From Yuukianura sp. NJ FZ-2021 (taxonomy: Eukaryota): a stretch of DNA of 64,000 bases. The notes beneath the pieces are model-generated. The model was not told the origin of the DNA, searched no databases, and was given only the letters and a program-made list of their open reading frames with translations. The stretch is taken from positions 496,001-560,000 of the forward strand of contig CM102288.1 in the NCBI GenBank assembly GCA_046563655.1, given 5' to 3'. Positions within the stretch are counted from its first letter, which is position 1, and every line of letters begins with the position of its first letter. Position numbers and translations under genes: made by a program. Shown piece after piece: positions 1 to 64,000 of this stretch.

Positions 1-1
1 A

Positions 2-130
2 AATGAAACTGGAAAGATGTATCGCTTCAACTCGGCCTGGGACGAAGCGAACAAGCGCATAGCCGATTTCGATCCAAACATCGTCAGTCGCGTGTGGAGT
101 ATGAGCGAGAAATTAACGGAATCCGGATAG
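2..130 (+). CDS. 3' end of a short-chain dehydrogenase (retinol dehydrogenase-like), partial; tandem paralog of the next gene
   Basis: Frame from base 2 reads NETGKMYRFNSAWDEANKRIADFDPNIVSRVWSMSEKLTESG*, resembling the C-terminus of the downstream SDR (ETGKLYRNC...AKLLWDKTTEMI). Confidence 0.65.
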   Translation, partial: NETGKMYRFNSAWDEANKRIADFDPNIVSRVWSMSEKLTESG

Positions 131-438
131 CATGGCCACCACCAATAATCCTAGAATAATAAGTATAACTACAATTTCCTCAAACTTGTGAAATCAATGT
201 ACAACTAATTAGTTACTGACGATTATCATCGTCCCGATTCCATTTTTTAATTAAATTCAGTTACGAGATACCAGATTTAGTATTGCCAAGCTTTTGTTCG
301 AGTTTGTCTATTTTTCTTTCGCTAAGATTGGAAAGGTCGCAGCGCTGCTGCGTAGCTGAAGTAATTCAATTAGCGTAGCTTGAATCCTTAATTGACAAAC
401 TATTTAAGTACTAATTGAATTGTATTTTATTTTCAGTC

Positions 439-1672
439 ATGCCTGCAGTAGTGATACTGAGCATCGTCGTTGGAGCTGGAGCTGTGATCATTGGAATAAT
501 TCGTCTGCGTAACATGAAATCATGGGGACAGCATAACACTGCACATGAAGTCAGCGTCCACAAGAAAACTGTGCTTATAACTGGAGCCACTTCTGGTCTT
601 GGGAAGGAAGTTGCGTATCAGATGCTCAGACGGGGAGCCATCGTGGTCATTCCAGCCAGAACTTTGGACAGAGCACTGGAAGCTGTCGCTGATTTGATGA
701 AAAAACCAGGAACATTGAACGGCACGATGGTAAGCATTCCAATCTTCCAGAATTTCAAACACTAAAACTAAAATCCACTTTTTTTAGGTTCCAATGGAAA
801 TGGATCTTTGCTCGCTGCAATCAGTCAGAAACTTTGCAGAAGCATTCAAAGCTCAGTTTAATCGGTTGGACATTTTGATCAACAATGCTGGAGTGTTCAC
901 TTGGTATGACAAGGACAAAGTTACCAAAGATGGATTCGAGTACAACTTGGGTGTCAACTACATTTCGCACTTCCTTCTCACCGATCTCCTTCTGGATACT
1001 TGCAAAGCCGCTGGAAAAGGAGGCGGATGCAGGTAAGTTATAAGTAATTCTGGAATTACTCAAAATCTGGAACTTTAAACATAATTTGAAATTCAATTTT
1101 TAGAATCGTCAATGTGTCGTCGTCACTCCATGAAAAAGGGCAGCTCCGACTGGACGATTTGAATTTGAGGAAACTGACAGCAGAGGAAGTGAGGACTGTG
1201 AAGCCCTACAACAATTCCAAGTTGGCCCAAGTTTACTTTTCAGAAGAACTGGCCAGACGCTTGAGCAATACAAATGCTGGAGGAGTACACACATACTGTC
1301 TCTGCCCAGGATGGGTGTACACCAATTTAGCAAGAGATGTTGGTGTTAAATGGTATCAATACGTTCTTGTTCTTCCCGTCGCAGCAGTATTCATGAGAAC
1401 ACCAGTTCAAGTATGAATTTACTAAATTCAATTTCCTGAACCATTTGAAATATTACAAAAACTGGAAAAATTGCATTTTTTTGTCACTTGATTTGCAGGG
1501 ATCTCAGACAATTCTGCACTGTGCTTTATCCAAGCAATGCGAAACTGAAACTGGAAAATTGTACAGAAATTGTGGAGTTTGGAGTTCGAAAGCTTGTCCG
1601 ATTCCTGAATCAGATGCAAAACTGCTGTGGGACAAAACGACTGAAATGATTGGCTCGGTCAAAACGTCGTAA
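439..1672 (+). CDS. Retinol dehydrogenase 11/12/13/14-like SDR with N-terminal membrane anchor (4 coding exons)
   Basis: TGATSGLG Rossmann motif, LDILINNAG, catalytic YNNSK (YxxxK), hydrophobic N-terminus; GT-AG introns at about 730-787, 1033-1103 and 1411-1498. Confidence 0.9.
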
Positions 1673-2647
1673 AACGATCTTAGTAAAGTTTTTAACAAAT
1701 TGAAACTAGTAATTGAAAAGTAAATTTTTTTGTTGTAAAGACTAAATAACCCTGATTTATTGAGACCATTTCTTTCCTCTTCAGTAAAAGTGTACTAGAC
1801 GGAATCATAATTATAAAAATGTGTGTTATTTCTTTGCGTGTTCCAGGATTAATTCAACGTTCCAGTTTAGTCTGATACTTTACTACTAAAAAGTATTTCT
1901 AGCGCCAGCAAATTGTCTAATTTTCCTTGCAATTCATAACAACAAGGTAACAATAGGCCAATTGTCTTTCTATAAAAGTGTGAATCAATCACTCCATTTC
2001 ATTTTGTGTGATTACTAATTAATACATCTCACTTTCTCACTTGTCTCAATGAGCAATCTAACTTACTAAACTACTACGTAACATGTAACTACTTAGCAAA
2101 AGCTGCAACTTTCAACATTGTTCTAACTCAATTTCTCATTTTAAAAATATTTTACTACACAAAACTACATGTAGTAGCAGCTCTTCTTACAAAAAAAAAC
2201 GATCTCACTATTATCAGTTTCACTTTCACTGCAATTTCTTATTGCTTGGCAATTCGGCGGATTTTGAATGTCGCTTGTAAAATGCTCAGCATCAATAATT
2301 TAAAATCTCTACTACTTTAATTACTTTTTAGCTAAAAGTGCAGCAGCTCTCGACTATTACTTGGCTACGAAACTATCTAAAGTTTACTAAAAATCACTAT
2401 TATGCTAAGATCTAAATACGTCTGATCCTGTAAAATTTTACGACGTTACTAACTCTTCAAATATTTTCTGAAACGTGTTTTTGAAAAAAATTCCGCTCCC
2501 TTTTTGCAAAAGTTATATCAAAATTTTAAAATTTCAGTCGATTCACTTCACTAATAGTCACAATTGGTGGCGGCAATAATTAATCTGGGGCAGGGGGCAT
2601 CGTTTGAGTCAACTTAATTTTCCAAAGACAACGTACATGCTTGATGC

Positions 2648-4383
2648 TTACTTTTTTGCGACAACGCTGGCGTAGTTGTGACTCGGACTGCCTTTGTGCT
2701 TAGGCGGAGTTGGTGAAGTTGATGAGCAAGAGGAAACTGAACTTTGACTTGAAGCACGTTGTTTGCTATTGGCTGCAGCTTCAGCAGCCAATCGTTCTCG
2801 TTCTTCTTCAGCGAAGGACTTGATCCAAAGTACTTTGAGGTTAAGGCTTGGGTCATTGATGCGTCGAATCCGCTCGTCCCAGCCTAAAACACAACAACCA
2901 AACAATGATAAACTAAGTTTGTGAAACATTGTTGCTTCCATTTCATTTTGACTTCAAAATGCTTACTGTCTTTCATAAACTTCTCAATCTCTTCGTAGTT
3001 CGGCACTTCGGGAAGGCTTCTGTTGTAATGCGCTGCTCGGCTTGAGCCATGGTGAGTCGTATTGTTAAAAACTAAGACTTCTGAAGGTTGCGACGGCCTG
3101 AAAACACAAATACGCGTCAAATTAACTTCAAATTCATTACAACAAAGCGGAACTCCTACTCTTAAATGTTCCTTTGAAACTTACGACGTTGGTGAAGATG
3201 CGCTGCCAGGCTGTGGTTTCTTACACCGTGTTTCAATTGCGTCCAACTTGTGGTGAGGGTTCGTGTGTGCATTCAGTCCTAAGAAAAAAAAAACAAAGTT
3301 AATTTTTTGAAAAATACGTCTTTAATTTTCAATTCAGTTCTTCTTATGAAAAACCGTACGCGCTTGTTGATTTCTTCTATCCATTTTGCCTCAAAACCAA
3401 AATTGTCACTATGCTGTCACTTTTCGAAGTGTTCGCGTTCTAATGGTTCACGCCAATAATGAATGGGCTCTACAAATTCTGGAGTTAACGAATCTCTGAG
3501 TAAGCTAAAGCTAGTGACGATTATGATTAGAAAAGTTCACTTTCTACTCGGGTGATCACTGCTGTCACGTACCATGCTAAACTAGAAACTATTTTTTCTA
3601 TGATTCTGTGTTGTGTTCCAGTGTTATCAATCACACCGCTATCACTCTGTTAGAGCGGATATTCACCCAAGAGACAAATGATTTGTTCCGGATGGACAAC
3701 ATCCCATTGTAAAACTAATCGTAAGTTATTTGTCCAACACAAATTAATTCCTGTCTCTGTCAATCCCTTCATCCGATGGGAACTCGTTAATACTTAAAGC
3801 TATACACAAATAACAAGTGACAAGTGGGAGCCAAGAGATGCCGAAACCAAAATGAGGAGGTACAAACAATCACCCCCAGTACTTCTCTTGTCATTTTCTC
3901 TGTATTCAGTTAACAAGTGGAGAGTCAATTCCAGCCCCCTGCTAGTTTGCGGTACACGACACAATTGATTTGATTCAATTGAAACTTCAAACTTCGCAGC
4001 TTTACAATGGGATGGATGGGCCGGTTTGTATCTGTACATGTGCGGTGCCTTTTTATGTACTGTTTAAGCACGACCCCACTGATGAAAACGAACGTATAGT
4101 ACAAATATTTTTGTACATTGACCGCCTGTTATGTTTGTGTTTGTTTACTGTTTACAGAGCGAGCCTACACTACGTTTTATAAAGAAGTTCTTTAAAAAAA
4201 CTCTGTTTCGATTAAAAACATTCCGGTAAATTCCAAACCGCAATTTATATTCAGGATAAGCGCTAGCTGATTAAACCTAACCAGAACCACTAACGATAAA
4301 CTTTGGTAAGCACATTGAGATGTCGTCTTACTTGCTTTCGATGCAGCACCAAGTCTTGTGGCCGGTTTGTTACTCAAGAACAT
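2648..4383 (-). CDS. MCRIP/FAM195-like small protein, spliced, with two phase-compatible first coding exons
   Basis: Spliced reading MFLSNKPATRLGAASKAR-LNAHTNPHHKLDAIETR...VLVFNN...YEEIEKFMKDSWDER resembles FAM195 (basic N-terminus, LVF motif, 'hEEnvrFv.eaW' helix). The canonical C-terminal motif is not evident and the 3' end is uncertain. Confidence 0.5.
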
Positions 4384-5173
4384 TGTTTCTTCAGCGAGGA
4401 CAGTAAAAGGAAGGAAAGATTACGCCGAACGAGGTAAGTTTGCTGGATGAGAGAAGGGACACGCTTGATTGACCACGGGAGAAACGTATTTGGTCTGCCG
4501 GGTTTAGGAATTGTTTAGACTACTCCGGTAAGAAGATGAAGAAGATGATCCGCTTCTGATTGACGTCTGAAACAGATCAATTCAAAGACGACATTAAGAA
4601 CTGAAGTGTAATGTGTAGGGCTGGTGACGATTACGAGTTCTCACCTTTGTAAATTATTTCATAAACTGATACGCTGAAGAGATTGTAACCACCATGTAGA
4701 ACGTACAAAAACAAAAAGAAGACGACTGTGAGGGTTGATGGTTGATTTGTCGGATTGATTTGGTTGATTGATTGATGTTGACGTGTGGGAGACGGAGAAT
4801 ACTGGCTTTTGACAACCACACCACAACCAGGGTCTTCCTGTACGAAAGTTCAAGACATTTGAAACGAAATGTCGCTAGATGTTAATTAGAGTTGAATAGT
4901 TTTAGTATCTAGTTTATTTGAATTGTAACTGTAATTTGTTTAATTATAAAAAAAACACCTCTAATCTCCCAAATTTTATGAGGCAATAAAAATGAAGTGG
5001 AGAAATAACACCCGACCAAGCACGTGTTTCTGTATTTCAAAATCAAAATTTTTTCTTTTCCTCAACGATAATCAATAAGAAGGAAAGCCGGGAGACTTTG
5101 AATTACTAAACCACATGTGATAGTTTATGAGGAAAAATCCAATCCTTTTCGCAACCCTATTGCAATTAATACA

Positions 5174-5305
5174 CACTGGAAAAATATGATGCAAACATAA
5201 CGTATCACATTGAAAAAAAATATCCTTAAACATATTTTTCACATTGAAAAAATATCCTGGAAATATATTTTTGCATTGGAAAAATATTACGCAACTATAT
5301 TTTCA
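5174..5305. repeat. Degenerate tandem repeat, unit about 33 bp (CATTGRAAAAATATCC...), about 4 copies
   Basis: Recurrent cactggaaaaatat / cattgaaaaaaaatatcc / cattgaaaaatatcc / cattggaaaaatat in the intergenic region upstream of pelle. Confidence 0.55.
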
Positions 5306-5691
5306 TTTTCTAGTTCTGCACTGCATTACTTTTACATTAAAAAAAATTTAACTTAGACATATTTTTTGTTTCAACATAAGTCAACTCAGAATTAATTTAC
5401 ATGCTACTTCAATTGTTATTCAAAGGTTAGCGAATTCACTTCTTTCTGAAGCGCTAATACAAGACGATCACTTAATTTCTCTGTTTTCTTCCTTGTCTAA
5501 AATGCCAAATTGCTTTCAACAACAAGCAATTGATCTCCCCTCATTACTTTGGCTTATGTTGAGCAAAGAGCAGAACAGCTGATTATAAAGTTTTGGTAGC
5601 AAAAGTCCTGCAGCGTTTAGTAACTTGTTCGACCTTCATTTCAGCTGTTCGAGAATGCTGACAGCTGATTCTTAACGTCTGATAGTCTGAT

Positions 5692-8464
5692 ATGAATCTT
5701 GGCAAAGGAGCAATTACAACTTCGAGAAACAACAGTACACGTTGTAGTTTTCCGCAAGATCCGATGCTGTCACCATTCCAGAGTGCTGGAAGTAGATCCG
5801 GTTCCGGAGACGCTGGGTCTCGTCGTGCACCGAAATACGTTTACGAATTACCATATTTTGAAAGACGAGAACTCTGTCGTATACTGGACGAAAACAACCA
5901 ATGGGAGGCTCTAGGTTAGCGAAAGTACTTTCTCTACAATTCTTTACCTCAGAAAATGTGGTTTTAATAGACTAATTAAAACAAAACGCTTGTATTAGGT
6001 GGAGGACTGATGTGCTTTTCGCCCACTGAACTAAGCGAATTTGGAAGAGCAGTGTATCGCGGTGCGTCTCCCACGGATTCGTTATTCACTGCTTGGGGAA
6101 GCCAAAATCACACAATCCTGGAACTTTTTACACTTTTGGGACGACTGGGCCATTTTCGAGGGATGAAAGTTATTAAAGATTTCGGTAACTTTAGCAAATC
6201 AAACAATTTACACCATGATCTGCTAGTAATTGGCGTAGTATCAATCTAAGTTGCCCGTTCTTACTGTTGCAGTTCCTCAGAAGTATCACATATACATTAA
6301 AGAGCACGAAGTCGATGTAGCCGCTGATTTAGTTCAACAAGACGTTCAAGGTTTTGCTAAATCTATCCACCCGCTGGACAATTCACCTAAAGGCGCCGAC
6401 GACAAAAATGCGAACTTGCCTCCACGTGAGTTACCGAAAAATAACTTCAATTCCTATTGTAACTCCTGATCTACATTTTAATCCACTGAAAATATTTTTC
6501 TGCTAGAAATCCCGAAGACCAATGTAGTAGAGTCAATCGGATCTTTACCGCCAATTCCGTTTACCGACCTGCAACTTGCTACTGAAAATTGGGAAAGACG
6601 GAACATCATTGGAAAGGGAGGATTCGGCACTGTTTATAAAGGAATGTGGAAAAATACGCCAGTTGCAATTAAACGAATGGAGCAGGTGAACCATTGTTTG
6701 AACAATGTCAGAACTTTTTAATTGCTTGGTTTTAATTACTTCCTGACACCTTTGCTTAGAGAGCAAACCAAACATTTATCCAAAGTCAGTTGAGACAATC
6801 ACTTGGAGAGCTTCGATTCCTGAATGCATATCGCCATGATAATGTACTGCCAATATATGGCTACTGTCTTGAAGGGGAGTATCCTTGTCTAGTCTACCAG
6901 TACATGAGCAACGGTTCTTTAGAAGATCGGCTTCTGTGTCGGGTAAAACTCAAACTTCATTCTAAGATTTTGAAATTCTATAGAGAAGCTCGGAGATTCT
7001 AAGATGAAAAATTAGTATTTTTGTTTTAGAACAGGACGTATCCTCTGAACTGGACTCTGAGATACAACATTGCTAGGTCAGTGGCATGTGGAATCCAGTT
7101 TCTGCATTCTATTGGACCAAAACCACTGATTCATGGTGACATTAAAAGGTATGCTTTTGTTTTAATTTTCGATTTTTATGTACGATTTTTTGAAATGATT
7201 TGCGCATTTAGTGCCAATATCCTGCTGGACAAGAACTTTGAAGCGAAGGTTGGTGACTTTGGACTAGCTCGTGAAATTAATCAAACAGCAGCAGATGCTT
7301 CTTATGTAAAAGTTTCTCGAGTGCATGGAACACGCCCTTATTTGCCAGACGAGTATCTTCGTTCCAAAAAACTCTCCACAAAAGTGGATACTTTTAGTTT
7401 CGGGATTATGCTTTATGAAATTATTTCTGGACAAAGAGCTTACGAAGAAAGTCGACCGAAAAAGCTTTTGGTAATTCCATTTTTTTTTTCATTTTTGGGG
7501 TCAGATTTTGAAATGTTTTAAGTTTTTTTTAAATTGCAGAGAGACATGTTTGACGAATCAGAAAATGTGGAAACTCTGAAAGATCCGAAAGGTGGATCTG
7601 AAAATCCAGATATTTTCTGGATCTTATTGAGAGTGGCCAAATCTTGTACGCTTCGTCTAGCCAAAGAGAGACCGGAAATGGTACAAGTTCTGAAGTCAGT
7701 GGAAGGACTCATGTCTCAAGCTAGCATAAGTAAGCTCATACTTGTGATGCTGCCAGTATGTACTTGCAAGTATATCTTTTGCAAATTGTGTTCTAGGAAC
7801 GTCGAATTCTCATATGACAGGATTGCCACAACTGTTTGAGCAGACGATGAGTCTGCGTCCTGGAACTTTCATTCCTTCTGGACATTCCGCTAACCCCAGA
7901 TTGGTACTGGAATTTGAAAAAAAAAAGTTTTTGTAACTTTTGGAAGTGAAATTTTGAATTTTCGTTTTTCAGAGTCCTGTTGACATGCGATCGCCAATTA
8001 TGCAGCGAATGACTCCGCAGTCATCAGTGAACCAAACACCAAAATTTTTAGAGTCTTCAGGCATTCCAGGAGGATCTCATCGCCTGAGTCCAGCATTTCC
8101 GAATTTGTTATCTCACACACCAACGGAAGTCCGGACTCCGGTGGTTCAACCGGAAGTTGTGAAACCCGCAGCATCAAATGGTGTCGCAGTAGATGGTTCT
8201 ACGACACCTAGAGGTGATACGCAACAAGTACATGCTGAACCAGCAGTATTGGATCCAGTAGCACTACTTTGTGCTTCACCTTCCGACACAAAAGCAGAAC
8301 CGGAAGTACAGTTGCAGCATCCCTCTGTTTCTCCAGTTCAAGATGATTTTGATAACTACTTTCCTGTGTTTCTGGATGACAGTCGTGGAGAAATGTCAGA
8401 AGAGACGACAGAGGGAGCTGCAACGGTCATTCCACTTATAACTGCACTCGGAATCAAGGACTAA
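5692..8464 (+). CDS. pll: Pelle/IRAK-family Ser/Thr kinase (death domain + non-RD kinase), Toll pathway
   Basis: Death domain (YVYELPYFERRELCRILDENNQWEALG...SPTDSLFTAWGSQNHTILELF), IGKGGFGTVYKG, IHGDIKSANILLD (non-RD), DFGLARE, HGTRPYLPDEY. Confidence 0.92.
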
Positions 8465-8581
8465 CGACTTACTAAAAGAAAACTTGCCTTGTCGGTATTA
8501 TTTTTGGAACTATGTGACTTACTGACTTGTAAGATTTAAAAAAATAAATACGTTTTAATTTTGGAAAACTCGTCGTGAGAT

Positions 8582-10436
8582 TCAAAGTTGTTGTTCAGCT
8601 TGAGCTTTAGCAGCAGCTTCAGCTAACAACTTTGACTTGAGAGTTCCACTCGGTGGAGCGTAGTTGTAGAAGATGTTGAAGAATGGAAACGACGCTTTAT
8701 CTGGATTTTGCAGATCCACGAGAAAACAAACGACGCCTGCGCTGCCTTCGAACAGACTGTAAGGGCAGTCAGGCGTTCTGGTTCGTTTTTCGAATTGTTC
8801 CAGGAACATGAAATCACGAAATTTCTTGGCTTTGTACAAATACGAAGGATCTTGAGTGAGTCTGTACAGAAGGAGGAAGGCATAAGCGTTTCCCGATACA
8901 CCGTGACAAAGTCCTGAAAAATTGCAATTGATGACATTTAATTGCAGATTTGGGTAATTTTTCAGTAAGGGGATGTCATACCTGGCCCTTTTTGCAAAAG
9001 TCCGTTCTGCCAAATGACATTACTGCACTTTATACATGCTTCCAGATACTTGTCGTCTTTGTAGCGGAGATAAGCCTTGCCCAACATGTAGATCACACCA
9101 GGAGCTCCGTGACAGAAATGGACCAATTCATCTTCAGGAAGAAGAAATCCGTTCCTTACATCTTCCATTTCCGGTGGGAAGTTGCCTGACGGAAACTGAA
9201 TTGTGAGGAAGTAGTCAACTGAATCGTGAATGACTTTCTCATACTCCGGATATTCCGCACAAAATGTTGGAAACGACAGAAGAATTTGTAAAATCGAACA
9301 AAGTCCATGCACTGCACCTGAAAATTCAAAGAATTTAAGGATTTTTACACTAAATGCAATAATTTTAAACTATAAAGTAACTATGAATAATAGTACTTGA
9401 GACACTTACCAAGGTATTCTGTATCTTGATAGGAGTACATCAATGGACATGGGCTTTTTGTGGCGGAAGAATACTGTAGGCCACTTTCAACCAGGCCAAG
9501 CCAGATTGCAGCGAGACCCTTCAAAAAACAATAAAAAACGTTTTCTTTGAAAAAGCAAACATTTTGAATTCGTTAGACTTAAAAGTCAATCATTTTTGCA
9601 ATGTTGATAGCCTTGCCTGTTTGGAAACAGGACATGTCCCGACCATTTCTTGTAACCAAAGACATGCACAAAGATAGCCAGCACGTCCTACAAGCAGCTC
9701 CTCGCTGCCAGAATAGTCCGGAGAAACGTAGTACTCAGCAGCAGCAGCAAACTGTTTCAAATGCTTCATCGTAGCGTCGAACTTGTCCAGCATTTCAAAG
9801 AAAACTCCAGCAACAGCATCCACTCCGACTCTTCCGATCAGAAATCCAGAATACCCAAGCTTCGCCCTGGAATCGAAAGTGAGACATTAACATGATTAAG
9901 TGGCAAACCGATGACATGACACATTTAAGCTAAAGTCTCACTTTGTGGGTGACAGCAGTTGGTAGAAAGAGATTTGAGCAAGGAGATTGCTTTGAACAAT
10001 GCCGTTATTAATGGCTCGTTCAATTAGATTAATGTTCGTGTTTCCGCTTCGGTGGATATGGATCAACATATACGCAATTCCAGCTGCTCCGGTGTAAATT
10101 CCTCCGTCAACATTTGCGTCTCGGGATACACCGAGTGTGTATCGTAAGTAGTAGAGGATGTCTGCATCCATGTCGGCAGTATCGTTGGGTACTGCTGCTA
10201 CCACCTCATTTTTGTTTTGATCTTCGTCTGTGGTATCTTTTTCATACTCCGGAAACGGGTTGACAAAGTGTCTTCCGCTTGGTGCCAGGATCAACTGAAC
10301 TATAAATTTAAAAAAAGCATTAGAATTGGCTAAGTTGAAAATCTATAGATTTGCAGAATTTTTGCATTTTACCAATTTCAGCACCCTTATCGTTTTCAGC
10401 ACCACTTCCGACATTACTAGCAATTGAGGCTGCCAT
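8582..10436 (-). CDS. LanC-like protein (LANCL3-like), spliced
   Basis: GRHFVNPFPEY, IYTGAAGIAY, ELLVGRAGYL, YLGAVHG, FCHGAPG, GLCHGVSGNAY, PDCPYSLFEG; multiple GT-AG introns; ATG at 10436. Confidence 0.92.
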
Positions 10437-10483
10437 TTTGACGAATAATTCACAATCTCAATTACACAAGGTCATATTTGGCC

Positions 10484-10834
10484 CATAGCTCGGCACTTAT
10501 GCGATCCCGGCACAGCGATCCCGCGATCCCCGATCTCCGATCCCACTTTTGGGAACGGGGAGCGCCGCTCCCCGATCTTTTGAAAAAGATCGGGGATCGG
10601 ATGCAAAGGAGCGCAAGGTATTTTGCGATCTTCTTGCGATCCCGATCCCCGCTCCTAATGTTAACAGCATGGGGATCGGGGATCGGAAGCAGCGATCCTT
10701 CTTTCCCCTGACTGGATCGGGTCAGATCGCGGGGTAGGCTCAAAGATCGGGGATCGCAGCGGGTCAGATCGCTGGGTAAGGCCGGAAGATCGGGGATCGC
10801 GTGTTTGGGAGCGCAGCAGAAGTGCCGAGCTATG
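10484..10834. mobile_element. 351-bp MITE (non-autonomous DNA transposon), hAT- or P-superfamily type
   Basis: Perfect 15-bp TIR CATAGCTCGGCACTT (10484-10498) / AAGTGCCGAGCTATG (10820-10834); 8-bp TSD ATTTGGCC at 10476-10483 and 10835-10842; GC-rich interior with many CGATCCC/GGGATCG motifs. Confidence 0.93.
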
Positions 10835-11277
10835 ATTTGGCCTAAACTACGACTTCGACGGTAAGTAATTCTAATTAGTAATCAAAGGAATCAAAGCTTA
10901 ACACACTACAAACTTACAAACAAAAAGTTTATAAAACTGTCAATCAGCTGATCTTGTTTGTAAACAAACAAAGCGCGGCAAATTTCTGATTCAAATAATG
11001 TTGACATGAGTTGTCATGACAATTGAGACTGACATTTTTTTTCAGGAATTCGATTGATTCGGTCATCCGCATCCGTCCATCGTTCCAGCTTCCATCATCA
11101 GTTCGTCATCCAACGGTATGATAACTAAAAATTAATCAAAACTGGTAATCAATAAGTTTGTGCCACTTTCTAGTAATGGAGGTCAATCAAGGAAAGGAGT
11201 AACTGGACGTGGCAATTATACTGTAAAAGAAAACGATTTCTCAATTTTCTACAAATACCGAAGTACGCCTCTACAAC

Positions 11278-12508
11278 ATGGACATACTGGTTAAGTTGTA
11301 TCAAAGTACGGCAATATGATTACGGACACAATAAGTTAAGCAACGTTAGACATTTTACTAATAATTACGACCTCTCGTTTCACAGGATTCCGGAAACATC
11401 CTATTGACTTCATAGGACTAGGGTTTATCCTAATCGCCAGTCCCGCCATTTACATTTACGGAGTGTACTGTATCATTCCTGGTGTGTTGAAAGATTCTAG
11501 TGAAGTGGTTCAAGCGTTGGCATACTTGGCTGCAACTTGGTGTCTCTTTGGAATTTTCGGACATCTGTACTGCGTTAGAACTCGAACTTCATCTATTAAA
11601 GGCCGGTTTTTACCCCAACCGATTGTGATGACAGAGAAGGACGACACTAATAGTCAAAATCTATCCAGCTTTAGAACTGCAGGTAACTTGTTTAAGATGA
11701 GTCACAGTACAAGTTAGCTTCTATTTTACTTTGTGTATAAGATGGCCTCCATCGACGTACACAAGATATCAATAAAACTCTAGGTCAACAGTTCATGGCC
11801 AAACCATTTGGATCCGACGAAGCCTGGCATATTTGTCCACAGTGCGAAATCTACGGTAAGGCGATATTAGCTTATCATTTCACTTATACAATATGCAATT
11901 AATCAACTCAAAACTAATTACTTTAGTTCCGAACCGATGTTGGCACTGCTCCAGAGGATGCAATACTTGCATATTAAGAAGAGACCACCACTGTGTCTTT
12001 GCTATGGCTTGTATTGGAGAAGAAAATCATGCCAACTTCATCGGTCTCGTGTTCTATCTTGCCATTGGAGCCATTTATGCAGCAGTGATGCTCATGCTTT
12101 ACTCTGTCCATAACTTCGTGAGCAATATACACAACAAAGCATTTTATAATCTTACATTCACTTACTAATCGTTTTCGTTACTGTTTGTAGGGAGTCAGTT
12201 ATGGATGGTTTCTAGTCAAGAGTTTCGTTCCAGCCTTATTCATCTGGACAGATTTCTCATTTCACTACGTTCTGAGTGCACTTTCAATTTTAGGCGGTTT
12301 AGTTGCAGTGGGAATGTTGTGTGCCTATATTTTGGGAGCCACCAAAGGCAGAACGGCTGCCGATCAAAAGTATTCCACCGACGCTTGGATTTCATTACGT
12401 GGTGTAAGTTACCAAAAATTCAAAGGATTCCTGGGACCAAATCCAATTTGGCGGATCATTTGGCCGTTTCACACTATTTACAAAGTTGACTACGCCCGTC
12501 AATCATGA
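11278..12508 (+). CDS. DHHC palmitoyltransferase (ZDHHC22/24-like), spliced
   Basis: CPQC...PNRCWHC..CNTCILRRDHHCVFAMACIGEENH, flanked by TM segments. The start MDILVKLYQ-RFRKHP is inferred from a phase-compatible intron at about 11306-11386. Confidence 0.85.
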
Positions 12509-12675
12509 AACAACTAAATATGTGTCACTCCTTCCATCATCCATAGCGGTTCTTCAGTAATCTTAACTTTTTCATGCTTGTCTATTTTTAGCACAATTAT
12601 GATTGTGATTGAAATATTATTTGTCAAAAGTGAAAATTTTTATGCTGTTTGACTTGATTGTTTTAGGAACGTCCC

Positions 12676-15600
12676 TTAATTTCTCCATTTCAGTTGTAAT
12701 TTCTTGAGTAAATTGCGTTGTCGTACATTCTTGGCAAATCGCTCATCTTTTTCATCGAAAAGCATTGACGTGTCCTAAAGTTTTTGAAAAAGTTAAGTGT
12801 TTTTCACTCTTGCTAAAGTTCTTTTGAAGTTTTTCTAGAAAAGAAATACTCTTACACTTGAAACGTGGCTAGCCTTGACCACCAGCTTATGGACAGACTT
12901 GTCCAGTACACTTCCTCGTACTGACGCTGCGTCAGCATCATCATCGTCATCACTCTCCATATCCTCCAATTCAGGTTCAGCAATCAGCAGGAACCGAGCT
13001 GGCAGTGGAGAATTTGCTACCTGGTAGCAAAATTTAAGCAACGTCAAAACAATTAACTAATTAGATTAACTATTTACTAACTTTCGACAATTTTCTGCAA
13101 CTTCTAGGCAGGAGACAAGGAGCTGTGTACACATTTTTAGTATTTCCATCTTGGATTACTCCTTGCAGTAAAACAATGTCACAAATGTACTCGGGTACAG
13201 TCATGTTCTCAAATTTTTCTCCAATTGGCACCGCCGAGTGTTCCACTCTCGTCCGAATCCGGTCTGTACAAAAAACCGAAATCTGAAACCGCAAATGTTT
13301 TTTGTGACGTTTTTTACCGTTTGTCCAGGACTGGTACTCGTCTACATTTTGAAAAATGGCTTCAGCTATGCGCATGCCAACGGACCGCCAAATCCTGGAC
13401 TCCAATCCGTCGTCTTCAAGATCAAACTGTCTGAGTGCGTCGTCCATCACTGCTGGAGGAATGTGATAAACTCGAACTGGAGTTTCACATGTGACGGTAC
13501 ACGAACTTGGAAGCTTCGTCAAAACTCCGAATTCTCCGATGGCGTAACCAACTTGGAGGTAATCCGTATCTTCAAGTTCAAACATCATGTCACCAAGGAC
13601 CTCAATGTTAGGTAACTTTCCACAATTCAATTGTTCCTGTAAAGTTACACAAATTTCTCAATGTAACTCTTGTAACTCCTCAATTCATGCATTTTTTTAT
13701 TCACCTGACGAAGTTTGAAGTCCGGCATGTAGTGAACTTTGACCATTCCTTCTACGATTAAGTAAATTCCATTAGGCTCGTCACCCACATTGTACAGCGT
13801 ATGACCTTCAGGAAAGCTCAACAGAACGGAATTTTCCTATAACGAAAGTAAGTTCTTGAAGTTTTCGTTTTGGAAACGTTTTTACAAAAACGTTTTTTGC
13901 CTTAGCGAAATCGATTTTTGTTACTTGGATGAACGATGCAAGTCTAGGATCATCACCAGCATGGAGCCAAGCGAGGTTGTGCAGAATAGCTGTTGGTGAG
14001 TTGGGCAGAACTGACACTGGAGTGGACCAAAGAAACTTCATCTTGGACTCAATCAGTTGCAACAACAAAGCGTTTTCAGCGATATCCAGCAGCCCATCTT
14101 CACGCAACTCGTAAAGTGTTCCACGCATTTCGTTCAACACAGCTCGACTGGCGTGACGTGTCTTCACTGCAATGGCGGTCTTTGGATGCTTCTGTTGAAG
14201 TCGACCTGGGATCAATCAACAATCAAAATTTTAAATTCTCCACTCCACAAAATTTTAGCAAAATTTTGTTTTACCGAGAAGACGAATTGTTTCAAGACGT
14301 TCTGTTCGCAACGCCCGTACCAACTGAATCTTCACCCTAAAAATGAAACAAAACATAATGGAAATCTAAACTTGGAAGTTGGAACTGTCAGTTATTGCAG
14401 GATGTACTTCTCATGCTCCGTCATCTGAAAAACAGTTCAAAATTTGGAAAAAATTGTTTCAATTTTTCAGAATTTTTGAATCAAAGAGACCAACCTGAGG
14501 CAAAAACTTGATCACGTCATCAACACCTTTGACGAATCCCTGCAAATTCACGCCAAAAAAAATAATTTCTTTTGATTTCAGGAATTCAGCGATCTTTTTC
14601 AAAATTTTACCGTTCCGATATCATAGCCAAGGAAAATGCTGTGATTCATCCTTGTGTGCATGAAACCACGACCACGTCGGACGCAACACTAAAAACAGTA
14701 TTTCTCACAATCAAAAAAAGTTGACCTTTTGACCTCATCACCAAAAAACTTTTCGCTAAAGTAAAACAGCAACAACAACTTACTTTGAGGAGTCTCAGAG
14801 ATCGTGTCAATTTGAAAACTCGAAACGCTCTTGTGACTAAGGATAAGCCCTACAAAATCAAAATGGAAACCCGTTTTTCAAAATTTTTCGAAATCCAAAA
14901 TCAAAATTCTTACTGTTGTGATGTTGTTTTCAGTTTTTCCGACAAAGGCAAACATGAAGGCCACCGAAAAAGTTACATTGACAATTCCCATTACGAGAAT
15001 GACAACATCAACCCAGTTCCATTTGTCCCCGAAGTAACCTCGGACCCCAAATCCAAAAATCTAACACAAGTAACATTCAAAATTTAAAAAGTTGTTTTAA
15101 AAAGTTAAATTTTGAAAATTGTGTAACCTTGATGAAAAATTCAATCAGGTAGATGATGATGAAGACAGCACTGGTAATGAGGAAGGCAATTCTGCGTGGT
15201 GAATCCACTCTCTCCTCATTGTTAGCACCACTATGTTCCAGAACAAATTCCCAAATGGCTGGAATCAGACTTACGAGAACAACAATAGTAACGATTCCAT
15301 TAAACCTAAAACTCAAAAAACGATTTCAAAAATTTGTCAAATTTTGTTTTTAGATAACTTCAGAGTAAAAGTTACCACTCCCGGGTTGCCAGCCACCACA
15401 ACTTCTGTCTCCAGCGTGTTTTGGGCTTGTCCGGCAGCACCAGCTCCTTGTCCAGCTTGAATCGCTCAATAAAATTCTTCTGGATCCAGTGAAAGAAACC
15501 GTGGATGACATAGTAACGCTCAAAATCCCGCGCATGAATCATGTGCAATTGCAAATCTCCAGCACGGTCGGCTACACCAATCAGAATCTGCACTGCTACG

Positions 15601-18600
15601 TCGCTCAGTACGCCTTTTTCATACTGCCTCCAAAACGAAACCTGGAAAGAGAAAAAAATCATGTTGAAGTTTTCAGAGTTTTCCAAATGTTGGCCAAGGT
15701 TTGATGACTTTTGATTTTCTTTAACAGGTTGGGTAATACCTAATGTTCTTTCGTTTTTGAAAAAAGAAGTACTATCTTTTCATTTCGGGGCATCGCAGTC
15801 ATAACAATACAGCTAATTTTTGCATAAAATTAGTTCCAATTTTTTGGATTGCTACATTTTTTTTTCGTTTTTTTGTTAACAAGAGACGTAGTACTCAACC
15901 TGTTAAAGAAAATTAACTTTTCGTCGTCAATGAACCTTGATGTTGACTTTTTAAAATTTTGTTACTTTGAGGGCTTTCATGATACGCTGCCGAGACTCTT
16001 CGGCTTCCAGAACTTCTTTGTCAAATGCCAACTCTTTACTGCTCGTGTGACTTTTCTCATCACTTCCATTTCCTTCGGAATCTTCCCTTTCCGTTTGAAA
16101 TCGTAATCTCATTGGTTGCTCAACTTCAGCAGCAGTTTCGTCCACATCCTCCGCAACCGGCTCCAGACTCACATTTTCTGTTGTCGAACTTGCGTCGGAT
16201 TCAGGCGGCGCATGACTCTTTTCTGCCGACTTCGGGCGTTTAGTTTTCTTTTAAAAACAGTTTTTTTTAAATTGGGCTTGGCTTAAATCCAAATTTTAGA
16301 CTAAACACGGTGAAAATTTGAGGCTAAACAGAAAAATGAAAACTTACTACTTTATAAGGGTTGTAAATCTTTGTGTTTTTGTTAACAATGGTCCAATCAG
16401 CGTCGACAAACGAAACGTTGTAGCGGTACTGAAATGTCGCTCGCTCCTTATGAAAATGAATGAACCGTATTAGTCGAAATTTTTAAAAATTTGAATTCAA
16501 ATTTTTTAAAATCTGAGTTGAAATTTGAGTGTTTAGCTTACTTTCGTGTCTCCTACTTGCTTGACGGCATTGTGCATATCCTGTAGCCTTCCGGAAGAAA
16601 CGTCCGTGAGGTGGAGCCAATCCAATAAGGTTTTTGCCGTGGTTCCATTGAGAAACAGCGTCAGAAAAACAATTCCACCAGTGTGAAACAGGATCTTTCA
16701 AAATTTTGAACATTTTCAGTTTCAAAAAAACCAAAATTTTGATTTTGAAAGTTTACTTTTGGACCAATTTGGTCTCCTGGTTTTTCACAAAGTTCGGAAC
16801 TGTAGAAAACTTCCAGCGCCAAGCAAAGACCAACTGCTCCGCGTAGTCCACCCCACGTTGACACAAGCATGTCCTGCCATTTCAGTCCGTAACCAATTCT
16901 AAAATCAATCCAAAAGTTATTCACTTTTTTAAGTTATGAAAAAAAAAATTTCAAAATTTTGAAGCGAGAAGAGCGAAATCCAACTGAAAAGAATCGTTTT
17001 AGTTTAGTTTTCAGTTTTTACCGAGTAAGCCAAGGCATGAGGAGCATGAGGGTTGCCAGTCTGTAAACCCAAAAATGTCAAGTATTTCAAAACTTTGTGA
17101 AAATATATTGTAATATATTTATATTATTTATATAAATAACTATATATAAATATATTTTATTATAATAAATGTACCTGACTATCGTAAGGTTGAGGTAGAG
17201 GAAGCCGAGGTTGAAAGCATCCAAAGAATTGATCTGTCCAATGGCAGTTTCTGACAAAATGATTCCGACGAGGACGAAGATGACGGTATTGGCCAAGTAT
17301 CCTACCATTTCCTGAAAGTATTCATTTATATATTAAATTTATTAATTTTTATAGTATATTTATATATTTTACCCAGAACTGATGCACATTCTTGAGAACT
17401 TCTGGAGAAATACTTGTGCTGTCAGCACTCATTTTGAGACCAAGCACAACCACTGAGATGACGCCAGAGATTCCCAATTGCTCCGCCAAGGCGTAGACCA
17501 AGTAGCTCGAAAAAATTGTAATCGTGATTTCCGTGGCTTATTTTCAAAAGAAATGAATTTTGAATTTTGGTTTTTCAAAATTTTGAAGACGAGGAATTCA
17601 CTGTACCTGCATCATTGAAAATCATTGCAAGTGCCACAGTACAGATTTTTCCAACGACGTATCCAAACAACGGTCCTCCAATGCTAACTTTGAGCAAAAT
17701 TTTAACAACTTCGAGGATAATATCCTTCTCTTGTCCAACAATTTTTATGAAAATTTCGTACATCAAAACAGCCTTTAAAAATTTGAGAAAAAAAATTTAG
17801 ACCAAATTTTTTTTGAAAGGTCAAATTATTAAAAAAAAATTTCTCTTTGCAAATTTGTACCACGCCATCATTCAGCAGTGATTCTCCTTCAATCAAAATT
17901 CCCAGTTTCTTGGAAGTTCCTAGTAAAAAAAAATGGATGTTTAAAATTTTTGAAATTGAAAACCAAAAATTTTCATTTCAGTTCAAGAGACTAACTTTAC
18001 CCAGTTCTTTCAAAATTGCAACCACCGCTACTGGATCAGTGGCGCTAATGATGGATCCATACAGAAAGGCAGTTGGGTAGTCCCATCCATAAGTTGTCAT
18101 AAATCCAACACATACAAAGCCAGTCAAGAAAACACTGTCAAAAAAAAAAATTGAAATTTTGAAACATTTTTTTTGAAATTTTTCTGAAATATGACTTACA
18201 ATCAACATTTTTACGGCGATACGACCGTTATATTTCAATTTTAGTTTAGAACTCACCTTAAGATCATTCCAGGCAGGGCTAGAACGAGAATCTGAAAAAG
18301 TCAAATGGTTTTCCAAAAGCCCAAAAAATTTGTATTTTTACAAAATTTTGATATCAAGGTCACCTGAGACAGTGACCTCATGAAAACGTGAACGTCCATG
18401 TTATACGCAGATTCAAAAATGAGCGGCGGCAGAAACGTATACAAAATATTCTTGGGCGGAATTCTGGCAATTTTCGTAAACTTGCTCCAAGTGGAGCACA
18501 CGCCCATATTTATGTGCGTTCCACTCCCAAGGAGGAGTCCAGTTATCATTAAAATCTAAAATATATTAAAAATAATTAAAATTAAATATAATAAAGGTCA

Positions 18601-19187
18601 AATTGAGATTAACTAACCACAGTATACGGTATGTTGAGTCTCGTAGCTTTTAGGATTGTGCGTATAAGAGCTCCCCAAACGATTATAACAAAGAGGCTCA
18701 GAAAGAACCAGAGAAGATCGTCATCTTGAATAGTACAAGTACGCTCGTAGATGTCTAAAAAATGTGAACCAATTTTTTGAAAATTCTTTTCCGATTTAGC
18801 ATCAGTTATTAAAAGTCTGTTTTTTTTAAATGTCGTACCTTTCTTCCTATTTTTGTTGACTTTGCAGAAGTCAGTGGAATGCACCACTATGTGACCATGC
18901 GTAGCGTTAGTAATGTCGGACGAGGTCTTATTAGTTACGACATTAACTGGAAGTTTGGTTGTTGTTGTCGTTGGTTTGGTTGCATTTGTCGTTGGTTTGG
19001 TTGGTGTTGTCGTTGGTTGGGTTGCATTTGTCGTAAGGTTTAAGGGTGGAGCTATTGTCGTCGAGTTCGGTGGTGTCGTGGGAAGTTGTCCCTGGACGAC
19101 ACATACGACGACAAACATCATAAGACCAAATGTTGTCGTAGAGCGGCTAAAAACTCGGCCGGTTCTCCATAACATTTTCATTTTCAT
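12676..19187 (-). CDS. SLC9C1: Sperm-type voltage-gated Na+/H+ exchanger (SLC9C family): CPA1 transport domain + voltage sensor + cyclic-nucleotide-binding domain, many exons
   Basis: FLPPLIFESA, SATDPVAVVAIL, IEGESLLNDG, WGGLRGAVGLCLAL; S4 RAFRVFKLTRSLRLLK (14785-14850); GYDIGT-GFV; CNBD GDEPNGIYLIVEGMVKV...GEFGVLT. Last exon approximate. Confidence 0.92.
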
Positions 19188-19732
19188 TGCTAAAATTCCA
19201 AACTACTGGCACTGTTGTGTAACAATAAAAAATGGATCCAGTAAACGAGCCACTAATAAGTAACTTTTTCGTCAGCGATAGCGAAAGATACAACTTAGCT
19301 GCTGAGTTACGTTTTACCTTCTGGAAAGTACTGGAAAGTTGCATCGATTTTCAAATACTTGCGACGTATTTCTCAAACGACGACGACGCACAAGCAGCGA
19401 TCGGCAAACAAACAACGAAACGTTCACGACAACTGTCATGGTTCTTCATGGAAGTGAAGATGTGCTTTCAAAGTTTAAATTTTTTTGAAATTTTGAACAA
19501 AGAATTTAAAAATGAAACTCAAAAAATACTTTTAAAAAAAATTTGCAACCCAGCATTGGGTGGCCATCTATCGGTCACGGTGCACACTGCAGCTGGAATT
19601 TTGCTCACAGACTCTTACATTCCGATTAAGTATTGGTCTGCTTTCAATAATCTGTCGTTTATCATTTCATGTTAATTGGAATTAAGTTTTAGTTTAATTA
19701 AATAGTTAAAATCTCTAGTTGGTTCAGTAATA

Positions 19733-21560
19733 ATGCCAAAGCTAAAGATCGTACCTACCAAGAAACGGGGACGGAATGGGGATGACGGACGCAGGCAGGC
19801 AGCCAGGGTACCGATGACACGAGAACGTAAGAAAAACCAACTGAAGTAATTGATTGACTTACAAAATTGATGTTTTGTATTGCTAACAGCTACTCTGTCG
19901 GAGTCATCCGATGAAGATACTGGACCAAACACGAGCCAAGAACAGGAACAGAAGCCTTCGACTTCAAGAATGGCTGGTCCTTCGTCACAGTCTCAACAAA
20001 ATGGACGGAAATCTAAGGCTAAAACGAAACCAAAACGATCTGCTCGCAAGAATCAGGACGACGACGACGATGAGTATGACGAAGCAAACGATTTCAATCG
20101 TACTCAAAACGCCGGGAATTCCACTGAACAGTTGATTTCGAATTGCTTGTCATACCTTCTGATTGCCAATACGAAACAACATGCGATCAAGCGTGCCGAT
20201 ATTAGTAAGAATGTACTTAAGGGAGTGAATCTTGGACCATTGGAGTACAAGAAACTGTTGAAGAAAGTACAAAAACAACTCAAATCAGTAAGTATATTTC
20301 TCCAGCAATATAACTAAAGCACGGTTTTGTAATTTTTTTTAAAAAACTTCTTGTTCACAGGTTTTCGGTATTCAACTGTATGGAATCAATGAGTCGACGC
20401 ACGACTTCGGTTACGACTTATCCGTCGTGGGATTGAACAGCTTCATGCTCGTGAGCGATTTTAAGCCAATCCTGCATACTGCAAAGATTGTTCATCTTAC
20501 AAACTACGAGGAGACCGTTCGGTCTGTGCTGTTCATCTCACTGTCGCTTCTGTTTATGAACAGCGTTGATCCGACTGTTGGACTGAAGGAAGGTAAACAA
20601 TAAACATCGTCTTGAAAACGTTTTAAACCATCGCATCATACCCAAGTCATACCCATGTTGTTGTACTATTGTCTGTAGAGGCCATTTGGCGGTTCGTCGA
20701 AAAGTTGCAAATCGATACTGAACTTGGAAACATCAAGCAACAGGATTTCACAAAGTTTCTCAAAGCCGTTAGAAAGCATTTACGCATTTTTTAGCAAATC
20801 AATGGACATTCCTTAAAAGTAACATAATCGTTGTATTATAATTTAGGAACTCGTGCAAAAGCTGTATTTGACAGCACGAGAAACGCGAGACGATGGGCAG
20901 GAAGTGACAGCAGTGCGATACTTTTGGGGACCACGATCTCATTTGGAGTACAGCAAAGCCGACATTCTCATCAAAATGGCACAAGTACGCAGTCCCAAAT
21001 CCCAAAAGCAGTTGTTTTTTTTATTTTTACGTTTTACCAACATTTTTTTTCTAACAGTTCTTGAAGGCCAAACCAAGGGACTTTCCTGACCAGTACCGAA
21101 GTGTTTTGAACTCCGAAGAAGGGAAACACGCTGAGGCTCTGTTTGCCCAATTCGATGAGCGTCAAGCTCAAGAAGAAGACGATGATGCTTACATTGACAC
21201 GGATGCAGAAACTGTTGACTTTGACACCGATGCAGAACAAGATGTTATCGCCAACGGTGGTAGAGCAAAGATCCCCAAGGCAAACACAGATCAGGATGCA
21301 ATCGATTCCTCTGAAATCGATACTCAGGACTTGTCAAGCCTGACTCCCGTAGCCAATGGAAACCTAAATGTGGATACTGACAGCATCGATACTTCTGAAA
21401 TTGACACTCAGGAACTATTTGCTCCAACAGGGCAGGTAATAAGCTGAAACTCTGTCACTACGGTTAGTTAGTTTTGGCGCAATTTTTTAACAACTAGCGT
21501 ATATTGATTTAGAATGCTGCCGCCAATGATGGTTCGGAGACCGACTATTCTTCCGACTAA
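19733..21560 (+). CDS. MAGE-domain protein (NSE3/NSMCE3-like, SMC5/6 subunit) with acidic tail
   Basis: YLLIANTKQHAIKRADISKNVL, VFGIQL, YFWGPRSHLEYSKADILIKMAQV, KPRDFPDQY are MAGE homology domain motifs; spliced. Confidence 0.82.
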
Positions 21561-21649
21561 ACCTCTCCCATTTTTCTACACCAGCAAGGACACACCTCCG
21601 ACTTCATTTATAGTAAAGTTTAGTAACTTTGTTAGTTTTTAGGTAAAGT

Positions 21650-24600
21650 TTAGAAGTGTAAATTGAGTATCTCAGCATTAGATTTAAGTGTTTCCAGGCA
21701 CTTGTCGTATCCTTCTTGGACGATAGCCCTCTCTCTTCGTTTCTATAATGAATAAATTAAAAATTAAAAATACTAACACAGGTTCCAGTCAATTCTGAAA
21801 CTTTTGTTATGAAACCTGAAACCTCACCTTGATAATTCCGAAAACTCGTCGAACTGCAAACTCCGCCTTCGTAACAGCTTCTGAGCATGTATCGGGATAC
21901 TTGTCTCGAAAGTCTTTCACACCTTCGAAGCAAAAAAAAAATTACAAACTTAAAAATTCTCCGTTTGCGTCCAAGTTTAGCTACTAATTTTTAGTAACTG
22001 GACTTACGTCCAATGTATTCTACTGTAAGATCTACAGTTTCTTCCATCTTGGCATCTGCACTGGCCAGCATCTCTTCCGACAGAAGAGAAATTGCTTTTT
22101 GAGCATACGTTAATCCCTTGGTCCAGCTCAAGTACAAATCATCCGATTCGGACGTTGTGCTGACTTCATTTGCGTCAATCAGAAGCACGTCTGAGTACAG
22201 TTTCCAGATTTTTGAATTATTCGTTACCTAAAAATAGTAGACAGACATCCAAGTCAAAACTGAATTAAAAAGTGATCACTGTTGTGATTGATTTAAGAAT
22301 AAACTTACAACGGACGTAAGTCTGCCAAACAGTTTCAACGCATCTTTGTAGTATCTGTCCCTGCAAGGTACTTCAGCAGCATCGTTCATATTAGTCACAA
22401 TTGCTCTCACCAGTAGTTCCAGCACCTATAATAAACATTGTTCTTAATCTTAGACATCTCGTGACCTTTGACCTTATGAAAGGCTGAATTTAAAATGTTT
22501 GACCTGTTCATCTGCCCATTTTCCTTTGAGATCCAGCAGACGATTGTAGGCTCGAATGACTTCATCAAAAGCTCGGCAGTCCGTTGCTACAACCAAAGTG
22601 TTTTCCCATACTTTCCAGTTTTCGTAGTTGCATTTACTGGCTTCCTTCAGTGCTCTCAGGGCTTTCTTCTTTTCATTCAGCTTCACAAACCCATGGGCAA
22701 GGTTGTTCCAAATTTCGAAATTCTAAAACAAAAAAAGGTCAAAAGCGTTCTCTAAACGTTTCTTTTGGAAAAATGCTACAAAACATACGTCGCTGTCGAG
22801 TGAGCTGGAATGCTGATACGCTCTTGTGCAAAGAGCCCAATCTTCAGTCATCAAGGCAGAAAATCCCAAACGAATCCAAGTAGGATTCTCAAGTGGATTC
22901 AGTTCAATACTTTTCTGGAGATGTGGAAGTGCCTTTGCATACTGTTTAAAAAGAAAATTGAAAAAATTGAATTTTGAAAAGATTTTTGTGGGTTTCTAAC
23001 CTCTTTGCGAACAAAGTAATAGTTTCCCCATTGCCTCTGTGCTCTAGCACTCCTTTCTTTGGACAATTCCCACGCTTTTTCATAATGTTCTGGACAATCC
23101 GTGGCATCTCCAAGGAGAATCCAAAGTTTGACAATATCTTTTGCTGCAGGACTGGGATCTCTTTGTATCTTTTCCCAAATGACATCTTTGGCCTTGTGTC
23201 GAAGATTTAGTCCAGTGTAACAACTGATTACACTTTCCCACAGATTCAGTCGTAGTGAAATGTCCAAAGCTTCTTTGAACAGATTCAAAGAAGAGAGGAC
23301 ATAGACAAGGCTAACCTATACAAAACACAAAATTTTAAACCAAAATATGAATTTTATAGTAATCGGTACAAATATTTTAGAACTTTTTTTGAAACCTCAA
23401 TTTCCCATTTGGCAGGAAGTGAAAGTCCGAAAAAGTATTTGATCCGCGATAGCAAATTAGGCGAATCGCTGTCCACCACTTTTTGTAAAACCTGAAAAAC
23501 AAGAAAAAGTCAAGGTCGTGTTACACATGTTTCAAAAACATCACTTATTCGAACTTACTTCTAATTGTTTCATAGAGCGTTCCACAGTTCTTCTGTTGTC
23601 CAGTTCCAAAACTGAACGCTGAAGGAGACAAACCAATTGGATTCCCCAATCTTTAGGGTTTTCGATCAAAAACTTTAAATAACAAAAAAAAACAATGTTA
23701 AAACAACAGTCGCCTTTTTAAAATCGGAATTCAGAAAGTGATGCTCAAATTACGCGTAAGTAGGCTGAGAGTTCCTCTAAATACACGCCATCATGTGGTA
23801 AGTGCTTCCTCACGAGTAAACTAGAAAGCAAAACTGAGGAAACTAAAAACCACTTTTCATAGTATGATTTTATACAAAAAGTAAACATTCGACTTACAAT
23901 TCACTCAAAATGACGAAATGCTGGATTGACAAAAGATCAGCTCCGGTAGTGGTTGGTCCTTCAACCAATGCTAGTTTATCCAACCTGTCCTCATCTTCTA
24001 GTCCCACTGCCTAAAACAGTTACACAGTCAACAACAAAACGTATTTTTCATACACCTTACTATTTTTGAAGTTTACCGGTGGAAAAATTGTGGCCAAGGA
24101 ATCTTCATTTTGAATCTCCGTTGGTACGACTTCGACATTCAACACTAACTGAGCAATCTGAGTTTGCTGAAATTTGGTCCTCTTTCCCAGTACCCCTAAA
24201 TTAAACATTTTAATTTAAAATTGAAAATTACTAAAGGCTAAGCAGTTGGATTTTAAACAAGAAACAAAAACATGACCTCACCAGTCGTGCTTGTAGAAAT
24301 TCCACACATTTTCTTCGCTTTCTCCAAAAACTTCTTAGCCGTGTCAATGTCGTAGTAAAAAGAATAAATTTCAGCCATCTCGATGTAAAAAATCGTTGCA
24401 AGTCGAGCACCAACAACTTCTGGAATCACCAACTGTTCTAGTTGTGCAAAATGCTTCTGAATCAAATCCCAAAGCTTTGCAGACTTTTCTTCCAGTATTT
24501 TTTGGTGAAGGAAGTATGTCCGGATCAACCACCAATGAATACTAGGGTATTCGTTTGATACAAATTCCAAACGGTTCAGCATAAGTCCAGCCATCACTAA

Positions 24601-25023
24601 CAATTCTCGGTGTTCCATGTTTTCAATAAAGCTCTCTCCATCTCCTGGACTTGGCTTTAGTTCTTTCTCATCGTCAAACGCTTTGGCCAAAGTAATTGTC
24701 TGTTCAGAAAGGGCAGAGGACGATTTAAATGGCGGACCGGTGTAGTTGCTCTGAACGTACATCTCCAGAAGGCGCTTGACGTTCGTCAGGATCCTAGAAA
24801 GAGAGCAACCAAGTATAACTACAGTTGTGCATTACCTAATTTAGTTCAACAAATGACATTTGACTTACGTGATTGTGTCTTTAAGGTCAGGGCCTTTGAC
24901 GTTACCCTCAAAGTCAGGCTGAAGAAGAAGAACATAGGGAAGCAGATCTTCTCGATGTTGGAGGAGTTCCGCTTCTTTTACTCCCCATGAATTCAGGAGC
25001 GAAACTTCTTCTGGTTGGATCAT
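21650..25023 (-). CDS. TTC27: Tetratricopeptide repeat protein 27-like
   Basis: GVLGKRTKFQQTQIAQL, YEKAWELSKERSARAQR, WNNLA, ASKCNYENWKVWEN, TPR arrays; multi-exon. Confidence 0.88.
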
Positions 25024-25766
25024 CGTCGCTGCAGTATTATCTTCTAGTATTTGGAAAAAGTTAGCAGCAATTACTAATTAACTATTAATTAATTAAGAAA
25101 CAGAATTTTAGCAAAAATAACAAAACTCTCTCATGTGGTCGTGCTGTCTTTCTGATTTCATTCCCGCAATCAGCTGATTGAAATTTGAAAATAAAATTTC
25201 CCGCCATTTCTCGGGCCTACTTTTTAACACATTTCAAATCAATCAACTGGTAAAATATGATAAAACATGAAAAGTAATTCATTAAAATCTTTAGTTATGT
25301 AGTCAATTTGTAGCAACTTAAAAATTCCTTATGCATGAGCCATGTAATTGTAACGTTTATTGTTGTAAATTGTAATTTAAGTTGTAATTATTACAGTGAA
25401 CCATTTACAGGAATTTTGTAAAATGCAAGTTTCAATTGTCATTCTTACAGTTAAATATTTTGATCAACTAACTTTAAAGTTTAAGTTAAAAATCACTTAT
25501 ACCAAGGGAAATGTTAACAATCCTCAAGAGTGAGTGAGTCATAAAGAAGCATTACAGTATAGGATTCATTTTCAAAACTGTTAGTCAATTTTAAAGGAAA
25601 TTACATTGGATATTTTAGTGTCAAACATTGACTAACTGTCATTCTTTCAATTTGCAGTTAGTTTTACAACCTAATTTTCTAACGCTCATGTAAATAACAA
25701 ACACTTACTAATCATAAACACTTGTGTTGTGAATTCTTTTTGGATTTCAGCAGTTCTTTTTGGAAT

Positions 25767-28700
25767 TCAAGCCGTTCCACCCTTAATGACGACCACAACC
25801 AAATGATCTTCTTTCGTTTCTTCCAGCCCTGTGCAAGTTTTCTGGAGGAGTTCCAGGGAGAATGGACAGGGTGGAAATGCATACAAAACTCCAGTCAAAT
25901 CCAGCCCTTTGTTGGCCAAAGTGATCACTCCAGCGGCTTCTTTTTGTTTCAAATAAGATACAAGGTTCTTCAAAGGTCGTGATTGGACAGGACTTCCAGA
26001 ACCAGCATTTGGAGATGACAGCGGAGAGTTGGCAGAAACTGGCCACGCAAGGAACACTCCGTAACCACTCGACGCTTCCATTCTTTTCGTGACATCGTCC
26101 AGTTTTGCCTACCAAAAGAGATAAAATTTCAACTTACAAAGTCAAAAACGTAAAACAAAAAAAATTGAAAAAGATTCTAAGAAAACTGACTTGATCCAGA
26201 CGAAGTCTCTGCGTGATTCTCAGCTTATCTTTTCCTTCTTCATCTTTGAGAAGGACGTTGACATTTTGCAAATCTCCGTCAGTGAGATACAACCTGAAAG
26301 ACAGATAACATGATTGGTGCGAAAATACTTCGGAGATATTTGGATGCTGATGCAGATTCTGTTCAAAAAGTTTTCAATTTCCACTTACTTCGTCGGAAAA
26401 GAACTGTTTTTAAGAATGAGTGTCCCTTGCCATCCGACTGTTTGTTTTCTTGCAATATCTCCGACAGATTTAGCTGAAGTGAGCACTGAAGCTGGCGCTG
26501 CAGATGAACTCGTGCCATTTCTACTCCCAGCATCTGATTTCCTTCTCGCAGTTGTTGATTCCGAATCACTTTGACTCTCTGCATTGTCAGTTGAGTGTGG
26601 AGAATAATTCGTCGGAGCAACGTCGTCTTCTCCTGCTCCAGCAAGAACAGCATTCGATGAAGACGAACTCGTAGGTCGTTTTCTGTTGCTACTACTGCCG
26701 TAGTCATAGGGTTTGTCTTCATACTTTGAAGCATAACCAACCACTTGTTCCACTCCAGCAAAATCTGTCCGAATCCGCTTGTCACTTCCACCCAGAGCAT
26801 AACCACGCATGTCTTTTACAGCAGCCTGAGCAGCATCAATAGTTTCATAGGTGATGAAACACTGATGATCTCCTTTGTCCCAGTCAATCTTCTTGATGGA
26901 TCCAAAACGATCAAATTCACGCTCAATCATGGACAGTGTCGCCCATGGCCCAAGACCACCAACCCAAATCTTCGTAGTTGGATTCACTTTGCCATAACCA
27001 ATCTTGCACTGGAATTTCCCAATGTACTGTCCTGACAGTTCCGTCTTTGCTCTAAAAACAAAAACATGAACGTTTAGAAAACGAAAATGAAACGTTTATG
27101 AAATATTGCAAACGTTTTACCTTGCAGCCATGTCGAGATTGGCAAAACGCACAAATGCAAAAGCATTTCCAGTACCGGGCGGTGGTCGCTTGATGTCAAT
27201 GTCCTCAACGGTTCCATATCTTCCGAAAATTCGTCTCATCTCTTCATCTGAAATGTTCACTTCCAGATTTCCAGCAAAGAGAGTTCTGGTGGCCAATGGA
27301 TCATCTTCTGGTGCAATATGGTGCAAGTAGTTGGGGAACTTGTCCTTTTTGTTTTCGTATGGTGGTCGTTCACTTGGTGGTGGCATTGGTGGGCCTCTTG
27401 GTGGTCCATGAGATGGTGGTGGACCAGGCGGATATCTGGAATTGTTGTAGTTGTCATACCTGTCAAGTGATAACAACGTTTAACTAACGTTTAACACAGT
27501 TTTAAAACTTGATTATAACAATTACTAACCGCTGTGGGTACATCGGTTGATGATGTCCTCTTGCCCCACCACCTCCATAGTCTCGTGGGTCAGAGCCCCG
27601 CCGATAGTCGTCATGACGCATGTTGCCGTAGTGTTGCGGTGGTGGACCTCCAGGGGGGCCACCGTGTCCACCATGATACCGATCGTATCCGCCGCCGCCA
27701 CCTCCGCGATGGTCATCACGGTGACCACGGTCATAAGAATTCGGTGGAGGCTGAAGATGTGGAGATCTGATAAAATACCAAACAGCGGAAATTAGTTTTG
27801 CAGAAGAAGTTTCGTAAAAGTTCACAGTAAGTTTTAGAGACGTTGACGTTGTTTACCAAATATCCTCTTTTGCTTGAAAAACTAATTGGTAAACAGTAAA
27901 ACTGTAATTAACCCAATCTCTTGGTAAAAACAGCACTGACACTAACAAACCAATTCGATGACAGTAGGCGCTCAGCTCATCTCACACTGCTTAAAACACT
28001 TTGAGTGAAACTAAAATATTTTGCTATTTGAGTGAATGTGAGATTGTTATAAAGATTGATCCAAAAATAGAAAAATTAACTTTAGTCACACTAATCACAG
28101 GATATGAGTTATCACAGGCGGATTTCAGTACTGGACACTATAATTTGTTAGAATTTGAAAAAAAGATAGGCGATGGAAGGCTTTTTTATGGAAATATTGG
28201 ACAATTTTAGCGGCCGAGGAAACTTCACGTTCACAATATCCAGAATTACCAAGCGAATTCCGTCCTCGGTCGGTAAATCGTCAACTTCTCAATTAATCAA
28301 CTGCATCACTTACTTATTCTTCCACAAAGCACTTTAACGGAATTCTGGATTGGATCTTCACGATTTCCTTTGACGAACAATCATCAACCCAAGAAAAAAA
28401 GAAAAAGAAAACTAGGCTACGGGGTGCACCGAACACAACGAAAACGATTTCCCTTCGTTTTGAAAAAACTGCAACGTCGTCTGGCTGTTAAAAAGGAAGT
28501 ACTGATACTGGAAGTAGTGATATTGGAAGTATCGCGGCCTCTTGTGACCAACAGAGAGAGTAAAATTTAGAACTGAACTTGACGACAGCTCAGGTTCAAT
28601 CGAACAACTTTTTAGCACAGCGCCGTGATTGAAACTGGTAAAACCAAAATCACTGGGTTTGCACACGCATACCTCCTGTTATAAGAACTCCCACCACCAC

Positions 28701-29405
28701 CACGATCACCACCACCGTAGCCACCTCCACGAGATCCTCCATCGTAAGAGTCATGCGGTCTGTTGTTGTACGAGTTGGAGTTTGACGTTGTGCTGCTGCT
28801 GCTGGACGATTCATAAGCTGCTTCAATCATAACGGGTCTTTCGAAAATCATTATGCGTGACTTCATGCCCTTGGCTTCCTTGGCGTCTTCGTAGCTTCGA
28901 AAATAGACGTAGGCAACTCTCTCGTCCGGTTCTTGAACCACCTTCACACTGATGTCTCCAAACCGTTTAAACTCACGGTACAACGTATCGCGAACGGCTT
29001 CGTCCGAAGCCCTTGCATGCAGAGAACTTATGCACAGCACTTTGTACTGGTATGGGCGTGAGCTTCCAGATGAAGGTGGAGCGTGGTGTCTAAAAACAAA
29101 TAACCGAAGATCAAATAAACAGAAACAGCGCAGTTTCTTCGGTGATTGGAGGAAAATATAAAGTCGCTGTCTGCCTACCCTCCGCCGCCGTCTCTGTACC
29201 CCGAACTCCGACTGGAGCTTTCGTAATAATCGCGGTCTCTTCCGCGACTTCCTCCAGTCAAAGGACTTCGACTCCGACCGCCCCGTCCTCCTTTTTCGTC
29301 GTCGGAGTCAACGTCATTGTAACGTCCTAGACTTGACCTTGATCGTTTTGATACTGGAGAATTTCCACTTCGGTCACCTCGGTCTGGCCGTTTCGACTTG
29401 TACAT
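25767..29405 (-). CDS. nito: RBM15/spenito: three RRMs + C-terminal SPOC domain (m6A writer adaptor)
   Basis: RRM1 (YKVLCISSLH...ERVAYVYFRSYEDAKEAK), PEDDPLATRTLFAGNLE, KIWVGGLGPW, SPOC (WQGTLILKNSSFPT...LKNLVSYLKQKEAAGVI...LYAFPPCPFS). Confidence 0.95.
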
Positions 29406-30323
29406 TTTTAATAAAGTTGAACTTGAGTTGAGCTCGTAGTAGGGGAAACACTGCTGATGAATGTGAACTTCTATGCGTAAAAACTGTCGTAGTAAGTTGT
29501 CTCCAGCACTTTCACTGCGTACAACAGAAGAAAACCCACAATTAGTTACACGGTATACACACTTTACACAATGACGCGATGATTCGAAGGATTTGAGAAG
29601 CATATATTTTGTTTACCTTTCATTGTTTCATTTTTAACAAGAATATAATAACATCGATATTAAAACGTATGTCGATGAGATTCTTCTTAGATTAATATCC
29701 CGTTTCTCTCAAAAACAATGAACACGATTAACTTACCTTGAATTTGATTTTGAAATGATTTGAGGTTCGTTCTAATCGTATTTAGGTGTAATTGTGTTTC
29801 GATTGACTTTGTAACGTTTAAGTACGAGACTGATTGGACACAATGTCCACAGTTTCGGTGTTTGATGTTGATGATGTTGTTTATTTTTTATCGATTGAGA
29901 TTGAATGAACGCTGCCTGTGCCTGCTTCTTCTTCCTTTGGTGTTTTCGAAATGGCGGATAACAAGGAGTAAGAGGGGGTGTGACGTGTGAAGATCAAAAC
30001 GCAGATAAGGCCTAACGGGATACTCTAAATGCCAGAACCAGCGTAGCAGGAGAGGAGGTGAATTTTAGTATGCGCAGGCGCACTTTCAACAAATTGGATG
30101 AAATCCAGGCAACTTGTAGTCAAGGCAACTTACAAAATTATGAAACCAACTTTTATCATATTAATTTGTACATCTCAATTTACGTATTTATTATAAATTA
30201 TGTTAATTTATATTCTTCTATATTTAATTATGTTAAAAAACAAAAGTTTTTTACGAAGCGAATCGACAAATCGGATGAATAGTGAGGCCCAAAGCGAAGA
30301 GAGAAATTTGTGGGTGTGACGAG

Positions 30324-30347
30324 TTTGGCGCCAAATTAAATTTGAAT
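30324..30347. promoter_or_regulatory. E2F-type site next to a CHR-like TTTGAA in the nito/mRpL49 divergent promoter
   Basis: TTTGGCGCCAAA palindrome followed by TTAAATTTGAAT; similar TTTCCCGCC + TTTGAA upstream of TTC27 (about 25183-25205). Confidence 0.4.
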
Positions 30348-30572
30348 TCTTTTGTTTGAATTTGAATGAATGAAATTTGCAATTTTTGAAATCAGCGGGA
30401 TTGGACTCCTGAATTGATTATGAAGTGGTGTGACTGCGAAACAATTTTAATTATATTTTGTGTTTTGAGTTTGATTTTGGTTTGTGTTCTTTTGTTTATT
30501 TTGCATGGACTATTCAATTAAGTAATTAGTCAAACACTGGCAACTTAGTTAGCTAAACTAGAAAGAGTAATC

Positions 30573-31318
30573 ATGTCGTCCATGCTATTTGCCACACTGA
30601 AACTGCCAGTGAAGTCGTCAGTTTTTAATTTTAGTAGAGCCGGCCTATTGGTAAGCTACAGAATTCAGGATTAGAAATTTAATTGTTCGAAACACTACTG
30701 TAGCTACTAAACTAGATTTCTGTTTTCTATAGGTTTCAACGCAGCTTGAGCCTCAGCTGATTCGCCAGTCGTCAGGTCAAGGTTTCGGTGGAACTCGATA
30801 CATCGATGCACCAGACGAAGGACCACGAGAACTGTACACGGAAGTAGAAAAGTCATATGCTGAGTGGAAATACGTCGAAAGGATTATTCCGAAAAAATAC
30901 GTTCCAGAACCACCGAAGGATCCAAACAAAATTTATCCGTCTGGCTGGAAAGCTCCAGCGGCACCAGCACTGGATGCCCAGTATTATATTCCAAGGACGA
31001 AGAATCATTTAGTTCCAGTTTATGTTACAAATTTCATGCTCGATCGTGGCCAAAGACGTTGGACTAGAATAAAAAACGTCGAAGGGAACATTTGGGTAAG
31101 TTTTATCTCAACTAAAGTACAATTTATACAAGTATTTAACATAAAACTGAATCTCGTCTTTACAACAGGCTCTTGAGGCAGATATTGGTAGACACCTCAA
31201 GAAATTGTACCCAGAAAAAGTAATTAGTACTTGGATCAACGAATCTTACAGAGTCGTGTACATCAAAGGAGATTATGAAGACCCCGTCAAAGAATGGGTT
31301 TTGCAACAAGGTTTTTAG
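30573..31318 (+). CDS. mRpL49: Mitochondrial ribosomal protein L49 (mL49), 3 exons
   Basis: Spliced product contains EWKYVERIIP, YPSGWKAP, YYIPRTKNHLVPVY, TRIKNVEGNIW-ALE, IKGDY...VKEWVLQQGF*. The ORF track shows only the wrong frame. Confidence 0.92.
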
Positions 31319-31456
31319 AAAACGAAAACAAAACGATTCTCAGTAATTTATTACGACTGTAAAAATTTAGTTATGCTATGCTCGTCGCAGTACCAATTAA
31401 AGGCGTAAGTACTCAACAGTCAAACTTTTCAAATTAAACTAATAATTTTGATTATT

Positions 31457-32677
31457 TTAGTCAAAGTAGATCCCGTAGACGCATGCAGAGGCAAAGACGT
31501 GATAACTTTCAAAAGATCCATGAGCATAACGATCGCGATTTGAATCCCACAGACATTGTGTGCCAATTTCAACTCCTTGACGTCCTTTCGGTCCAATGCT
31601 TACAATTACTACGATTTTGTACCTGGAATTATTAATTTTCAGATTCCGATTTACATTTTCTCTTTTTAAGTTTGCTTACCGATCATAACCGAACTCCAAA
31701 ACGCGATTCCGAATCACTTCGGCTACGGAACTGGTTAGATCTGCTGCGGTCTTGGAAGAATACTTTTTGTCTTCAAAGGATTCTCTCAACACTGCGTCAA
31801 TACAACGTTCAACTTCTGGTTGTGAAAATACTTTCGATGGATCCAGTTGATACGTGTTGAAAAATTGCAATCGAGGTCGCACAATTCGTTGACGCTGTTC
31901 GTGTTTCACGACTGCTCCGTCGTTAAATATTCGTTCCAGTTTCTTCTGGAATTCCAGTGTCGGACGTCTCTTCAGATCTCCTGTTAGTATTACAAGAACA
32001 CTTTTTAAGATTATCCGTGTACAAAACGTAAGAATTTTGAAAAATTTGGACTTCATAGATCAAAGTTTAAAAAAAAAATCAGTTTTTTGAATTTTTATTT
32101 TAGAACTTAACCTGGTGCAACTTCATCTGGTTCGTCTTCTTCGTTTTCATCTTCATCTAAACTTGATCTGGCAGGGAGTCGTTTCATGCCCACCGTGGGA
32201 ACGTCCTTGGTTTTGCCTGTTTCAAAATTCTGAGCATCAGCGATCAGCGATCAAACAACAACAAAGTAAAATCGCTTCAACAGCTTTACTTTTCTTGGCT
32301 TTGTCATCTATAGAGGACAGGCGCTTCTTTTGCTGAACGTCCTTGATATCAGCGTCTTTTAAAGAAGATCGCTTCCTCTCCCGATCAGCGTCTTTCACAT
32401 CAGCGTCCTTTACAGACGATCGCTTCCTCTCCCCGCCAGCATCCTTGACCTCTGAGTCATCTAGAGAAGATCGCTGCTTCTGCCCAATGTCATCAGGGTC
32501 ATCCAGGGAAGATCGCTGCTTCTGTCCAAGGTCGTTGACCTCGGGGTCATCCAAAGAAGATCGCTGCTTCTTTTGTTCATGACCTTTGACCTTGGGGTCA
32601 TCTACAGAACTTCGCTGCTTCTGCGTTTCTTCCTCGAAAGACTCCGGTCCCTCTTCCACAGTCTCTTCATTGTCCAT
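31457..32677 (-). CDS. Tctex1-domain (dynein light chain type) protein with repetitive N-terminal extension
   Basis: FNTYQLDP...YSSKTAADLTSSVAEVIRNRVLEFGYDR-YKIVVIVSIG...QCLWDSNRD...VYGIYFD*; phase-compatible introns link it to the 32677 ATG exon. Confidence 0.87.
32345..32625 (-). repeat. Coding tandem repeat, 6 copies of [QK/RK]xRSS[LV][DK]D (about 42-51 bp)
   Basis: QKQRSSVDDP, KKQRSSLDDP, QKQRSSLDDP, QKQRSSLDDS, RKRSSVKDA, RKRSSLKDA; DNA core gaagatcgctgcttct. Confidence 0.85.
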
Positions 32678-32867
32678 ATTTAGTTAACCCAATTTCCAGG
32701 TAACTAACTAAACTCAATTAGTTAATTACCTTTAATAATTATAATTAAATTATATAAAACAAAACCTAACTCAAAGAAAAAGTACGCGTCAAACTGCTTT
32801 TGGCGACTCAAACCTTGCCTTGAGAGATACAGAAGTGATTAATTTAATTTATCATTTAATTGGCGTT

Positions 32868-32881
32868 GTTACCGTAGTTAC
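32868..32881 (-). promoter_or_regulatory. Relaxed RFX X-box upstream of the Tctex1-domain gene
   Basis: Minus strand GTAACT-AC-GGTAAC fits GTHNYY-N2-RRNAAC, about 190 bp upstream of the ATG. Confidence 0.55.
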
Positions 32882-33123
32882 CATTCAGAATTAAAAGGCC
32901 GCAAATCACATTAAAATGTTAGTTTAATTTAACTTAATTAAATAATTTAATTAAGTTTGCGTAGAACTAGTCGAGTTTTTAATTTAAAATAGGAGCTTCA
33001 GAATCACAAATTCACTGACCTTCCAGAGAGCCAGTGTACTGGATAAGTTAATTCTACAAATTAATTATTCTATTAAAAATTAATCATTAATTTTTAATTA
33101 ATTAGTTTAAAAGTTGGTGAAAC

Positions 33124-33630
33124 CTAATACTTGGAGTACTTTGAAGTTGAAGGGCCTGTGTTCGTTTCAATTGTGACTCCCTGCAGAGGGAACTCCTGTG
33201 TCTGTGTAGGCATCAGTTTATACTTGCTCCTCTCGGGGTCAAAGTTCAGCGACATTTCAGATGCCAATCTTAGGAAAGCAATGTTCGGTTCTTCCGGTTC
33301 GTAGTCACAGCGATACTTCACAGCGTAGATCCCCACAACAGTAAGGACAAAGAATCCAAGTACAAGGCCAAGGGGACCGACCACTTTCATCGCTTTATTT
33401 CTGTCGGTTCGGTCTCCGTCGGAACTTGTCGGAATTTCCGAATCCTCACTTTTCGGCAGCATTCGGTCCAGCACTCTGGAACTAGTGTGATGCGTCTCAT
33501 GTGACAGAGCTGCTTCCGGCCAGAGGGCTACGTACGTACAGACGCCGCCAAGCGTCAGGAAAAACGCTGCCAGCGCCACTCCCAGGAGCAGGAAATAGGC
33601 ACAGTCTGGTCGGTTTCCACGGTGCGACAT
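33124..33630 (-). CDS. Uncharacterised intronless protein with two predicted TM helices
   Basis: Clean ORF from MSHRGNRPDC with hydrophobic segments YFLLLGVALAAFFLTLGGVCTYVALW and VVGPLGLVLGFFVLTVVGIYAV. Confidence 0.65.
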   Translation of the reverse strand: MSHRGNRPDCAYFLLLGVALAAFFLTLGGVCTYVALWPEAALSHETHHTSSRVLDRMLPKSEDSEIPTSSDGDRTDRNKAMKVVGPLGLVLGFFVLTVVGIYAVKYRCDYEPEEPNIAFLRLASEMSLNFDPERSKYKLMPTQTQEFPLQGVTIETNTGPSTSKYSKY

Positions 33631-35054
33631 TTTCAACTTGGCACAAAACGACACTCGGTACAAGAAACTACTCAAAATTCAAATTCAAAATGTCAACTTT
33701 TTCACACTTTTGGAAATTCAAAATTTTGAAATTTAGATATTTTGAGAAATTGTGGTTTGAACTGTTGAGGAAGTGTTTAAACGGTTTTGATTCCCCCAGG
33801 GGGACTTCTGATACTGACTTGTGCAGAATCCGTTGTGTTTGGCTGCCTCCACAGTCCTTGTGCTTCGCTTTTTAGCAAACCCTGCTGAAAAATTGCAACT
33901 TTGCAAAGGGAGAGACGTAGAAGCAGGTGAAAAAGAACAATGGAATTGTAATGCCTCAGTTTCCAATTTACAATTTGGAATGGTACAGTTTTATTGTTAA
34001 GTCGATGGAAGGGGGAAGGGCTTTGTCGGGGACTTCCTAAGCCCAAAGTCACAAGGAAAGGAAAAGAACATCAAAATTTACATCACACTAACACATAAGA
34101 AGTTAAACTTGACTCAGAAGTCATTAAATTAACTACCTTCTGACTTTAACTTTAACTCACAAATGGATGCTAATGTAACTCTAGCTCCACTACTTATGCA
34201 GTACAAACAACTTTAATGGCTTTTGTGACAAGCACAAATCCAAGGACGCTAAAACATGATTTCGTAAATAATAAATTCAAATCAAGAGTTGCAAAAATTT
34301 AAATTTGCCAATACTTTTGCAATTTGAATTCTAAAATCACTTTTAACAACACGGATAATCCAGGATTTAAAAAAAATCATTTCAGCGACTAACTAGCACT
34401 AGAAAAATTAATTGAAAAGAAGAAAAAACAAGGTTAACAAAACGTAAGTTGGGTTGATGACCAAGTCTACAACAATGAAATGTGAAATGACTCAAAAACT
34501 AAATTTTTGATTTATATTTTTCATTTTCTTTTTCTTAAATGTAAAGTTTGTAGTTTTCATTTTGTTAAATTTTTACATGTGCTTACTACCTAACTAACCT
34601 ACTTTTTAGAAAGTGAACTTTTTAAATCACTGATTAACTATTTTTAACTCTCACCTACTATTTAGCATCAAAGGCTGTCAAAGATAAACAAATCAGAGTT
34701 TTCTCAAAGTGTTCTAAAATTATCCGAACTTTGATCTTAAGTGTTAAATTAGGAAGGCTCAGAAAGTATTTCTGTCTGTGACTCCACACTGAAAAAGTCA
34801 ATTTAAGGACGTGTTGTATGCGTCTAATAAACAATAATCGTTAAATTTAGTAACCACGATAACCGAGCTTGTGTAGTTAGTAAAAGTTGCAGACATCGAC
34901 AAAAAGAAACACCCTCGTGAGTGGTGAAAAAGGATCAGTGCAAATACCTTGATAAAAAAAAAGTATGCACTTTCAAACAAACAAAACTGACGCAAGTTCG
35001 GTTGCCGTCGTTTGGGTTTTGTCAACAACTTTTCTGAGGCTGCGACATTGAAAT

Positions 35055-35745
35055 GCAAAAATGGTTTTGGTCAGCGTAGGAATGTCGTACAGTAACCCAC
35101 AATATATCAAACTTTAGGAAAAGAGTTGATCTAGTACTGTTCAGATCAAATAAGAAACCGCAAAAACACCTGCACGTCGCCATGTGCTTTTTTCCCATAA
35201 GAAAAAAGAAGCTACTCACTCCTGCCTTCCTTCCCTGAGAAAAGAGGGAAGATTCTTTTTTGACGGCGAAAAGGAGGAGAATTTCAAGTTGCGCGGCTTG
35301 CAGGTGTTACCGCCAACAAATAATTTTTTATCTAAAGGAAGAACTCACAAAAAAAAATAGTTTCCAGAGATAACACCTGCATGCCGCGCAATTTCTAATT
35401 CTCTACTTTTTCGCTGTCAAAAAAGAATCTTCCCTCTTTTCTCAGGAAAGAAAGGAAGGAGTGAGTAGCTTCTTTTTTCTTATGGGAAAAAAGCACATGG
35501 CGACGTGCAGGTGTTTTTGCGGTTTCTTATTTGATCTGAACAGTACTATTACGTTTTAAAATTATGAAATTATAATTCTAACAATGAAAAAAATGGACAC
35601 AAATATTCAGCCCCTTTTTCTGCATAGTTACACTTGGAATTAAATAAGTTTGCAACGTAATAGTACTAGATCAAGTCTTTGCCTAAAGTTTGATATATTG
35701 TAGGTCACTGTACGACATTTCTACGCTGACCAAAACCATTTTTGC
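35055..35745. mobile_element. Outer foldback/MITE-like element, interrupted by a second element
   Basis: 35055-35136 plus 35546-35555 is the imperfect reverse complement of 35654-35745; exact termini and TSD not resolved. Confidence 0.7.
35137..35543. mobile_element. 407-bp MITE with about 173-bp TIRs and TA target duplication (Tc1/mariner-type target)
   Basis: Arms 35137-35309 and 35371-35543 are near-perfect inverted repeats (CTGTTCAGATCAAATAAGAAACCG.../...CGGTTTCTTATTTGATCTGAACAG); TA at 35135-36 and 35544-45. Confidence 0.88.
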
Positions 35746-36887
35746 GTGGCGGTGTTACAGCGGCATTTTGACCCCCAGTTTCCAGGGTGTCCGCACACCT
35801 TAATTTTGAAGTAATTTTTTTTGAAAATTTTTTTCACTGAAGATTTTAGTGTAATTTGAATCTTGAAAAGCTAAGTTTGTACTTTATGCCACTCGCTTAC
35901 TTAAAAGAAAAGACCTTGGACCAAAAAGAGAGAAAGTGCTTGCTCCTAAAACAATAAAAAGAAAGTAAAACTTTTACTTTTTGTGCTTTCTTCCTTGGTT
36001 CAACAAAAGATCTTACTTAGAAGAAGTAGATTTTTCTCCTTCTTAGAAAACGTAGAAACGTAGAAAAAGTGCAATTTCTTTCTCTGTTGGATACAAAGTG
36101 AGATGGGATTATAAAAAGACTTTTATTTTTATTCTTGTCAAGCAAAGCCTAATTCCAAATGAATCAAAGTGAGTGAAGGCTACAAAATGACTTCATCACA
36201 TGAACAGTGTTGAAAAGTAAATCTACAAAAAATGAAATGAAATAAAAGAAAATAGTAAAGTAAAAGTTTCGTTGAAAGAAATACAACTAAATTATACTTG
36301 GAAGCATCAGTGCAGTAAATGTTAAACTTTGAACTTATAAAAGCGCTATCATAAAACAATCATCCTAAAACAAAAGACTCACATTTAATTTCCCGAATTC
36401 ATCTTGGGAATGGATCCAATTTTCAAAAAATCTCTCTAATTGTCATCACTCCGAAAAAGAAAAATCGCCTTCTTGTGAATTTTTCCTGAAAATCAGTTTT
36501 AATTTTTGCCAATTTCTTGAAATTGGCTAAAATTAATGCAAATCAATAGAAAAAAAGCGTTTAACTTTTGAAGTCGGTACAGTTTAGAGTCTAAACTTGA
36601 GACTAAATGATTTAAAGTTGTAAGTTGGTGAAAGCAGGAGTTGAGAGGAATATGAGTGCTTGGAATGAAAAACGGAGGAGAGTTGTGCGCTTGTTCCTGG
36701 AAAAGCTGCACGGAATCCCGCAAAACCCGGGTATTTGTCTTCCTCCACCAACATTCACTTCTGAAACCTTCTTAAGGCGCGTTCTTTCCGTCAAGTGCTG
36801 GTCATTCAAATGCCACAATCAGTTCGAACAACTTTTCCTCAACGGCGACCTGCAACTTGACCTCAGAGTGAACTTTTTTTAAAAACA

Positions 36888-39371
36888 ATGTCCGTGATTT
36901 GCCCAGTTGAAAAAAGTGAGTCCCACTCATCACTGAAAGAAGATCCGGACAACATAATTATCCAAGATCACATGAGTTCATGGCGGTTCCAAATGAACAT
37001 GACGATCTTCCTCCTCTTCTACACCTTCGGCGGAGCATGGGTTAGCTTTTTTAAAAAATTTTAGCATAACTTAAGCTAACTTTTACATTAACCACAACTT
37101 TTTAAATCCATTTTAGACAATATGTTTTTTTCAAAAAGAATTCATGAAAGACGAAAGGAATAACAAAAGTACAGGAAATAAGAGCGGAAATGAAAGTAGA
37201 AAGAAGAGAAAGTAGTAATCACATTTTGAAATTTCGAAGTTTTTTGTTCATTAGAAACACTTTCTTTATTACTACTACATAATCAATTCCTGACTTCGAT
37301 TACTAATTACTTAATGCCAGAGTAAATCCCTCAGGAATTAGAATAAATTAAACTTCTTTTCTGTAACTTCCCTCATCATTCTTCTCCCGCCCCTGGAAAG
37401 TTATGAATTTTTTAAACTGCCACGCAAAAGAGGAAAGGAAGTATGTTCCGGGATTAGCATAGGGAAACTAATTTTTTAAATAAACAAAACTTTTGGGTTA
37501 AAAAGTTATGTTTTTGTATTTGGACACTGGAGGAGGCGGAACTTGTTAAACTCTCTATGAAATATGAACTTTTAAATTCAAAAGCGAGTACAAACCAACA
37601 GCATTTTGACTTTCTTTAAAAAAAGCTGAAGTACTCTAGAATTTTTTTTCTGTTTTTTGTTTCAACGAAGAGACTACCGCAAGCACTCAACAGGTTTTGT
37701 TCGTTTGTTTTGAAATTTTAATGACTTTGTTGAAAAATATACCCAATTTCCGAAATTTAATGATGGGTTTGCATTACGATCAATACCAAAATCAATACAA
37801 AAAATTTGAAGTCAGCATTTTTTTTTTCAAACTCATGTGGTCATAATTACACTAGCCTTGTCATATGCTATAATTTGACCAACAAAAATTCGAACGCTGA
37901 AACTTGAACAACTGAAATGCAACATTCTGATTTTAAACTTTTTTTTTTAGATTTTTCAGGTACTGGAGAGTCGTGCAGAAATACAAAGAGTAGAATACGA
38001 TCAGTCCATTCTGGTTTCAGGGAGATCCAAACTGTTAGACACAATTGCCAAATTGGACCAGCTCTCAACCAATGTAAGCAGCACGACATTGGGTCAAATT
38101 CTAATTTGACCTTTGACCTTTGACCTCTGGCGTTGTAAATTGCAGGACTCCAAGAGTGCCAAGTACAACGAAACACTTCGAGCCCTCCAAGAGTACGAGG
38201 CAGCCATTGACTTTGTTCTGGACAGTCGGCCTACGCTCAACCAATTCCTAAATGAAACGAAAGGACCGACGTAAGTCACTCAGCCATAGAAGTTAAGGTC
38301 ATTGACCTTTGACCTTTGACCTTTGACCTTGTAGCCTGGAGTGGAGCAACTACCTCCATGTGTACTACTTCGTTCTGACTCTAATTTCAACCATTGGCTA
38401 CGGAAACCTTGCTCCCCGGACAACTTGGGGTAGAATTTTCTGCGTCGTGTATGGAATGATCGGCATTCCAGTTCTGCTCATCTTCATTGCCCAAGCAGGC
38501 AAAATTTTAGCCAAATTCTCAATTTCAATTCTCACCAAAATCTTCGGACGACACATCGGAAGCGCCTACTTTGCATCCGGAAATACTCGGAGCAGAAAGA
38601 TGCTTGGTACGTTTAAAACCTGAATGATGCTGAATGAACTTAATTTCAATTAATTCATAATTAGTTTAATTTAATTAATTTTGATCCTAGGAACTTCAAT
38701 TTCTCTGTCTGGCGTGATCTTTTTAGTTTTCATTTACATGGCCTTCGGTGCTTTGATCATCAACTCAAATGAATCGTGGGGATTCATTAACTCTTTTTAC
38801 TTTTGTTTCGTCACACTAACTACAGTAGGGTTCGGGGACTTGATTCCGCTAGGAGGTAACATTTTGAAACTTTTTGAAAATTTTGAAACTCAAAATATTT
38901 TTTCGAAATTTTGAAAGGTCAAGTGAGCCAAGCTCCGTACTTGCTGCTGTTCGTAAGGTCCATCTACACTCTGTTTGGACTTGCCATAACATCCACAGCA
39001 ATTGCACTTCTGCAGAAGCAGTATGCAGAAACATGGGCTAAAAAGGCCGCTAGAAGAAGCGACGCAAAAGAAGCAACTACGACAATTCAGCAAGTGGAGA
39101 ACTTGATCATCCATGCTGCTGGACAGTCATGCAAACAAGTACGTGGAACTCTCTTTTCACAAAAAAAGTAAAAAAAAACTTTTAAAAAAATCAATTTCCG
39201 AGAATTTCAATTTCAAATTTGCCAAAAAGTTGAAATACTCCTATTTCTTTGTAGTACTACGACTATAAACGAGAAGATAACCTAAAAACTAATGAGGTAT
39301 TGCTTAAAAAACGAAATGCATAATTTAAAACTGAAATAGAATTTGGACATTTTTAGAAACGAAATCAATAA
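36888..39371 (+). CDS. Two-pore-domain (K2P/TWIK-family) potassium channel, spliced
   Basis: TM1 FLLFYTFGGAW-IFQVLE; P1 LISTIGYGNLAPRT; P2 FYFCFVTLTTVGFGDLIP; TM4 IYTLFGLA. Start and final exon approximate. Confidence 0.88.
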
Positions 39372-40171
39372 TGCTTAAACTTTTCATGATTTTAAGGTCT
39401 AATTTCCAATTATGAGTATTCGTTGCTAAATTATTTAAATACTGATTGTATTTTAAAAAGTTCTCTTGAAATTCTGTTGAAAAACCTCACATGACCTTTG
39501 AATGACCCCGTGATGTTCCTTATGTGTTTTAGAATAGAGCAATTTAAGTGTGAGTAAACGTCTCGTGTAATGTCATGATTGCAATTCAAAGAAGTGGAGT
39601 AGTGTTGTGGTGAAAGTCAGAATAAAGCACATAACGGAGAATGGCCTCTTCAAAAAAGCGGGAATTTTTAAAATTCCCGGGAATTTTAGCTCTAAGCTGG
39701 AGAAGATTAGTTTCCTATGGAAATTGGAGCTCGTGCAAGAGAGAATGAATCGCGAGGCAGTTTTGGTTGGAAGACTAATTTTTTAGAAAATTGGATTTTT
39801 GGAAACAAAAGAGAAAATTTGATCACACAAGATCAGATTACATGCACTTGTTCCTGTTATCGTTTCAGTCTACGACACTTTTCAAACCGAAAAATTTCAG
39901 CGAAAATTGGAATATGGCGTGATTCACAGCAATTTCCACAAAACTCATTTTTGGAATTTTCAAGATGAAAAGTCTGATTTTCACATTTTCTGAAAATGAT
40001 TTACGGTATTTGATAAATATTTTTTTTAAAGATTTTAGAGTAAAACAATCTCAGAAGAAATCTCCGCCACCAAACCCACCGTTTTTAATTTAATAGCCAC
40101 ATTAAATGTAATTTTTAACACACTAATTTCTAAAATTTAGAAGAAACTGAACTTTTTTTTTTGAAATTGTG

Positions 40172-40798
40172 TTAAGTTATATTTTGTACAGCAGTAGAAG
40201 GTGGGACATACAATTCCCCAGAATCTGATGGTCGTTTTTCATAGTACTTGGCACAGTCCTCTTTCTTCTTATTGGACTTACAGCAGTAGCACCATGGCAA
40301 AACATCAGCCAGAAGATGATTCAGTTGCATCGTCAGATTACCGCCGGACCCACCCGGAGAGTATCGGTCAGCCGTACTGCCATTCGGTGGGCCCACGATC
40401 AAGGTCCCACTAGCATCATACACACACTGCTGCCCAGCTCCATTGGCAATCGGCACTTTCTGTCTGTAGTCAGCCACTGCTCCAGCATGGAAGTAACTGA
40501 GCCCTTGAAGGGTCCCCTTGACAAAGCGAGGGTCCTTGGCCGCCAGGGCTTCCATTGGTGGACAATGTTCCAGGGTTCCACCAATCCCCGTGTCCGATTT
40601 GTACCAACTGGAGCACCACTGACCCGCCAAAACCTGCGGTATGTTGGAACACCCACCCTGAAGTACCAAGGACAGTATGCCCATTAGGTCCAGTGGATTA
40701 GATGTCGCCTGCTTATTAGCAGTACTTTTGCTCCATCCCAAGTCACTCTGCAAAAACAATACAAAAATGAAAAATATTAACGCTGATTTTGAAACCAT
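40172..40798 (-). CDS. Secreted stand-alone AMOP-domain protein, intronless
   Basis: Signal peptide; HCPP...DPRF...FHAGA...GAGQQCVYDASGTLI...GSTAD...HLLADVLPWCYCC...CAKYYEKRPSD..YVPP matches the AMOP (isthmin/SUSD2/mesh) pattern. Confidence 0.85.
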   Translation of the reverse strand: MVSKSALIFFIFVLFLQSDLGWSKSTANKQATSNPLDLMGILSLVLQGGCSNIPQVLAGQWCSSWYKSDTGIGGTLEHCPPMEALAAKDPRFVKGTLQGLSYFHAGAVADYRQKVPIANGAGQQCVYDASGTLIVGPPNGSTADRYSPGGSGGNLTMQLNHLLADVLPWCYCCKSNKKKEDCAKYYEKRPSDSGELYVPPSTAVQNIT

Positions 40799-41345
40799 TT
40801 TGAAAAGTTTGGACTTTCAACAACTTTGTTCTCTTTTGATAAGAACTACAGTGTATATATAACGTAAATGCGAGGCTAACTTTGAAAAATACGAGGCCAA
40901 TTTTGTAAAATTGGAGAATTTTAAGTAGATCCTTGTAGTAAAAGTCACTCATGACCTGGAACAACTGGAACACGAAAACCTTTCTCATTATGATTAAGTT
41001 CTAGTTGAACATTGAACAATTTGACACTTTGACAGAGGCGTGATAATGAATTAATGCTTTTCCAAAAAAAATTCACTTCCAAAAAACTTTATGTTTTTGC
41101 AAAATTTGGATTCCTGAAACTCTCCTTCAACTCTCTATTGTTCTCAGTCCACTGATCTGGAACAACTAACTACAATACTACAATAATACTTGCAAGTAGC
41201 AATCGATTATCAATGTGATAAATCAAAAAGTTTCACTTTCGGACATTTATGTAACAATTTTATAGAAATAAAAGTTATTATAACAATAATAAAAAATTAT
41301 TATAATGATTATAATATTCTAACATAAAGGTAACAAAGCTAATGT

Positions 41346-44300
41346 TCAGGGTGAATCCCAAGCGTAATCGTTGTGTTTCGACTTGGGGCTGGAGATTATC
41401 CAAGGTTTTTTGGCGGGAGATTTGCTTTTGCTCACGGCTAAATCCGTTTTAGATTCTGACAGTTTTGCTAAAGATTTGCCAGATTTGTTAATCTCAGATT
41501 TGTTGTTCTCAAATTTATTGACCTCAGATTTGTTAGAGGTCACTTCGTCGTGTGCAGAAGTTTCCCAGTCACTTGATTTGTTCAAAGCGTCTCCATGTTT
41601 TTTCGGACTGACAAGTTTAGATTTTTGTTTTTCGGTAAGTGGACTGCGGCGCTGTTTGAAATCTGGCGGAGAAAATTTTGAATCTTCCCGCTGCAAGCGC
41701 TTTAACTTTTTCGTACCGCCGGAAACCGAAGTTCCGGACGAACTTTGCGATTCGGTACGCTTGATCGCTTGACCTGATTTGACTCTTAGACCAAATTCAT
41801 TCAGTCCTGCCATTGGATTGTGGTAGATCACTGCCCGAACGGTATTCGGTTTTGTCGGCGTTCGTTTCGGAGATGCTGCGAGATTTTCTTTGTTCCAATC
41901 CTTATTGTCATCTTCGGGCACTTTCGGCTTTGGTCGGGGCCTAAAAACCAAAATTAGTTCAAAGATTTATGAAATTTTGAAGTTAGACACCAAAATTTTG
42001 AAATTTTACATACGGTTCAGATTCAATATCTGAAATGTCGTCGAAACTTCCGTTGCTGCTTTCGTCATCGTGGAGGGAAGACAGAGATTGCTCGAAATTC
42101 AAATTTTGGTCTTCATCTTTTGGTGTACTTGAGTAAACTTTATTTTGAAACGGTTCAAAATTTTCATCGGAATCGCTTGACCCATTTCGCTTCTTCTGCG
42201 CTTGCGTTCGAGTCGAAGGGCCTGGAAGCGGCGATTCTTTACTTCTAGACAGCACACTATGCTTCCCCTTCTCTATTTCCTTGGCCGCTTTTCTCTGAAT
42301 TTCAGTCAATCTCACTTCGACATGTGATTCATCCGGGGTCATGACCTTGACCTTTGGTTGACCTTTGTCAATTGACAATCTCTTGGCAGAAGTAGGCTTT
42401 CCAGGAGAACTTTTATGTGTTGGAGTTGGCGTGTTGTTGTTAAAGTTGATTGGTCTCGTTCGTTTTAGCCCTTTTTGTGCACCTCCCGACTCTTCCAGTT
42501 CATCATCCGAATCGGATTCGGAATTTTCCGACTTTTTCCGTAAAATGCTTCTCCGAAAAAAGGTTTGTATCGCCGGTTTTTTCTTTTTGGATGCTTTAGT
42601 TGCAGAAGTTTGTGACTTTGCTGGAGGAATTGGAGGTGGAGGGGCAGATTTACGGCTTGGCGGTTTCGGTTTGGCGAATGGAGGAGTCGAACCGGCTCCA
42701 ACTCTGGGAGTCGAACCGGTACCCACTCTTGGAGTCGAACCGGTACCGACGCTTGGAGTGGAACCAGCACCGGCATTAAACTTCGGTCGGATTCGGGGAG
42801 ACTGAACTTTGACCTTGGGTTTCCGTGAAGCAGTGCTGCCCATGAGAGACATTTTGCGCTTCAATGTACTTCCACCGCTTTTGACCGCTCGAAGCATTTT
42901 GGAAAGCGGTGAGGCTCCAGGCGCCTGCAGCGGTTTTGAACTTAGCCGCCGCGAATGCTGCATTTCGTTCAGTCGGGATTCAAGCACTGCTGCATTGACT
43001 GCGACGTTTGTCTCGTTTTTCTTCAGTTCCCGCTCGGCAGCAAATCCCTCCACTTCCTGTTTTAAAAAATTCAAAATTTTAAAAAAGTTGAGAAAATTGA
43101 AAAATTTGGTAAAAAAGGAGATTGACCTCTGACCTCATTTAGACTTTCCCGCCGTTTTTTCATGGCGGTAATACTTTTCTTCAGAACATTTCTCGGCACT
43201 TGCGTAGTGTCTGGTCGAATTCCAAGTTGCTCAAGCTGACGACTCAGAACTTCCAAACCCTGCGCCTGCGCATCCGGTTTTGCCGGAGTCGGACGAATCT
43301 CGAAGTCGTCTGTTTCGGTATGGGCATCCGTGGAGGTCACCAGGAAGGGGTCATTGACCTTTGGTTTTGACCTGACCGGAGATTTTGGTTGACCTTGGAC
43401 AATTTGCTCCACTGGAGCGTAACTCCCGATTGACGAAGTATCGTCACCACTTCCGGAATCGTTCGACAAATTATCCTGTTCCGGATCCGGTCGAATCGAC
43501 ACTTCAAAACCACGAGACACTACTGGCAAGGTCATTGACTTTGCCCTTGGTTGTAAACGATATTGGTCAGGCACTTTCGGGGGAAGTCCGGTAACAAGTT
43601 TCGGTGATTCGGCTCTTCGGGATTCTTCGGGTGTTTTCGGTTTCGTTTCGGCCGGTCTCGGCAAAGTTTGGATTTGTAAAGATCTTGGTCGTGGTTTCGG
43701 AATTGGCCGAAACGGTTCGGCTTCTTCAACAGATAGATTGTCGCTGTCTACAGTTGTGACTGTGGTGGCAGAGGTAATAGGTGTGGGAGGTTTGACCTTG
43801 ACCAAAATAGACTCATCCGAAGGCCAGTTGACCTTGACCTTTGGCTGAGGAGAGGATTTGACCTGATCTGTGACCTGGTGCTGGTCAACATTCTGTTGGT
43901 GCAGAGACGCTTGAAATTCTTGGCGCAGGCGTGTAATGTGTTCCTGGTACTCGTTTTCGACAGTGCGCAGCTTGGCTCTCCAAAATCGTTCTTGCGATTC
44001 CATTCGACTTTCTATCAAGCCAATATCAGCTCGAATCTAGAAGAAATAACTTAAAGTAATTAAAAAATCATTATTTTTCTAAATTTTAATTAATTACTCT
44101 AAAATTTCACCCTAGTTTGTAAATTTAGCTTCAAATGTTCAAATTCATCTTCTTGTTTTTGAATCCTCTCTTCGACACGTCCTACTAGTGCTACCGAGGG
44201 AGAAGTTAATGTCGCTGCGGCGACAACTGGAGACGACGCATGCGCTGGTTTTTGTTCTGATAGTCCTGTGGCTGATTTCGTAATAATCTCTTGCATCTTC

Positions 44301-45560
44301 TACAAAAAGAAAAAAAGTTCAAAATTTAAAAAGGTTTAGCAAGTTTATGATTGTTTTTAAAGTTTTTGAAAATTGCTGCTTTCTGACATGCATTTCTTCT
44401 AGTAAAGTTGTTTTGAGTTCCTCCAGTTCCGTTTTGTGCATTTTTTCAATGAGACTCCTCCATTGACCTTCCAGTGCCTCCTTCATGTCTCCAATTGTAC
44501 CTTGACTGGTGACCTCTGCGGTAGGCCATTGACCTTCCGATTTGGTTCCGACTGTTTCCGAACTGTGCCGAATGCCGCCCGAACTCGAACTGACTCTTTC
44601 CTTCAAGTATTCTTCCACTAGATCGTTCACTATCTGGCGGTCTATCAATGTCGCCGTAGACTTGCCTATTTGTGGCGACACTTCAGCATCGTCAGTCTGT
44701 GTCGACGCAGAAGCAACGGCGACATTTTTTTGCACAGCGTCTTGATCACTTCCTGCCTGATCTGCGGAATTTGCATTTCCGCTTTGTCGCTGAGTCGGAA
44801 GACGAATTGCTGGAAGCCCTTGATGTCGCCGTTGAAGATGTGAGTACAAGTAGACAGTGTTGATGAACTTCTTGTCGCAGTAGGGACACTGAAAATTCAG
44901 TAATTACTTAATTACAGGTGTAATTACGAATTACTGGAGTAATTACTTAACTATTTCGTTTGTATTTCGATCTCACCTGATCAACTTCTTCTCTACTTCC
45001 ACCGTAGTTTTCAAATTGGCTGGACTGAATTAAATCTTTGCGTCGTTTGAGCTCTTTTTTGGCCTCGACCAATCGGTTTCTGAGGCGTTTAATTTCTTCT
45101 TCCTGTGCTCTGCTCCTGTGCAACACTTGAGTGTACTTGGAGTCAAGGTCATTGACCTTCCCCAGCGACACTTCCTGAGAAAGTATTAAATGCTCAATTA
45201 TCAATTGACCCAGACGAAACACTTTCCGAAATCCAGGATCTGTTCGGTTGTGGTCAAATTCAACATCAGGTTGGCAGAAAACGATTTGAGGCAGGATTTC
45301 CCGCAAAGTCTCTTCATCCGTTTCTTCAATTATTTTCTCAATGTCCAACGAAGCTATAACATTCACAAAAATTAACTTTCAAAAAAATTTAATTTTTCAA
45401 AAAAATCCGAAAGTTTCAAAATTTGAAATTCCGGAGTTACTAGTAGTAGGTAGTAGACTTTGACTTTACCAATTCTTTTCCAATCCAGACTTTCTACTTT
45501 TCGCAACTGAATTGATTTGGTTAGTGATGGGGATGGATTTGGAAACAGGATTCTGGACAT
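41346..45560 (-). CDS. DZIP1: DZIP1/DZIP1L (iguana) ciliary basal-body C2H2 protein
   Basis: ESLDWKRI-ASLDIEKII...DPGFRKVFRLGQLIIEHLILSQ (Dzip-like N domain), CPYCDKKFINTVYLYSHLQRRH zinc finger, coiled coils, long low-complexity tail. Confidence 0.88.
42683..42775 (-). repeat. Coding 24-bp tandem repeat x4 (G[AT]GSTPxV)
   Basis: GAGSTPSV GTGSTPRV GTGSTPRV GAGSTPP; DNA core ggagtcgaaccgg. Confidence 0.85.
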
Positions 45561-45731
45561 TTTAATTTTTCGGAAAATTTTTCAAAATTCTGTTCAAACA
45601 CGTCCAAATACCAAGTTTAGAACACAGATGAACTTTGAAACTTGTATTACTGTGAGTGATTGTATATTTTTCTATCAAGTTGTTTTAAACAAAATCAGAC
45701 CCTCGTGTTTCATGTCCCTGTCTACGTATCG

Positions 45732-45745
45732 GTTGCCATGGCAAC
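45732..45745. promoter_or_regulatory. Perfect palindromic RFX X-box upstream of DZIP1
   Basis: GTTGCCATGGCAAC, about 170 bp upstream of the ATG at 45560, followed by a further GTTGCC half-site. Confidence 0.88.
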
Positions 45746-47157
45746 CGTTGCCAACAACATTCGCATGGTACAGTACAAAGCGTAGAGCAGATTTTTTTTT
45801 GAATTCGTAACTTGTTTTCAACTGTGTTTGAAAAATAAAGTGATCCTGTTAAAAATTAATGGTTTTATTTAATTCTTTCAGATTTGTAAAACATTTAAAT
45901 TTTGAATTGTTAAAACATAAACACTTATGGTCAATATTATATTGGTAAAGTTAAATTTTAACAGCTTATCTACTAATAAGCCTAACTTTGAAGTAATTGC
46001 AAGAAAATTTGAAAATTGGCAGTATTTGATAATTTGATATTACGCAACCTTGTCAAAAAAAAATTTTTTTAAAAGCACTTCCTGTACATTTTTAGGAGAT
46101 AACTTTAAATGACGTCTGGACTTTTCTTGATTTCGGTAGAAAAATTGTGAATCATTTTTCGAAGATAAGATTGTGCAAATTCTGTAGTTTTTTGCCATTG
46201 TACAAGGTTACATCATCCCCTCCCGTCTTTAGCAAAGAGTCAAGGAAATCTGGCAAAACAAAAGATGAGTCAAAAGTTAAAATTAAACTTAAACTTTAAT
46301 GGTCGTGCAATTGCAAAGAATTGCAAATTAGCTAACTTGTGGTGTCAAGTTCTTGTGAATTGTGATTTTGACTATATGCTTAAGCTGAAGTTTCTGATTC
46401 ATCCCTAAGCCCCTCCCACTTCCTTCCAAAAACGTAGAAATGTGAAAACCAAATTCAAAATTTTGACGAATACTTCGTTTTTTAATATAAAACTCTCACG
46501 CGGGATAATAATTAAAATGTTGCTTCCGCGATCTTTACCGTGACCTAAATTTACACTTTTCCTCACTTGTCTAAAAAAAAAACTACCAAAAAGAGATGAC
46601 AAGGTGTTGGCCTTGCTTGAGTGACTCTCGTCTCAAGGCCAAAACTTCCCTGTTTCTACCATAATTACACAGTTTTGTTGTTTTGTTTATAAAGATGAGC
46701 TCATCTGCTGCATGTTGACGAAAAACTTGTTTTATAATGGGCAAAATTTCTAATTTATAGTTTTAAACTTCCAAAACAAATTGACTTGAAGACAAGTTTC
46801 AAATTGATGATCAACTAAAAGCTTGATGAACAACTAAATTATTCACGAATTCAAGAAATTAACGAATTCTAAAATCAAAAAGAAATTGAAATTGTACAAC
46901 TCTGTACAAACTGCAAGAAATGCTAAACTTCAAAAGATTCTTTCCAAATTTGATTCTTTGGCACAAACTCTTAGCCCCATTTTTGAATCGTTTCCAAATT
47001 GAAGCAAAATTCTTGCTGAATCTTGATCATTGAACTCAAAAAGACAAATACTTTGAAGTTTCAAAATTTAAGATCTTCTAACAATTGAAACTGAACTTAA
47101 CTTATAACTAGGAGTTAAATTGTTAATTAAGTTAGGAATTACTTGATTGTTGTGACT

Positions 47158-47331
47158 CTAAGAAGATCCTTGGAGTACGACCCACAAAGCATGGATGATC
47201 CCGGGAATCCAGAAGAAGAAGCAGAGACAAATGTTGATGGCAATGTCTTGACCACACCCTTTGACCAAGAAAACAGCCAAAGGTGGAAGCAGAATGGCCA
47301 AAATGATGATCAAAATATCCTTGGGTTCCAT
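47158..47331 (-). CDS. PMP3/UPF0057 (RCI2/YqaE-type) small plasma-membrane proteolipid, 57 aa, intronless
   Basis: MEPKDILIIILAILLPPLAVFLVKGCGQDIAINICLCFFFWIPGIIHALWVVLQGSS* has the family signatures ILLPPLAV and IPGIIHAL; below the ORF-track length cutoff. Confidence 0.92.
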   Translation of the reverse strand: MEPKDILIIILAILLPPLAVFLVKGCGQDIAINICLCFFFWIPGIIHALWVVLQGSS

Positions 47332-48869
47332 TTTCCAAAATTCAACACTCCTCCAAACTTCAAAATTTCAAAATTCTACCAACTCCCAACTTTCCAAGTT
47401 TAATTTTTAATCTGTGTGTGCTGACTGCTGCCAAGCGTCTGGCTAAAAACAAAAGTTGAAAGCATCATCATCATCCACTGCCAACACCCACCACCTCCCT
47501 TGCAAATCCTATCTTACAGATAAATGCTAAATCCAATGTTTGTTACATCTCCCCAACCTAAACAAAATGCTTGGCTTCTGTATATGTTCCTGATGGTAGT
47601 TTCAAATTTTTTGAAGATTCTACACTCAAGTGAAGCCTAAAAGCACTTTTTCCTATGCTAGCAAAACTATTTTGGGTGGAGCTGGAACATCAGCAGATCT
47701 TCAAAACCATTTTTTCTTCCAACTCCTTCAACCATTTTTTGTTTATTTCCTTTTTCATTGCTAAAAAGTACAACAAAAGTAGCATATTTTGGACTCTTTC
47801 ACTTTCACTTTTCATTCTAACTCGCTTATTCTGTTGGCTTTGAAACCAAAATTTGTTGGCTCGAGTGGTCACGCATAAATACTTAGCGAGCAAAAAAAAT
47901 TTCCGTTTTTGTCACTCCCATAAAACTGCGGTTGTGCTGCGTTGAAGTGAATGAAAATAGGCAAATTACAAAAAAAAAATGCTGGAGGCAGTTTTTTTGG
48001 GAAAGAATGAACGTGTTTTGAAGGCTAAATACTTCCTCTTACTGTGAAAACTTCAACAAAAGTTGTGGTTACCCAAAGATGGCTGGTGGTTACAGTGGTT
48101 ACCTTGTTACGGTTATGGTTAGGAGTTTAATGCAGTTAAACTAAATTAGCATAGTCTCTGGAAGTAGGAGCAAAACATGAAGTTAAAATGTAACTTTTTG
48201 GAACTGTTTCAATTTTAAATTGAAAAATTGGAACCACTTAAACTCAATCAGAAAAAAACTTATGCCAGCTTTAAAACATAAAAAGTGATTGTGAGTGAAC
48301 CATAATCTGACTTTCTCGAGCCAATCCAATTTCGTTATAATTATCCACTTAAGCCGAGTTGGGGTCAAGGTCAAAAGGTCATGCGACAACTTTTGACCTT
48401 GCTTTAACTTCGTTTTCAGGATAAACTTCGAAAGAAAAGTCTTACTTCAACTGAAATAAATTAACCAATGTCCTCCGCGGTTCTTCGACCTTTACTTTTT
48501 AAAGCGGTTTTTAAACTTGACAAAATGAGCGTAGGAAAACGAAGCGGTGACATAACAAAAACAAACTAAAAGTTTACACTTGAAAGGTTCCGCTACTCAA
48601 ACAGAGGCCAAAGGTGACTGAATATGGAGCTAAAGCGACAATCTTAAGTATAAACTTCAAGTTAAGTGCGTGTGATAAGTAAATTTTTAAACAAACTTAA
48701 ATTAACAGTTAAACAAAGTACGCTGACTCCAGAGATTCTTAGAATTTGACTCGAATTTGTGTAAATGTTGCAATTTCATCTGAATTTCAAAAGTCAAAAA
48801 TGTTAAGTTAATCAGAAACTTCAGAAATTGCCAGACTTAAGCATAAATTAAACTTTGTGAATCAAGAAC

Positions 48870-50666
48870 TTAGCCCTGCTTTCCAATTTCCAGTTTCTTC
48901 TTGATGAGTTGATTTGATTTGTAAATAGTGGCGTCCAGTAGTCCAGCGACAGTGAAGATTCCACCAATGATGGCACACACACTCGTGGCAAAATGGCCAA
49001 ACGACCTTAAATCAACAACAACATTGTTCATTTCAGTTTAAAATTAAACTAATTAATCTGTTTGAATTTGGTCCAACTCACTTTCGCTTTTCAGTAAACT
49101 TGATCATAATGGGTGAAATGTCGTAAGAAAAGAAAACTCCCGGCATTCCACTCTCTCCGCTCATCATGCTAACGGCCTTCTGATGTCGTGTTGTCGAGTA
49201 CTGATTTGTATGTAAAACGCTTCTATTCAAGGCTTCGTACATAGTTGGAACAATTTTCAAGTAGTATTGATACATCATTGACTCTGAAATGTTGAACATA
49301 CATTAAAACATTAAAGACAAAAATTTTTTAAAAAAATCACTACTTTTACAACTGAAAACTTACCTTCATGAGCAACTCCATCAACGCCATCCATCGGATT
49401 AGTAATTGTTCTGCCTAAAAGTTTGGAATTAATAGCAGATTGATGAGAATTTTGATTGATTAATTTTAACAGATTTAATTGATTTAGTCCTACCAGGAAT
49501 GGGGTCACCAAAACTAAGGCTGTTGATATGATGTGTCATATTAAACTGACTTGAGGAATAAGGCTGTACATCGTGCACTGGAAACAGTACAATTTTTCAT
49601 AAAACAATTTAACACAACTTTTTTTTTCGGTTGAACTCACCATGAACGTGACTTATTGAGAAACTTTTGCCTGGTGCTATATGAAAGCTTCCAGAAACTC
49701 GATTGACCTCCATGTAGCCATAGATCTGACATCCTTCATTAAAAACCTTCAGCATGTCCGCCACCATCCCCTTGCACTGAACAATCGTTTCAGGAGACTG
49801 CATTGCCCAACCTGTTCAAATCATTTAGAAGGCAAACAATTATACACATGTAGATTTGAAAACTATGAAGTCAACATACCTTTGATTCTATACGCTTCTT
49901 TGACCTCTTCACAAGTATTGCAACATTTTAGAGCCGGAGACTCTGCCCCGTAGCAGCTTCCGCATGCCGGCTTTGCGACGGAAGTGTCGTTGTTCTGTCC
50001 CTCGGATTCCGAAGGTGACGATTCTGTCTCCGTTTTATCATCCGTTCTGTTTTTGCCTATACTGCTATCACCTAGGTCTACAAAAACGAAATTCTGTCGT
50101 TAGATGAAACAAGCCTCTGTAGATTTTCGAAGTGCTTTACTAATTGTCTTCTCGGGATCGCTTATTGGAATCCCTTCGGAGTTCAGCCGGCGTTTAAAAA
50201 TATTGTGCTCAATTGACGTCTGATGCTCTCCTGAGGAGTCCATTGCATCCAGACTTAAAACTGAAATTTAAACAAATCATAAATATTAGGCCGACGTGAA
50301 ATTAAAATGTAATCAATTATTAGCATGCTTGACTTACAGGAACATGCCACTCGCGGAAAGACAATGTCTAAATTAATTCTGAGCTTGTGAGATCTCCCAA
50401 TATCAACAAAGAGCTCTTCAGTAACTTTCGGGGTCAAAAAATCACATAATTCAGAGATGAACAGGGCTCCGATTATTATTGTACTGATGATCGTCACTAT
50501 ACAAAAATGAAATGTAAATTAACACATTGATGGTTTTCATAACTGACGGTTAATTGATTGATTGTCTTGCATTACCTGAACCACCAATCTTAGTTTTAAT
50601 TCTAAAATCTTCAATCGGTTTAGGATAGGCATCCAAGTCTCGTAAACGCTCCCATATGTAAGACAT
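48870..50666 (-). CDS. ERGIC3: ER-Golgi intermediate compartment protein 3 (Erv46)
   Basis: LDAYPKPIEDFRIKT, CGSCYGAE..CCNTCEEV, EGCQIYGYMEVNRVSGSFHIAPG, MPGVFFSYDISP, CAIIGGIFTVAG, KKLEIGK. Confidence 0.95.
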
Positions 50667-51861
50667 TTTTTTAATCCCTAACTTTTTACTTTAATTTATC
50701 AGTGTCCTTATTAATGAAAATAACTTTGTGCCTAATTAAACACTTATGCCGGGTGCCGTACAAGATCAACAGTTACAGTTAATTTGACACCTTGACACTG
50801 ACAGAAGGAGTTGTCGGATGCCAGCAAAAGAGACAGTGACAAAACAACAACAGATTAATTAATTAAAGTTCATTAATTAAAAAAATTGACAGCAGTCAAT
50901 ACACAGTTGGAGTAAGGTTTAACGACCGTTATTTTAACCACACAGTATAGCCATTTTTAAGACTACAATGGGTGGGTGGCTACACTGTGCGTCTACTTTT
51001 GTTGCCACTTTACGTTAAGTTTCTTTAAGTCAGAATGGCTACAAATGTGGTTACATTAGATGGTTGTCTGTTGTAGCCACACAAGTTGGTCGGAATGGCT
51101 ACATTGTGATGTTACAATAATGCTCATTAATCCTTACGTCAGCTCTTTAAAACTCAAGTGGCGGTGTTTTAACAAAAATTGAAATTCAAACTTTTAAAAT
51201 TCAAACTTTTAAAATTCGAACTAAAAAAAATTTACCCGCCCTTTTGTTTCTTTCGCGTCACCAACCACAGAACATATTCATTGCCTTAAAAAATTGCGTT
51301 GATTGGTCAAATTACTAATTAAATTTTTAGAATTAAAAAGTTAACACCTTGTTTTGAGTAATTGAAGGTCACTTTATTTCCACTTTATTTCAGTTGTGCA
51401 GGTAAATTCTAAACTCTCACGTGATCTAAATAAGTTTGAAGTAAGTGTGATTTTGATTGATTAATCCCATTTCAATTTAAATTAACTTCTTCGCCAAATC
51501 ACGACCAATTTTTCTAAAAAAGGAAGGCACAGATTAGTCTTCGGAGTGAGTTGATTGTTACAATAAACTAAAGACATGCACTAAATTTATGCCATTAACC
51601 CTTGACCTTTGAGCCTTTCCTTTACAATTGAGCTTTGGGTTTCGGGAGTTAAAGATTCATTAGAGTATAAGTTAATCACAATCAACCATTTCCTAATATA
51701 CACAATTTACATGGGAAGAACATCTTGCCATAACTGTGTGATGAAGAAGAGACAATACAAAAAGATGAGTCTGAAAATTATTGCTTGATTCTGGAAGGAT
51801 TTTGACAGTTTGAAGTAACCTTTGATATTAAATTGCAGATTGGTCGCTGTGTTTTTAAATT

Positions 51862-52805
51862 TTACCAGTCGCTGCTAATTTCAAATTTCCAGTCCCATTG
51901 CAAATGGATGTTTTTGTCATCGTCAGTGAATGTGGAGTTCACAGAGTAATTTCCACGGAACAACAAACCGGACGGAGCCTCTTCTGGAGCGGCAGTAAAA
52001 CTTTGGATTTCCATTTTTGGAGCGTAACTTCCAACCATTGGAGACATCGTGTCAACTGAAATCAATAAAAAATGAATTTGTAATGTACCCTAAATCCTCG
52101 CATATACCGCGCCGTTATCTGCGGTTCAGTTGGTTGCAATTTCCATTATTTTGAACCTTACCGCGGATCCCCTTGCGTGACGTTTTTTGAACGTACTTGA
52201 GCCCATGAACGATTTCGCGTTGCACAATAAAATCAATCCTGATTCGGTACTGGATTCCTTCCTTAATCTTAAATTTCTGTTCCTTCAGTTTCGACAAATC
52301 TCCGGTAAGGTCCAGTTCCTTATCCGGCATTCCTTCCACCATCAGCGCCAGTTTCTTAACGATGACGTTACGGGGGTCATTCGGATCTGTATGTAAATAG
52401 TAAGAAACGAATAACGTTTTAAAGTCGTCGATATTCCGGCATTAGCATCGATAAATCATAGATTCCTTCTAAAATAAACTTCAACATATGCTGTTTAATG
52501 TTAATACGAAACAGCCGACCGGATACAATCCAGACCTGGGAGTCATCACATTCTCGACAGCTTACATAAACATATCATGCGTTTTTTAACCCGCGTTTTT
52601 GCGTTTCTTTAAGATTCATACCGTAAATAATCTTTTCTCCCGAAACGGCTCCACCCAAAAGTGCTTCCTTGTAGCGTTGAAGACTCTTGTCATCCTTGTC
52701 AGCTTCAATTAATTCCTCCAGTGTCTTCTGTGGTGGTGGTTTGTAATTTTGGTCAATTTCTTCGCCCTCTACATCAACAGATCCGTCTTGCTCCCGAGAT
52801 GACAT
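51862..52805 (-). CDS. RhoGDI: Rho GDP-dissociation inhibitor
   Basis: NYKPPPQKTLEEL...SLQRYKEALLG, FKIKEGIQYRI, MVGSYAP, EEAPSG, FTDDDK..HLQWDW. Confidence 0.96.
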
Positions 52806-54084
52806 TTTGCTATGCTAATAACTGGTCGGTACGATTCTGTCAACGGTAAATCTGCCAAAATCAGAGGAAAAGTCAACTTTTTAGGCATAATGAATTTCAG
52901 ATAGGAGAAAACGAGAAATAGCGTTCAAGATCAAGAGTTACTGACCTCTGTTTCTGTGCCGGTAATCTAAATGACGTAGAAGTTGTACTGAATGTTGAAT
53001 TCGGTGTTAATTAGTTTAATTAAAACAAACAAAACGGTGGTGGGTGTTTTCTTAAAATGAGGAAACTTTGTGATTAAAATGAAATTGTGAATGGGCTGGG
53101 CTTTACGGTTTCTCTCTAATTTCCTCTACGCGCCTCATCAGCACAAAGTCTCACTCTTTTTGCCAATTTTGTCACTCCGCATCGACACCTTTTACCAACA
53201 CCAAAACAGTTGTACGACTCATTTGCATAGGATATTCAATATCTACACACGGCTGTGAGGTTTCGCACGCCAACTACTAATTTAGTAACTTACAAAAAAA
53301 AGTCTGCAATTAAACGAATTAAACGGTAGTTTACCATGTGTTGAAGAGATTCGATTACACATTTTGGCAACTTTTTTCTAAAAATTTAAATCGGAAGTAC
53401 GCTGTATACTGATACTCGACTTTATGCGTTTAACGGGGTTTAACCATTATGAAATCACTCAATAAGATTTGGTGGAGCTTAATTCTAATTGGTAATTGTT
53501 AATACTAAATACGCCAAGCCAAGAATTATTGCAAAACATTTCTTGAAACGTGGAAAAGACAATCTCGTCAAATCTGTAGAACTTGTTTTTTATCACGAGA
53601 AGTAAAACTTTTAATTTTTATTGAACGATCTTAAAAGAATGAACAATAATTCAATTCCGATCCCGAGTAACACCCAGAAAAGAGATCATAATCAAAGGCG
53701 TGGCATCGTCTTGAATGAGAGTACTTCGAAGAAAGTTGCAAAAAATTTGCAAAACTTTTTAGTCTTGTTTGCAAAAATAAAAAGTGAAAGTAAATTAGCA
53801 AAACAAAGAGTTTGATTTTAATTAAGACCTGGGTGGGATCATATGACTCGTATGCGTCAGCGTCATAAGAAGTTCGAATGATTCAGCACAAAAGTTGTGG
53901 AAAACAGATGATCGAATCCTGTCCTGTTATTTGCAAAGTTGTCTCTTCGTCAATAACAAAGTGATCTTGAGCATAAGTGGGTGGTCAGTAATTAGCTCTG
54001 AACTTGTATACAAAGTCAAAGGTCAAAGGTCACATTATTACGCCATAAGGTGACATGGAGTCCTGCTAACGTTTTACGATAAAA

Positions 54085-54742
54085 ATGGAAACTGATGAAT
54101 CTCCAACTACAACTTCAAACGACGTAGAAGATAACTCTAAAGTAGAGGACAATCATAGCGAAAGCAAAACCGACGACAAAGGTCAACCGAGTACTGCAGA
54201 GGTAGAGGTCAAGAAGCCAGAGGTCACTGAACCACAGTCAGCCAGTTCATCTCCAACTAAAGTCAAAAAGACCGAAAAAAGTAAGTTTCGACATGAAAAC
54301 GTTTATAAAACGTTTCAACAAACTCGTACTTATGGCTTTCGAATCTAAAGAAGTTTTAGTTACTCAAGTTATTAATTGTGATTAAATTTTTTTTTGTGAT
54401 TGACAGTAAACATTTTGCTGAAACCAGTCGGAGACGCACCGATTCTAAAACAGCGATTGTGGGGAGTTGATCCAGACAAACCAGTATCCAGTATCCTCCT
54501 GTTCATCAAGCAGTACATGCGACTTGAACCGGATCAGAACTTAGTAAGAACAGTTCATACTTTAAAACTTAAACTTGAAAAGTACTTAATATATGATTCA
54601 TGATTGTCATATTTTTCAGTTCTTCTTTGTCAATCAAGCTTTTGCTCCCTCTCCAGACCAACTAATCCGAAATCTGTACGAGTGCTTTGGTTCCGACGGT
54701 CGCCTCATACTAAATTACAGCACTACAACAGCATGGGGCTAA
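54085..54742 (+). CDS. Atg12: Autophagy ubiquitin-like protein ATG12
   Basis: [36 protein letters not shown], ends TTAWG* (C-terminal Gly). Confidence 0.95.
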
Positions 54743-55234
54743 AACGAGAGATTCTGATGCTGGATGACTCGACAACTTCATCGTCCTCGACTTCCTCCAA
54801 TGAAATTATCATTGATTTCGACTGGTCCATCAAAGAAGAGGATGAGGTACAAAATAACGTTGTTATTTCAATACCTTTACCTTTTGAAGCAGCATGACTT
54901 CATGCACGAAATCACAAACACTTCACATTCTCCCTGACTTCCACCGCTGAAAAGAAAAACATCATCTCCCAACTGAAAAATCCGCTTATCATCCTTTCCT
55001 TCTCCCAAACAGTTTTCAACAATGGGACACTTCTTGCCTAAGGAACAAACTAACCTTGGTACGTCTCCGCTCTTATGAGTGATGACTTGCGATTTCTAAA
55101 AAAAATCAGCTAGATTGACTTTGCTTGCGTCCATTTTGAACATTTCGTTACTTGACTCCTGGCGCTTCCGCTTTTAACTTCTAAGCTCCAAACGCTTTGT
55201 TCCTAGAGTTGCTTTCAAAAATTTTTACGACAAA

Positions 55235-56010
55235 ATGTCGTATGTCGACGCTCACCAGTATCTCCAGCCCAGTACCTCTAGAATCATAAAAGAACCGATG
55301 CTGCAGCTCCAGCGCGGTGGAGTCGGCGCAGTAAGTTCCAGTCCAAACGCTTGTCCGGAACGCCTAACTTTTCATCTTTCGGTTTTTAGAGGAGGATTGT
55401 AGAAATCTATGTAAGCATGTTTTTTTTTTGTACTTTTTAGCCGCAACAACAACACCAAGGTCAAATGGGCCAAATGTCGCCAATGTGTGATGTGATGTCG
55501 GACGACGAGCTGGTGACCATTTCAGTCCGTGACCTCAACCGAACTCTAAAAGCACGCGGATTATGTCGTGAAGAAATAGTTCGAATGAAACAAAGGAGAA
55601 GAACTCTCAAAAATCGCGGTTATGCTGCAAGGTACTAAGACAAAAAGCTTGCTGTCAAAAACGTTTTATTTTCGTTTCGACTTTCGTCGTTTGAACGTTT
55701 CGCTTTATGCCAATTTATTTTTACTTTTCAAGTTTCCTACCATTAAAATTGAATGTTTAGTTGCTTATCTAAAAGTAAATCCAAAATTTAAAACTAATTG
55801 CGGTTGTTTTTAAAATTTAGTTGTCGTGTCAAAAGACTGGAACAGCGTGATACACTGGACACTGATAGAAACATGGAGCAGTCTACAATTGAGCAAATGG
55901 TGACCAGAAATGAAGAAGTGCGGGAAGAAATAAAAGCATGGGAGTCAAAGTATGAAGCTCTGAGGCGGTTTGCCCTCCAAAAGAATATTCCATTACCTTA
56001 TGATATGTAA
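55235..56010 (+). CDS. maf-S: Small Maf bZIP transcription factor
   Basis: [22 protein letters not shown]...[21 protein letters not shown]; short N-terminus without an activation domain. Confidence 0.9.
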
Positions 56011-56068
56011 ACTACTGTAAATCATTTTCAAATTAAGTTAAAATTAAAGTTAGAGTTAATTACGTTCA

Positions 56069-57797
56069 TCAACCGTAAAGAAATCCGCCCTTATTTATGC
56101 TAATCCGCTTCCTAAAGCTGAATCCTTTGCCGAATCCAAATCCTCCCCACGGATAGCCTACTGATCCGTAGTAGCCTCCAGGATATGGATAGCCTGGAAC
56201 TGCTGCTGGAGGAATCACTACTGCCGGTGCTGGAGGAGTGACAACTGCTGGACTGACGACTGCTGGAGTGACGGCTGCTGGAGGAGTGACGACTGCCGGA
56301 GTGACGGCTGCTGAAGGAGTGACGGATGCTGGAGTGACGACTGCTGGAGTGAGGAGGACTGCTGGAGGAGTGGCGACTGCTGGAGGATTGAGGGCTACAG
56401 ACGGACTGACGACTACATGAGGATTGATGACTACATGAGGATTGACGACTACATGAGGATTGGCGACTGCCGGAGGGGTCACGAATGCAGGATGAGTGGC
56501 GACTGCTGGAGGGGTAACGACTGCATGAGGAATGGCGACTGCTGGAGGAGTAACTACTGCAGGAGGAGTGACGACTACATGAGGAGTGACGACTTCTGGA
56601 TTGATGACTACAGGAGGAGTGACGACTTGAGTGCCAGTAGGCTTCGGGTGGTGATGGTGATGGTGACCGTGGTGGCCACCGTTGCCATCCGTCTCTGAAG
56701 TTATGACAGAAGAAGTTGCCGTTGCAGTTGCTTCGACCGTTGACTTTCCACCGGAACTACCTTTGCCAACAATTGGAATCATAAGATGCATTGGCTCAAC
56801 GACCTGAAAAAATCATCACGGTTAATTTTTGAATTTATGCAATTTGCAAATTCTCAGAAAAGATTCCAAAACAGTCAAAGTTTAATTTACATAATGAACT
56901 ACGTATTTTTTCTTACGTGATATGCATTATGAGCATTGTATGCATTGGCAGCATCAATAGCCGCCACAGCAGCTTGGAAAGCCAGCAACTCCTCGTCACT
57001 CACAACGAGACATCGGACAGCGCCTTGTCCAGGACACGGTGCAATGACCCCGAAATCACGAACGTCTGTTGGCAGCACACCGTAAGGTCGAGCACACTGA
57101 GCTTGCGGGACACAAGCAGCAGCAGCAGCAAACGAATCCTACACAAAAAAAAATGATTACTAAATTAATCGATTACTTACTCGATTAATCGATTACTTAC
57201 GTAGGTCCCAGCCCATGGTCCGTCGAAACAACACGTTTGAAATGTCGTTCCACAAACGACATCAGAGAAACGGAGAACAGATTGAGTATAGGCTCCCGCC
57301 GCTCCAGAACAAGCTCCGCGTGTGACGCAGCCGCAGTTGGGCAATGCTCCAGCATGAAGTGGCTTCGGCGTGTCGAATCCAAAGTGTTCCGTCGGTATCG
57401 GTAAAGGTCCTTCCGGTCGTACGTAAACTCCGGCGGGTTTCGAAATGGTCGTTTCAGAAGTCACGCCTAAGATGGATTCCGACGCAGACGCTCCAGAACC
57501 TTGGACATGATAAATGTGACCGGGAATCTCCACACTTAGCATTTGGGCGACATCAGCTTCGTCGTGGTCAACGGTCGCAGTAGAAGCGGAAGCGGAGACT
57601 GAAGCAGTTGACATTGTTCCGACATGAAGGTCATTTCCGGTAACAGTAGACAGTTTTCCGCTTCGGCGAATACCGGCACTGATACTTGAGTATTCGGTGT
57701 CCGGAGTTTCACGAGGATCGAGTTGACCTTGAGCAGGAACTAAGAAAAGTGCTACTGAACAAATCAGAAGTGGCAAATGACCTAAGGTCAACGCCAT
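56069..57797 (-). CDS. Secreted protein: two clip-like Cys modules, His tract, Val/Pro/Ala-rich repeats and Gly/Tyr tail (cuticle/extracellular-matrix-like), 3 exons
   Basis: Signal peptide; CGCVTRGAC...CGTTFQTCC; middle exon (56937-57140) CVPQAQC...CPGQGAVRC; (V/A)V(T/N)P(P/H) repeats; GYPYPGGYYG...GFGFGKG tail. Confidence 0.75.
56215..56630 (-). repeat. Coding 15-18-bp tandem repeats (AVVTPP / VVNPH)
   Basis: Plus-strand units such as ggagtgacgactgctgga and ggattgacgactacatga repeated about 20 times. Confidence 0.9.
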
Positions 57798-58178
57798 TTT
57801 TGTTTCTTCTTGGTTAGATATGTGTCACACTGCTAAAGAAAAAGTGACTTGAAAGTTAGAGGTTGAAAAATAGACTGGAAGGAAATAGTAGTTGGAAGGT
57901 ACATTTATAAACTTTCTGCAACAAAAAAAGTTAATTAGCAAATCAAACTGAAAACTTTCCAGTTTTATGTGCAACTTTTTTTGTTGCAAAATTGGAAACT
58001 TCCAAGAGTTAATTACATTTATTCAAATTTTAGCAAAGGCAAACGAACGAACAACATCGTTCATTTGATTTTTAGTAAGGAATAGAACGAATGAGGGGTA
58101 ATGAATGTAAACTTAGCTTATTATGTTCGTCGTGTGTAGGAAAGCTTATACTGTTGCTTGGACTGTGACGAAGAGAGT

Positions 58179-58699
<521 letters not shown>

Positions 58700-59279
58700 T
58701 TTTGTGTCTTTGTCAACTTCTTGTCCTTAAAGAGCGTTAAATGTTGGTTAAATTAGTTATTGCTAATCAAGGTGAGATTAACGATTGATTTACCCGAAAG
58801 AACTGGAACGAGCAACAAACAATTAACTCTGAGGTCGAGGTGATAACAAATAATTGCTAGGAGACGAGAAAATCTTTGTCATTTCTCATTACAAAAAGAA
58901 ACGACAGGCAATAGGCAAAACAATCCTGGCAAGATTTTGAATTTTTGCCATCCCGCCCTACCCGGCAGAAAAGTCTCACAACCATTTCGTTTTTCTAAAA
59001 ACTGAGTTTTTGAATTTTGAAAACTTTCAAAATAAAATTTTTTAGTAGTCAAAAGAATAATTTGGAATTGGAACAACAATCATTGTTATTGCATGTACAA
59101 AATCATTTTTTGAGCACTTTTAAGTAAGGCACTTTATAGACACTCAGCAATAAAATTGGTTACTAAATTACTTAATTAAAAATAAGTTAAAATTAAATCC
59201 AATTGCTGGACGGAGGATTTCCGAGTTGCAGGAATCTCAAACGTTTGAATTTCGTTTCCTAAATTAATGTCCCCTTTTT

Positions 59280-61063
59280 TCAAACTTTAGTTTCAAAATT
59301 TTGCGCCAGAGCTACTCGTTTCAAAATGTCTCCCGGTCCTGGTCCTTTTCTTCTCGTTTCAATTTCATGTAGAATGGCCAATCGGAATATTTCGTAACTC
59401 ATTACAACTCGTTCCAATTCGTGTCGAAACAATCGTTTGAGCATCGTATCGAAACAATCCAGTTCCGGTAATTTAAATAGTTCCCACCTTAGTTTTCCAT
59501 CTAACTGCGATGGAGCTTGTGAATACACTTGGAGCCAATCAGGGATATCTGAAAAGTCAAAAGAAATTAATCAGAGGTCAATGACCTAGCAACATTCTTT
59601 TCTTAGACTGACTTTGATCCGAGATCATTCACAAAAGTCTTTTACCTTGAAGTAAATACGGAAATCCAGGAACTAGAACCGACGGAGGCTTGAAGTCGGT
59701 GTGATGCGGCTGATCTCTCATCTGATTGGTGAAATAGTGACTGTCATTGACCAATGGCTGCGGTCTTGAGGGGGTCAATGACCTCAGGGCGTTGTGACCT
59801 TCATGACTAGACGGAGTATTGCCTCGGGAAGAGCCGGATGACCTCAGGGCATAGTAGACCGGTGCACATGGATGTTCATACTGAGTTTGTCGGGTGATAT
59901 GACTGAAAAAAACAGAGTTTTCAAGGTAAAGGTCAACTATTAACCCAGATCAGGGTCAAACGAGGTCATTGACCTCTGTAAGTACCTACTTCACATAGTA
60001 GACACCGTAATCCTGTGATTCAATGCGTTCCCATCCGGTGGGCAGTCCTTCCTGGGTCAATGGATGTGACCAGTGTGTCGTCTGTGTGTTATGGTCAATG
60101 TAGTACTTCCGACCACGCAGTGTTTCGTCGACAGACCATCCCGATGGCAGTGGCAACTCTTCACAACTTCGGCCTAACATTTTCAAAAAAAAAATTTAAA
60201 AACCTTCAAAATTTTGAAAAACTGAAACTCATACTTCGACTCTGATATCCTCCGTAGTTGGCAGCCGTTTTCTTCTGGAACTGTGATCGCTCTAATTCCA
60301 ATTCGTCCAAATTTACATACGAATTTGACGAGTACTTTAACCTCTCCGGTGTTCTCTCGTTTCCTATTCCATCCTATATCAAGAATAAATAAATATAATA
60401 TATAAATTAATACATAAATAGTATAAAGTGAACCAACTCACTCTAAACTTTGAGTATTCACTAAAATGTTGATATGGTGGACACGGTGGAGCCGAGTTAA
60501 GCGAAGTTTGTGACCCTGCTGACCCACCGCAGTAATTCAAAAAAGTCATTCCTCCCGGGAGTACTTGACCCCCAGAATCCGAAAAAAATTGTTGTTGCTG
60601 GAAGTTTCTTGCTGGAAGTATTTGCGTACTTCTGGAGTCGAAGTTGGGAAGGGACGTTGGTCCTCCTGTGTGGAGTAACCTTTGACCTGCATTTGAGTTA
60701 AGTGGAACTTCTATAAAAGCATTTGGAAGGCCAAGGGAGTTCACATTTTGGTAAAATGGCTGCAATTGGGACGGAGGTTGCTGATTTTGCTCTGCTCGGG
60801 CAGCATTTCGCTGTTCCTTTTCAATCGCTTTCTGTTTAGAACGAGCGTATTCTTTTCCATTTATTTTGTCTGGTGTCCATACATTGATCACTGTTTCAAT
60901 TTAACAAATACTTTTTAAATTTTCAAAATTTTGACATTAAAAAAAACGTAAAAACGTTTTCCTTACTTGACACTGTAGACGGAACATCCTTCTTGATATA
61001 CCGTCCGGCAATCCCAAAGTCCTGCTGACTTTTGTGCTTTGAATCTTTCTTTTTCGACAGCAT
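59280..61063 (-). CDS. sav: Salvador (Hippo pathway scaffold; 2 WW domains + SARAH)
   Basis: MLSKKK...GRYIKKD N-terminus; [70 protein letters not shown]. Confidence 0.94.
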
Positions 61064-61531
61064 TCAAAAAATTTGTGAATAAAAAGTTAAATTAAATTGA
61101 AAGCAAAAACACAGTTCATCAGATTTTCTTTCTCTGATTCGAAAGTTCCAAATTTTGATCTATAATAATATCAAAAATGATAAATTTGGAATAAGTTTTT
61201 GAATTTTGAGTTCGGCTGTTTCTGTTTATGTTTGAAATTTTGAACTTTGGAATTCACATTTTATTTGGCGCAAGTTAATCCGAAGAGTACAAAATTCCAT
61301 TCTCTGTTGGTCTTAACTCATTAGCACTTTCAACTCAGTGCTAAAAAAAATTAAGTTTTAATCCTGAGAAGGTGATAGATTTTTGAAATCGTCATTTTTT
61401 AAAAATTTAAAAAATACAAAAGTTTTTTTTTTTTTATTTTTTTTACGAAAATCTGAAAAACATTCAGGTTAGAGACTATTCCATCTGTTGCAAAAACCGT
61501 AAAATTCAAAATTGCTCATTTAGGATTAAAA

Positions 61532-63255
61532 TTAAGGGAAAGAGTTAACGTCGTCGAAGCTTTTCTGAGCTGTTGTTGAAGTTGTTGTGTCATCTGAGGT
61601 CATTGACCTTTGACCTTCTGCGAAGTCATGGACACTAGCAGTGGTGGACAAGTAGGAGGTAGATGGTGGGGGGCAGTCAAGGTCAAATTGGACACTGGGC
61701 ACCCCAATGCTGTCAATCGAAGAGAGGTCAGAGGTCATCGACCCAGTTTCTTCTCCGTTTGGTTCCAAATCTACAAATTGTCTCCGGAAGTCACTCTCCT
61801 GCCAATTTCAAACATGAAAAAAGATGCCAAAGTTCAAAATTTCAAAATTCGAAAATTTAAAACTAACCCTGTTTCTGTTTCCGGTGGTGGGAAATGGTTC
61901 ATAGGCAATGTCCGTAAAATAGTTTCCGTCTGAAATGTCGCTGTCTGAAGAATCCTCCCAGCAAGAATACGTAACTTTTTGTTTGCAAATGGGACAAACA
62001 CGGCGTATTTTGAGTAACCAAAAGTCGATACAGTTTGTGTGAAATCCTAAAAACCCAAAAATTGAAGTTTTAAAAAAAATTTGGCTTTCTTTTATTTGTT
62101 TTAAAAAGTTACTTTACCGTGATTACAAGGCAGTATTTTCAAAAGTTCAGCATCCCCGTACTCTTCCATACAAATTACACAAGTTTCAAATTTTTCAACC
62201 AAATCGTCCTTCCATTCAACAATTGCTAAAGAAGATACTGCCCGTGTTAGCAGCGTTTTGCGCCTGTCACGTCGATGTCGCTCCACCCATTGTTGAAATC
62301 CACATTCATAAATCTGCAAAATCAAAATTTTGAAATAAAATTTTTGACTTTTTAGTATTTGCAAACATTGTCTTACAGGCTTTGCAATACATAACACGAA
62401 AAGTAAGAAAAAGAAGGCTAGAACGGTCCACAGGAAGTAGAAAACGACATCTTTGTAAGTTGGTGGATTAGTGTTGATTCTAGCAAAATATCTACACAAA
62501 ACAAATAATTTTGAAAAAAAAAATATTTTTGAAAAAATTGTTTTATTTTATGAAAATCACCTTTTGCTGTCGTTTTGAGTAAAAATGTGTTTCAACTCGC
62601 GTCCATCGTAATCTCCAACGAAGAATGAAGGAACGACGATTTTGATTGGTCGTCCGGCTTGTTCTTCCGTGAGGCCAATGACCTCTGTGTCATTTGACCC
62701 CACGTTAAAAATCACTAGTGCTGAGTAGCCAGCAGCATCAGCATGCTCAATTTTAGTTTTGTAAGGACAGTCCAACTTGGAAGCCAATAAAATCCAGGGT
62801 CTTTGACCTTTGACCTCTCCACTACTGACAAGGTCAAGGTCAAACATTTTGCGAAAATTCGCTGGAAATCCGGGCGGTGGGTCAACGTCTTTGCAAGCGT
62901 TGATTGGATTTGACAACTGGACGAGTCCCTGCAAAAATTAATTTGATTAAACTTTAGAGGTCAGAGGTCAACGTTTAACTTTGAAACTCTTTTAACCCTA
63001 CTTTAGCCTATTTTCAATCTAATGTTTTACCTCAATTTCGGTAGGAATTTGTGTAGTAAATTCAACTACTGATGGTTGGTCAATTATGGAGGTCACAAGA
63101 GTGTCATTGTCCAGTGAGTCAAAAATTGAAATTGTTCCTTGTGGTGGGATCATGTAAAAATAGGCGTCTAAAAATCCTGTGACACTTGGGTCAAAGGTCA
63201 CCGCGGTCACAAAAGCAAAAAACAAGGATTTGACCTCTGCTGCTGATGATGACAT
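61532..63255 (-). CDS. PA-TM-RING E3 ligase (RNF13/RNF167/godzilla-like)
   Basis: PA domain (GLVQLSNPINAC...CPYKTKIEHADAAGYSALVIFN...VPSFFVG), TM helix, RING-H2 CVICMEEY...LPCNH-FHTNCIDFWL...CPICK. Confidence 0.87.
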
Positions 63256-63692
63256 TCTGAATATTTTGACTCAAAGATATCTAATCAAGCTTCTCACAAA
63301 ACTATTTCTTTAATAATTTCGAAAATTCTGCACGGGATTGAGCAAAACCAAAATTTTGAATTCAAAAACAGAACAACATTCTATGTCGAAAAAATTCATT
63401 TGAGGAATGAGTCACACTCTTCAAAAAAAAACACAATAGGAGTTCATATTTAGAAAAGATTAAGGAAGGAATCAAAGGTCAAGTTCAACAAAAGCATGAA
63501 AATGTGAAACACTTTTTCAGAAAAAAAAAGTTCAACAAAAATGTTTTCCCCAAAAAGTTTGATTCAAAAAATACAAATGGAAAAATTCTCTTGAAAAATC
63601 TGAAAAACTTTGATTTTTTAATATTTAGATTTTTGAACAAAGGTGTAGAGTAAACATAAAGCAGTTTTTAGTCACTTTGGGTGAATTCGTGA

Positions 63693-64000
63693 TTATTTTT
63701 TCTTGGATTGACCTTGACCTTGCCCCATGGGGGTGGTCATGCTCTTGACAAAGTCTTTTCTCTGTTGTTCCAAAAGAAGTTCCAAATGATTAATTCTAAT
63801 TTGACTCTTTTCTAATTGCTTTCCCAGTTCAATCAAAGTTTCTTCTTTTCTTGCTAGTGTCTGTTTGACCCGTTGACCAATTCGTTCCATCTCGGCTTCT
63901 TTGTCTGTTCTAAATTTTTCAAAATTCCTTTGACTCTGTTCTAATTCTAACTTGTTCTTGGCTTTCAATTCAACCACGGCGGCTTTCACTCCTGCGCAGT
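63693..64000 (-). CDS. C-terminus of CEP131/AZI1 (dilatory)-like centriolar satellite protein, partial
   Basis: EMERIGQRVKQTLARKEETL...RINHLELLLEQQRK resembles the conserved CEP131 C-terminal coiled coil; runs off the window. Confidence 0.75.
   Translation of the reverse strand, partial: CAGVKAAVVELKAKNKLELEQSQRNFEKFRTDKEAEMERIGQRVKQTLARKEETLIELGKQLEKSQIRINHLELLLEQQRKDFVKSMTTPMGQGQGQSKKK

Follow-up and report, generated by a model that had tools for sequence, protein, structure and literature searches.

Among the genes predicted in the window, i.e. the 64-kb stretch of DNA analysed here, are those for a two-pore K+ channel, a Dzip1-like protein, ATG12, Maf, a WW-domain protein and a PA-RING protein, with exons and introns called by a crude gene finder built for this analysis. 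Copies of the hexamer AGGTCA/TGACCT, which belongs to the repeat unit R-AGGTCA-A (RAGGTCAA; TTGACCTY on the other strand), are found within and between these genes, mostly in a dense zone at 38-64 kb. The initial annotation had set its ends at 38096 and 63725, which is roughly right as judged by our counts per 2 kb.

Results

Sites in genes and intergenic DNA

The two-pore K+ channel gene is located on the plus strand and its 72-nt GT..AG intron (38074-38145), which is followed by an exon with an Ion_trans_2 match, contains GGGTCA and then three TGACCT in DR1 register, (TTTGACC)3.1, at 38091-38126. In the following 64-nt intron (38271-38334) an A/T-centred IR1 palindrome runs directly into four TGACCT in DR1 register (38296-38329). 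Tandem Repeats Finder reported 7-bp arrays of 3.1 copies at 38105-38126 and 4.1 copies at 38302-38330, both at 100%, confirming the TGACCTT arrays of 7-bp period that had been annotated at 38107-38126 and 38303-38329.

The Dzip1-like gene, encoded on the minus strand, carries GGGTCATGACCTTGACCTTTGGTTGACCT at 42336-42364 in a 383-codon open frame, where it encodes part of ..GQPKVKVMTP.., and a DR1 with a C spacer (TGACCTCTGACCT, 43123-43135) at an exon/intron edge. Three clusters are coding: five half-sites including the IR1 variant GGGTCATTGACCT at 43334-43395 (peptides including SKPKVNDP and VQGQPK), five TGACCT including a DR0 pair at 43793-43876 (peptides including PQPKVKVNWP and LVKVKP), and three TGACCT at 44464-44535 in the zinc-finger exon, giving EGQW twice and AEVTSQ. 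The perfect IR1 palindrome at 45146-45158 encodes GKVNDLD in the exon of the Dzip-like_N domain, and as the Pfam match at this position has equal protein and profile lengths (106/106) the palindrome entails no net insertion.

Further along, in non-coding DNA, GGGTCAAGGTCAAAAGGTCA, 11 nt and TTGACCT make up a foldback whose stem is perfect over 12 bp (48362-48399; -12.6 kcal/mol, z -4.25), with equally good folding in none of 200 shuffles. The DR1 array AAGTCAAAGGTCAAAGGTCA (54013-54032) precedes by about 55 nt the predicted start codon of ATG12, a gene identified by its APG12 Pfam match, and three AGGTCA (54180-54226) are located in the coding sequence of the N-terminal non-domain part of the protein. 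The sole everted (ER1) pair, TGACCTAAGGTCA, is found at 57778-57790.

The WW-domain gene on the minus strand, identified by a WW Pfam match and taken to be Salvador-like, has a perfect IR1 palindrome at 59575-59587 in a predicted 97-nt intron (59549-59645), GGGTCAATGACCT together with two further TGACCT in a coding linker (59772-59844), and AGGTCA, GGGTCA and another perfect IR1 palindrome at 59930-59975 in an 87-nt intron (59903-59989).

In the PA-RING gene, the open frame that follows the RING exons contains AGGTCATTGACCTTTGACCT at 61597-61616 (..AEGQRSMTSD..), a 20-mer also present at 38296, whose three 7-nt units keep the frame, and the G-spaced DR1 AGGTCAGAGGTCA at 61725-61737. In the PA-domain loop, TTTGACCTTTGACCT, 13 nt and AAGGTCAAGGTCAAA (62802-62844) make up a foldback, its stem about 14 bp long, that encodes FDLDLVSSGEVKGQ (-10.6 kcal/mol, z -2.97). 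Relative to 11 of the 13 aligned homologues this loop has about 16 extra residues, the gap from PPP to W comprising 25 residues as compared to about 9; the two closest of the 13 homologues have different, longer inserts between PPP and W. A second AGGTCAGAGGTCA is located in a 102-nt intron (62958-62970 in 62929-63030), GGGTCAAAGGTCA .. TGACCT spans 63188-63236 in the signal-peptide region of the first coding exon (AAEVKS, FVTAVTFDPSV), and TGACCTTGACCT, a DR0, lies at 63709-63720 on the border of the final exon predicted for the window.

Outliers beyond the dense zone are TGACCTTTTGACCT (DR2, 14722-14735), a DR1 pair with one TGACCT (22462-22505), and six half-sites in a 42-51-nt coding tandem repeat (32496-32600; DDPKVKGHE, DDPEVND). 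The remaining sites of the initial annotation were recovered as well: the five perfect palindromes (38296, 45146, 59575, 59963 and 61597), the GGGTCA variants (43348 and 59772) and direct repeats at 14722 (DR2), 22462, 32580, 43123 (C spacer), 48362, 54013/54020, 62804 and 62958 (G spacer).

Excess, regional spread and arrangement of the unit

The hexamer occurs 110 times in 64 kb, as compared to 25-36 expected copies: base composition predicts 26-27, and in 200 Markov simulations per order the mean (maximum) was 29.3 (54) for order 1, 25.5 (38) for order 2 and 36.4 (59) for order 3. Even the order 4 model, which already includes the 5-mers of the hexamer, yielded a mean of 78.8 and a maximum of 105. 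The palindrome AGGTCAnTGACCT, i.e. AGGTCANTGACCT, has five perfect matches in the window and none in each of 100 dinucleotide-preserving shuffles, and TGACCTTTGACCT has ten overlapping matches (22462, 32580, 38107, 38114, 38303, 38310, 38317, 54020 on the minus strand, 61604 and 62804) but none in shuffles. Thus, the claim that the motif is far above chance holds, and the comparison with shuffled controls proposed with it, carried out within the window, shows enrichment with dinucleotide-preserving and with synonymous-codon shuffles (see below).

One option of the initial annotation had been a genome-wide role; inside the window the effect is regional, not uniform. Counts per 2 kb from position 1 to 64 kb are 0, 0, 0, 1, 0, 3, 1, 2, 1, 3, 0, 4, 2, 0, 1, 1, 5, 1, 1, 10, 4, 16, 5, 1, 5, 2, 1, 7, 4, 9, 7 and 13, so that the density is approximately at chance in 1-20 kb (11 hexamers), reaches 3.2 per kb in 38-64 kb (84 hexamers) and climbs toward one end of the window. 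The dense zone is itself patchy, as had been noted before, with only nine sites in 46-54 kb. The AGGTCA family is the sole k-mer family (k = 5 to 8) distinguishing 38-64 kb from 1-38 kb; by gene, the motif exceeds expectation 4-6-fold in the Dzip1-like, WW-domain and PA-RING genes, whereas ten gene blocks in 1-34 kb have it at the expected level. Among one-mismatch variants GGGTCA (2.0x), AAGTCA (1.9x) and AGTTCA (1.4x) are enriched, and AGGTTA (0.44x) and AGGTCT (0.23x) are depleted.

The units are combined in few ways. We counted 14 DR1, five DR0, five DR8 and seven IR1 arrangements, with 0-3 for each remaining spacing; the DR8 spacing corresponds to units two apart in an array, and a few short foldbacks occur besides the DR1, DR0 and IR1 forms. 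The spacer of direct units is mostly 0, 1 or 2 A, with C and G also occurring, and the IR1 centre is A or T in all 15 matches with up to two mismatches. DR1 matches show graded decay (ten perfect, seven with one and nine with two mismatches), and inverted pairs within 20 nt outnumber everted ones 22 to 7. Foldback modules consisting of an array, a loop and the inverted array, with stems of 7-14 bp, are located at 18357, 41519, 48362 and 62802. Besides the 20-mer shared by 38296 and 61597, longer identical strings recur. Among the repeat families of the window no flanks common to the motif copies were found beyond the motif itself; the sole family built on the sites, D11, has five copies of 30 nt that are alike over the motif alone, in line with the earlier remark that the sites do not resemble copies of one transposon. 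The window holds no element with TTGACCT-type ends or target duplications, and the only foldback element present in it (35039-35761) is unrelated to the motif.

Copies in coding sequence, introns and other contigs

Predicted coding exons contain 47 of the 84 hexamers of 38-64 kb, mostly in variable or disordered protein segments. In the CDS of this zone we counted 45 hexamers as compared to 8.3 in synonymous-codon shuffles (5-fold; maximum 17 in 500 shuffles), and the coding hexamers use all five stop-free frames (S0 4, S1 17, S2 12, A1 6, A2 6), indicating an origin at the level of DNA rather than peptide. Only frame-preserving forms are seen to persist in coding DNA (DR0 pairs, and 3 x 7 nt at 61597), and 7-nt arrays of three to four copies are intronic. 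Among the short introns, 4 of the 25 within 38-64 kb have a sense copy, as do 2 of the 55 within 1-38 kb. In the four carrier introns of 38-64 kb the distance from the start of the sense TGACC to the 3' splice site is 11-66 nt, and 18-42 nt for 8 of the 12 copies.

The array also occurs elsewhere in the genome. Contigs of two organisms (runs X1 and X5) match the 38296-38329 array and then continue into unrelated sequence. In X1 the depth reaches 1512 over 38001-38667, with all but one of the other 29 bins at about 180-660, and loose ends at 38296, 38302, 38330 and 38331 comprise 9, 7, 12 and 11 contigs, which agree to only 0.46-0.50; the second organism (organism B, X5) shows the same pattern of depth and loose ends at this array. 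One X1 contig returns from 38121 to 38103 with two letters between, which, should the contig be allelic, would mean that its array is longer by 21 nt. Comparable arrays are found in unrelated contigs, including in-frame palindromic ones in bacterial ORFs, so that such units can spread in the absence of a receptor. The exact 20-mer has one match in 596 billion bases of prokaryote genomes, about the chance estimate.

Discussion

We tentatively favour the view that the sites are a lineage-specific dispersed short repeat, which would originate and propagate at the level of DNA in the manner of a microsatellite or mini-foldback and become established in tolerant sequence. The unit RAGGTCAA would be made and multiplied as DNA and not built site by site through enhancer selection: seeds would expand into perfect 6-7-bp tandem arrays, with replication slippage as the simplest mechanism, and units would turn into A/T-centred palindromes and short foldbacks, for which intrastrand template switching or insertion of mini-foldbacks would be the simplest route. 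New copies, which are probably near-neutral, would survive in short introns, spacers, variable loops and disordered protein stretches. This is consistent with the perfect microsatellite-like arrays, with DR and IR forms that fit one unit copied head-to-tail or folded back, with the decayed copies, the frame-keeping ORF copies in all stop-free frames and the foldback in the PA loop, and with the absence of shared flanks, the copies at other loci and the arrays in unrelated contigs. As the unit is a nuclear-receptor half-site, receptors of the RXR/USP, HNF4 or FTZ-F1 type are expected to bind it if present, but we regard such binding as a by-product and not as the reason why the sites exist.

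Several observations argue against the short-repeat origin. The seeding of this unit at many places is unexplained, as slippage alone makes no seeds, a genome-wide mutational process would not obviously give a regional and gene-specific excess, and simple insertion would fail to explain the palindrome at 45146 in a domain match of equal length. Moreover, the unit, its R at position -1, the A that separates DR1 half-sites and the A or T in the middle of IR1 match optimal nuclear-receptor sites, the enrichment among variants agrees in part with the receptor degeneracy RGKTCA, and a purely random process would not yield the ratio of inverted to everted pairs.

Some of these points suit a different, though unlikely, explanation, in which the unit is recognised by an abundant, sequence-specific chromosomal protein, possibly with a nuclear-receptor-type zinc finger, and is kept dense over chromosome domains by selection or biased gene conversion. 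It would then not be an enhancer but a domain mark that serves pairing, compaction, or the control of dosage or recombination. The rise from 11 to 84 hexamers between the two zones, a k-mer contrast confined to AGGTCA, the synonymous-position excess in several unrelated genes, a palindrome (45146) that arose without length change, and the dominance of DR1 and IR1 with inverted over everted pairs, as suits a dimeric binder, all point this way, and the regional restriction and the synonymous-position excess are compatible with the undescribed chromatin or structural role that the initial annotation had offered as one option. However, perfect tandem arrays with decayed copies resemble repeat dynamics, young insertions would produce the same synonymous-site excess, 46-54 kb is poor in sites, the binder is putative, and one 64-kb window is too small to show a domain. 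The other option, hormone-responsive super-enhancers of the neighbouring genes made of real response elements (EcR/USP on IR1; USP/RXR, HNF4 or COUP-TF on DR1), is very unlikely. Its appeal lies in sequences identical to idealised IR1 and DR1 sites, in variants that partly match half-site degeneracy, and in the array upstream of the ATG12 start codon; yet it is left unsupported by the presence of 47 of the 84 dense-zone hexamers in predicted coding exons, by their 5-fold excess there, by the microsatellite type of the non-coding arrays, and by the recurrence of the array elsewhere in unrelated surroundings. In addition, four to five perfect half-sites in an array are not the usual design of an enhancer, the K+ channel, Dzip1-like, ATG12, Maf, WW-domain and PA-RING genes have no evident common theme of hormone response, and the same type of array occurs in bacteria, which lack such receptors.

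A distinctly improbable source is a cut-and-paste transposon preferring a TTGACCT target, which would leave duplicated targets (DR arrays) upon insertion and excision, IR1 upon hairpin resolution, and patches through local hopping. It covers the 6-7-bp direct duplications, the A/T-centred palindromes, the A, C, G and AA spacers, the patchiness on a scale of about 10 kb and the absent element sequence, but it is wholly inferential, 7-base duplications would disrupt reading frames, and no element of the window has such ends or target duplications, its one foldback element being unrelated. That telomerase laid interstitial telomere-like repeats at repaired breaks, with a template giving AGGTCA(A)0-2, is hardly credible: the mostly 0-2 A spacers, the climb in density toward one window end and the ability of hexamer units to enter ORFs in frame agree with it, whereas palindromes are not telomerase products, C and G spacers are present, and contigs that match the array lead into unrelated sequence instead of long arrays. 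The possibility that sense-strand UUGACCU in introns acts as a branch-site or splicing signal is next to negligible; the positions relative to the 3' splice site fit, but the idea is largely refuted by the few short introns with a sense copy and leaves exonic, intergenic and palindromic copies unexplained.

The sites can be compared with known systems. IR1 is the PAL1-type ecdysone response element and DR1 the element of RXR/USP, HNF4 and COUP-TF, and AGGTCA(A/T)TGACCT and AGGTCAAAGGTCA are present here in identical form; unlike idealised elements, half of the copies of 38-64 kb fall within ORFs, perfect multi-copy arrays exist, the sites are dispersed with unrelated flanks, and binding and function are putative. 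Nematode genomes have interstitial telomere-like hexamer tracts among their short dispersed tandem repeats. The perfect 6-7-bp arrays at many loci, the decayed copies and the possible haplotype length variant resemble microsatellites and such repeats, but the unit is not of low complexity, IR1 and foldback forms are integral to it, synonymous ORF positions are used, and the density is regional. Foldback elements and MITEs can have inverted ends made of short tandem sub-repeats, similar to the four array-loop-inverted array modules described above, which, however, total only 20-45 bp, have no visible target duplications or internal sequence, and lack a family consensus. The meiotic pairing-centre and X-enriched dosage-compensation motifs of Caenorhabditis elegans are region-specific recruitment motifs, 12-mers in non-coding DNA; they share with our unit a high density over unrelated genes of one region, often in small arrays, whereas the unit has 7-8 bp and is also exonic. 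Bacterial genes, too, can carry insertions of very small palindromic repeats, such as the cyanobacterial small dispersed repeats and heptamer STRR and the Chloroflexia-type arrays that we found in L005, L010 and L015. The heptamer palindromic array is the same, and its in-frame read-through yields a similar kind of peptide, VKGQRSKVNDLRP in a bacterial ORF and GKVNDLD and EVKGQRP here, but the organisms are unrelated and the bacteria have one array per locus. Finally, HNF4-alpha sites in Alu are reported as an example of receptor half-sites spread by a repeat (PMC3252374). They parallel the reading favoured here in that a nuclear-receptor consensus would be multiplied by a repeat rather than built by selection, and differ in that here the sites alone are repeated, without a carrier element.

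Excess and regional distribution of the AGGTCA motif

The hexamer AGGTCA/TGACCT occurs 110 times in the window, as compared to 26-27 occurrences predicted from base composition, and in Markov simulations (orders 1, 2 and 3, 200 runs each) the mean counts were 29, 25 and 36, respectively, with a maximum of 59. The perfect palindrome AGGTCANTGACCT is found at five positions (38296, 45146, 59575, 59963 and 61597) and never in 100 dinucleotide-preserving shuffles; likewise, TGACCTTTGACCT, with 10 matches including overlaps, did not appear in dinucleotide-preserving shuffles. Tandem Repeats Finder identified perfect 7-bp arrays at 38105-38126 (3.1 copies, 100%) and 38302-38330 (4.1 copies, 100%) as well as several further arrays of 2-2.5 copies. 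Shuffles and simulations thus reject base composition, dinucleotide composition and composition up to order 3 as the cause of the hexamer excess. The window also contains both GGGTCA variants and every further direct repeat given in the initial annotation, whose motif observation is thereby confirmed.

The excess is regional, the density being about that of chance towards one end of the window and 3.2 per kb towards the other. At 1-20 kb, coding DNA (8,908 bp) holds 2 sites (0.22 per kb) and non-coding DNA (11,092 bp) 9 sites (0.81 per kb); at 38-64 kb the corresponding values are 47 sites in 11,081 bp (4.24 per kb) and 37 sites in 14,919 bp (2.48 per kb), base composition predicting 0.48 per kb for coding and 0.34 per kb for non-coding DNA. 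Within 38-64 kb the distribution is patchy, with 35 sites at 38-46 kb, 9 at 46-54 kb and 40 at 54-64 kb. When 38-64 kb was contrasted with 1-38 kb by an unbiased k-mer count, the AGGTCA family ranked first at k = 5, 6, 7 and 8, and no other k-mer family was prominent at these lengths. The orientation of clusters showed no coherence along the window (30 same-orientation adjacent pairs vs 30.2 after permutation, P = 0.57). The evidence places the signal at the level of DNA, irrespective of which strand is transcribed, of the reading frame and of the compartment.

Motif copies in coding sequence

Pfam matches on open frames identify the window as a gene-dense animal locus, comprising a protein kinase, a LanC-like protein, a Na/H exchanger, an RRM protein, Img2, Tctex, a two-pore K+ channel (37.9-39.3 kb, plus strand), an AMOP-domain gene, a Dzip1-like gene (42-45.4 kb, minus strand), RhoGDI, ATG12, a Maf bZIP, a WW-domain gene (59.3-60.9 kb, minus strand) and a PA-RING gene (61.5-63.2 kb, minus strand). 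Two WW motifs and the C-terminal sequence suggest that the WW-domain gene is Salvador-like. Predicted introns are short (median 81 nt, n = 93) with the signals GTAAGT..TTTYAG, and from the genes and the short GT..AG introns we judged the source genome to be a compact animal genome. Exons and introns were assigned by a purpose-written, self-trained Viterbi gene finder, whose assignment agrees with the Pfam-supported frames and is approximate, as is the exon set used, which includes 6 exons added by hand. Rfam gave no match at gathering score across the whole window.

The coding copies are the most informative result. Predicted coding exons hold 47 of the 84 hexamers of 38-64 kb, and in a synonymous-codon shuffle 45 hexamers stood against a mean of 8.3 (maximum 17, 500 shuffles), which rejects codon usage and amino-acid composition as the cause of the coding excess; for the exons of 1-38 kb, 9 hexamers were observed and 5.7 expected. 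In the gene-by-gene version of this test, which uses the 5-mer, the Dzip1-like gene (29 vs 6.9 expected), the WW-domain gene (8 vs 1.4) and the PA-RING gene (15 vs 2.8) were enriched, and ten gene blocks at 1-34 kb were at expectation. The K+ channel has no coding copy and a density of 14.6 per kb in its own non-coding DNA. The 45 coding copies fill all five stop-avoiding frames (S0 4, S1 17, S2 12, A1 6, A2 6), giving rise to recurrent peptides, among them KVK, KVN, QGQ, KGQ, EGQ, EVK, VTS and xDL.

The majority of the coding copies sit in stretches that are variable or disordered. In the PA-RING protein, FDLDLVSSGEVKGQ, the product of the foldback at 62802-62844, belongs to a loop of the PA domain where the spacing from PPP to the conserved W is 25 residues vs about 9 in 11 of the 13 aligned homologues; the two closest homologues have longer, unrelated inserts. 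A PDB sequence search with the PA exon yielded weak matches only (E 0.096 or worse), none of them spanning the loop. Coding arrays preserve the frame, being either DR0 pairs (direct half-site pairs with spacing 0) or, at 61597, three 7-nt units, and the longer 7-nt arrays are located in predicted introns. The palindrome at 45146 is a counter-case: it encodes GKVNDLD within the match to Dzip-like_N, in which protein and profile are equally long (106/106), indicating that the palindrome arose without net insertion.

Anatomy of the repeated unit

The unit exceeds the hexamer: of the 110 sites, 96 have A or G at position -1 and 66 have A at position +1, corresponding to RAGGTCAA (TTGACCTY on the other strand). 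Among the 42 lone sites, which have no other half-site within 25 nt, R was found at -1 in 33 and A at +1 in 25. A second flavour of the unit is CAGAGGTCA/TGACCTCTG. Allowing RGGTCA, we counted 143 sites; they form 86 clusters, and 29 clusters contain at least 2 sites. The geometry of pairs is strongly limited: DR1 (direct) occurs 14 times, DR0 and DR8 5 times each and IR1 (inverted) 7 times, all other spacings from 0 to 20 being represented 0-3 times each; the DR8 pairs are two units apart within one array. Inverted pairs (AGGTCA..TGACCT) outnumber everted ones by 22 to 7. When the IR1 13-mer was searched with up to 2 mismatches, the centre was A or T in all 15 matches, implying that the palindrome is the single sequence AGGTCA(A/T)TGACCT rather than a pair of half-sites with a free spacer. 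Four modules fold into DNA hairpins with 8-14-nt loops. Folding is best at 48362-48399, where the 12-bp stem is perfect (z -4.25), and at 62802-62844, which has a stem of about 14 bp (z -2.97). Decayed copies are frequent; DR1, for instance, has 10 perfect, 7 one-mismatch and 9 two-mismatch matches.

Copies at other loci

Contigs from two sequencing runs, X1 (organism A) and X5 (organism B), were aligned to window positions 38001-58000. The X1 bin with both channel-intron arrays reached a summed depth of 1512 vs about 180-660 in 28 of the 29 other bins. The X1 contigs matching the array end loosely at 38296, 38302, 38330 and 38331 (9, 7, 12 and 11 contigs, respectively) with an agreement of 0.46-0.50, and X5 contigs have similar loose ends at 38316 and 38324. 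Depth and disagreeing loose ends indicate that, in both organisms, the array also stands elsewhere in the genome between unrelated flanks. In at least one X1 contig, position 38121 is followed by 2 letters and then by 38103 again, which would make the 38107 array 21 nt longer if the contig is allelic.

The remaining X1 bin, 50674-51340, had a depth of 1241 vs about 250; here, a second pile-up of X1 and X5 contigs at 50913-51021, ending loosely at 50953 and 50973, probably marks a different kind of dispersed repeat. Across the 20 kb of 38001-58000, the contigs of X1, the run that matches best, show differences from the window at 768 positions, which are often tightly grouped (e.g. 39338-39397); the X1 sample is highly polymorphic or contains a diverged second haplotype.

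The exact 20-mer common to 38296 and 61597 was used as a query against metagenome contigs, prokaryote genomes and viral contigs. It was present at 14 loci of metagenome contigs, about 9 of them distinct and none homologous to the window outside the array; several of these loci have extra half-sites, e.g. L001 with 12 vs 1.2 expected. The viral contigs contained no match. In prokaryote genomes there was one match, roughly equal to the estimated chance. It falls within a long palindromic heptamer array that a radical-SAM ORF in a Chloroflexia MAG reads in frame, similarly to the contigs L005 and L010. The array, (TCAAAGG)n-TCAATGACC-(TTCGACC)n, was observed at 2985-3045 of L010, 2985-3035 of L005 and 1990-2045 of L015, three bacterial-looking contigs, one of them titled Chloroflexia MAG. 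The radical-SAM ORF of L010 reads it in frame as ..VKGQRSKVNDLRPLTFD.., and L015 also has an in-frame reading by eye. These arrays resemble tiny palindromic sequences inserted into genes. Heptamer arrays in bacterial ORFs imply that such arrays can arise and persist, even within ORFs, without nuclear receptors. The same composite of IR1 and DR1 was seen within longer repeated units of two eukaryote-looking metagenome contigs, L008 (740-759 and 1139-1158, repeat period about 400 bp) and L001 (841-870 and 1685-1800), so that in other organisms the composite is carried by larger repeats.

Possible origins of the motif copies

The explanation to which we tentatively give preference is a lineage-specific short-repeat family. 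A single unit would be copied head-to-tail or folded back, multiplying through slippage and template switching, or else in the form of a mini-foldback; perfect arrays would be young copies and decayed ones old, dispersal would need no carrier element, and copies would survive where the sequence tolerates them. The family fits short tandem repeats, which are highly identical head-to-tail copies of a 1-9-bp unit (here 3.1 and 4.1 copies, 100%), and adds to them inverted forms and exon peppering, and we rated it as a new form of dispersed short repeats. At the level of titles and abstracts, the literature on such arrays and on AGGTCA over-representation in introns or nematode genomes yielded no dispersed array family in an invertebrate, the matches being receptor-biology papers, primers and unrelated items. 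Four points are left unexplained by a short-repeat family, namely the frequent seeding of the unit, its regional and gene-specific density, the surplus of inverted over everted pairs and the perfect palindrome in a length-conserved domain, and these keep two further explanations alive. That the copies are a protein-binding word which marks a domain and is selected or driven by conversion appears unlikely. In its specific form, the 7-8-bp word RAGGTCAA would be kept dense over selected chromosome domains, including synonymous positions of unrelated genes, with selection or biased gene conversion acting in favour of sites bound by a domain-marking zinc-finger protein, of the nuclear-receptor type or another; this is less likely still. 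If true, animals would have an equivalent of the architecture-imparting or uptake-type words of bacteria and of the pairing-centre motifs of nematodes, differing in that it runs through exons. Transposon footprints, the other explanation kept alive by the four points, rank lower again in probability. The copies do not form a transposon family: transposable elements, MITEs and foldback elements have common sequence beyond a motif, TIRs and target duplications, whereas the motif copies share no flank, D11 (5 copies of 30 nt), the only repeat family on these sites, is alike over the motif alone, and no target duplications were found around the copies by eye, short inverted modules being present. 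This agrees with the earlier view that the motif is unlike copies of one transposon.

The initial annotation had further proposed nuclear-receptor super-enhancers. The motif sequences are identical to idealised IR1 and DR1 receptor sites, and the two RGKTCA half-sites of a response element are found in the proper geometry (5 perfect IR1 and 2 GGGTCA variants, 14 DR1 pairs), so that receptors may well bind them. However, response elements have their place in accessible regulatory DNA outside ORFs, and of the 84 copies at 38-64 kb, 47 are in predicted coding exons; this exonic location, together with dispersal and perfect arrays, weakens the proposal, which we regard as very unlikely. An origin by telomerase, as interstitial telomeric repeats, has still less in its favour, as array-matching contigs do not run on as arrays. 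A branch-site motif would be expected in the majority of introns, always equally far from the 3' splice site. Intronic copies are confined to few introns, sense TGACC occurring in 4 of 25 short introns at 38-64 kb and in 2 of 55 at 1-38 kb, which rules out a general splicing signal and makes a branch-site role, rejected on these counts, barely credible.

Should the family be a neutral or selfish short repeat, perfect high-affinity receptor sites would be sown by the dozens into introns, promoters and protein loops without a transposon carrier, supplying material for the rewiring of regulation and for novel peptide segments (e.g. PKVKV, KGQ and FDLDL) and calling for caution in taking motif density as evidence for enhancers. 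If, instead, the copies are maintained at synonymous sites by selection or biased conversion over a chromosome domain, they would represent a new type of chromosome-scale sequence code in animals.

Other repeats in the window

A foldback-type element of about 720 bp at 35039-35761 is not related to the AGGTCA family; its inner arms (35132-35329 and 35351-35548, 198 nt each, 21 nt apart) are 90% complementary and its outer arms (35039-35141 and 35659-35761) 87%. Words of the TTCAAAATTTTGAAA type, which make up the window repeat families D3, D7 and D12-D16, recur on both strands in introns and A/T-rich spacers (e.g. 16470-16527, 18131-18182 and 60176-60237). At 56228-56636, about 23 tandem copies of an 18-nt unit (6 codons) lie within a minus-strand open frame of 247 codons, the product of which is a highly repetitive protein with no family assigned.

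Follow-up and report, generated by a model that had tools for sequence, protein, structure and literature searches.

The 64,000-nt window, the whole stretch of DNA that was analysed (position 1 is its first letter), contained 192 TGACC/GGTCA words, each counted on either strand as one half-site. Dinucleotide shuffles yielded 98.7 ± 10.0 half-sites, and none of 100 shuffles reached 192. The exons of a DZIP1-like (cilium) gene, in which a preliminary description had noticed the motif, are the densest instance of this enrichment and not a special case. The spacing of the half-sites follows the dimer grammar of nuclear receptors, and we tentatively regard them as selected, putative receptor-type sites for protein binding to double-stranded DNA, overlapping coding sequence across a multi-gene domain. 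We hold this reading to be somewhat short of an even chance.

Half-sites in the DZIP1-like exons

The identity of the DZIP1-like gene was indicated by a Pfam Dzip-like_N match (8e-18) at 44947-45378(-), and a C2H2 finger was found at 44319-44903(-) (Pfam). The exons are predictions from open frames, splice-site reading, Pfam domains and two orthologous loci, and the phase of the E6/E7 junction is provisional. All five motif patches of the preliminary description were located together with their peptides on the minus, coding strand, as judged from the translations and the peptide context of each site.

41349..45354, minus strand: DZIP1-like gene (Pfam Dzip-like_N and C2H2, open frames, splice sites, orthologous exons in L001 and L002)
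45354-44977, 44888-44388, 44299-44111, 44036-43134, 43056-42010 and 41939-41349, minus strand: predicted exons E2 to E7 (frames and splice sites)
near 45470-45563, minus strand: predicted exon E1 with the start codon
42337..42363, minus strand: patch in E6, four half-sites in total (IR0, DR0 and one more half-site); peptide KGQPKVKVMT, encoded by DKGQPKVKVMTP
43123..43134, minus strand: DR1 at the junction of E5 and its intron, TGACCTCTGACC on the plus strand
43335..43394, minus strand: patch in E5, six half-sites including an IR1 at 43349-43359; peptide QGQPK..KVNDP, encoded by VQGQPKSPVRSKPKVNDPFLVTS
43793..43887, minus strand: patch in E5, seven half-sites including the DR0 pairs 43793/43799 and 43829/43835; peptide QVTDQVKS..PKVKVN..VKVK, encoded by QNVDQHQVTDQVKSSPQPKVKVNWPSDESILVKVKP
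44464..44534, minus strand: patch in E3, three half-sites, in EGQW, EVTSQ(G) and EGQW
45147..45157, no strand assigned: perfect IR1 GGTCATTGACC within the exon encoding Dzip-like_N; peptide LGKVNDLDS (KVNDL)

The intron that follows E5 must start with GTCAGAGGTCAA on the coding strand. Between 42330 and 45160, 28 half-sites were counted against 4.8 expected from the local base composition, and TGACC ranked at the top of 60 5-mers of the same composition (median 3). The DZIP1-like coding sequence (3609 nt) held 32 half-sites, while shuffling of synonymous codons left 9.2 (sd 2.6, maximum 18), shuffling of codon order 7.2 and shuffling of mononucleotides 6.2; in each case none of 2000 shuffles reached 32. 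Composition plus codon bias had been set by the preliminary description against its own proposal. Chance, base composition or codon bias is favoured by the GC content of positions 42001-44000 (0.477, above that of the window) and by the richness of the DZIP1 exons in K, V, Q and G. It is nevertheless refuted by the shuffles of this coding sequence and of the whole window, by the comparison of codon choice with first-half genes and by the counts in other genes, and its likelihood is negligible.

Sense GGTCA occupied all three frames in DZIP1, with 15 cases at codon position 3, six at position 1 and two at position 2. Residues of the type [KEQ]-V-[KNTIMSR] were spelt xxG GTC Axx in 12 of 17 instances in DZIP1 and in one of 15 in first-half genes (first 31 kb; Fisher P 3e-4), and G-[QH] was spelt with GGT in all six instances in DZIP1 versus three of 13 in first-half genes (P 3e-3). 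The suggestion that the motif dictates codons and residues at the DNA level was thus supported by the use of three frames and by the skew in KV-type and GQ-type codons. A codon choice biased toward retaining the motif, as in duons and exonic enhancers, was apparent from both this skew and the synonymous shuffle. The position of the motif within translated exons is indicated by long open frames bearing Pfam domains and by orthologous exons at 36-41% protein identity in two relatives (loci L001 and L002), the exons being predicted. Whether the sites are read or not, the recurrent KVKV, GQPK and KVND in proteins of this organism would be by-products of the DNA and should not be taken as protein motifs.

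Extent of the motif-rich domain

The half-site density changed at about position 32250 (LLR 35.7), from the chance level on the left to strong enrichment on the right, and GGTCA separated the two halves more strongly than any other of 511 5-mers (P 4e-17). The motif-rich domain spans at least 32 kb, as it extends to the end of the window and its right edge lies beyond view. In this right half, coding DNA was enriched 4.5-fold and the rest 3.0-fold, over at least nine genes, and clusters were found outside open frames as well. Coding DNA was approximated across the window by stop-to-stop frames of at least 90 codons, a proxy that misses short exons and tilts slightly to the strand that has GGTCA in sense, given the TGA within TGACC; a codon-usage caller was dropped as too weak (15% of the window called). 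Rfam searches over the whole window returned no family at the gathering score, and domain searches found no nuclear-receptor gene within it. Several frames of the first 31 kb had no Pfam domain and were low-complexity on reading.

32251..64000, no strand assigned: motif-rich domain, 152 half-sites (4.8 per kb) versus 40 in 1-32250 (1.2 per kb)
32446..32600, minus strand: in-frame tandem repeat (DDPEVND / DDPKVKG; family D4) with seven half-sites, N-terminal in a Tctex-1-domain gene
38092..38328, plus strand: the two largest arrays, one inverted half-site and 3 x TGACCTT at 38092-38125, and an IR1 and 4 x TGACCTT at 38297-38328
40175..40816, minus strand: AMOP-domain exon with a hydrophobic N-terminus, two half-sites
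54021..54226, plus strand: DR1 at 54021-54032, about 50 nt 5' of the first ATG of an open frame, and three sense half-sites within the frame
59576..59974, no strand assigned: three IR1 palindromes (59576, 59773, 59964) and seven more half-sites in or beside minus-strand open frames
61598..63878, minus strand: clusters in a PA-domain/RING E3 ligase gene and a KIF9-like gene (IR1 and DR1 at 61598; DR1 at 61726, 62959 and 63189; DR0 at 63709)
62804-62842, minus strand: DR1 and DR0 inside the PA-domain exon of the E3 ligase gene, with both orientations present

Both largest arrays lie in introns of a two-pore K+ channel gene (Ion_trans_2 match at 38327-38620(+)), just 5' of an acceptor site and with TGACCTT on the sense strand. 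They are the only tandem arrays of more than three copies in the window (3.1 perfect copies at 38105-38126 and 4.1 at 38302-38330). In the Tctex-1-domain gene, two further repeat copies at 32344-32436 were devoid of half-sites. No half-site was present in three conserved-domain exons of the motif-rich domain (38327-38620, 61811-62113 and 62104-62547).

The preliminary description had explained the patches as a property of low-complexity DZIP1 exons. This did not hold, given that the other genes of 32251-64000 carried 51 half-sites versus 18.3 on synonymous shuffling (0 of 1000 shuffles reached 51), that the non-coding remainder was enriched as well and that no enrichment was seen in long open frames within the first 31 kb (13 half-sites versus 12.7). 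The patches had further been proposed as candidate enhancers of the neighbouring AMOP gene. This gene does lie about 0.5 kb downstream of the DZIP1-like gene on the same strand, and exonic enhancers (eExons) of neighbouring genes form an established class (PMC4745165; PMC13216554). However, over 32 kb like patches were present in introns and in no fewer than eight other genes, the AMOP exon together with 500 nt upstream was motif-poor (three half-sites, at 40366, 40620 and 40952), and nothing favoured AMOP over DZIP1 itself or other neighbours. No tie between the patches and AMOP was found, and the chance that AMOP is their target appears very slight.

Spacing, strand and origin of the half-sites

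The window contained 14 DR1 (TGACCNNTGACC) and seven IR1 (GGTCANTGACC), versus 0.07 and 0.03 in shuffles, and six DR0 versus 0.53 under an order-4 Markov null, while other half-site spacings were near background. These counts reveal the dimeric arrangement at fixed spacing (DRn, IRn) that characterizes nuclear-receptor elements. The window contained 28 DR0, DR1, IR0 and IR1 pairs, 21 of which by hand count fall in the motif-rich domain, roughly one such pair every 1.5 kb; 86 of the 192 half-sites were solitary. The centre of the IR1 was A or T in all seven, and the letters between the cores of the DR1 were T followed by T or C in all 14. A palindrome with a 1-nt spacer has no origin by slippage and allows no RNA folding. 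The cores were preceded by A or G in 143 of 192 cases and thus conform to the RGGTCA type of half-site. The counts in the second against the first half were 91/19 for AGGTCA (enriched 4.8x), 28/5 for GGGTCA (enriched 5.2x) and 26/9 for TGGTCA; CGGTCA (7/7) was not enriched, and AGTTCA, the K variant of RGKTCA, hardly so (35 versus 23).

A signal at the RNA level, with sense AGGUCA as a U1-binding pseudo-donor or splicing enhancer and intronic UUGACC as a branch-point or pyrimidine-tract element, could explain why two of six DZIP1 donors read GTCAGA, one of them inside a DR1, and why both large arrays are placed next to acceptors in the sense orientation. It would also accord with the 23 sense and nine antisense sites of DZIP1, but this excess vanished once the constraint on in-frame antisense TGA was allowed for: neither DZIP1 (23:9, P 0.21) nor the other open reading frames (31:20, P 1.0) showed a strand bias beyond the 0.6 expected. 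The symmetry points to a reading of double-stranded DNA and not of RNA. Both orientations occurred in single exons such as that at 62804-62842, clusters lay outside open frames, and the IR1 and DR1 spacing has no RNA rationale; an RNA signal is very improbable.

Motif residues were ordinary homologous residues in alignments with the relatives. They fell in window-only columns in four of 67 cases, compared with 72 of 914 for other residues, and were identical to a relative in 30 of 63 cases, compared with 366 of 842. The sites thus arose by substitution, and an origin by insertion of DNA was rejected on the count of window-only columns. A micro- or minisatellite of TGACCTT was dismissed in view of only two arrays of more than three copies, the solitary half-sites and the seven palindromic IR1. 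Transposon-borne sites were dismissed likewise, as the cluster-bearing repeat families D6 and D9 share the motif alone (66-80% identity with flanks). Tandem duplications of the motif were the commonest exact ones of their size, with AAGGTC x2 at six of 69 6-mer loci, and AAAGGTC x2 and AGAGGTC x2 at seven and three of 26 7-mer loci; other 6- and 7-mers were less duplicated. By hand count, most DR1 pairs are exact repeats of the entire 7-mer. Together these observations indicate that duplication contributes to the sites.

The orthologous loci of both relatives showed a weaker enrichment than the window, with 11 half-sites versus 6.1 expected in L001 (P 0.03) and five versus 1.8 in L002 (P 0.026). 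Each locus carried one perfect DR1 in coding DNA, that of L002 two to four residues from the E3 patch at 44464-44534. Three of the relatives' 16 sites lay within one residue of a site in the window, compared with 1.15 expected, so that conservation of position was not significant (P 0.10; 0.07-0.19 depending on the tolerance), the relatives being distant. At KPKVK, one 14-nt stretch was identical with a relative. A first metagenome scan with exon E2 gave 589 pattern matches and no relatives, and a word-index protein search with the N-terminal DZIP1 exon gave 447 candidates, none of which scored.

Possible readers of the motif and comparison with known systems

DR1, DR0 and IR1 of RGGTCA correspond to the site grammar of dimeric nuclear receptors such as RXR/HNF4/COUP-TF and EcR-USP. 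DR1 is bound by RXR, HNF4, COUP-TF, TR4 and PPAR-RXR, and IR1 by EcR-USP ('PAL1') and FXR-RXR. In the reading that we favour, RGGTCA half-sites, mainly as DR1, DR0 and IR1, would be candidate recognition sites that point substitution wrote into any tolerant sequence across a chromosomal domain that includes several genes and spans 32 kb or more. In a gene-dense genome, tolerant sequence would often be coding, so that sites would overlap exons and force codons (AAG GTC AAx, GGT CAA) and residues (KV, EV, GQ, DL). The binder would probably be a nuclear receptor, selection would keep the sites, and the transcriptional output might be that of an intragenic enhancer or silencer or of a hormone-responsive domain. 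Against this reading, a dimeric site every 1.5 kb or so, sustained for 32 kb or more, is, to our knowledge, far above the receptor-regulated loci of model animals, and the half-site density is orders of magnitude above any that we know of in model genomes. A bolder version, which we consider doubtful, is that a contiguous territory of at least 32 kb bears a receptor-type DR1/IR1 code that overrides synonymous and even residue choice in at least nine unrelated genes and leaves the adjoining 32 kb untouched. Such a code for territory-wide hormone response or chromosome identity would run through coding sequence and persist, with turnover, in distant relatives.

The sites might instead be the neutral by-product of motif-biased mutation in one chromosomal region, tolerated in unconstrained protein and read by no protein, either through in-register duplication of AAGGTC/AAAGGTC units or through biased gene conversion or repair favouring the word. 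The prevalence of motif duplications, the perfect arrays in two introns, the turnover of site positions between relatives and the empty conserved-domain exons all agree with such a process, and a mutational regime particular to the region would produce the sharp boundary more readily than selection acting on each gene separately. Slippage, however, cannot produce the seven IR1 palindromes, many half-sites are solitary, duplication is less marked in other 6- and 7-mers, and motif residues occupy homologous columns. Neutral inflow and decay at equilibrium should yield about as many one-off as perfect copies, but the 15 one-mismatch core variants were barely enriched (203 in the second versus 194 in the first half, ratio 1.05; all-hexamer median 0.94), whereas RGGTCA rose from 24 to 119. 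The argument from this absence of a halo of decayed copies presumes equilibrium, and a recent burst would look identical. We know of no mutational process with such word specificity and consider this origin rather unlikely. Alternatively, the word could be read by a protein that labels the territory for dosage compensation, meiotic pairing or insulation, the receptor-like grammar being coincidental or the reader a co-opted receptor. The single change point, which separates chance-level density from 3.0- to 4.5-fold enrichment whatever the function or coding status of the genes, and the number of unrelated genes affected (at least nine) speak for such a mark, as does its resemblance to the domain-wide short-word enrichment of nematode and fly pairing-centre and X-recognition motifs. 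It is rendered improbable by the presence of RAGGTCAA in the first half too (eight copies, versus about 2.4 reckoned from base composition) and by DR1, IR1 and DR0 preferences that fit a known transcription-factor family without extra assumptions; moreover, in a 64-kb view the 'domain' may be a mere run of similarly regulated genes.

Duons are dual-use codons. As in duons and exonic enhancers, recognition words in coding exons here bias codons and residues, and these candidate elements may act on the host gene or on an adjacent one. Those elements are heterotypic and defined by occupancy or reporter activity, whereas a single word, recognised by its sequence, was found here. Unlike in duons, this word is enriched in non-coding DNA as well as in the coding parts of nine or more genes, with a sharp boundary. 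Receptor elements are described by an RGKTCA DR1-DR5 rule (PMC1785376). The sites share with them the RGGTCA core, direct repeats with a 1-nt A/G spacer and inverted repeats with a 1-nt A/T centre, but AGTTCA, which many receptors accept, hardly takes part in the enrichment. Alu-borne DR2 and HNF4 sites represent a lineage-specific expansion of receptor sites, in which a clade likewise gained very many consensus sites quickly (PMC1785376; PMC3252374). Those sites are carried by a transposable element; here the similarity of clusters ends with the motif (D6, D9) and the residues are homologous. Words that mark territories, such as nematode pairing-centre and rex/MEX motifs and fly MSL recognition elements, are enriched whatever the gene function. 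The present word similarly covers a contiguous stretch, with a change point and chance-level density on one side, but those words lie mainly outside coding DNA and have zinc-finger or other non-receptor proteins as their readers, and the view here is of 64 kb. A full-text literature search gave no account of domain-wide receptor half-site enrichment in coding DNA in the passages returned among its matches.

Should a protein read the sites, a code of regulatory or chromosomal function would constrain protein sequence on a scale without a described parallel among dual-use codons, and the locus would offer a clean natural system to gauge how large a share of protein sequence space can be taken up by a DNA-binding code. 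It would also allow a test of whether enhancers move into exons in very compact animal genomes, and could represent a new kind of territory mark. If no protein reads them, the locus is a sign of a mutational process that is specific for a word and so far unrecognised.

Contigs of X5 and X1, compared with positions 42001-62000, showed 1073 differences and 319 indels. A few X1 contigs joined one motif cluster to another, a hint of look-alike clusters elsewhere in the genome.

Gene setting and the DZIP1 gene model

The window consists of gene-dense animal DNA with a GC content near 0.39, introns of 40-115 nt and about 20 open frames with Pfam domains across its 64 kb. These include short-chain dehydrogenase, protein kinase, LanC-like, DHHC, RRM/SPOC, Tctex-1, two-pore K+ channel, AMOP, Rho-GDI, PA and RING domains as well as a KIF9-like exon. 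On the minus strand lies a DZIP1-like gene, recognized by Pfam matches to Dzip-like_N (8e-18) and to a C2H2 finger. Its exon model is a prediction.

Predicted exons of the DZIP1-like gene and the AMOP exon
45354-44977, minus strand, DZIP1 predicted exon E2
44888-44388, minus strand, DZIP1 predicted exon E3
44299-44111, minus strand, DZIP1 predicted exon E4
44036-43134, minus strand, DZIP1 predicted exon E5
43056-42010, minus strand, DZIP1 predicted exon E6
41939-41349, minus strand, DZIP1 predicted exon E7
40175-40816, minus strand, AMOP exon with a signal-peptide-like start, following DZIP1 on the same strand

At the E6/E7 junction (42010-41939) the reading frame is lost when the GTAAAA donor is joined to the TTTTTAG acceptor, the most evident pair of sites; either another acceptor is used (CCAAAG at about 41925) or translation stops prematurely. 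Of the six DZIP1 introns read, two are forced to start with GTCAGA (44387-44382 and 43133-43128, minus strand), because no other GT precedes an in-frame stop. Animal donors rarely have C at position +3 of the intron. The second of these donors (43133-43128) sits within a direct repeat of the half-site with a 1-nt spacer (DR1), GAG/GTCAGAGGTCAA. Exon E6 also contains an in-frame 24-nt repeat of 3.8 copies encoding GSTPRVGT (42683-42772), which has fewer copies in L001, a distant orthologous locus.

A weak cyclic-nucleotide-binding match (E 4e-4; 13073-19202, minus strand) lies downstream of open frames which, we presume, resemble Na+/H+ exchanger membrane segments, and the region may encode a sperm-type exchanger. 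The exchanger-like gene and the Tctex-1, DZIP1 and KIF9-like genes suggest that the organism has motile cilia or flagella.

Regional extent of the motif and codon choice

The window contains 192 TGACC/GGTCA half-sites, compared to 98.7 ± 10 in dinucleotide shuffles, and this excess is regional. A two-rate model placed a single change point at about 32250 (LLR 35.7); the 40 sites to its left (1.2 per kb) are at chance level, whereas the right half holds 152 sites (4.8 per kb). In the right half both the coding proxy (83 sites vs 18.6 expected, 4.5x) and the remaining DNA (69 vs 23.3, 3.0x) were enriched, and in the left half neither was (13 vs 18.5 and 27 vs 26.5). Among 511 5-mers GGTCA was the most differential between the halves (P 4e-17), and all leading 6- and 7-mers that differ derive from it. 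When DZIP1 was left out, the right-half open frames contained 51 sites compared to 18.3 under synonymous shuffling, a number reached in 0 of 1000 shuffles. The left-half open frames, several of which lack a Pfam domain and appear to be of low complexity, carried 13 sites with 12.7 expected. The patches had been regarded as a property of the low-complexity exons of DZIP1. This view could not be upheld, since the same enrichment occurs in other right-half genes and in the non-coding rest, and the left-half frames, several of them apparently of low complexity, remain at chance. Within the right half seven sites fall in the PA-domain exon and none in strongly conserved exons (K+-channel pore, RING region); the largest arrays (38092-38125 and 38297-38328) lie in introns.

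Within DZIP1, the five patches and their peptides named in the preliminary description were found at their positions, including a perfect inverted repeat with a 1-nt spacer (IR1) at 45147-45157. Between 42330 and 45160 there are 28 half-sites compared to 4.8 expected from local composition, the top count among 60 5-mers of the same composition (median 3). The DZIP1 coding sequence (3609 nt) holds 32. Synonymous-codon shuffling, which keeps the protein unchanged, gave 9.2 (sd 2.6, maximum 18), codon-order shuffling 7.2 and base shuffling 6.2, and 32 sites were reached by 0 of 2000 shuffles of any kind. Of the sense GGTCA copies, 15 begin at codon position 3, six at position 1 and two at position 2; all three frames are used, and therefore a single DNA word gives KV/EV, GQ and RS peptides. 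For the tripeptide [KEQ]-V-[KNTIMSR], the spelling xxG GTC Axx accounts for 12 of 17 cases in DZIP1 and 7 of 13 in other right-half genes, compared to 1 of 15 in left-half genes. The corresponding use of GGT in G-[QH] is 6/6, 16/22 and 3/13. The three-frame use and this codon skew support the earlier claim of amino acids dictated by the motif. Amino-acid composition and codon bias fail to account for the shuffling results and the skew, which leaves chance or composition a practically negligible explanation.

Spacing of the half-sites and their probable reading as DNA

In the window, 106 of the 192 half-sites lie at most 30 nt from another. DR1 occurs 14 times (0.07 expected), IR1 seven times (0.03) and DR0 six times (0.53), and all other spacings are near background. 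On the AGGTCA strand the DR1 spacer is A in 11 cases and G in three, and only A or T occurs at the IR1 centre. Of the 192 sites, 143 have a purine immediately 5' of the core; AGGTCA (91 right vs 19 left) and GGGTCA (28 vs 5) are both increased, compared to a flat CGGTCA (7 vs 7). Judged from the sequence, this pattern of spacings and flanks follows the grammar known from dimeric nuclear receptors. We take DR1 to be of the RXR/HNF4/COUP-TF type and IR1 of the EcR-USP type. An RGKTCA direct-repeat rule for receptor sites is contained in passages of an earlier study (PMC1785376).

The DZIP1 sites are divided into 23 sense and 9 antisense copies, as might be expected of a signal in RNA. TGA is part of the antisense word, which one frame therefore cannot accommodate. 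This sets the sense expectation at 0.6, and relative to it neither DZIP1 (P 0.21) nor the remaining right-half frames (31:20, P 1.0) showed a strand bias. Moreover, single exons hold both orientations and palindromes. An RNA signal is thus very unlikely, and the sequence pattern favours reading of the sites as double-stranded DNA.

In the K+-channel gene both long TGACCTT arrays (38092-38335) precede acceptor AGs by about 5-25 nt, and their pyrimidine-rich strand is the sense strand. Their UUGAC presumably fits the loose branch-point pattern yUnAy, and the arrays may double as splice signals. A signal-peptide-like open frame (57180-57824, minus strand) begins with MALTLGHLPL, and over these codons lies an everted pair, TGACCTAAGGTCA (57778-57790).

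Relatives, origin of the sites and alternative readings

Exon E5, used as the query of a full HMMER search, gave five relatives, and a metagenome scan gave DNA of the orthologous loci L001 (exons 4-7) and L002 (exons 3-5), with 36-41% protein identity to the window. In 2592 coding nt of L001 there are 11 sites (6.1 expected, P 0.03) and in 1206 nt of L002 there are five (1.8 expected, P 0.026); each has one perfect coding DR1 where the window has none or a degenerate version. Positional agreement of these 16 sites with the window was not significant, neither within one residue (3/16 vs 1.15 expected, P 0.10) nor within five (6/16 vs 3.16, P 0.07). At K-P-K-V-K, AAACCCAAGGTCAA is identical between the window and L001. 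Because both loci are enriched without significant positional agreement, the motif tendency is old and common to these relatives, far stronger in this species, with sites that turn over. Contigs of X1, the sequencing run best matching the window, differ from 42001-62000 by hundreds of alternative letters and indels, many of them also present in X5, a run whose label names another organism and which differs from the window by roughly 3%. The pattern points to high heterozygosity or a pool of individuals, and to a very close relationship between the two labels.

An origin from inserted DNA was ruled out, as motif residues sit on homologous residues: 4/67 fall in window-only alignment columns, compared to 72/914 of the others. 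Their conservation is similar, with 30/63 motif residues and 366/842 other residues identical to a relative. The sites therefore arose by substitution. Nothing but the motif is common to the clusters. Short duplication also contributes: AAGGTC x2 is the commonest exact 6-mer tandem duplication (6/69 loci), and AAAGGTC/AGAGGTC x2 are the commonest of 7-mers (10/26 loci). RGGTCA counts 119 right and 24 left, and the 15 one-mismatch core variants 203 and 194 (median ratio of all hexamers 0.94). With neutral inflow and decay at equilibrium, we would expect one-off copies to be about as numerous as perfect ones. Because one-mismatch copies are nearly absent relative to this expectation, their scarcity suggests either that the sites are maintained or that they arose in a recent burst. 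In the Tctex-1-domain gene, units of 42-51 nt are repeated in tandem and in frame at the N-terminus (32340-32628); four copies (32446-32628) contain TGACC..GGTCA pairs (DDPEVND, DDPKVKG) and two (32344-32436) have unrelated bases in the corresponding places; gain or loss by point change is thus visible between paralogous units.

The best reading, to which we give slightly less than even weight, is that the words are selected, receptor-type putative protein-binding sites spread across a multi-gene domain. They would overlap coding DNA because a compact genome leaves little other sequence free. A mutational process biased towards the word is a rather unlikely source of the pattern, and it is improbable that another protein reads the word as a territory mark. 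The preliminary description had the patches serve AMOP; an enhancer specific to this gene is scarcely credible, as AMOP and its upstream 500 nt contain only three half-sites and at least eight other genes are patched in the same way. Exonic enhancers and dual-use codons (passages of PMC4745165 and PMC13216554) and repeat-borne expansion of receptor sites (passages of PMC1785376 and PMC3252374) are already known; full-text literature searches returned no paper describing a homotypic receptor half-site code that extends over a whole domain and through its coding sequence.

Two further repeat structures were observed. At 35039-35761, a stretch without long open frames, 198-nt arms (90% complementary, 21 nt apart) are enclosed by 103-nt arms (87% complementary), and these nested inverted repeats look like a foldback or MITE-like element. 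At 56228-56627 an 18-nt unit is repeated about 23 times within a minus-strand open frame of 247 codons, which also encodes a histidine run and probably represents a repetitive secreted or structural protein.
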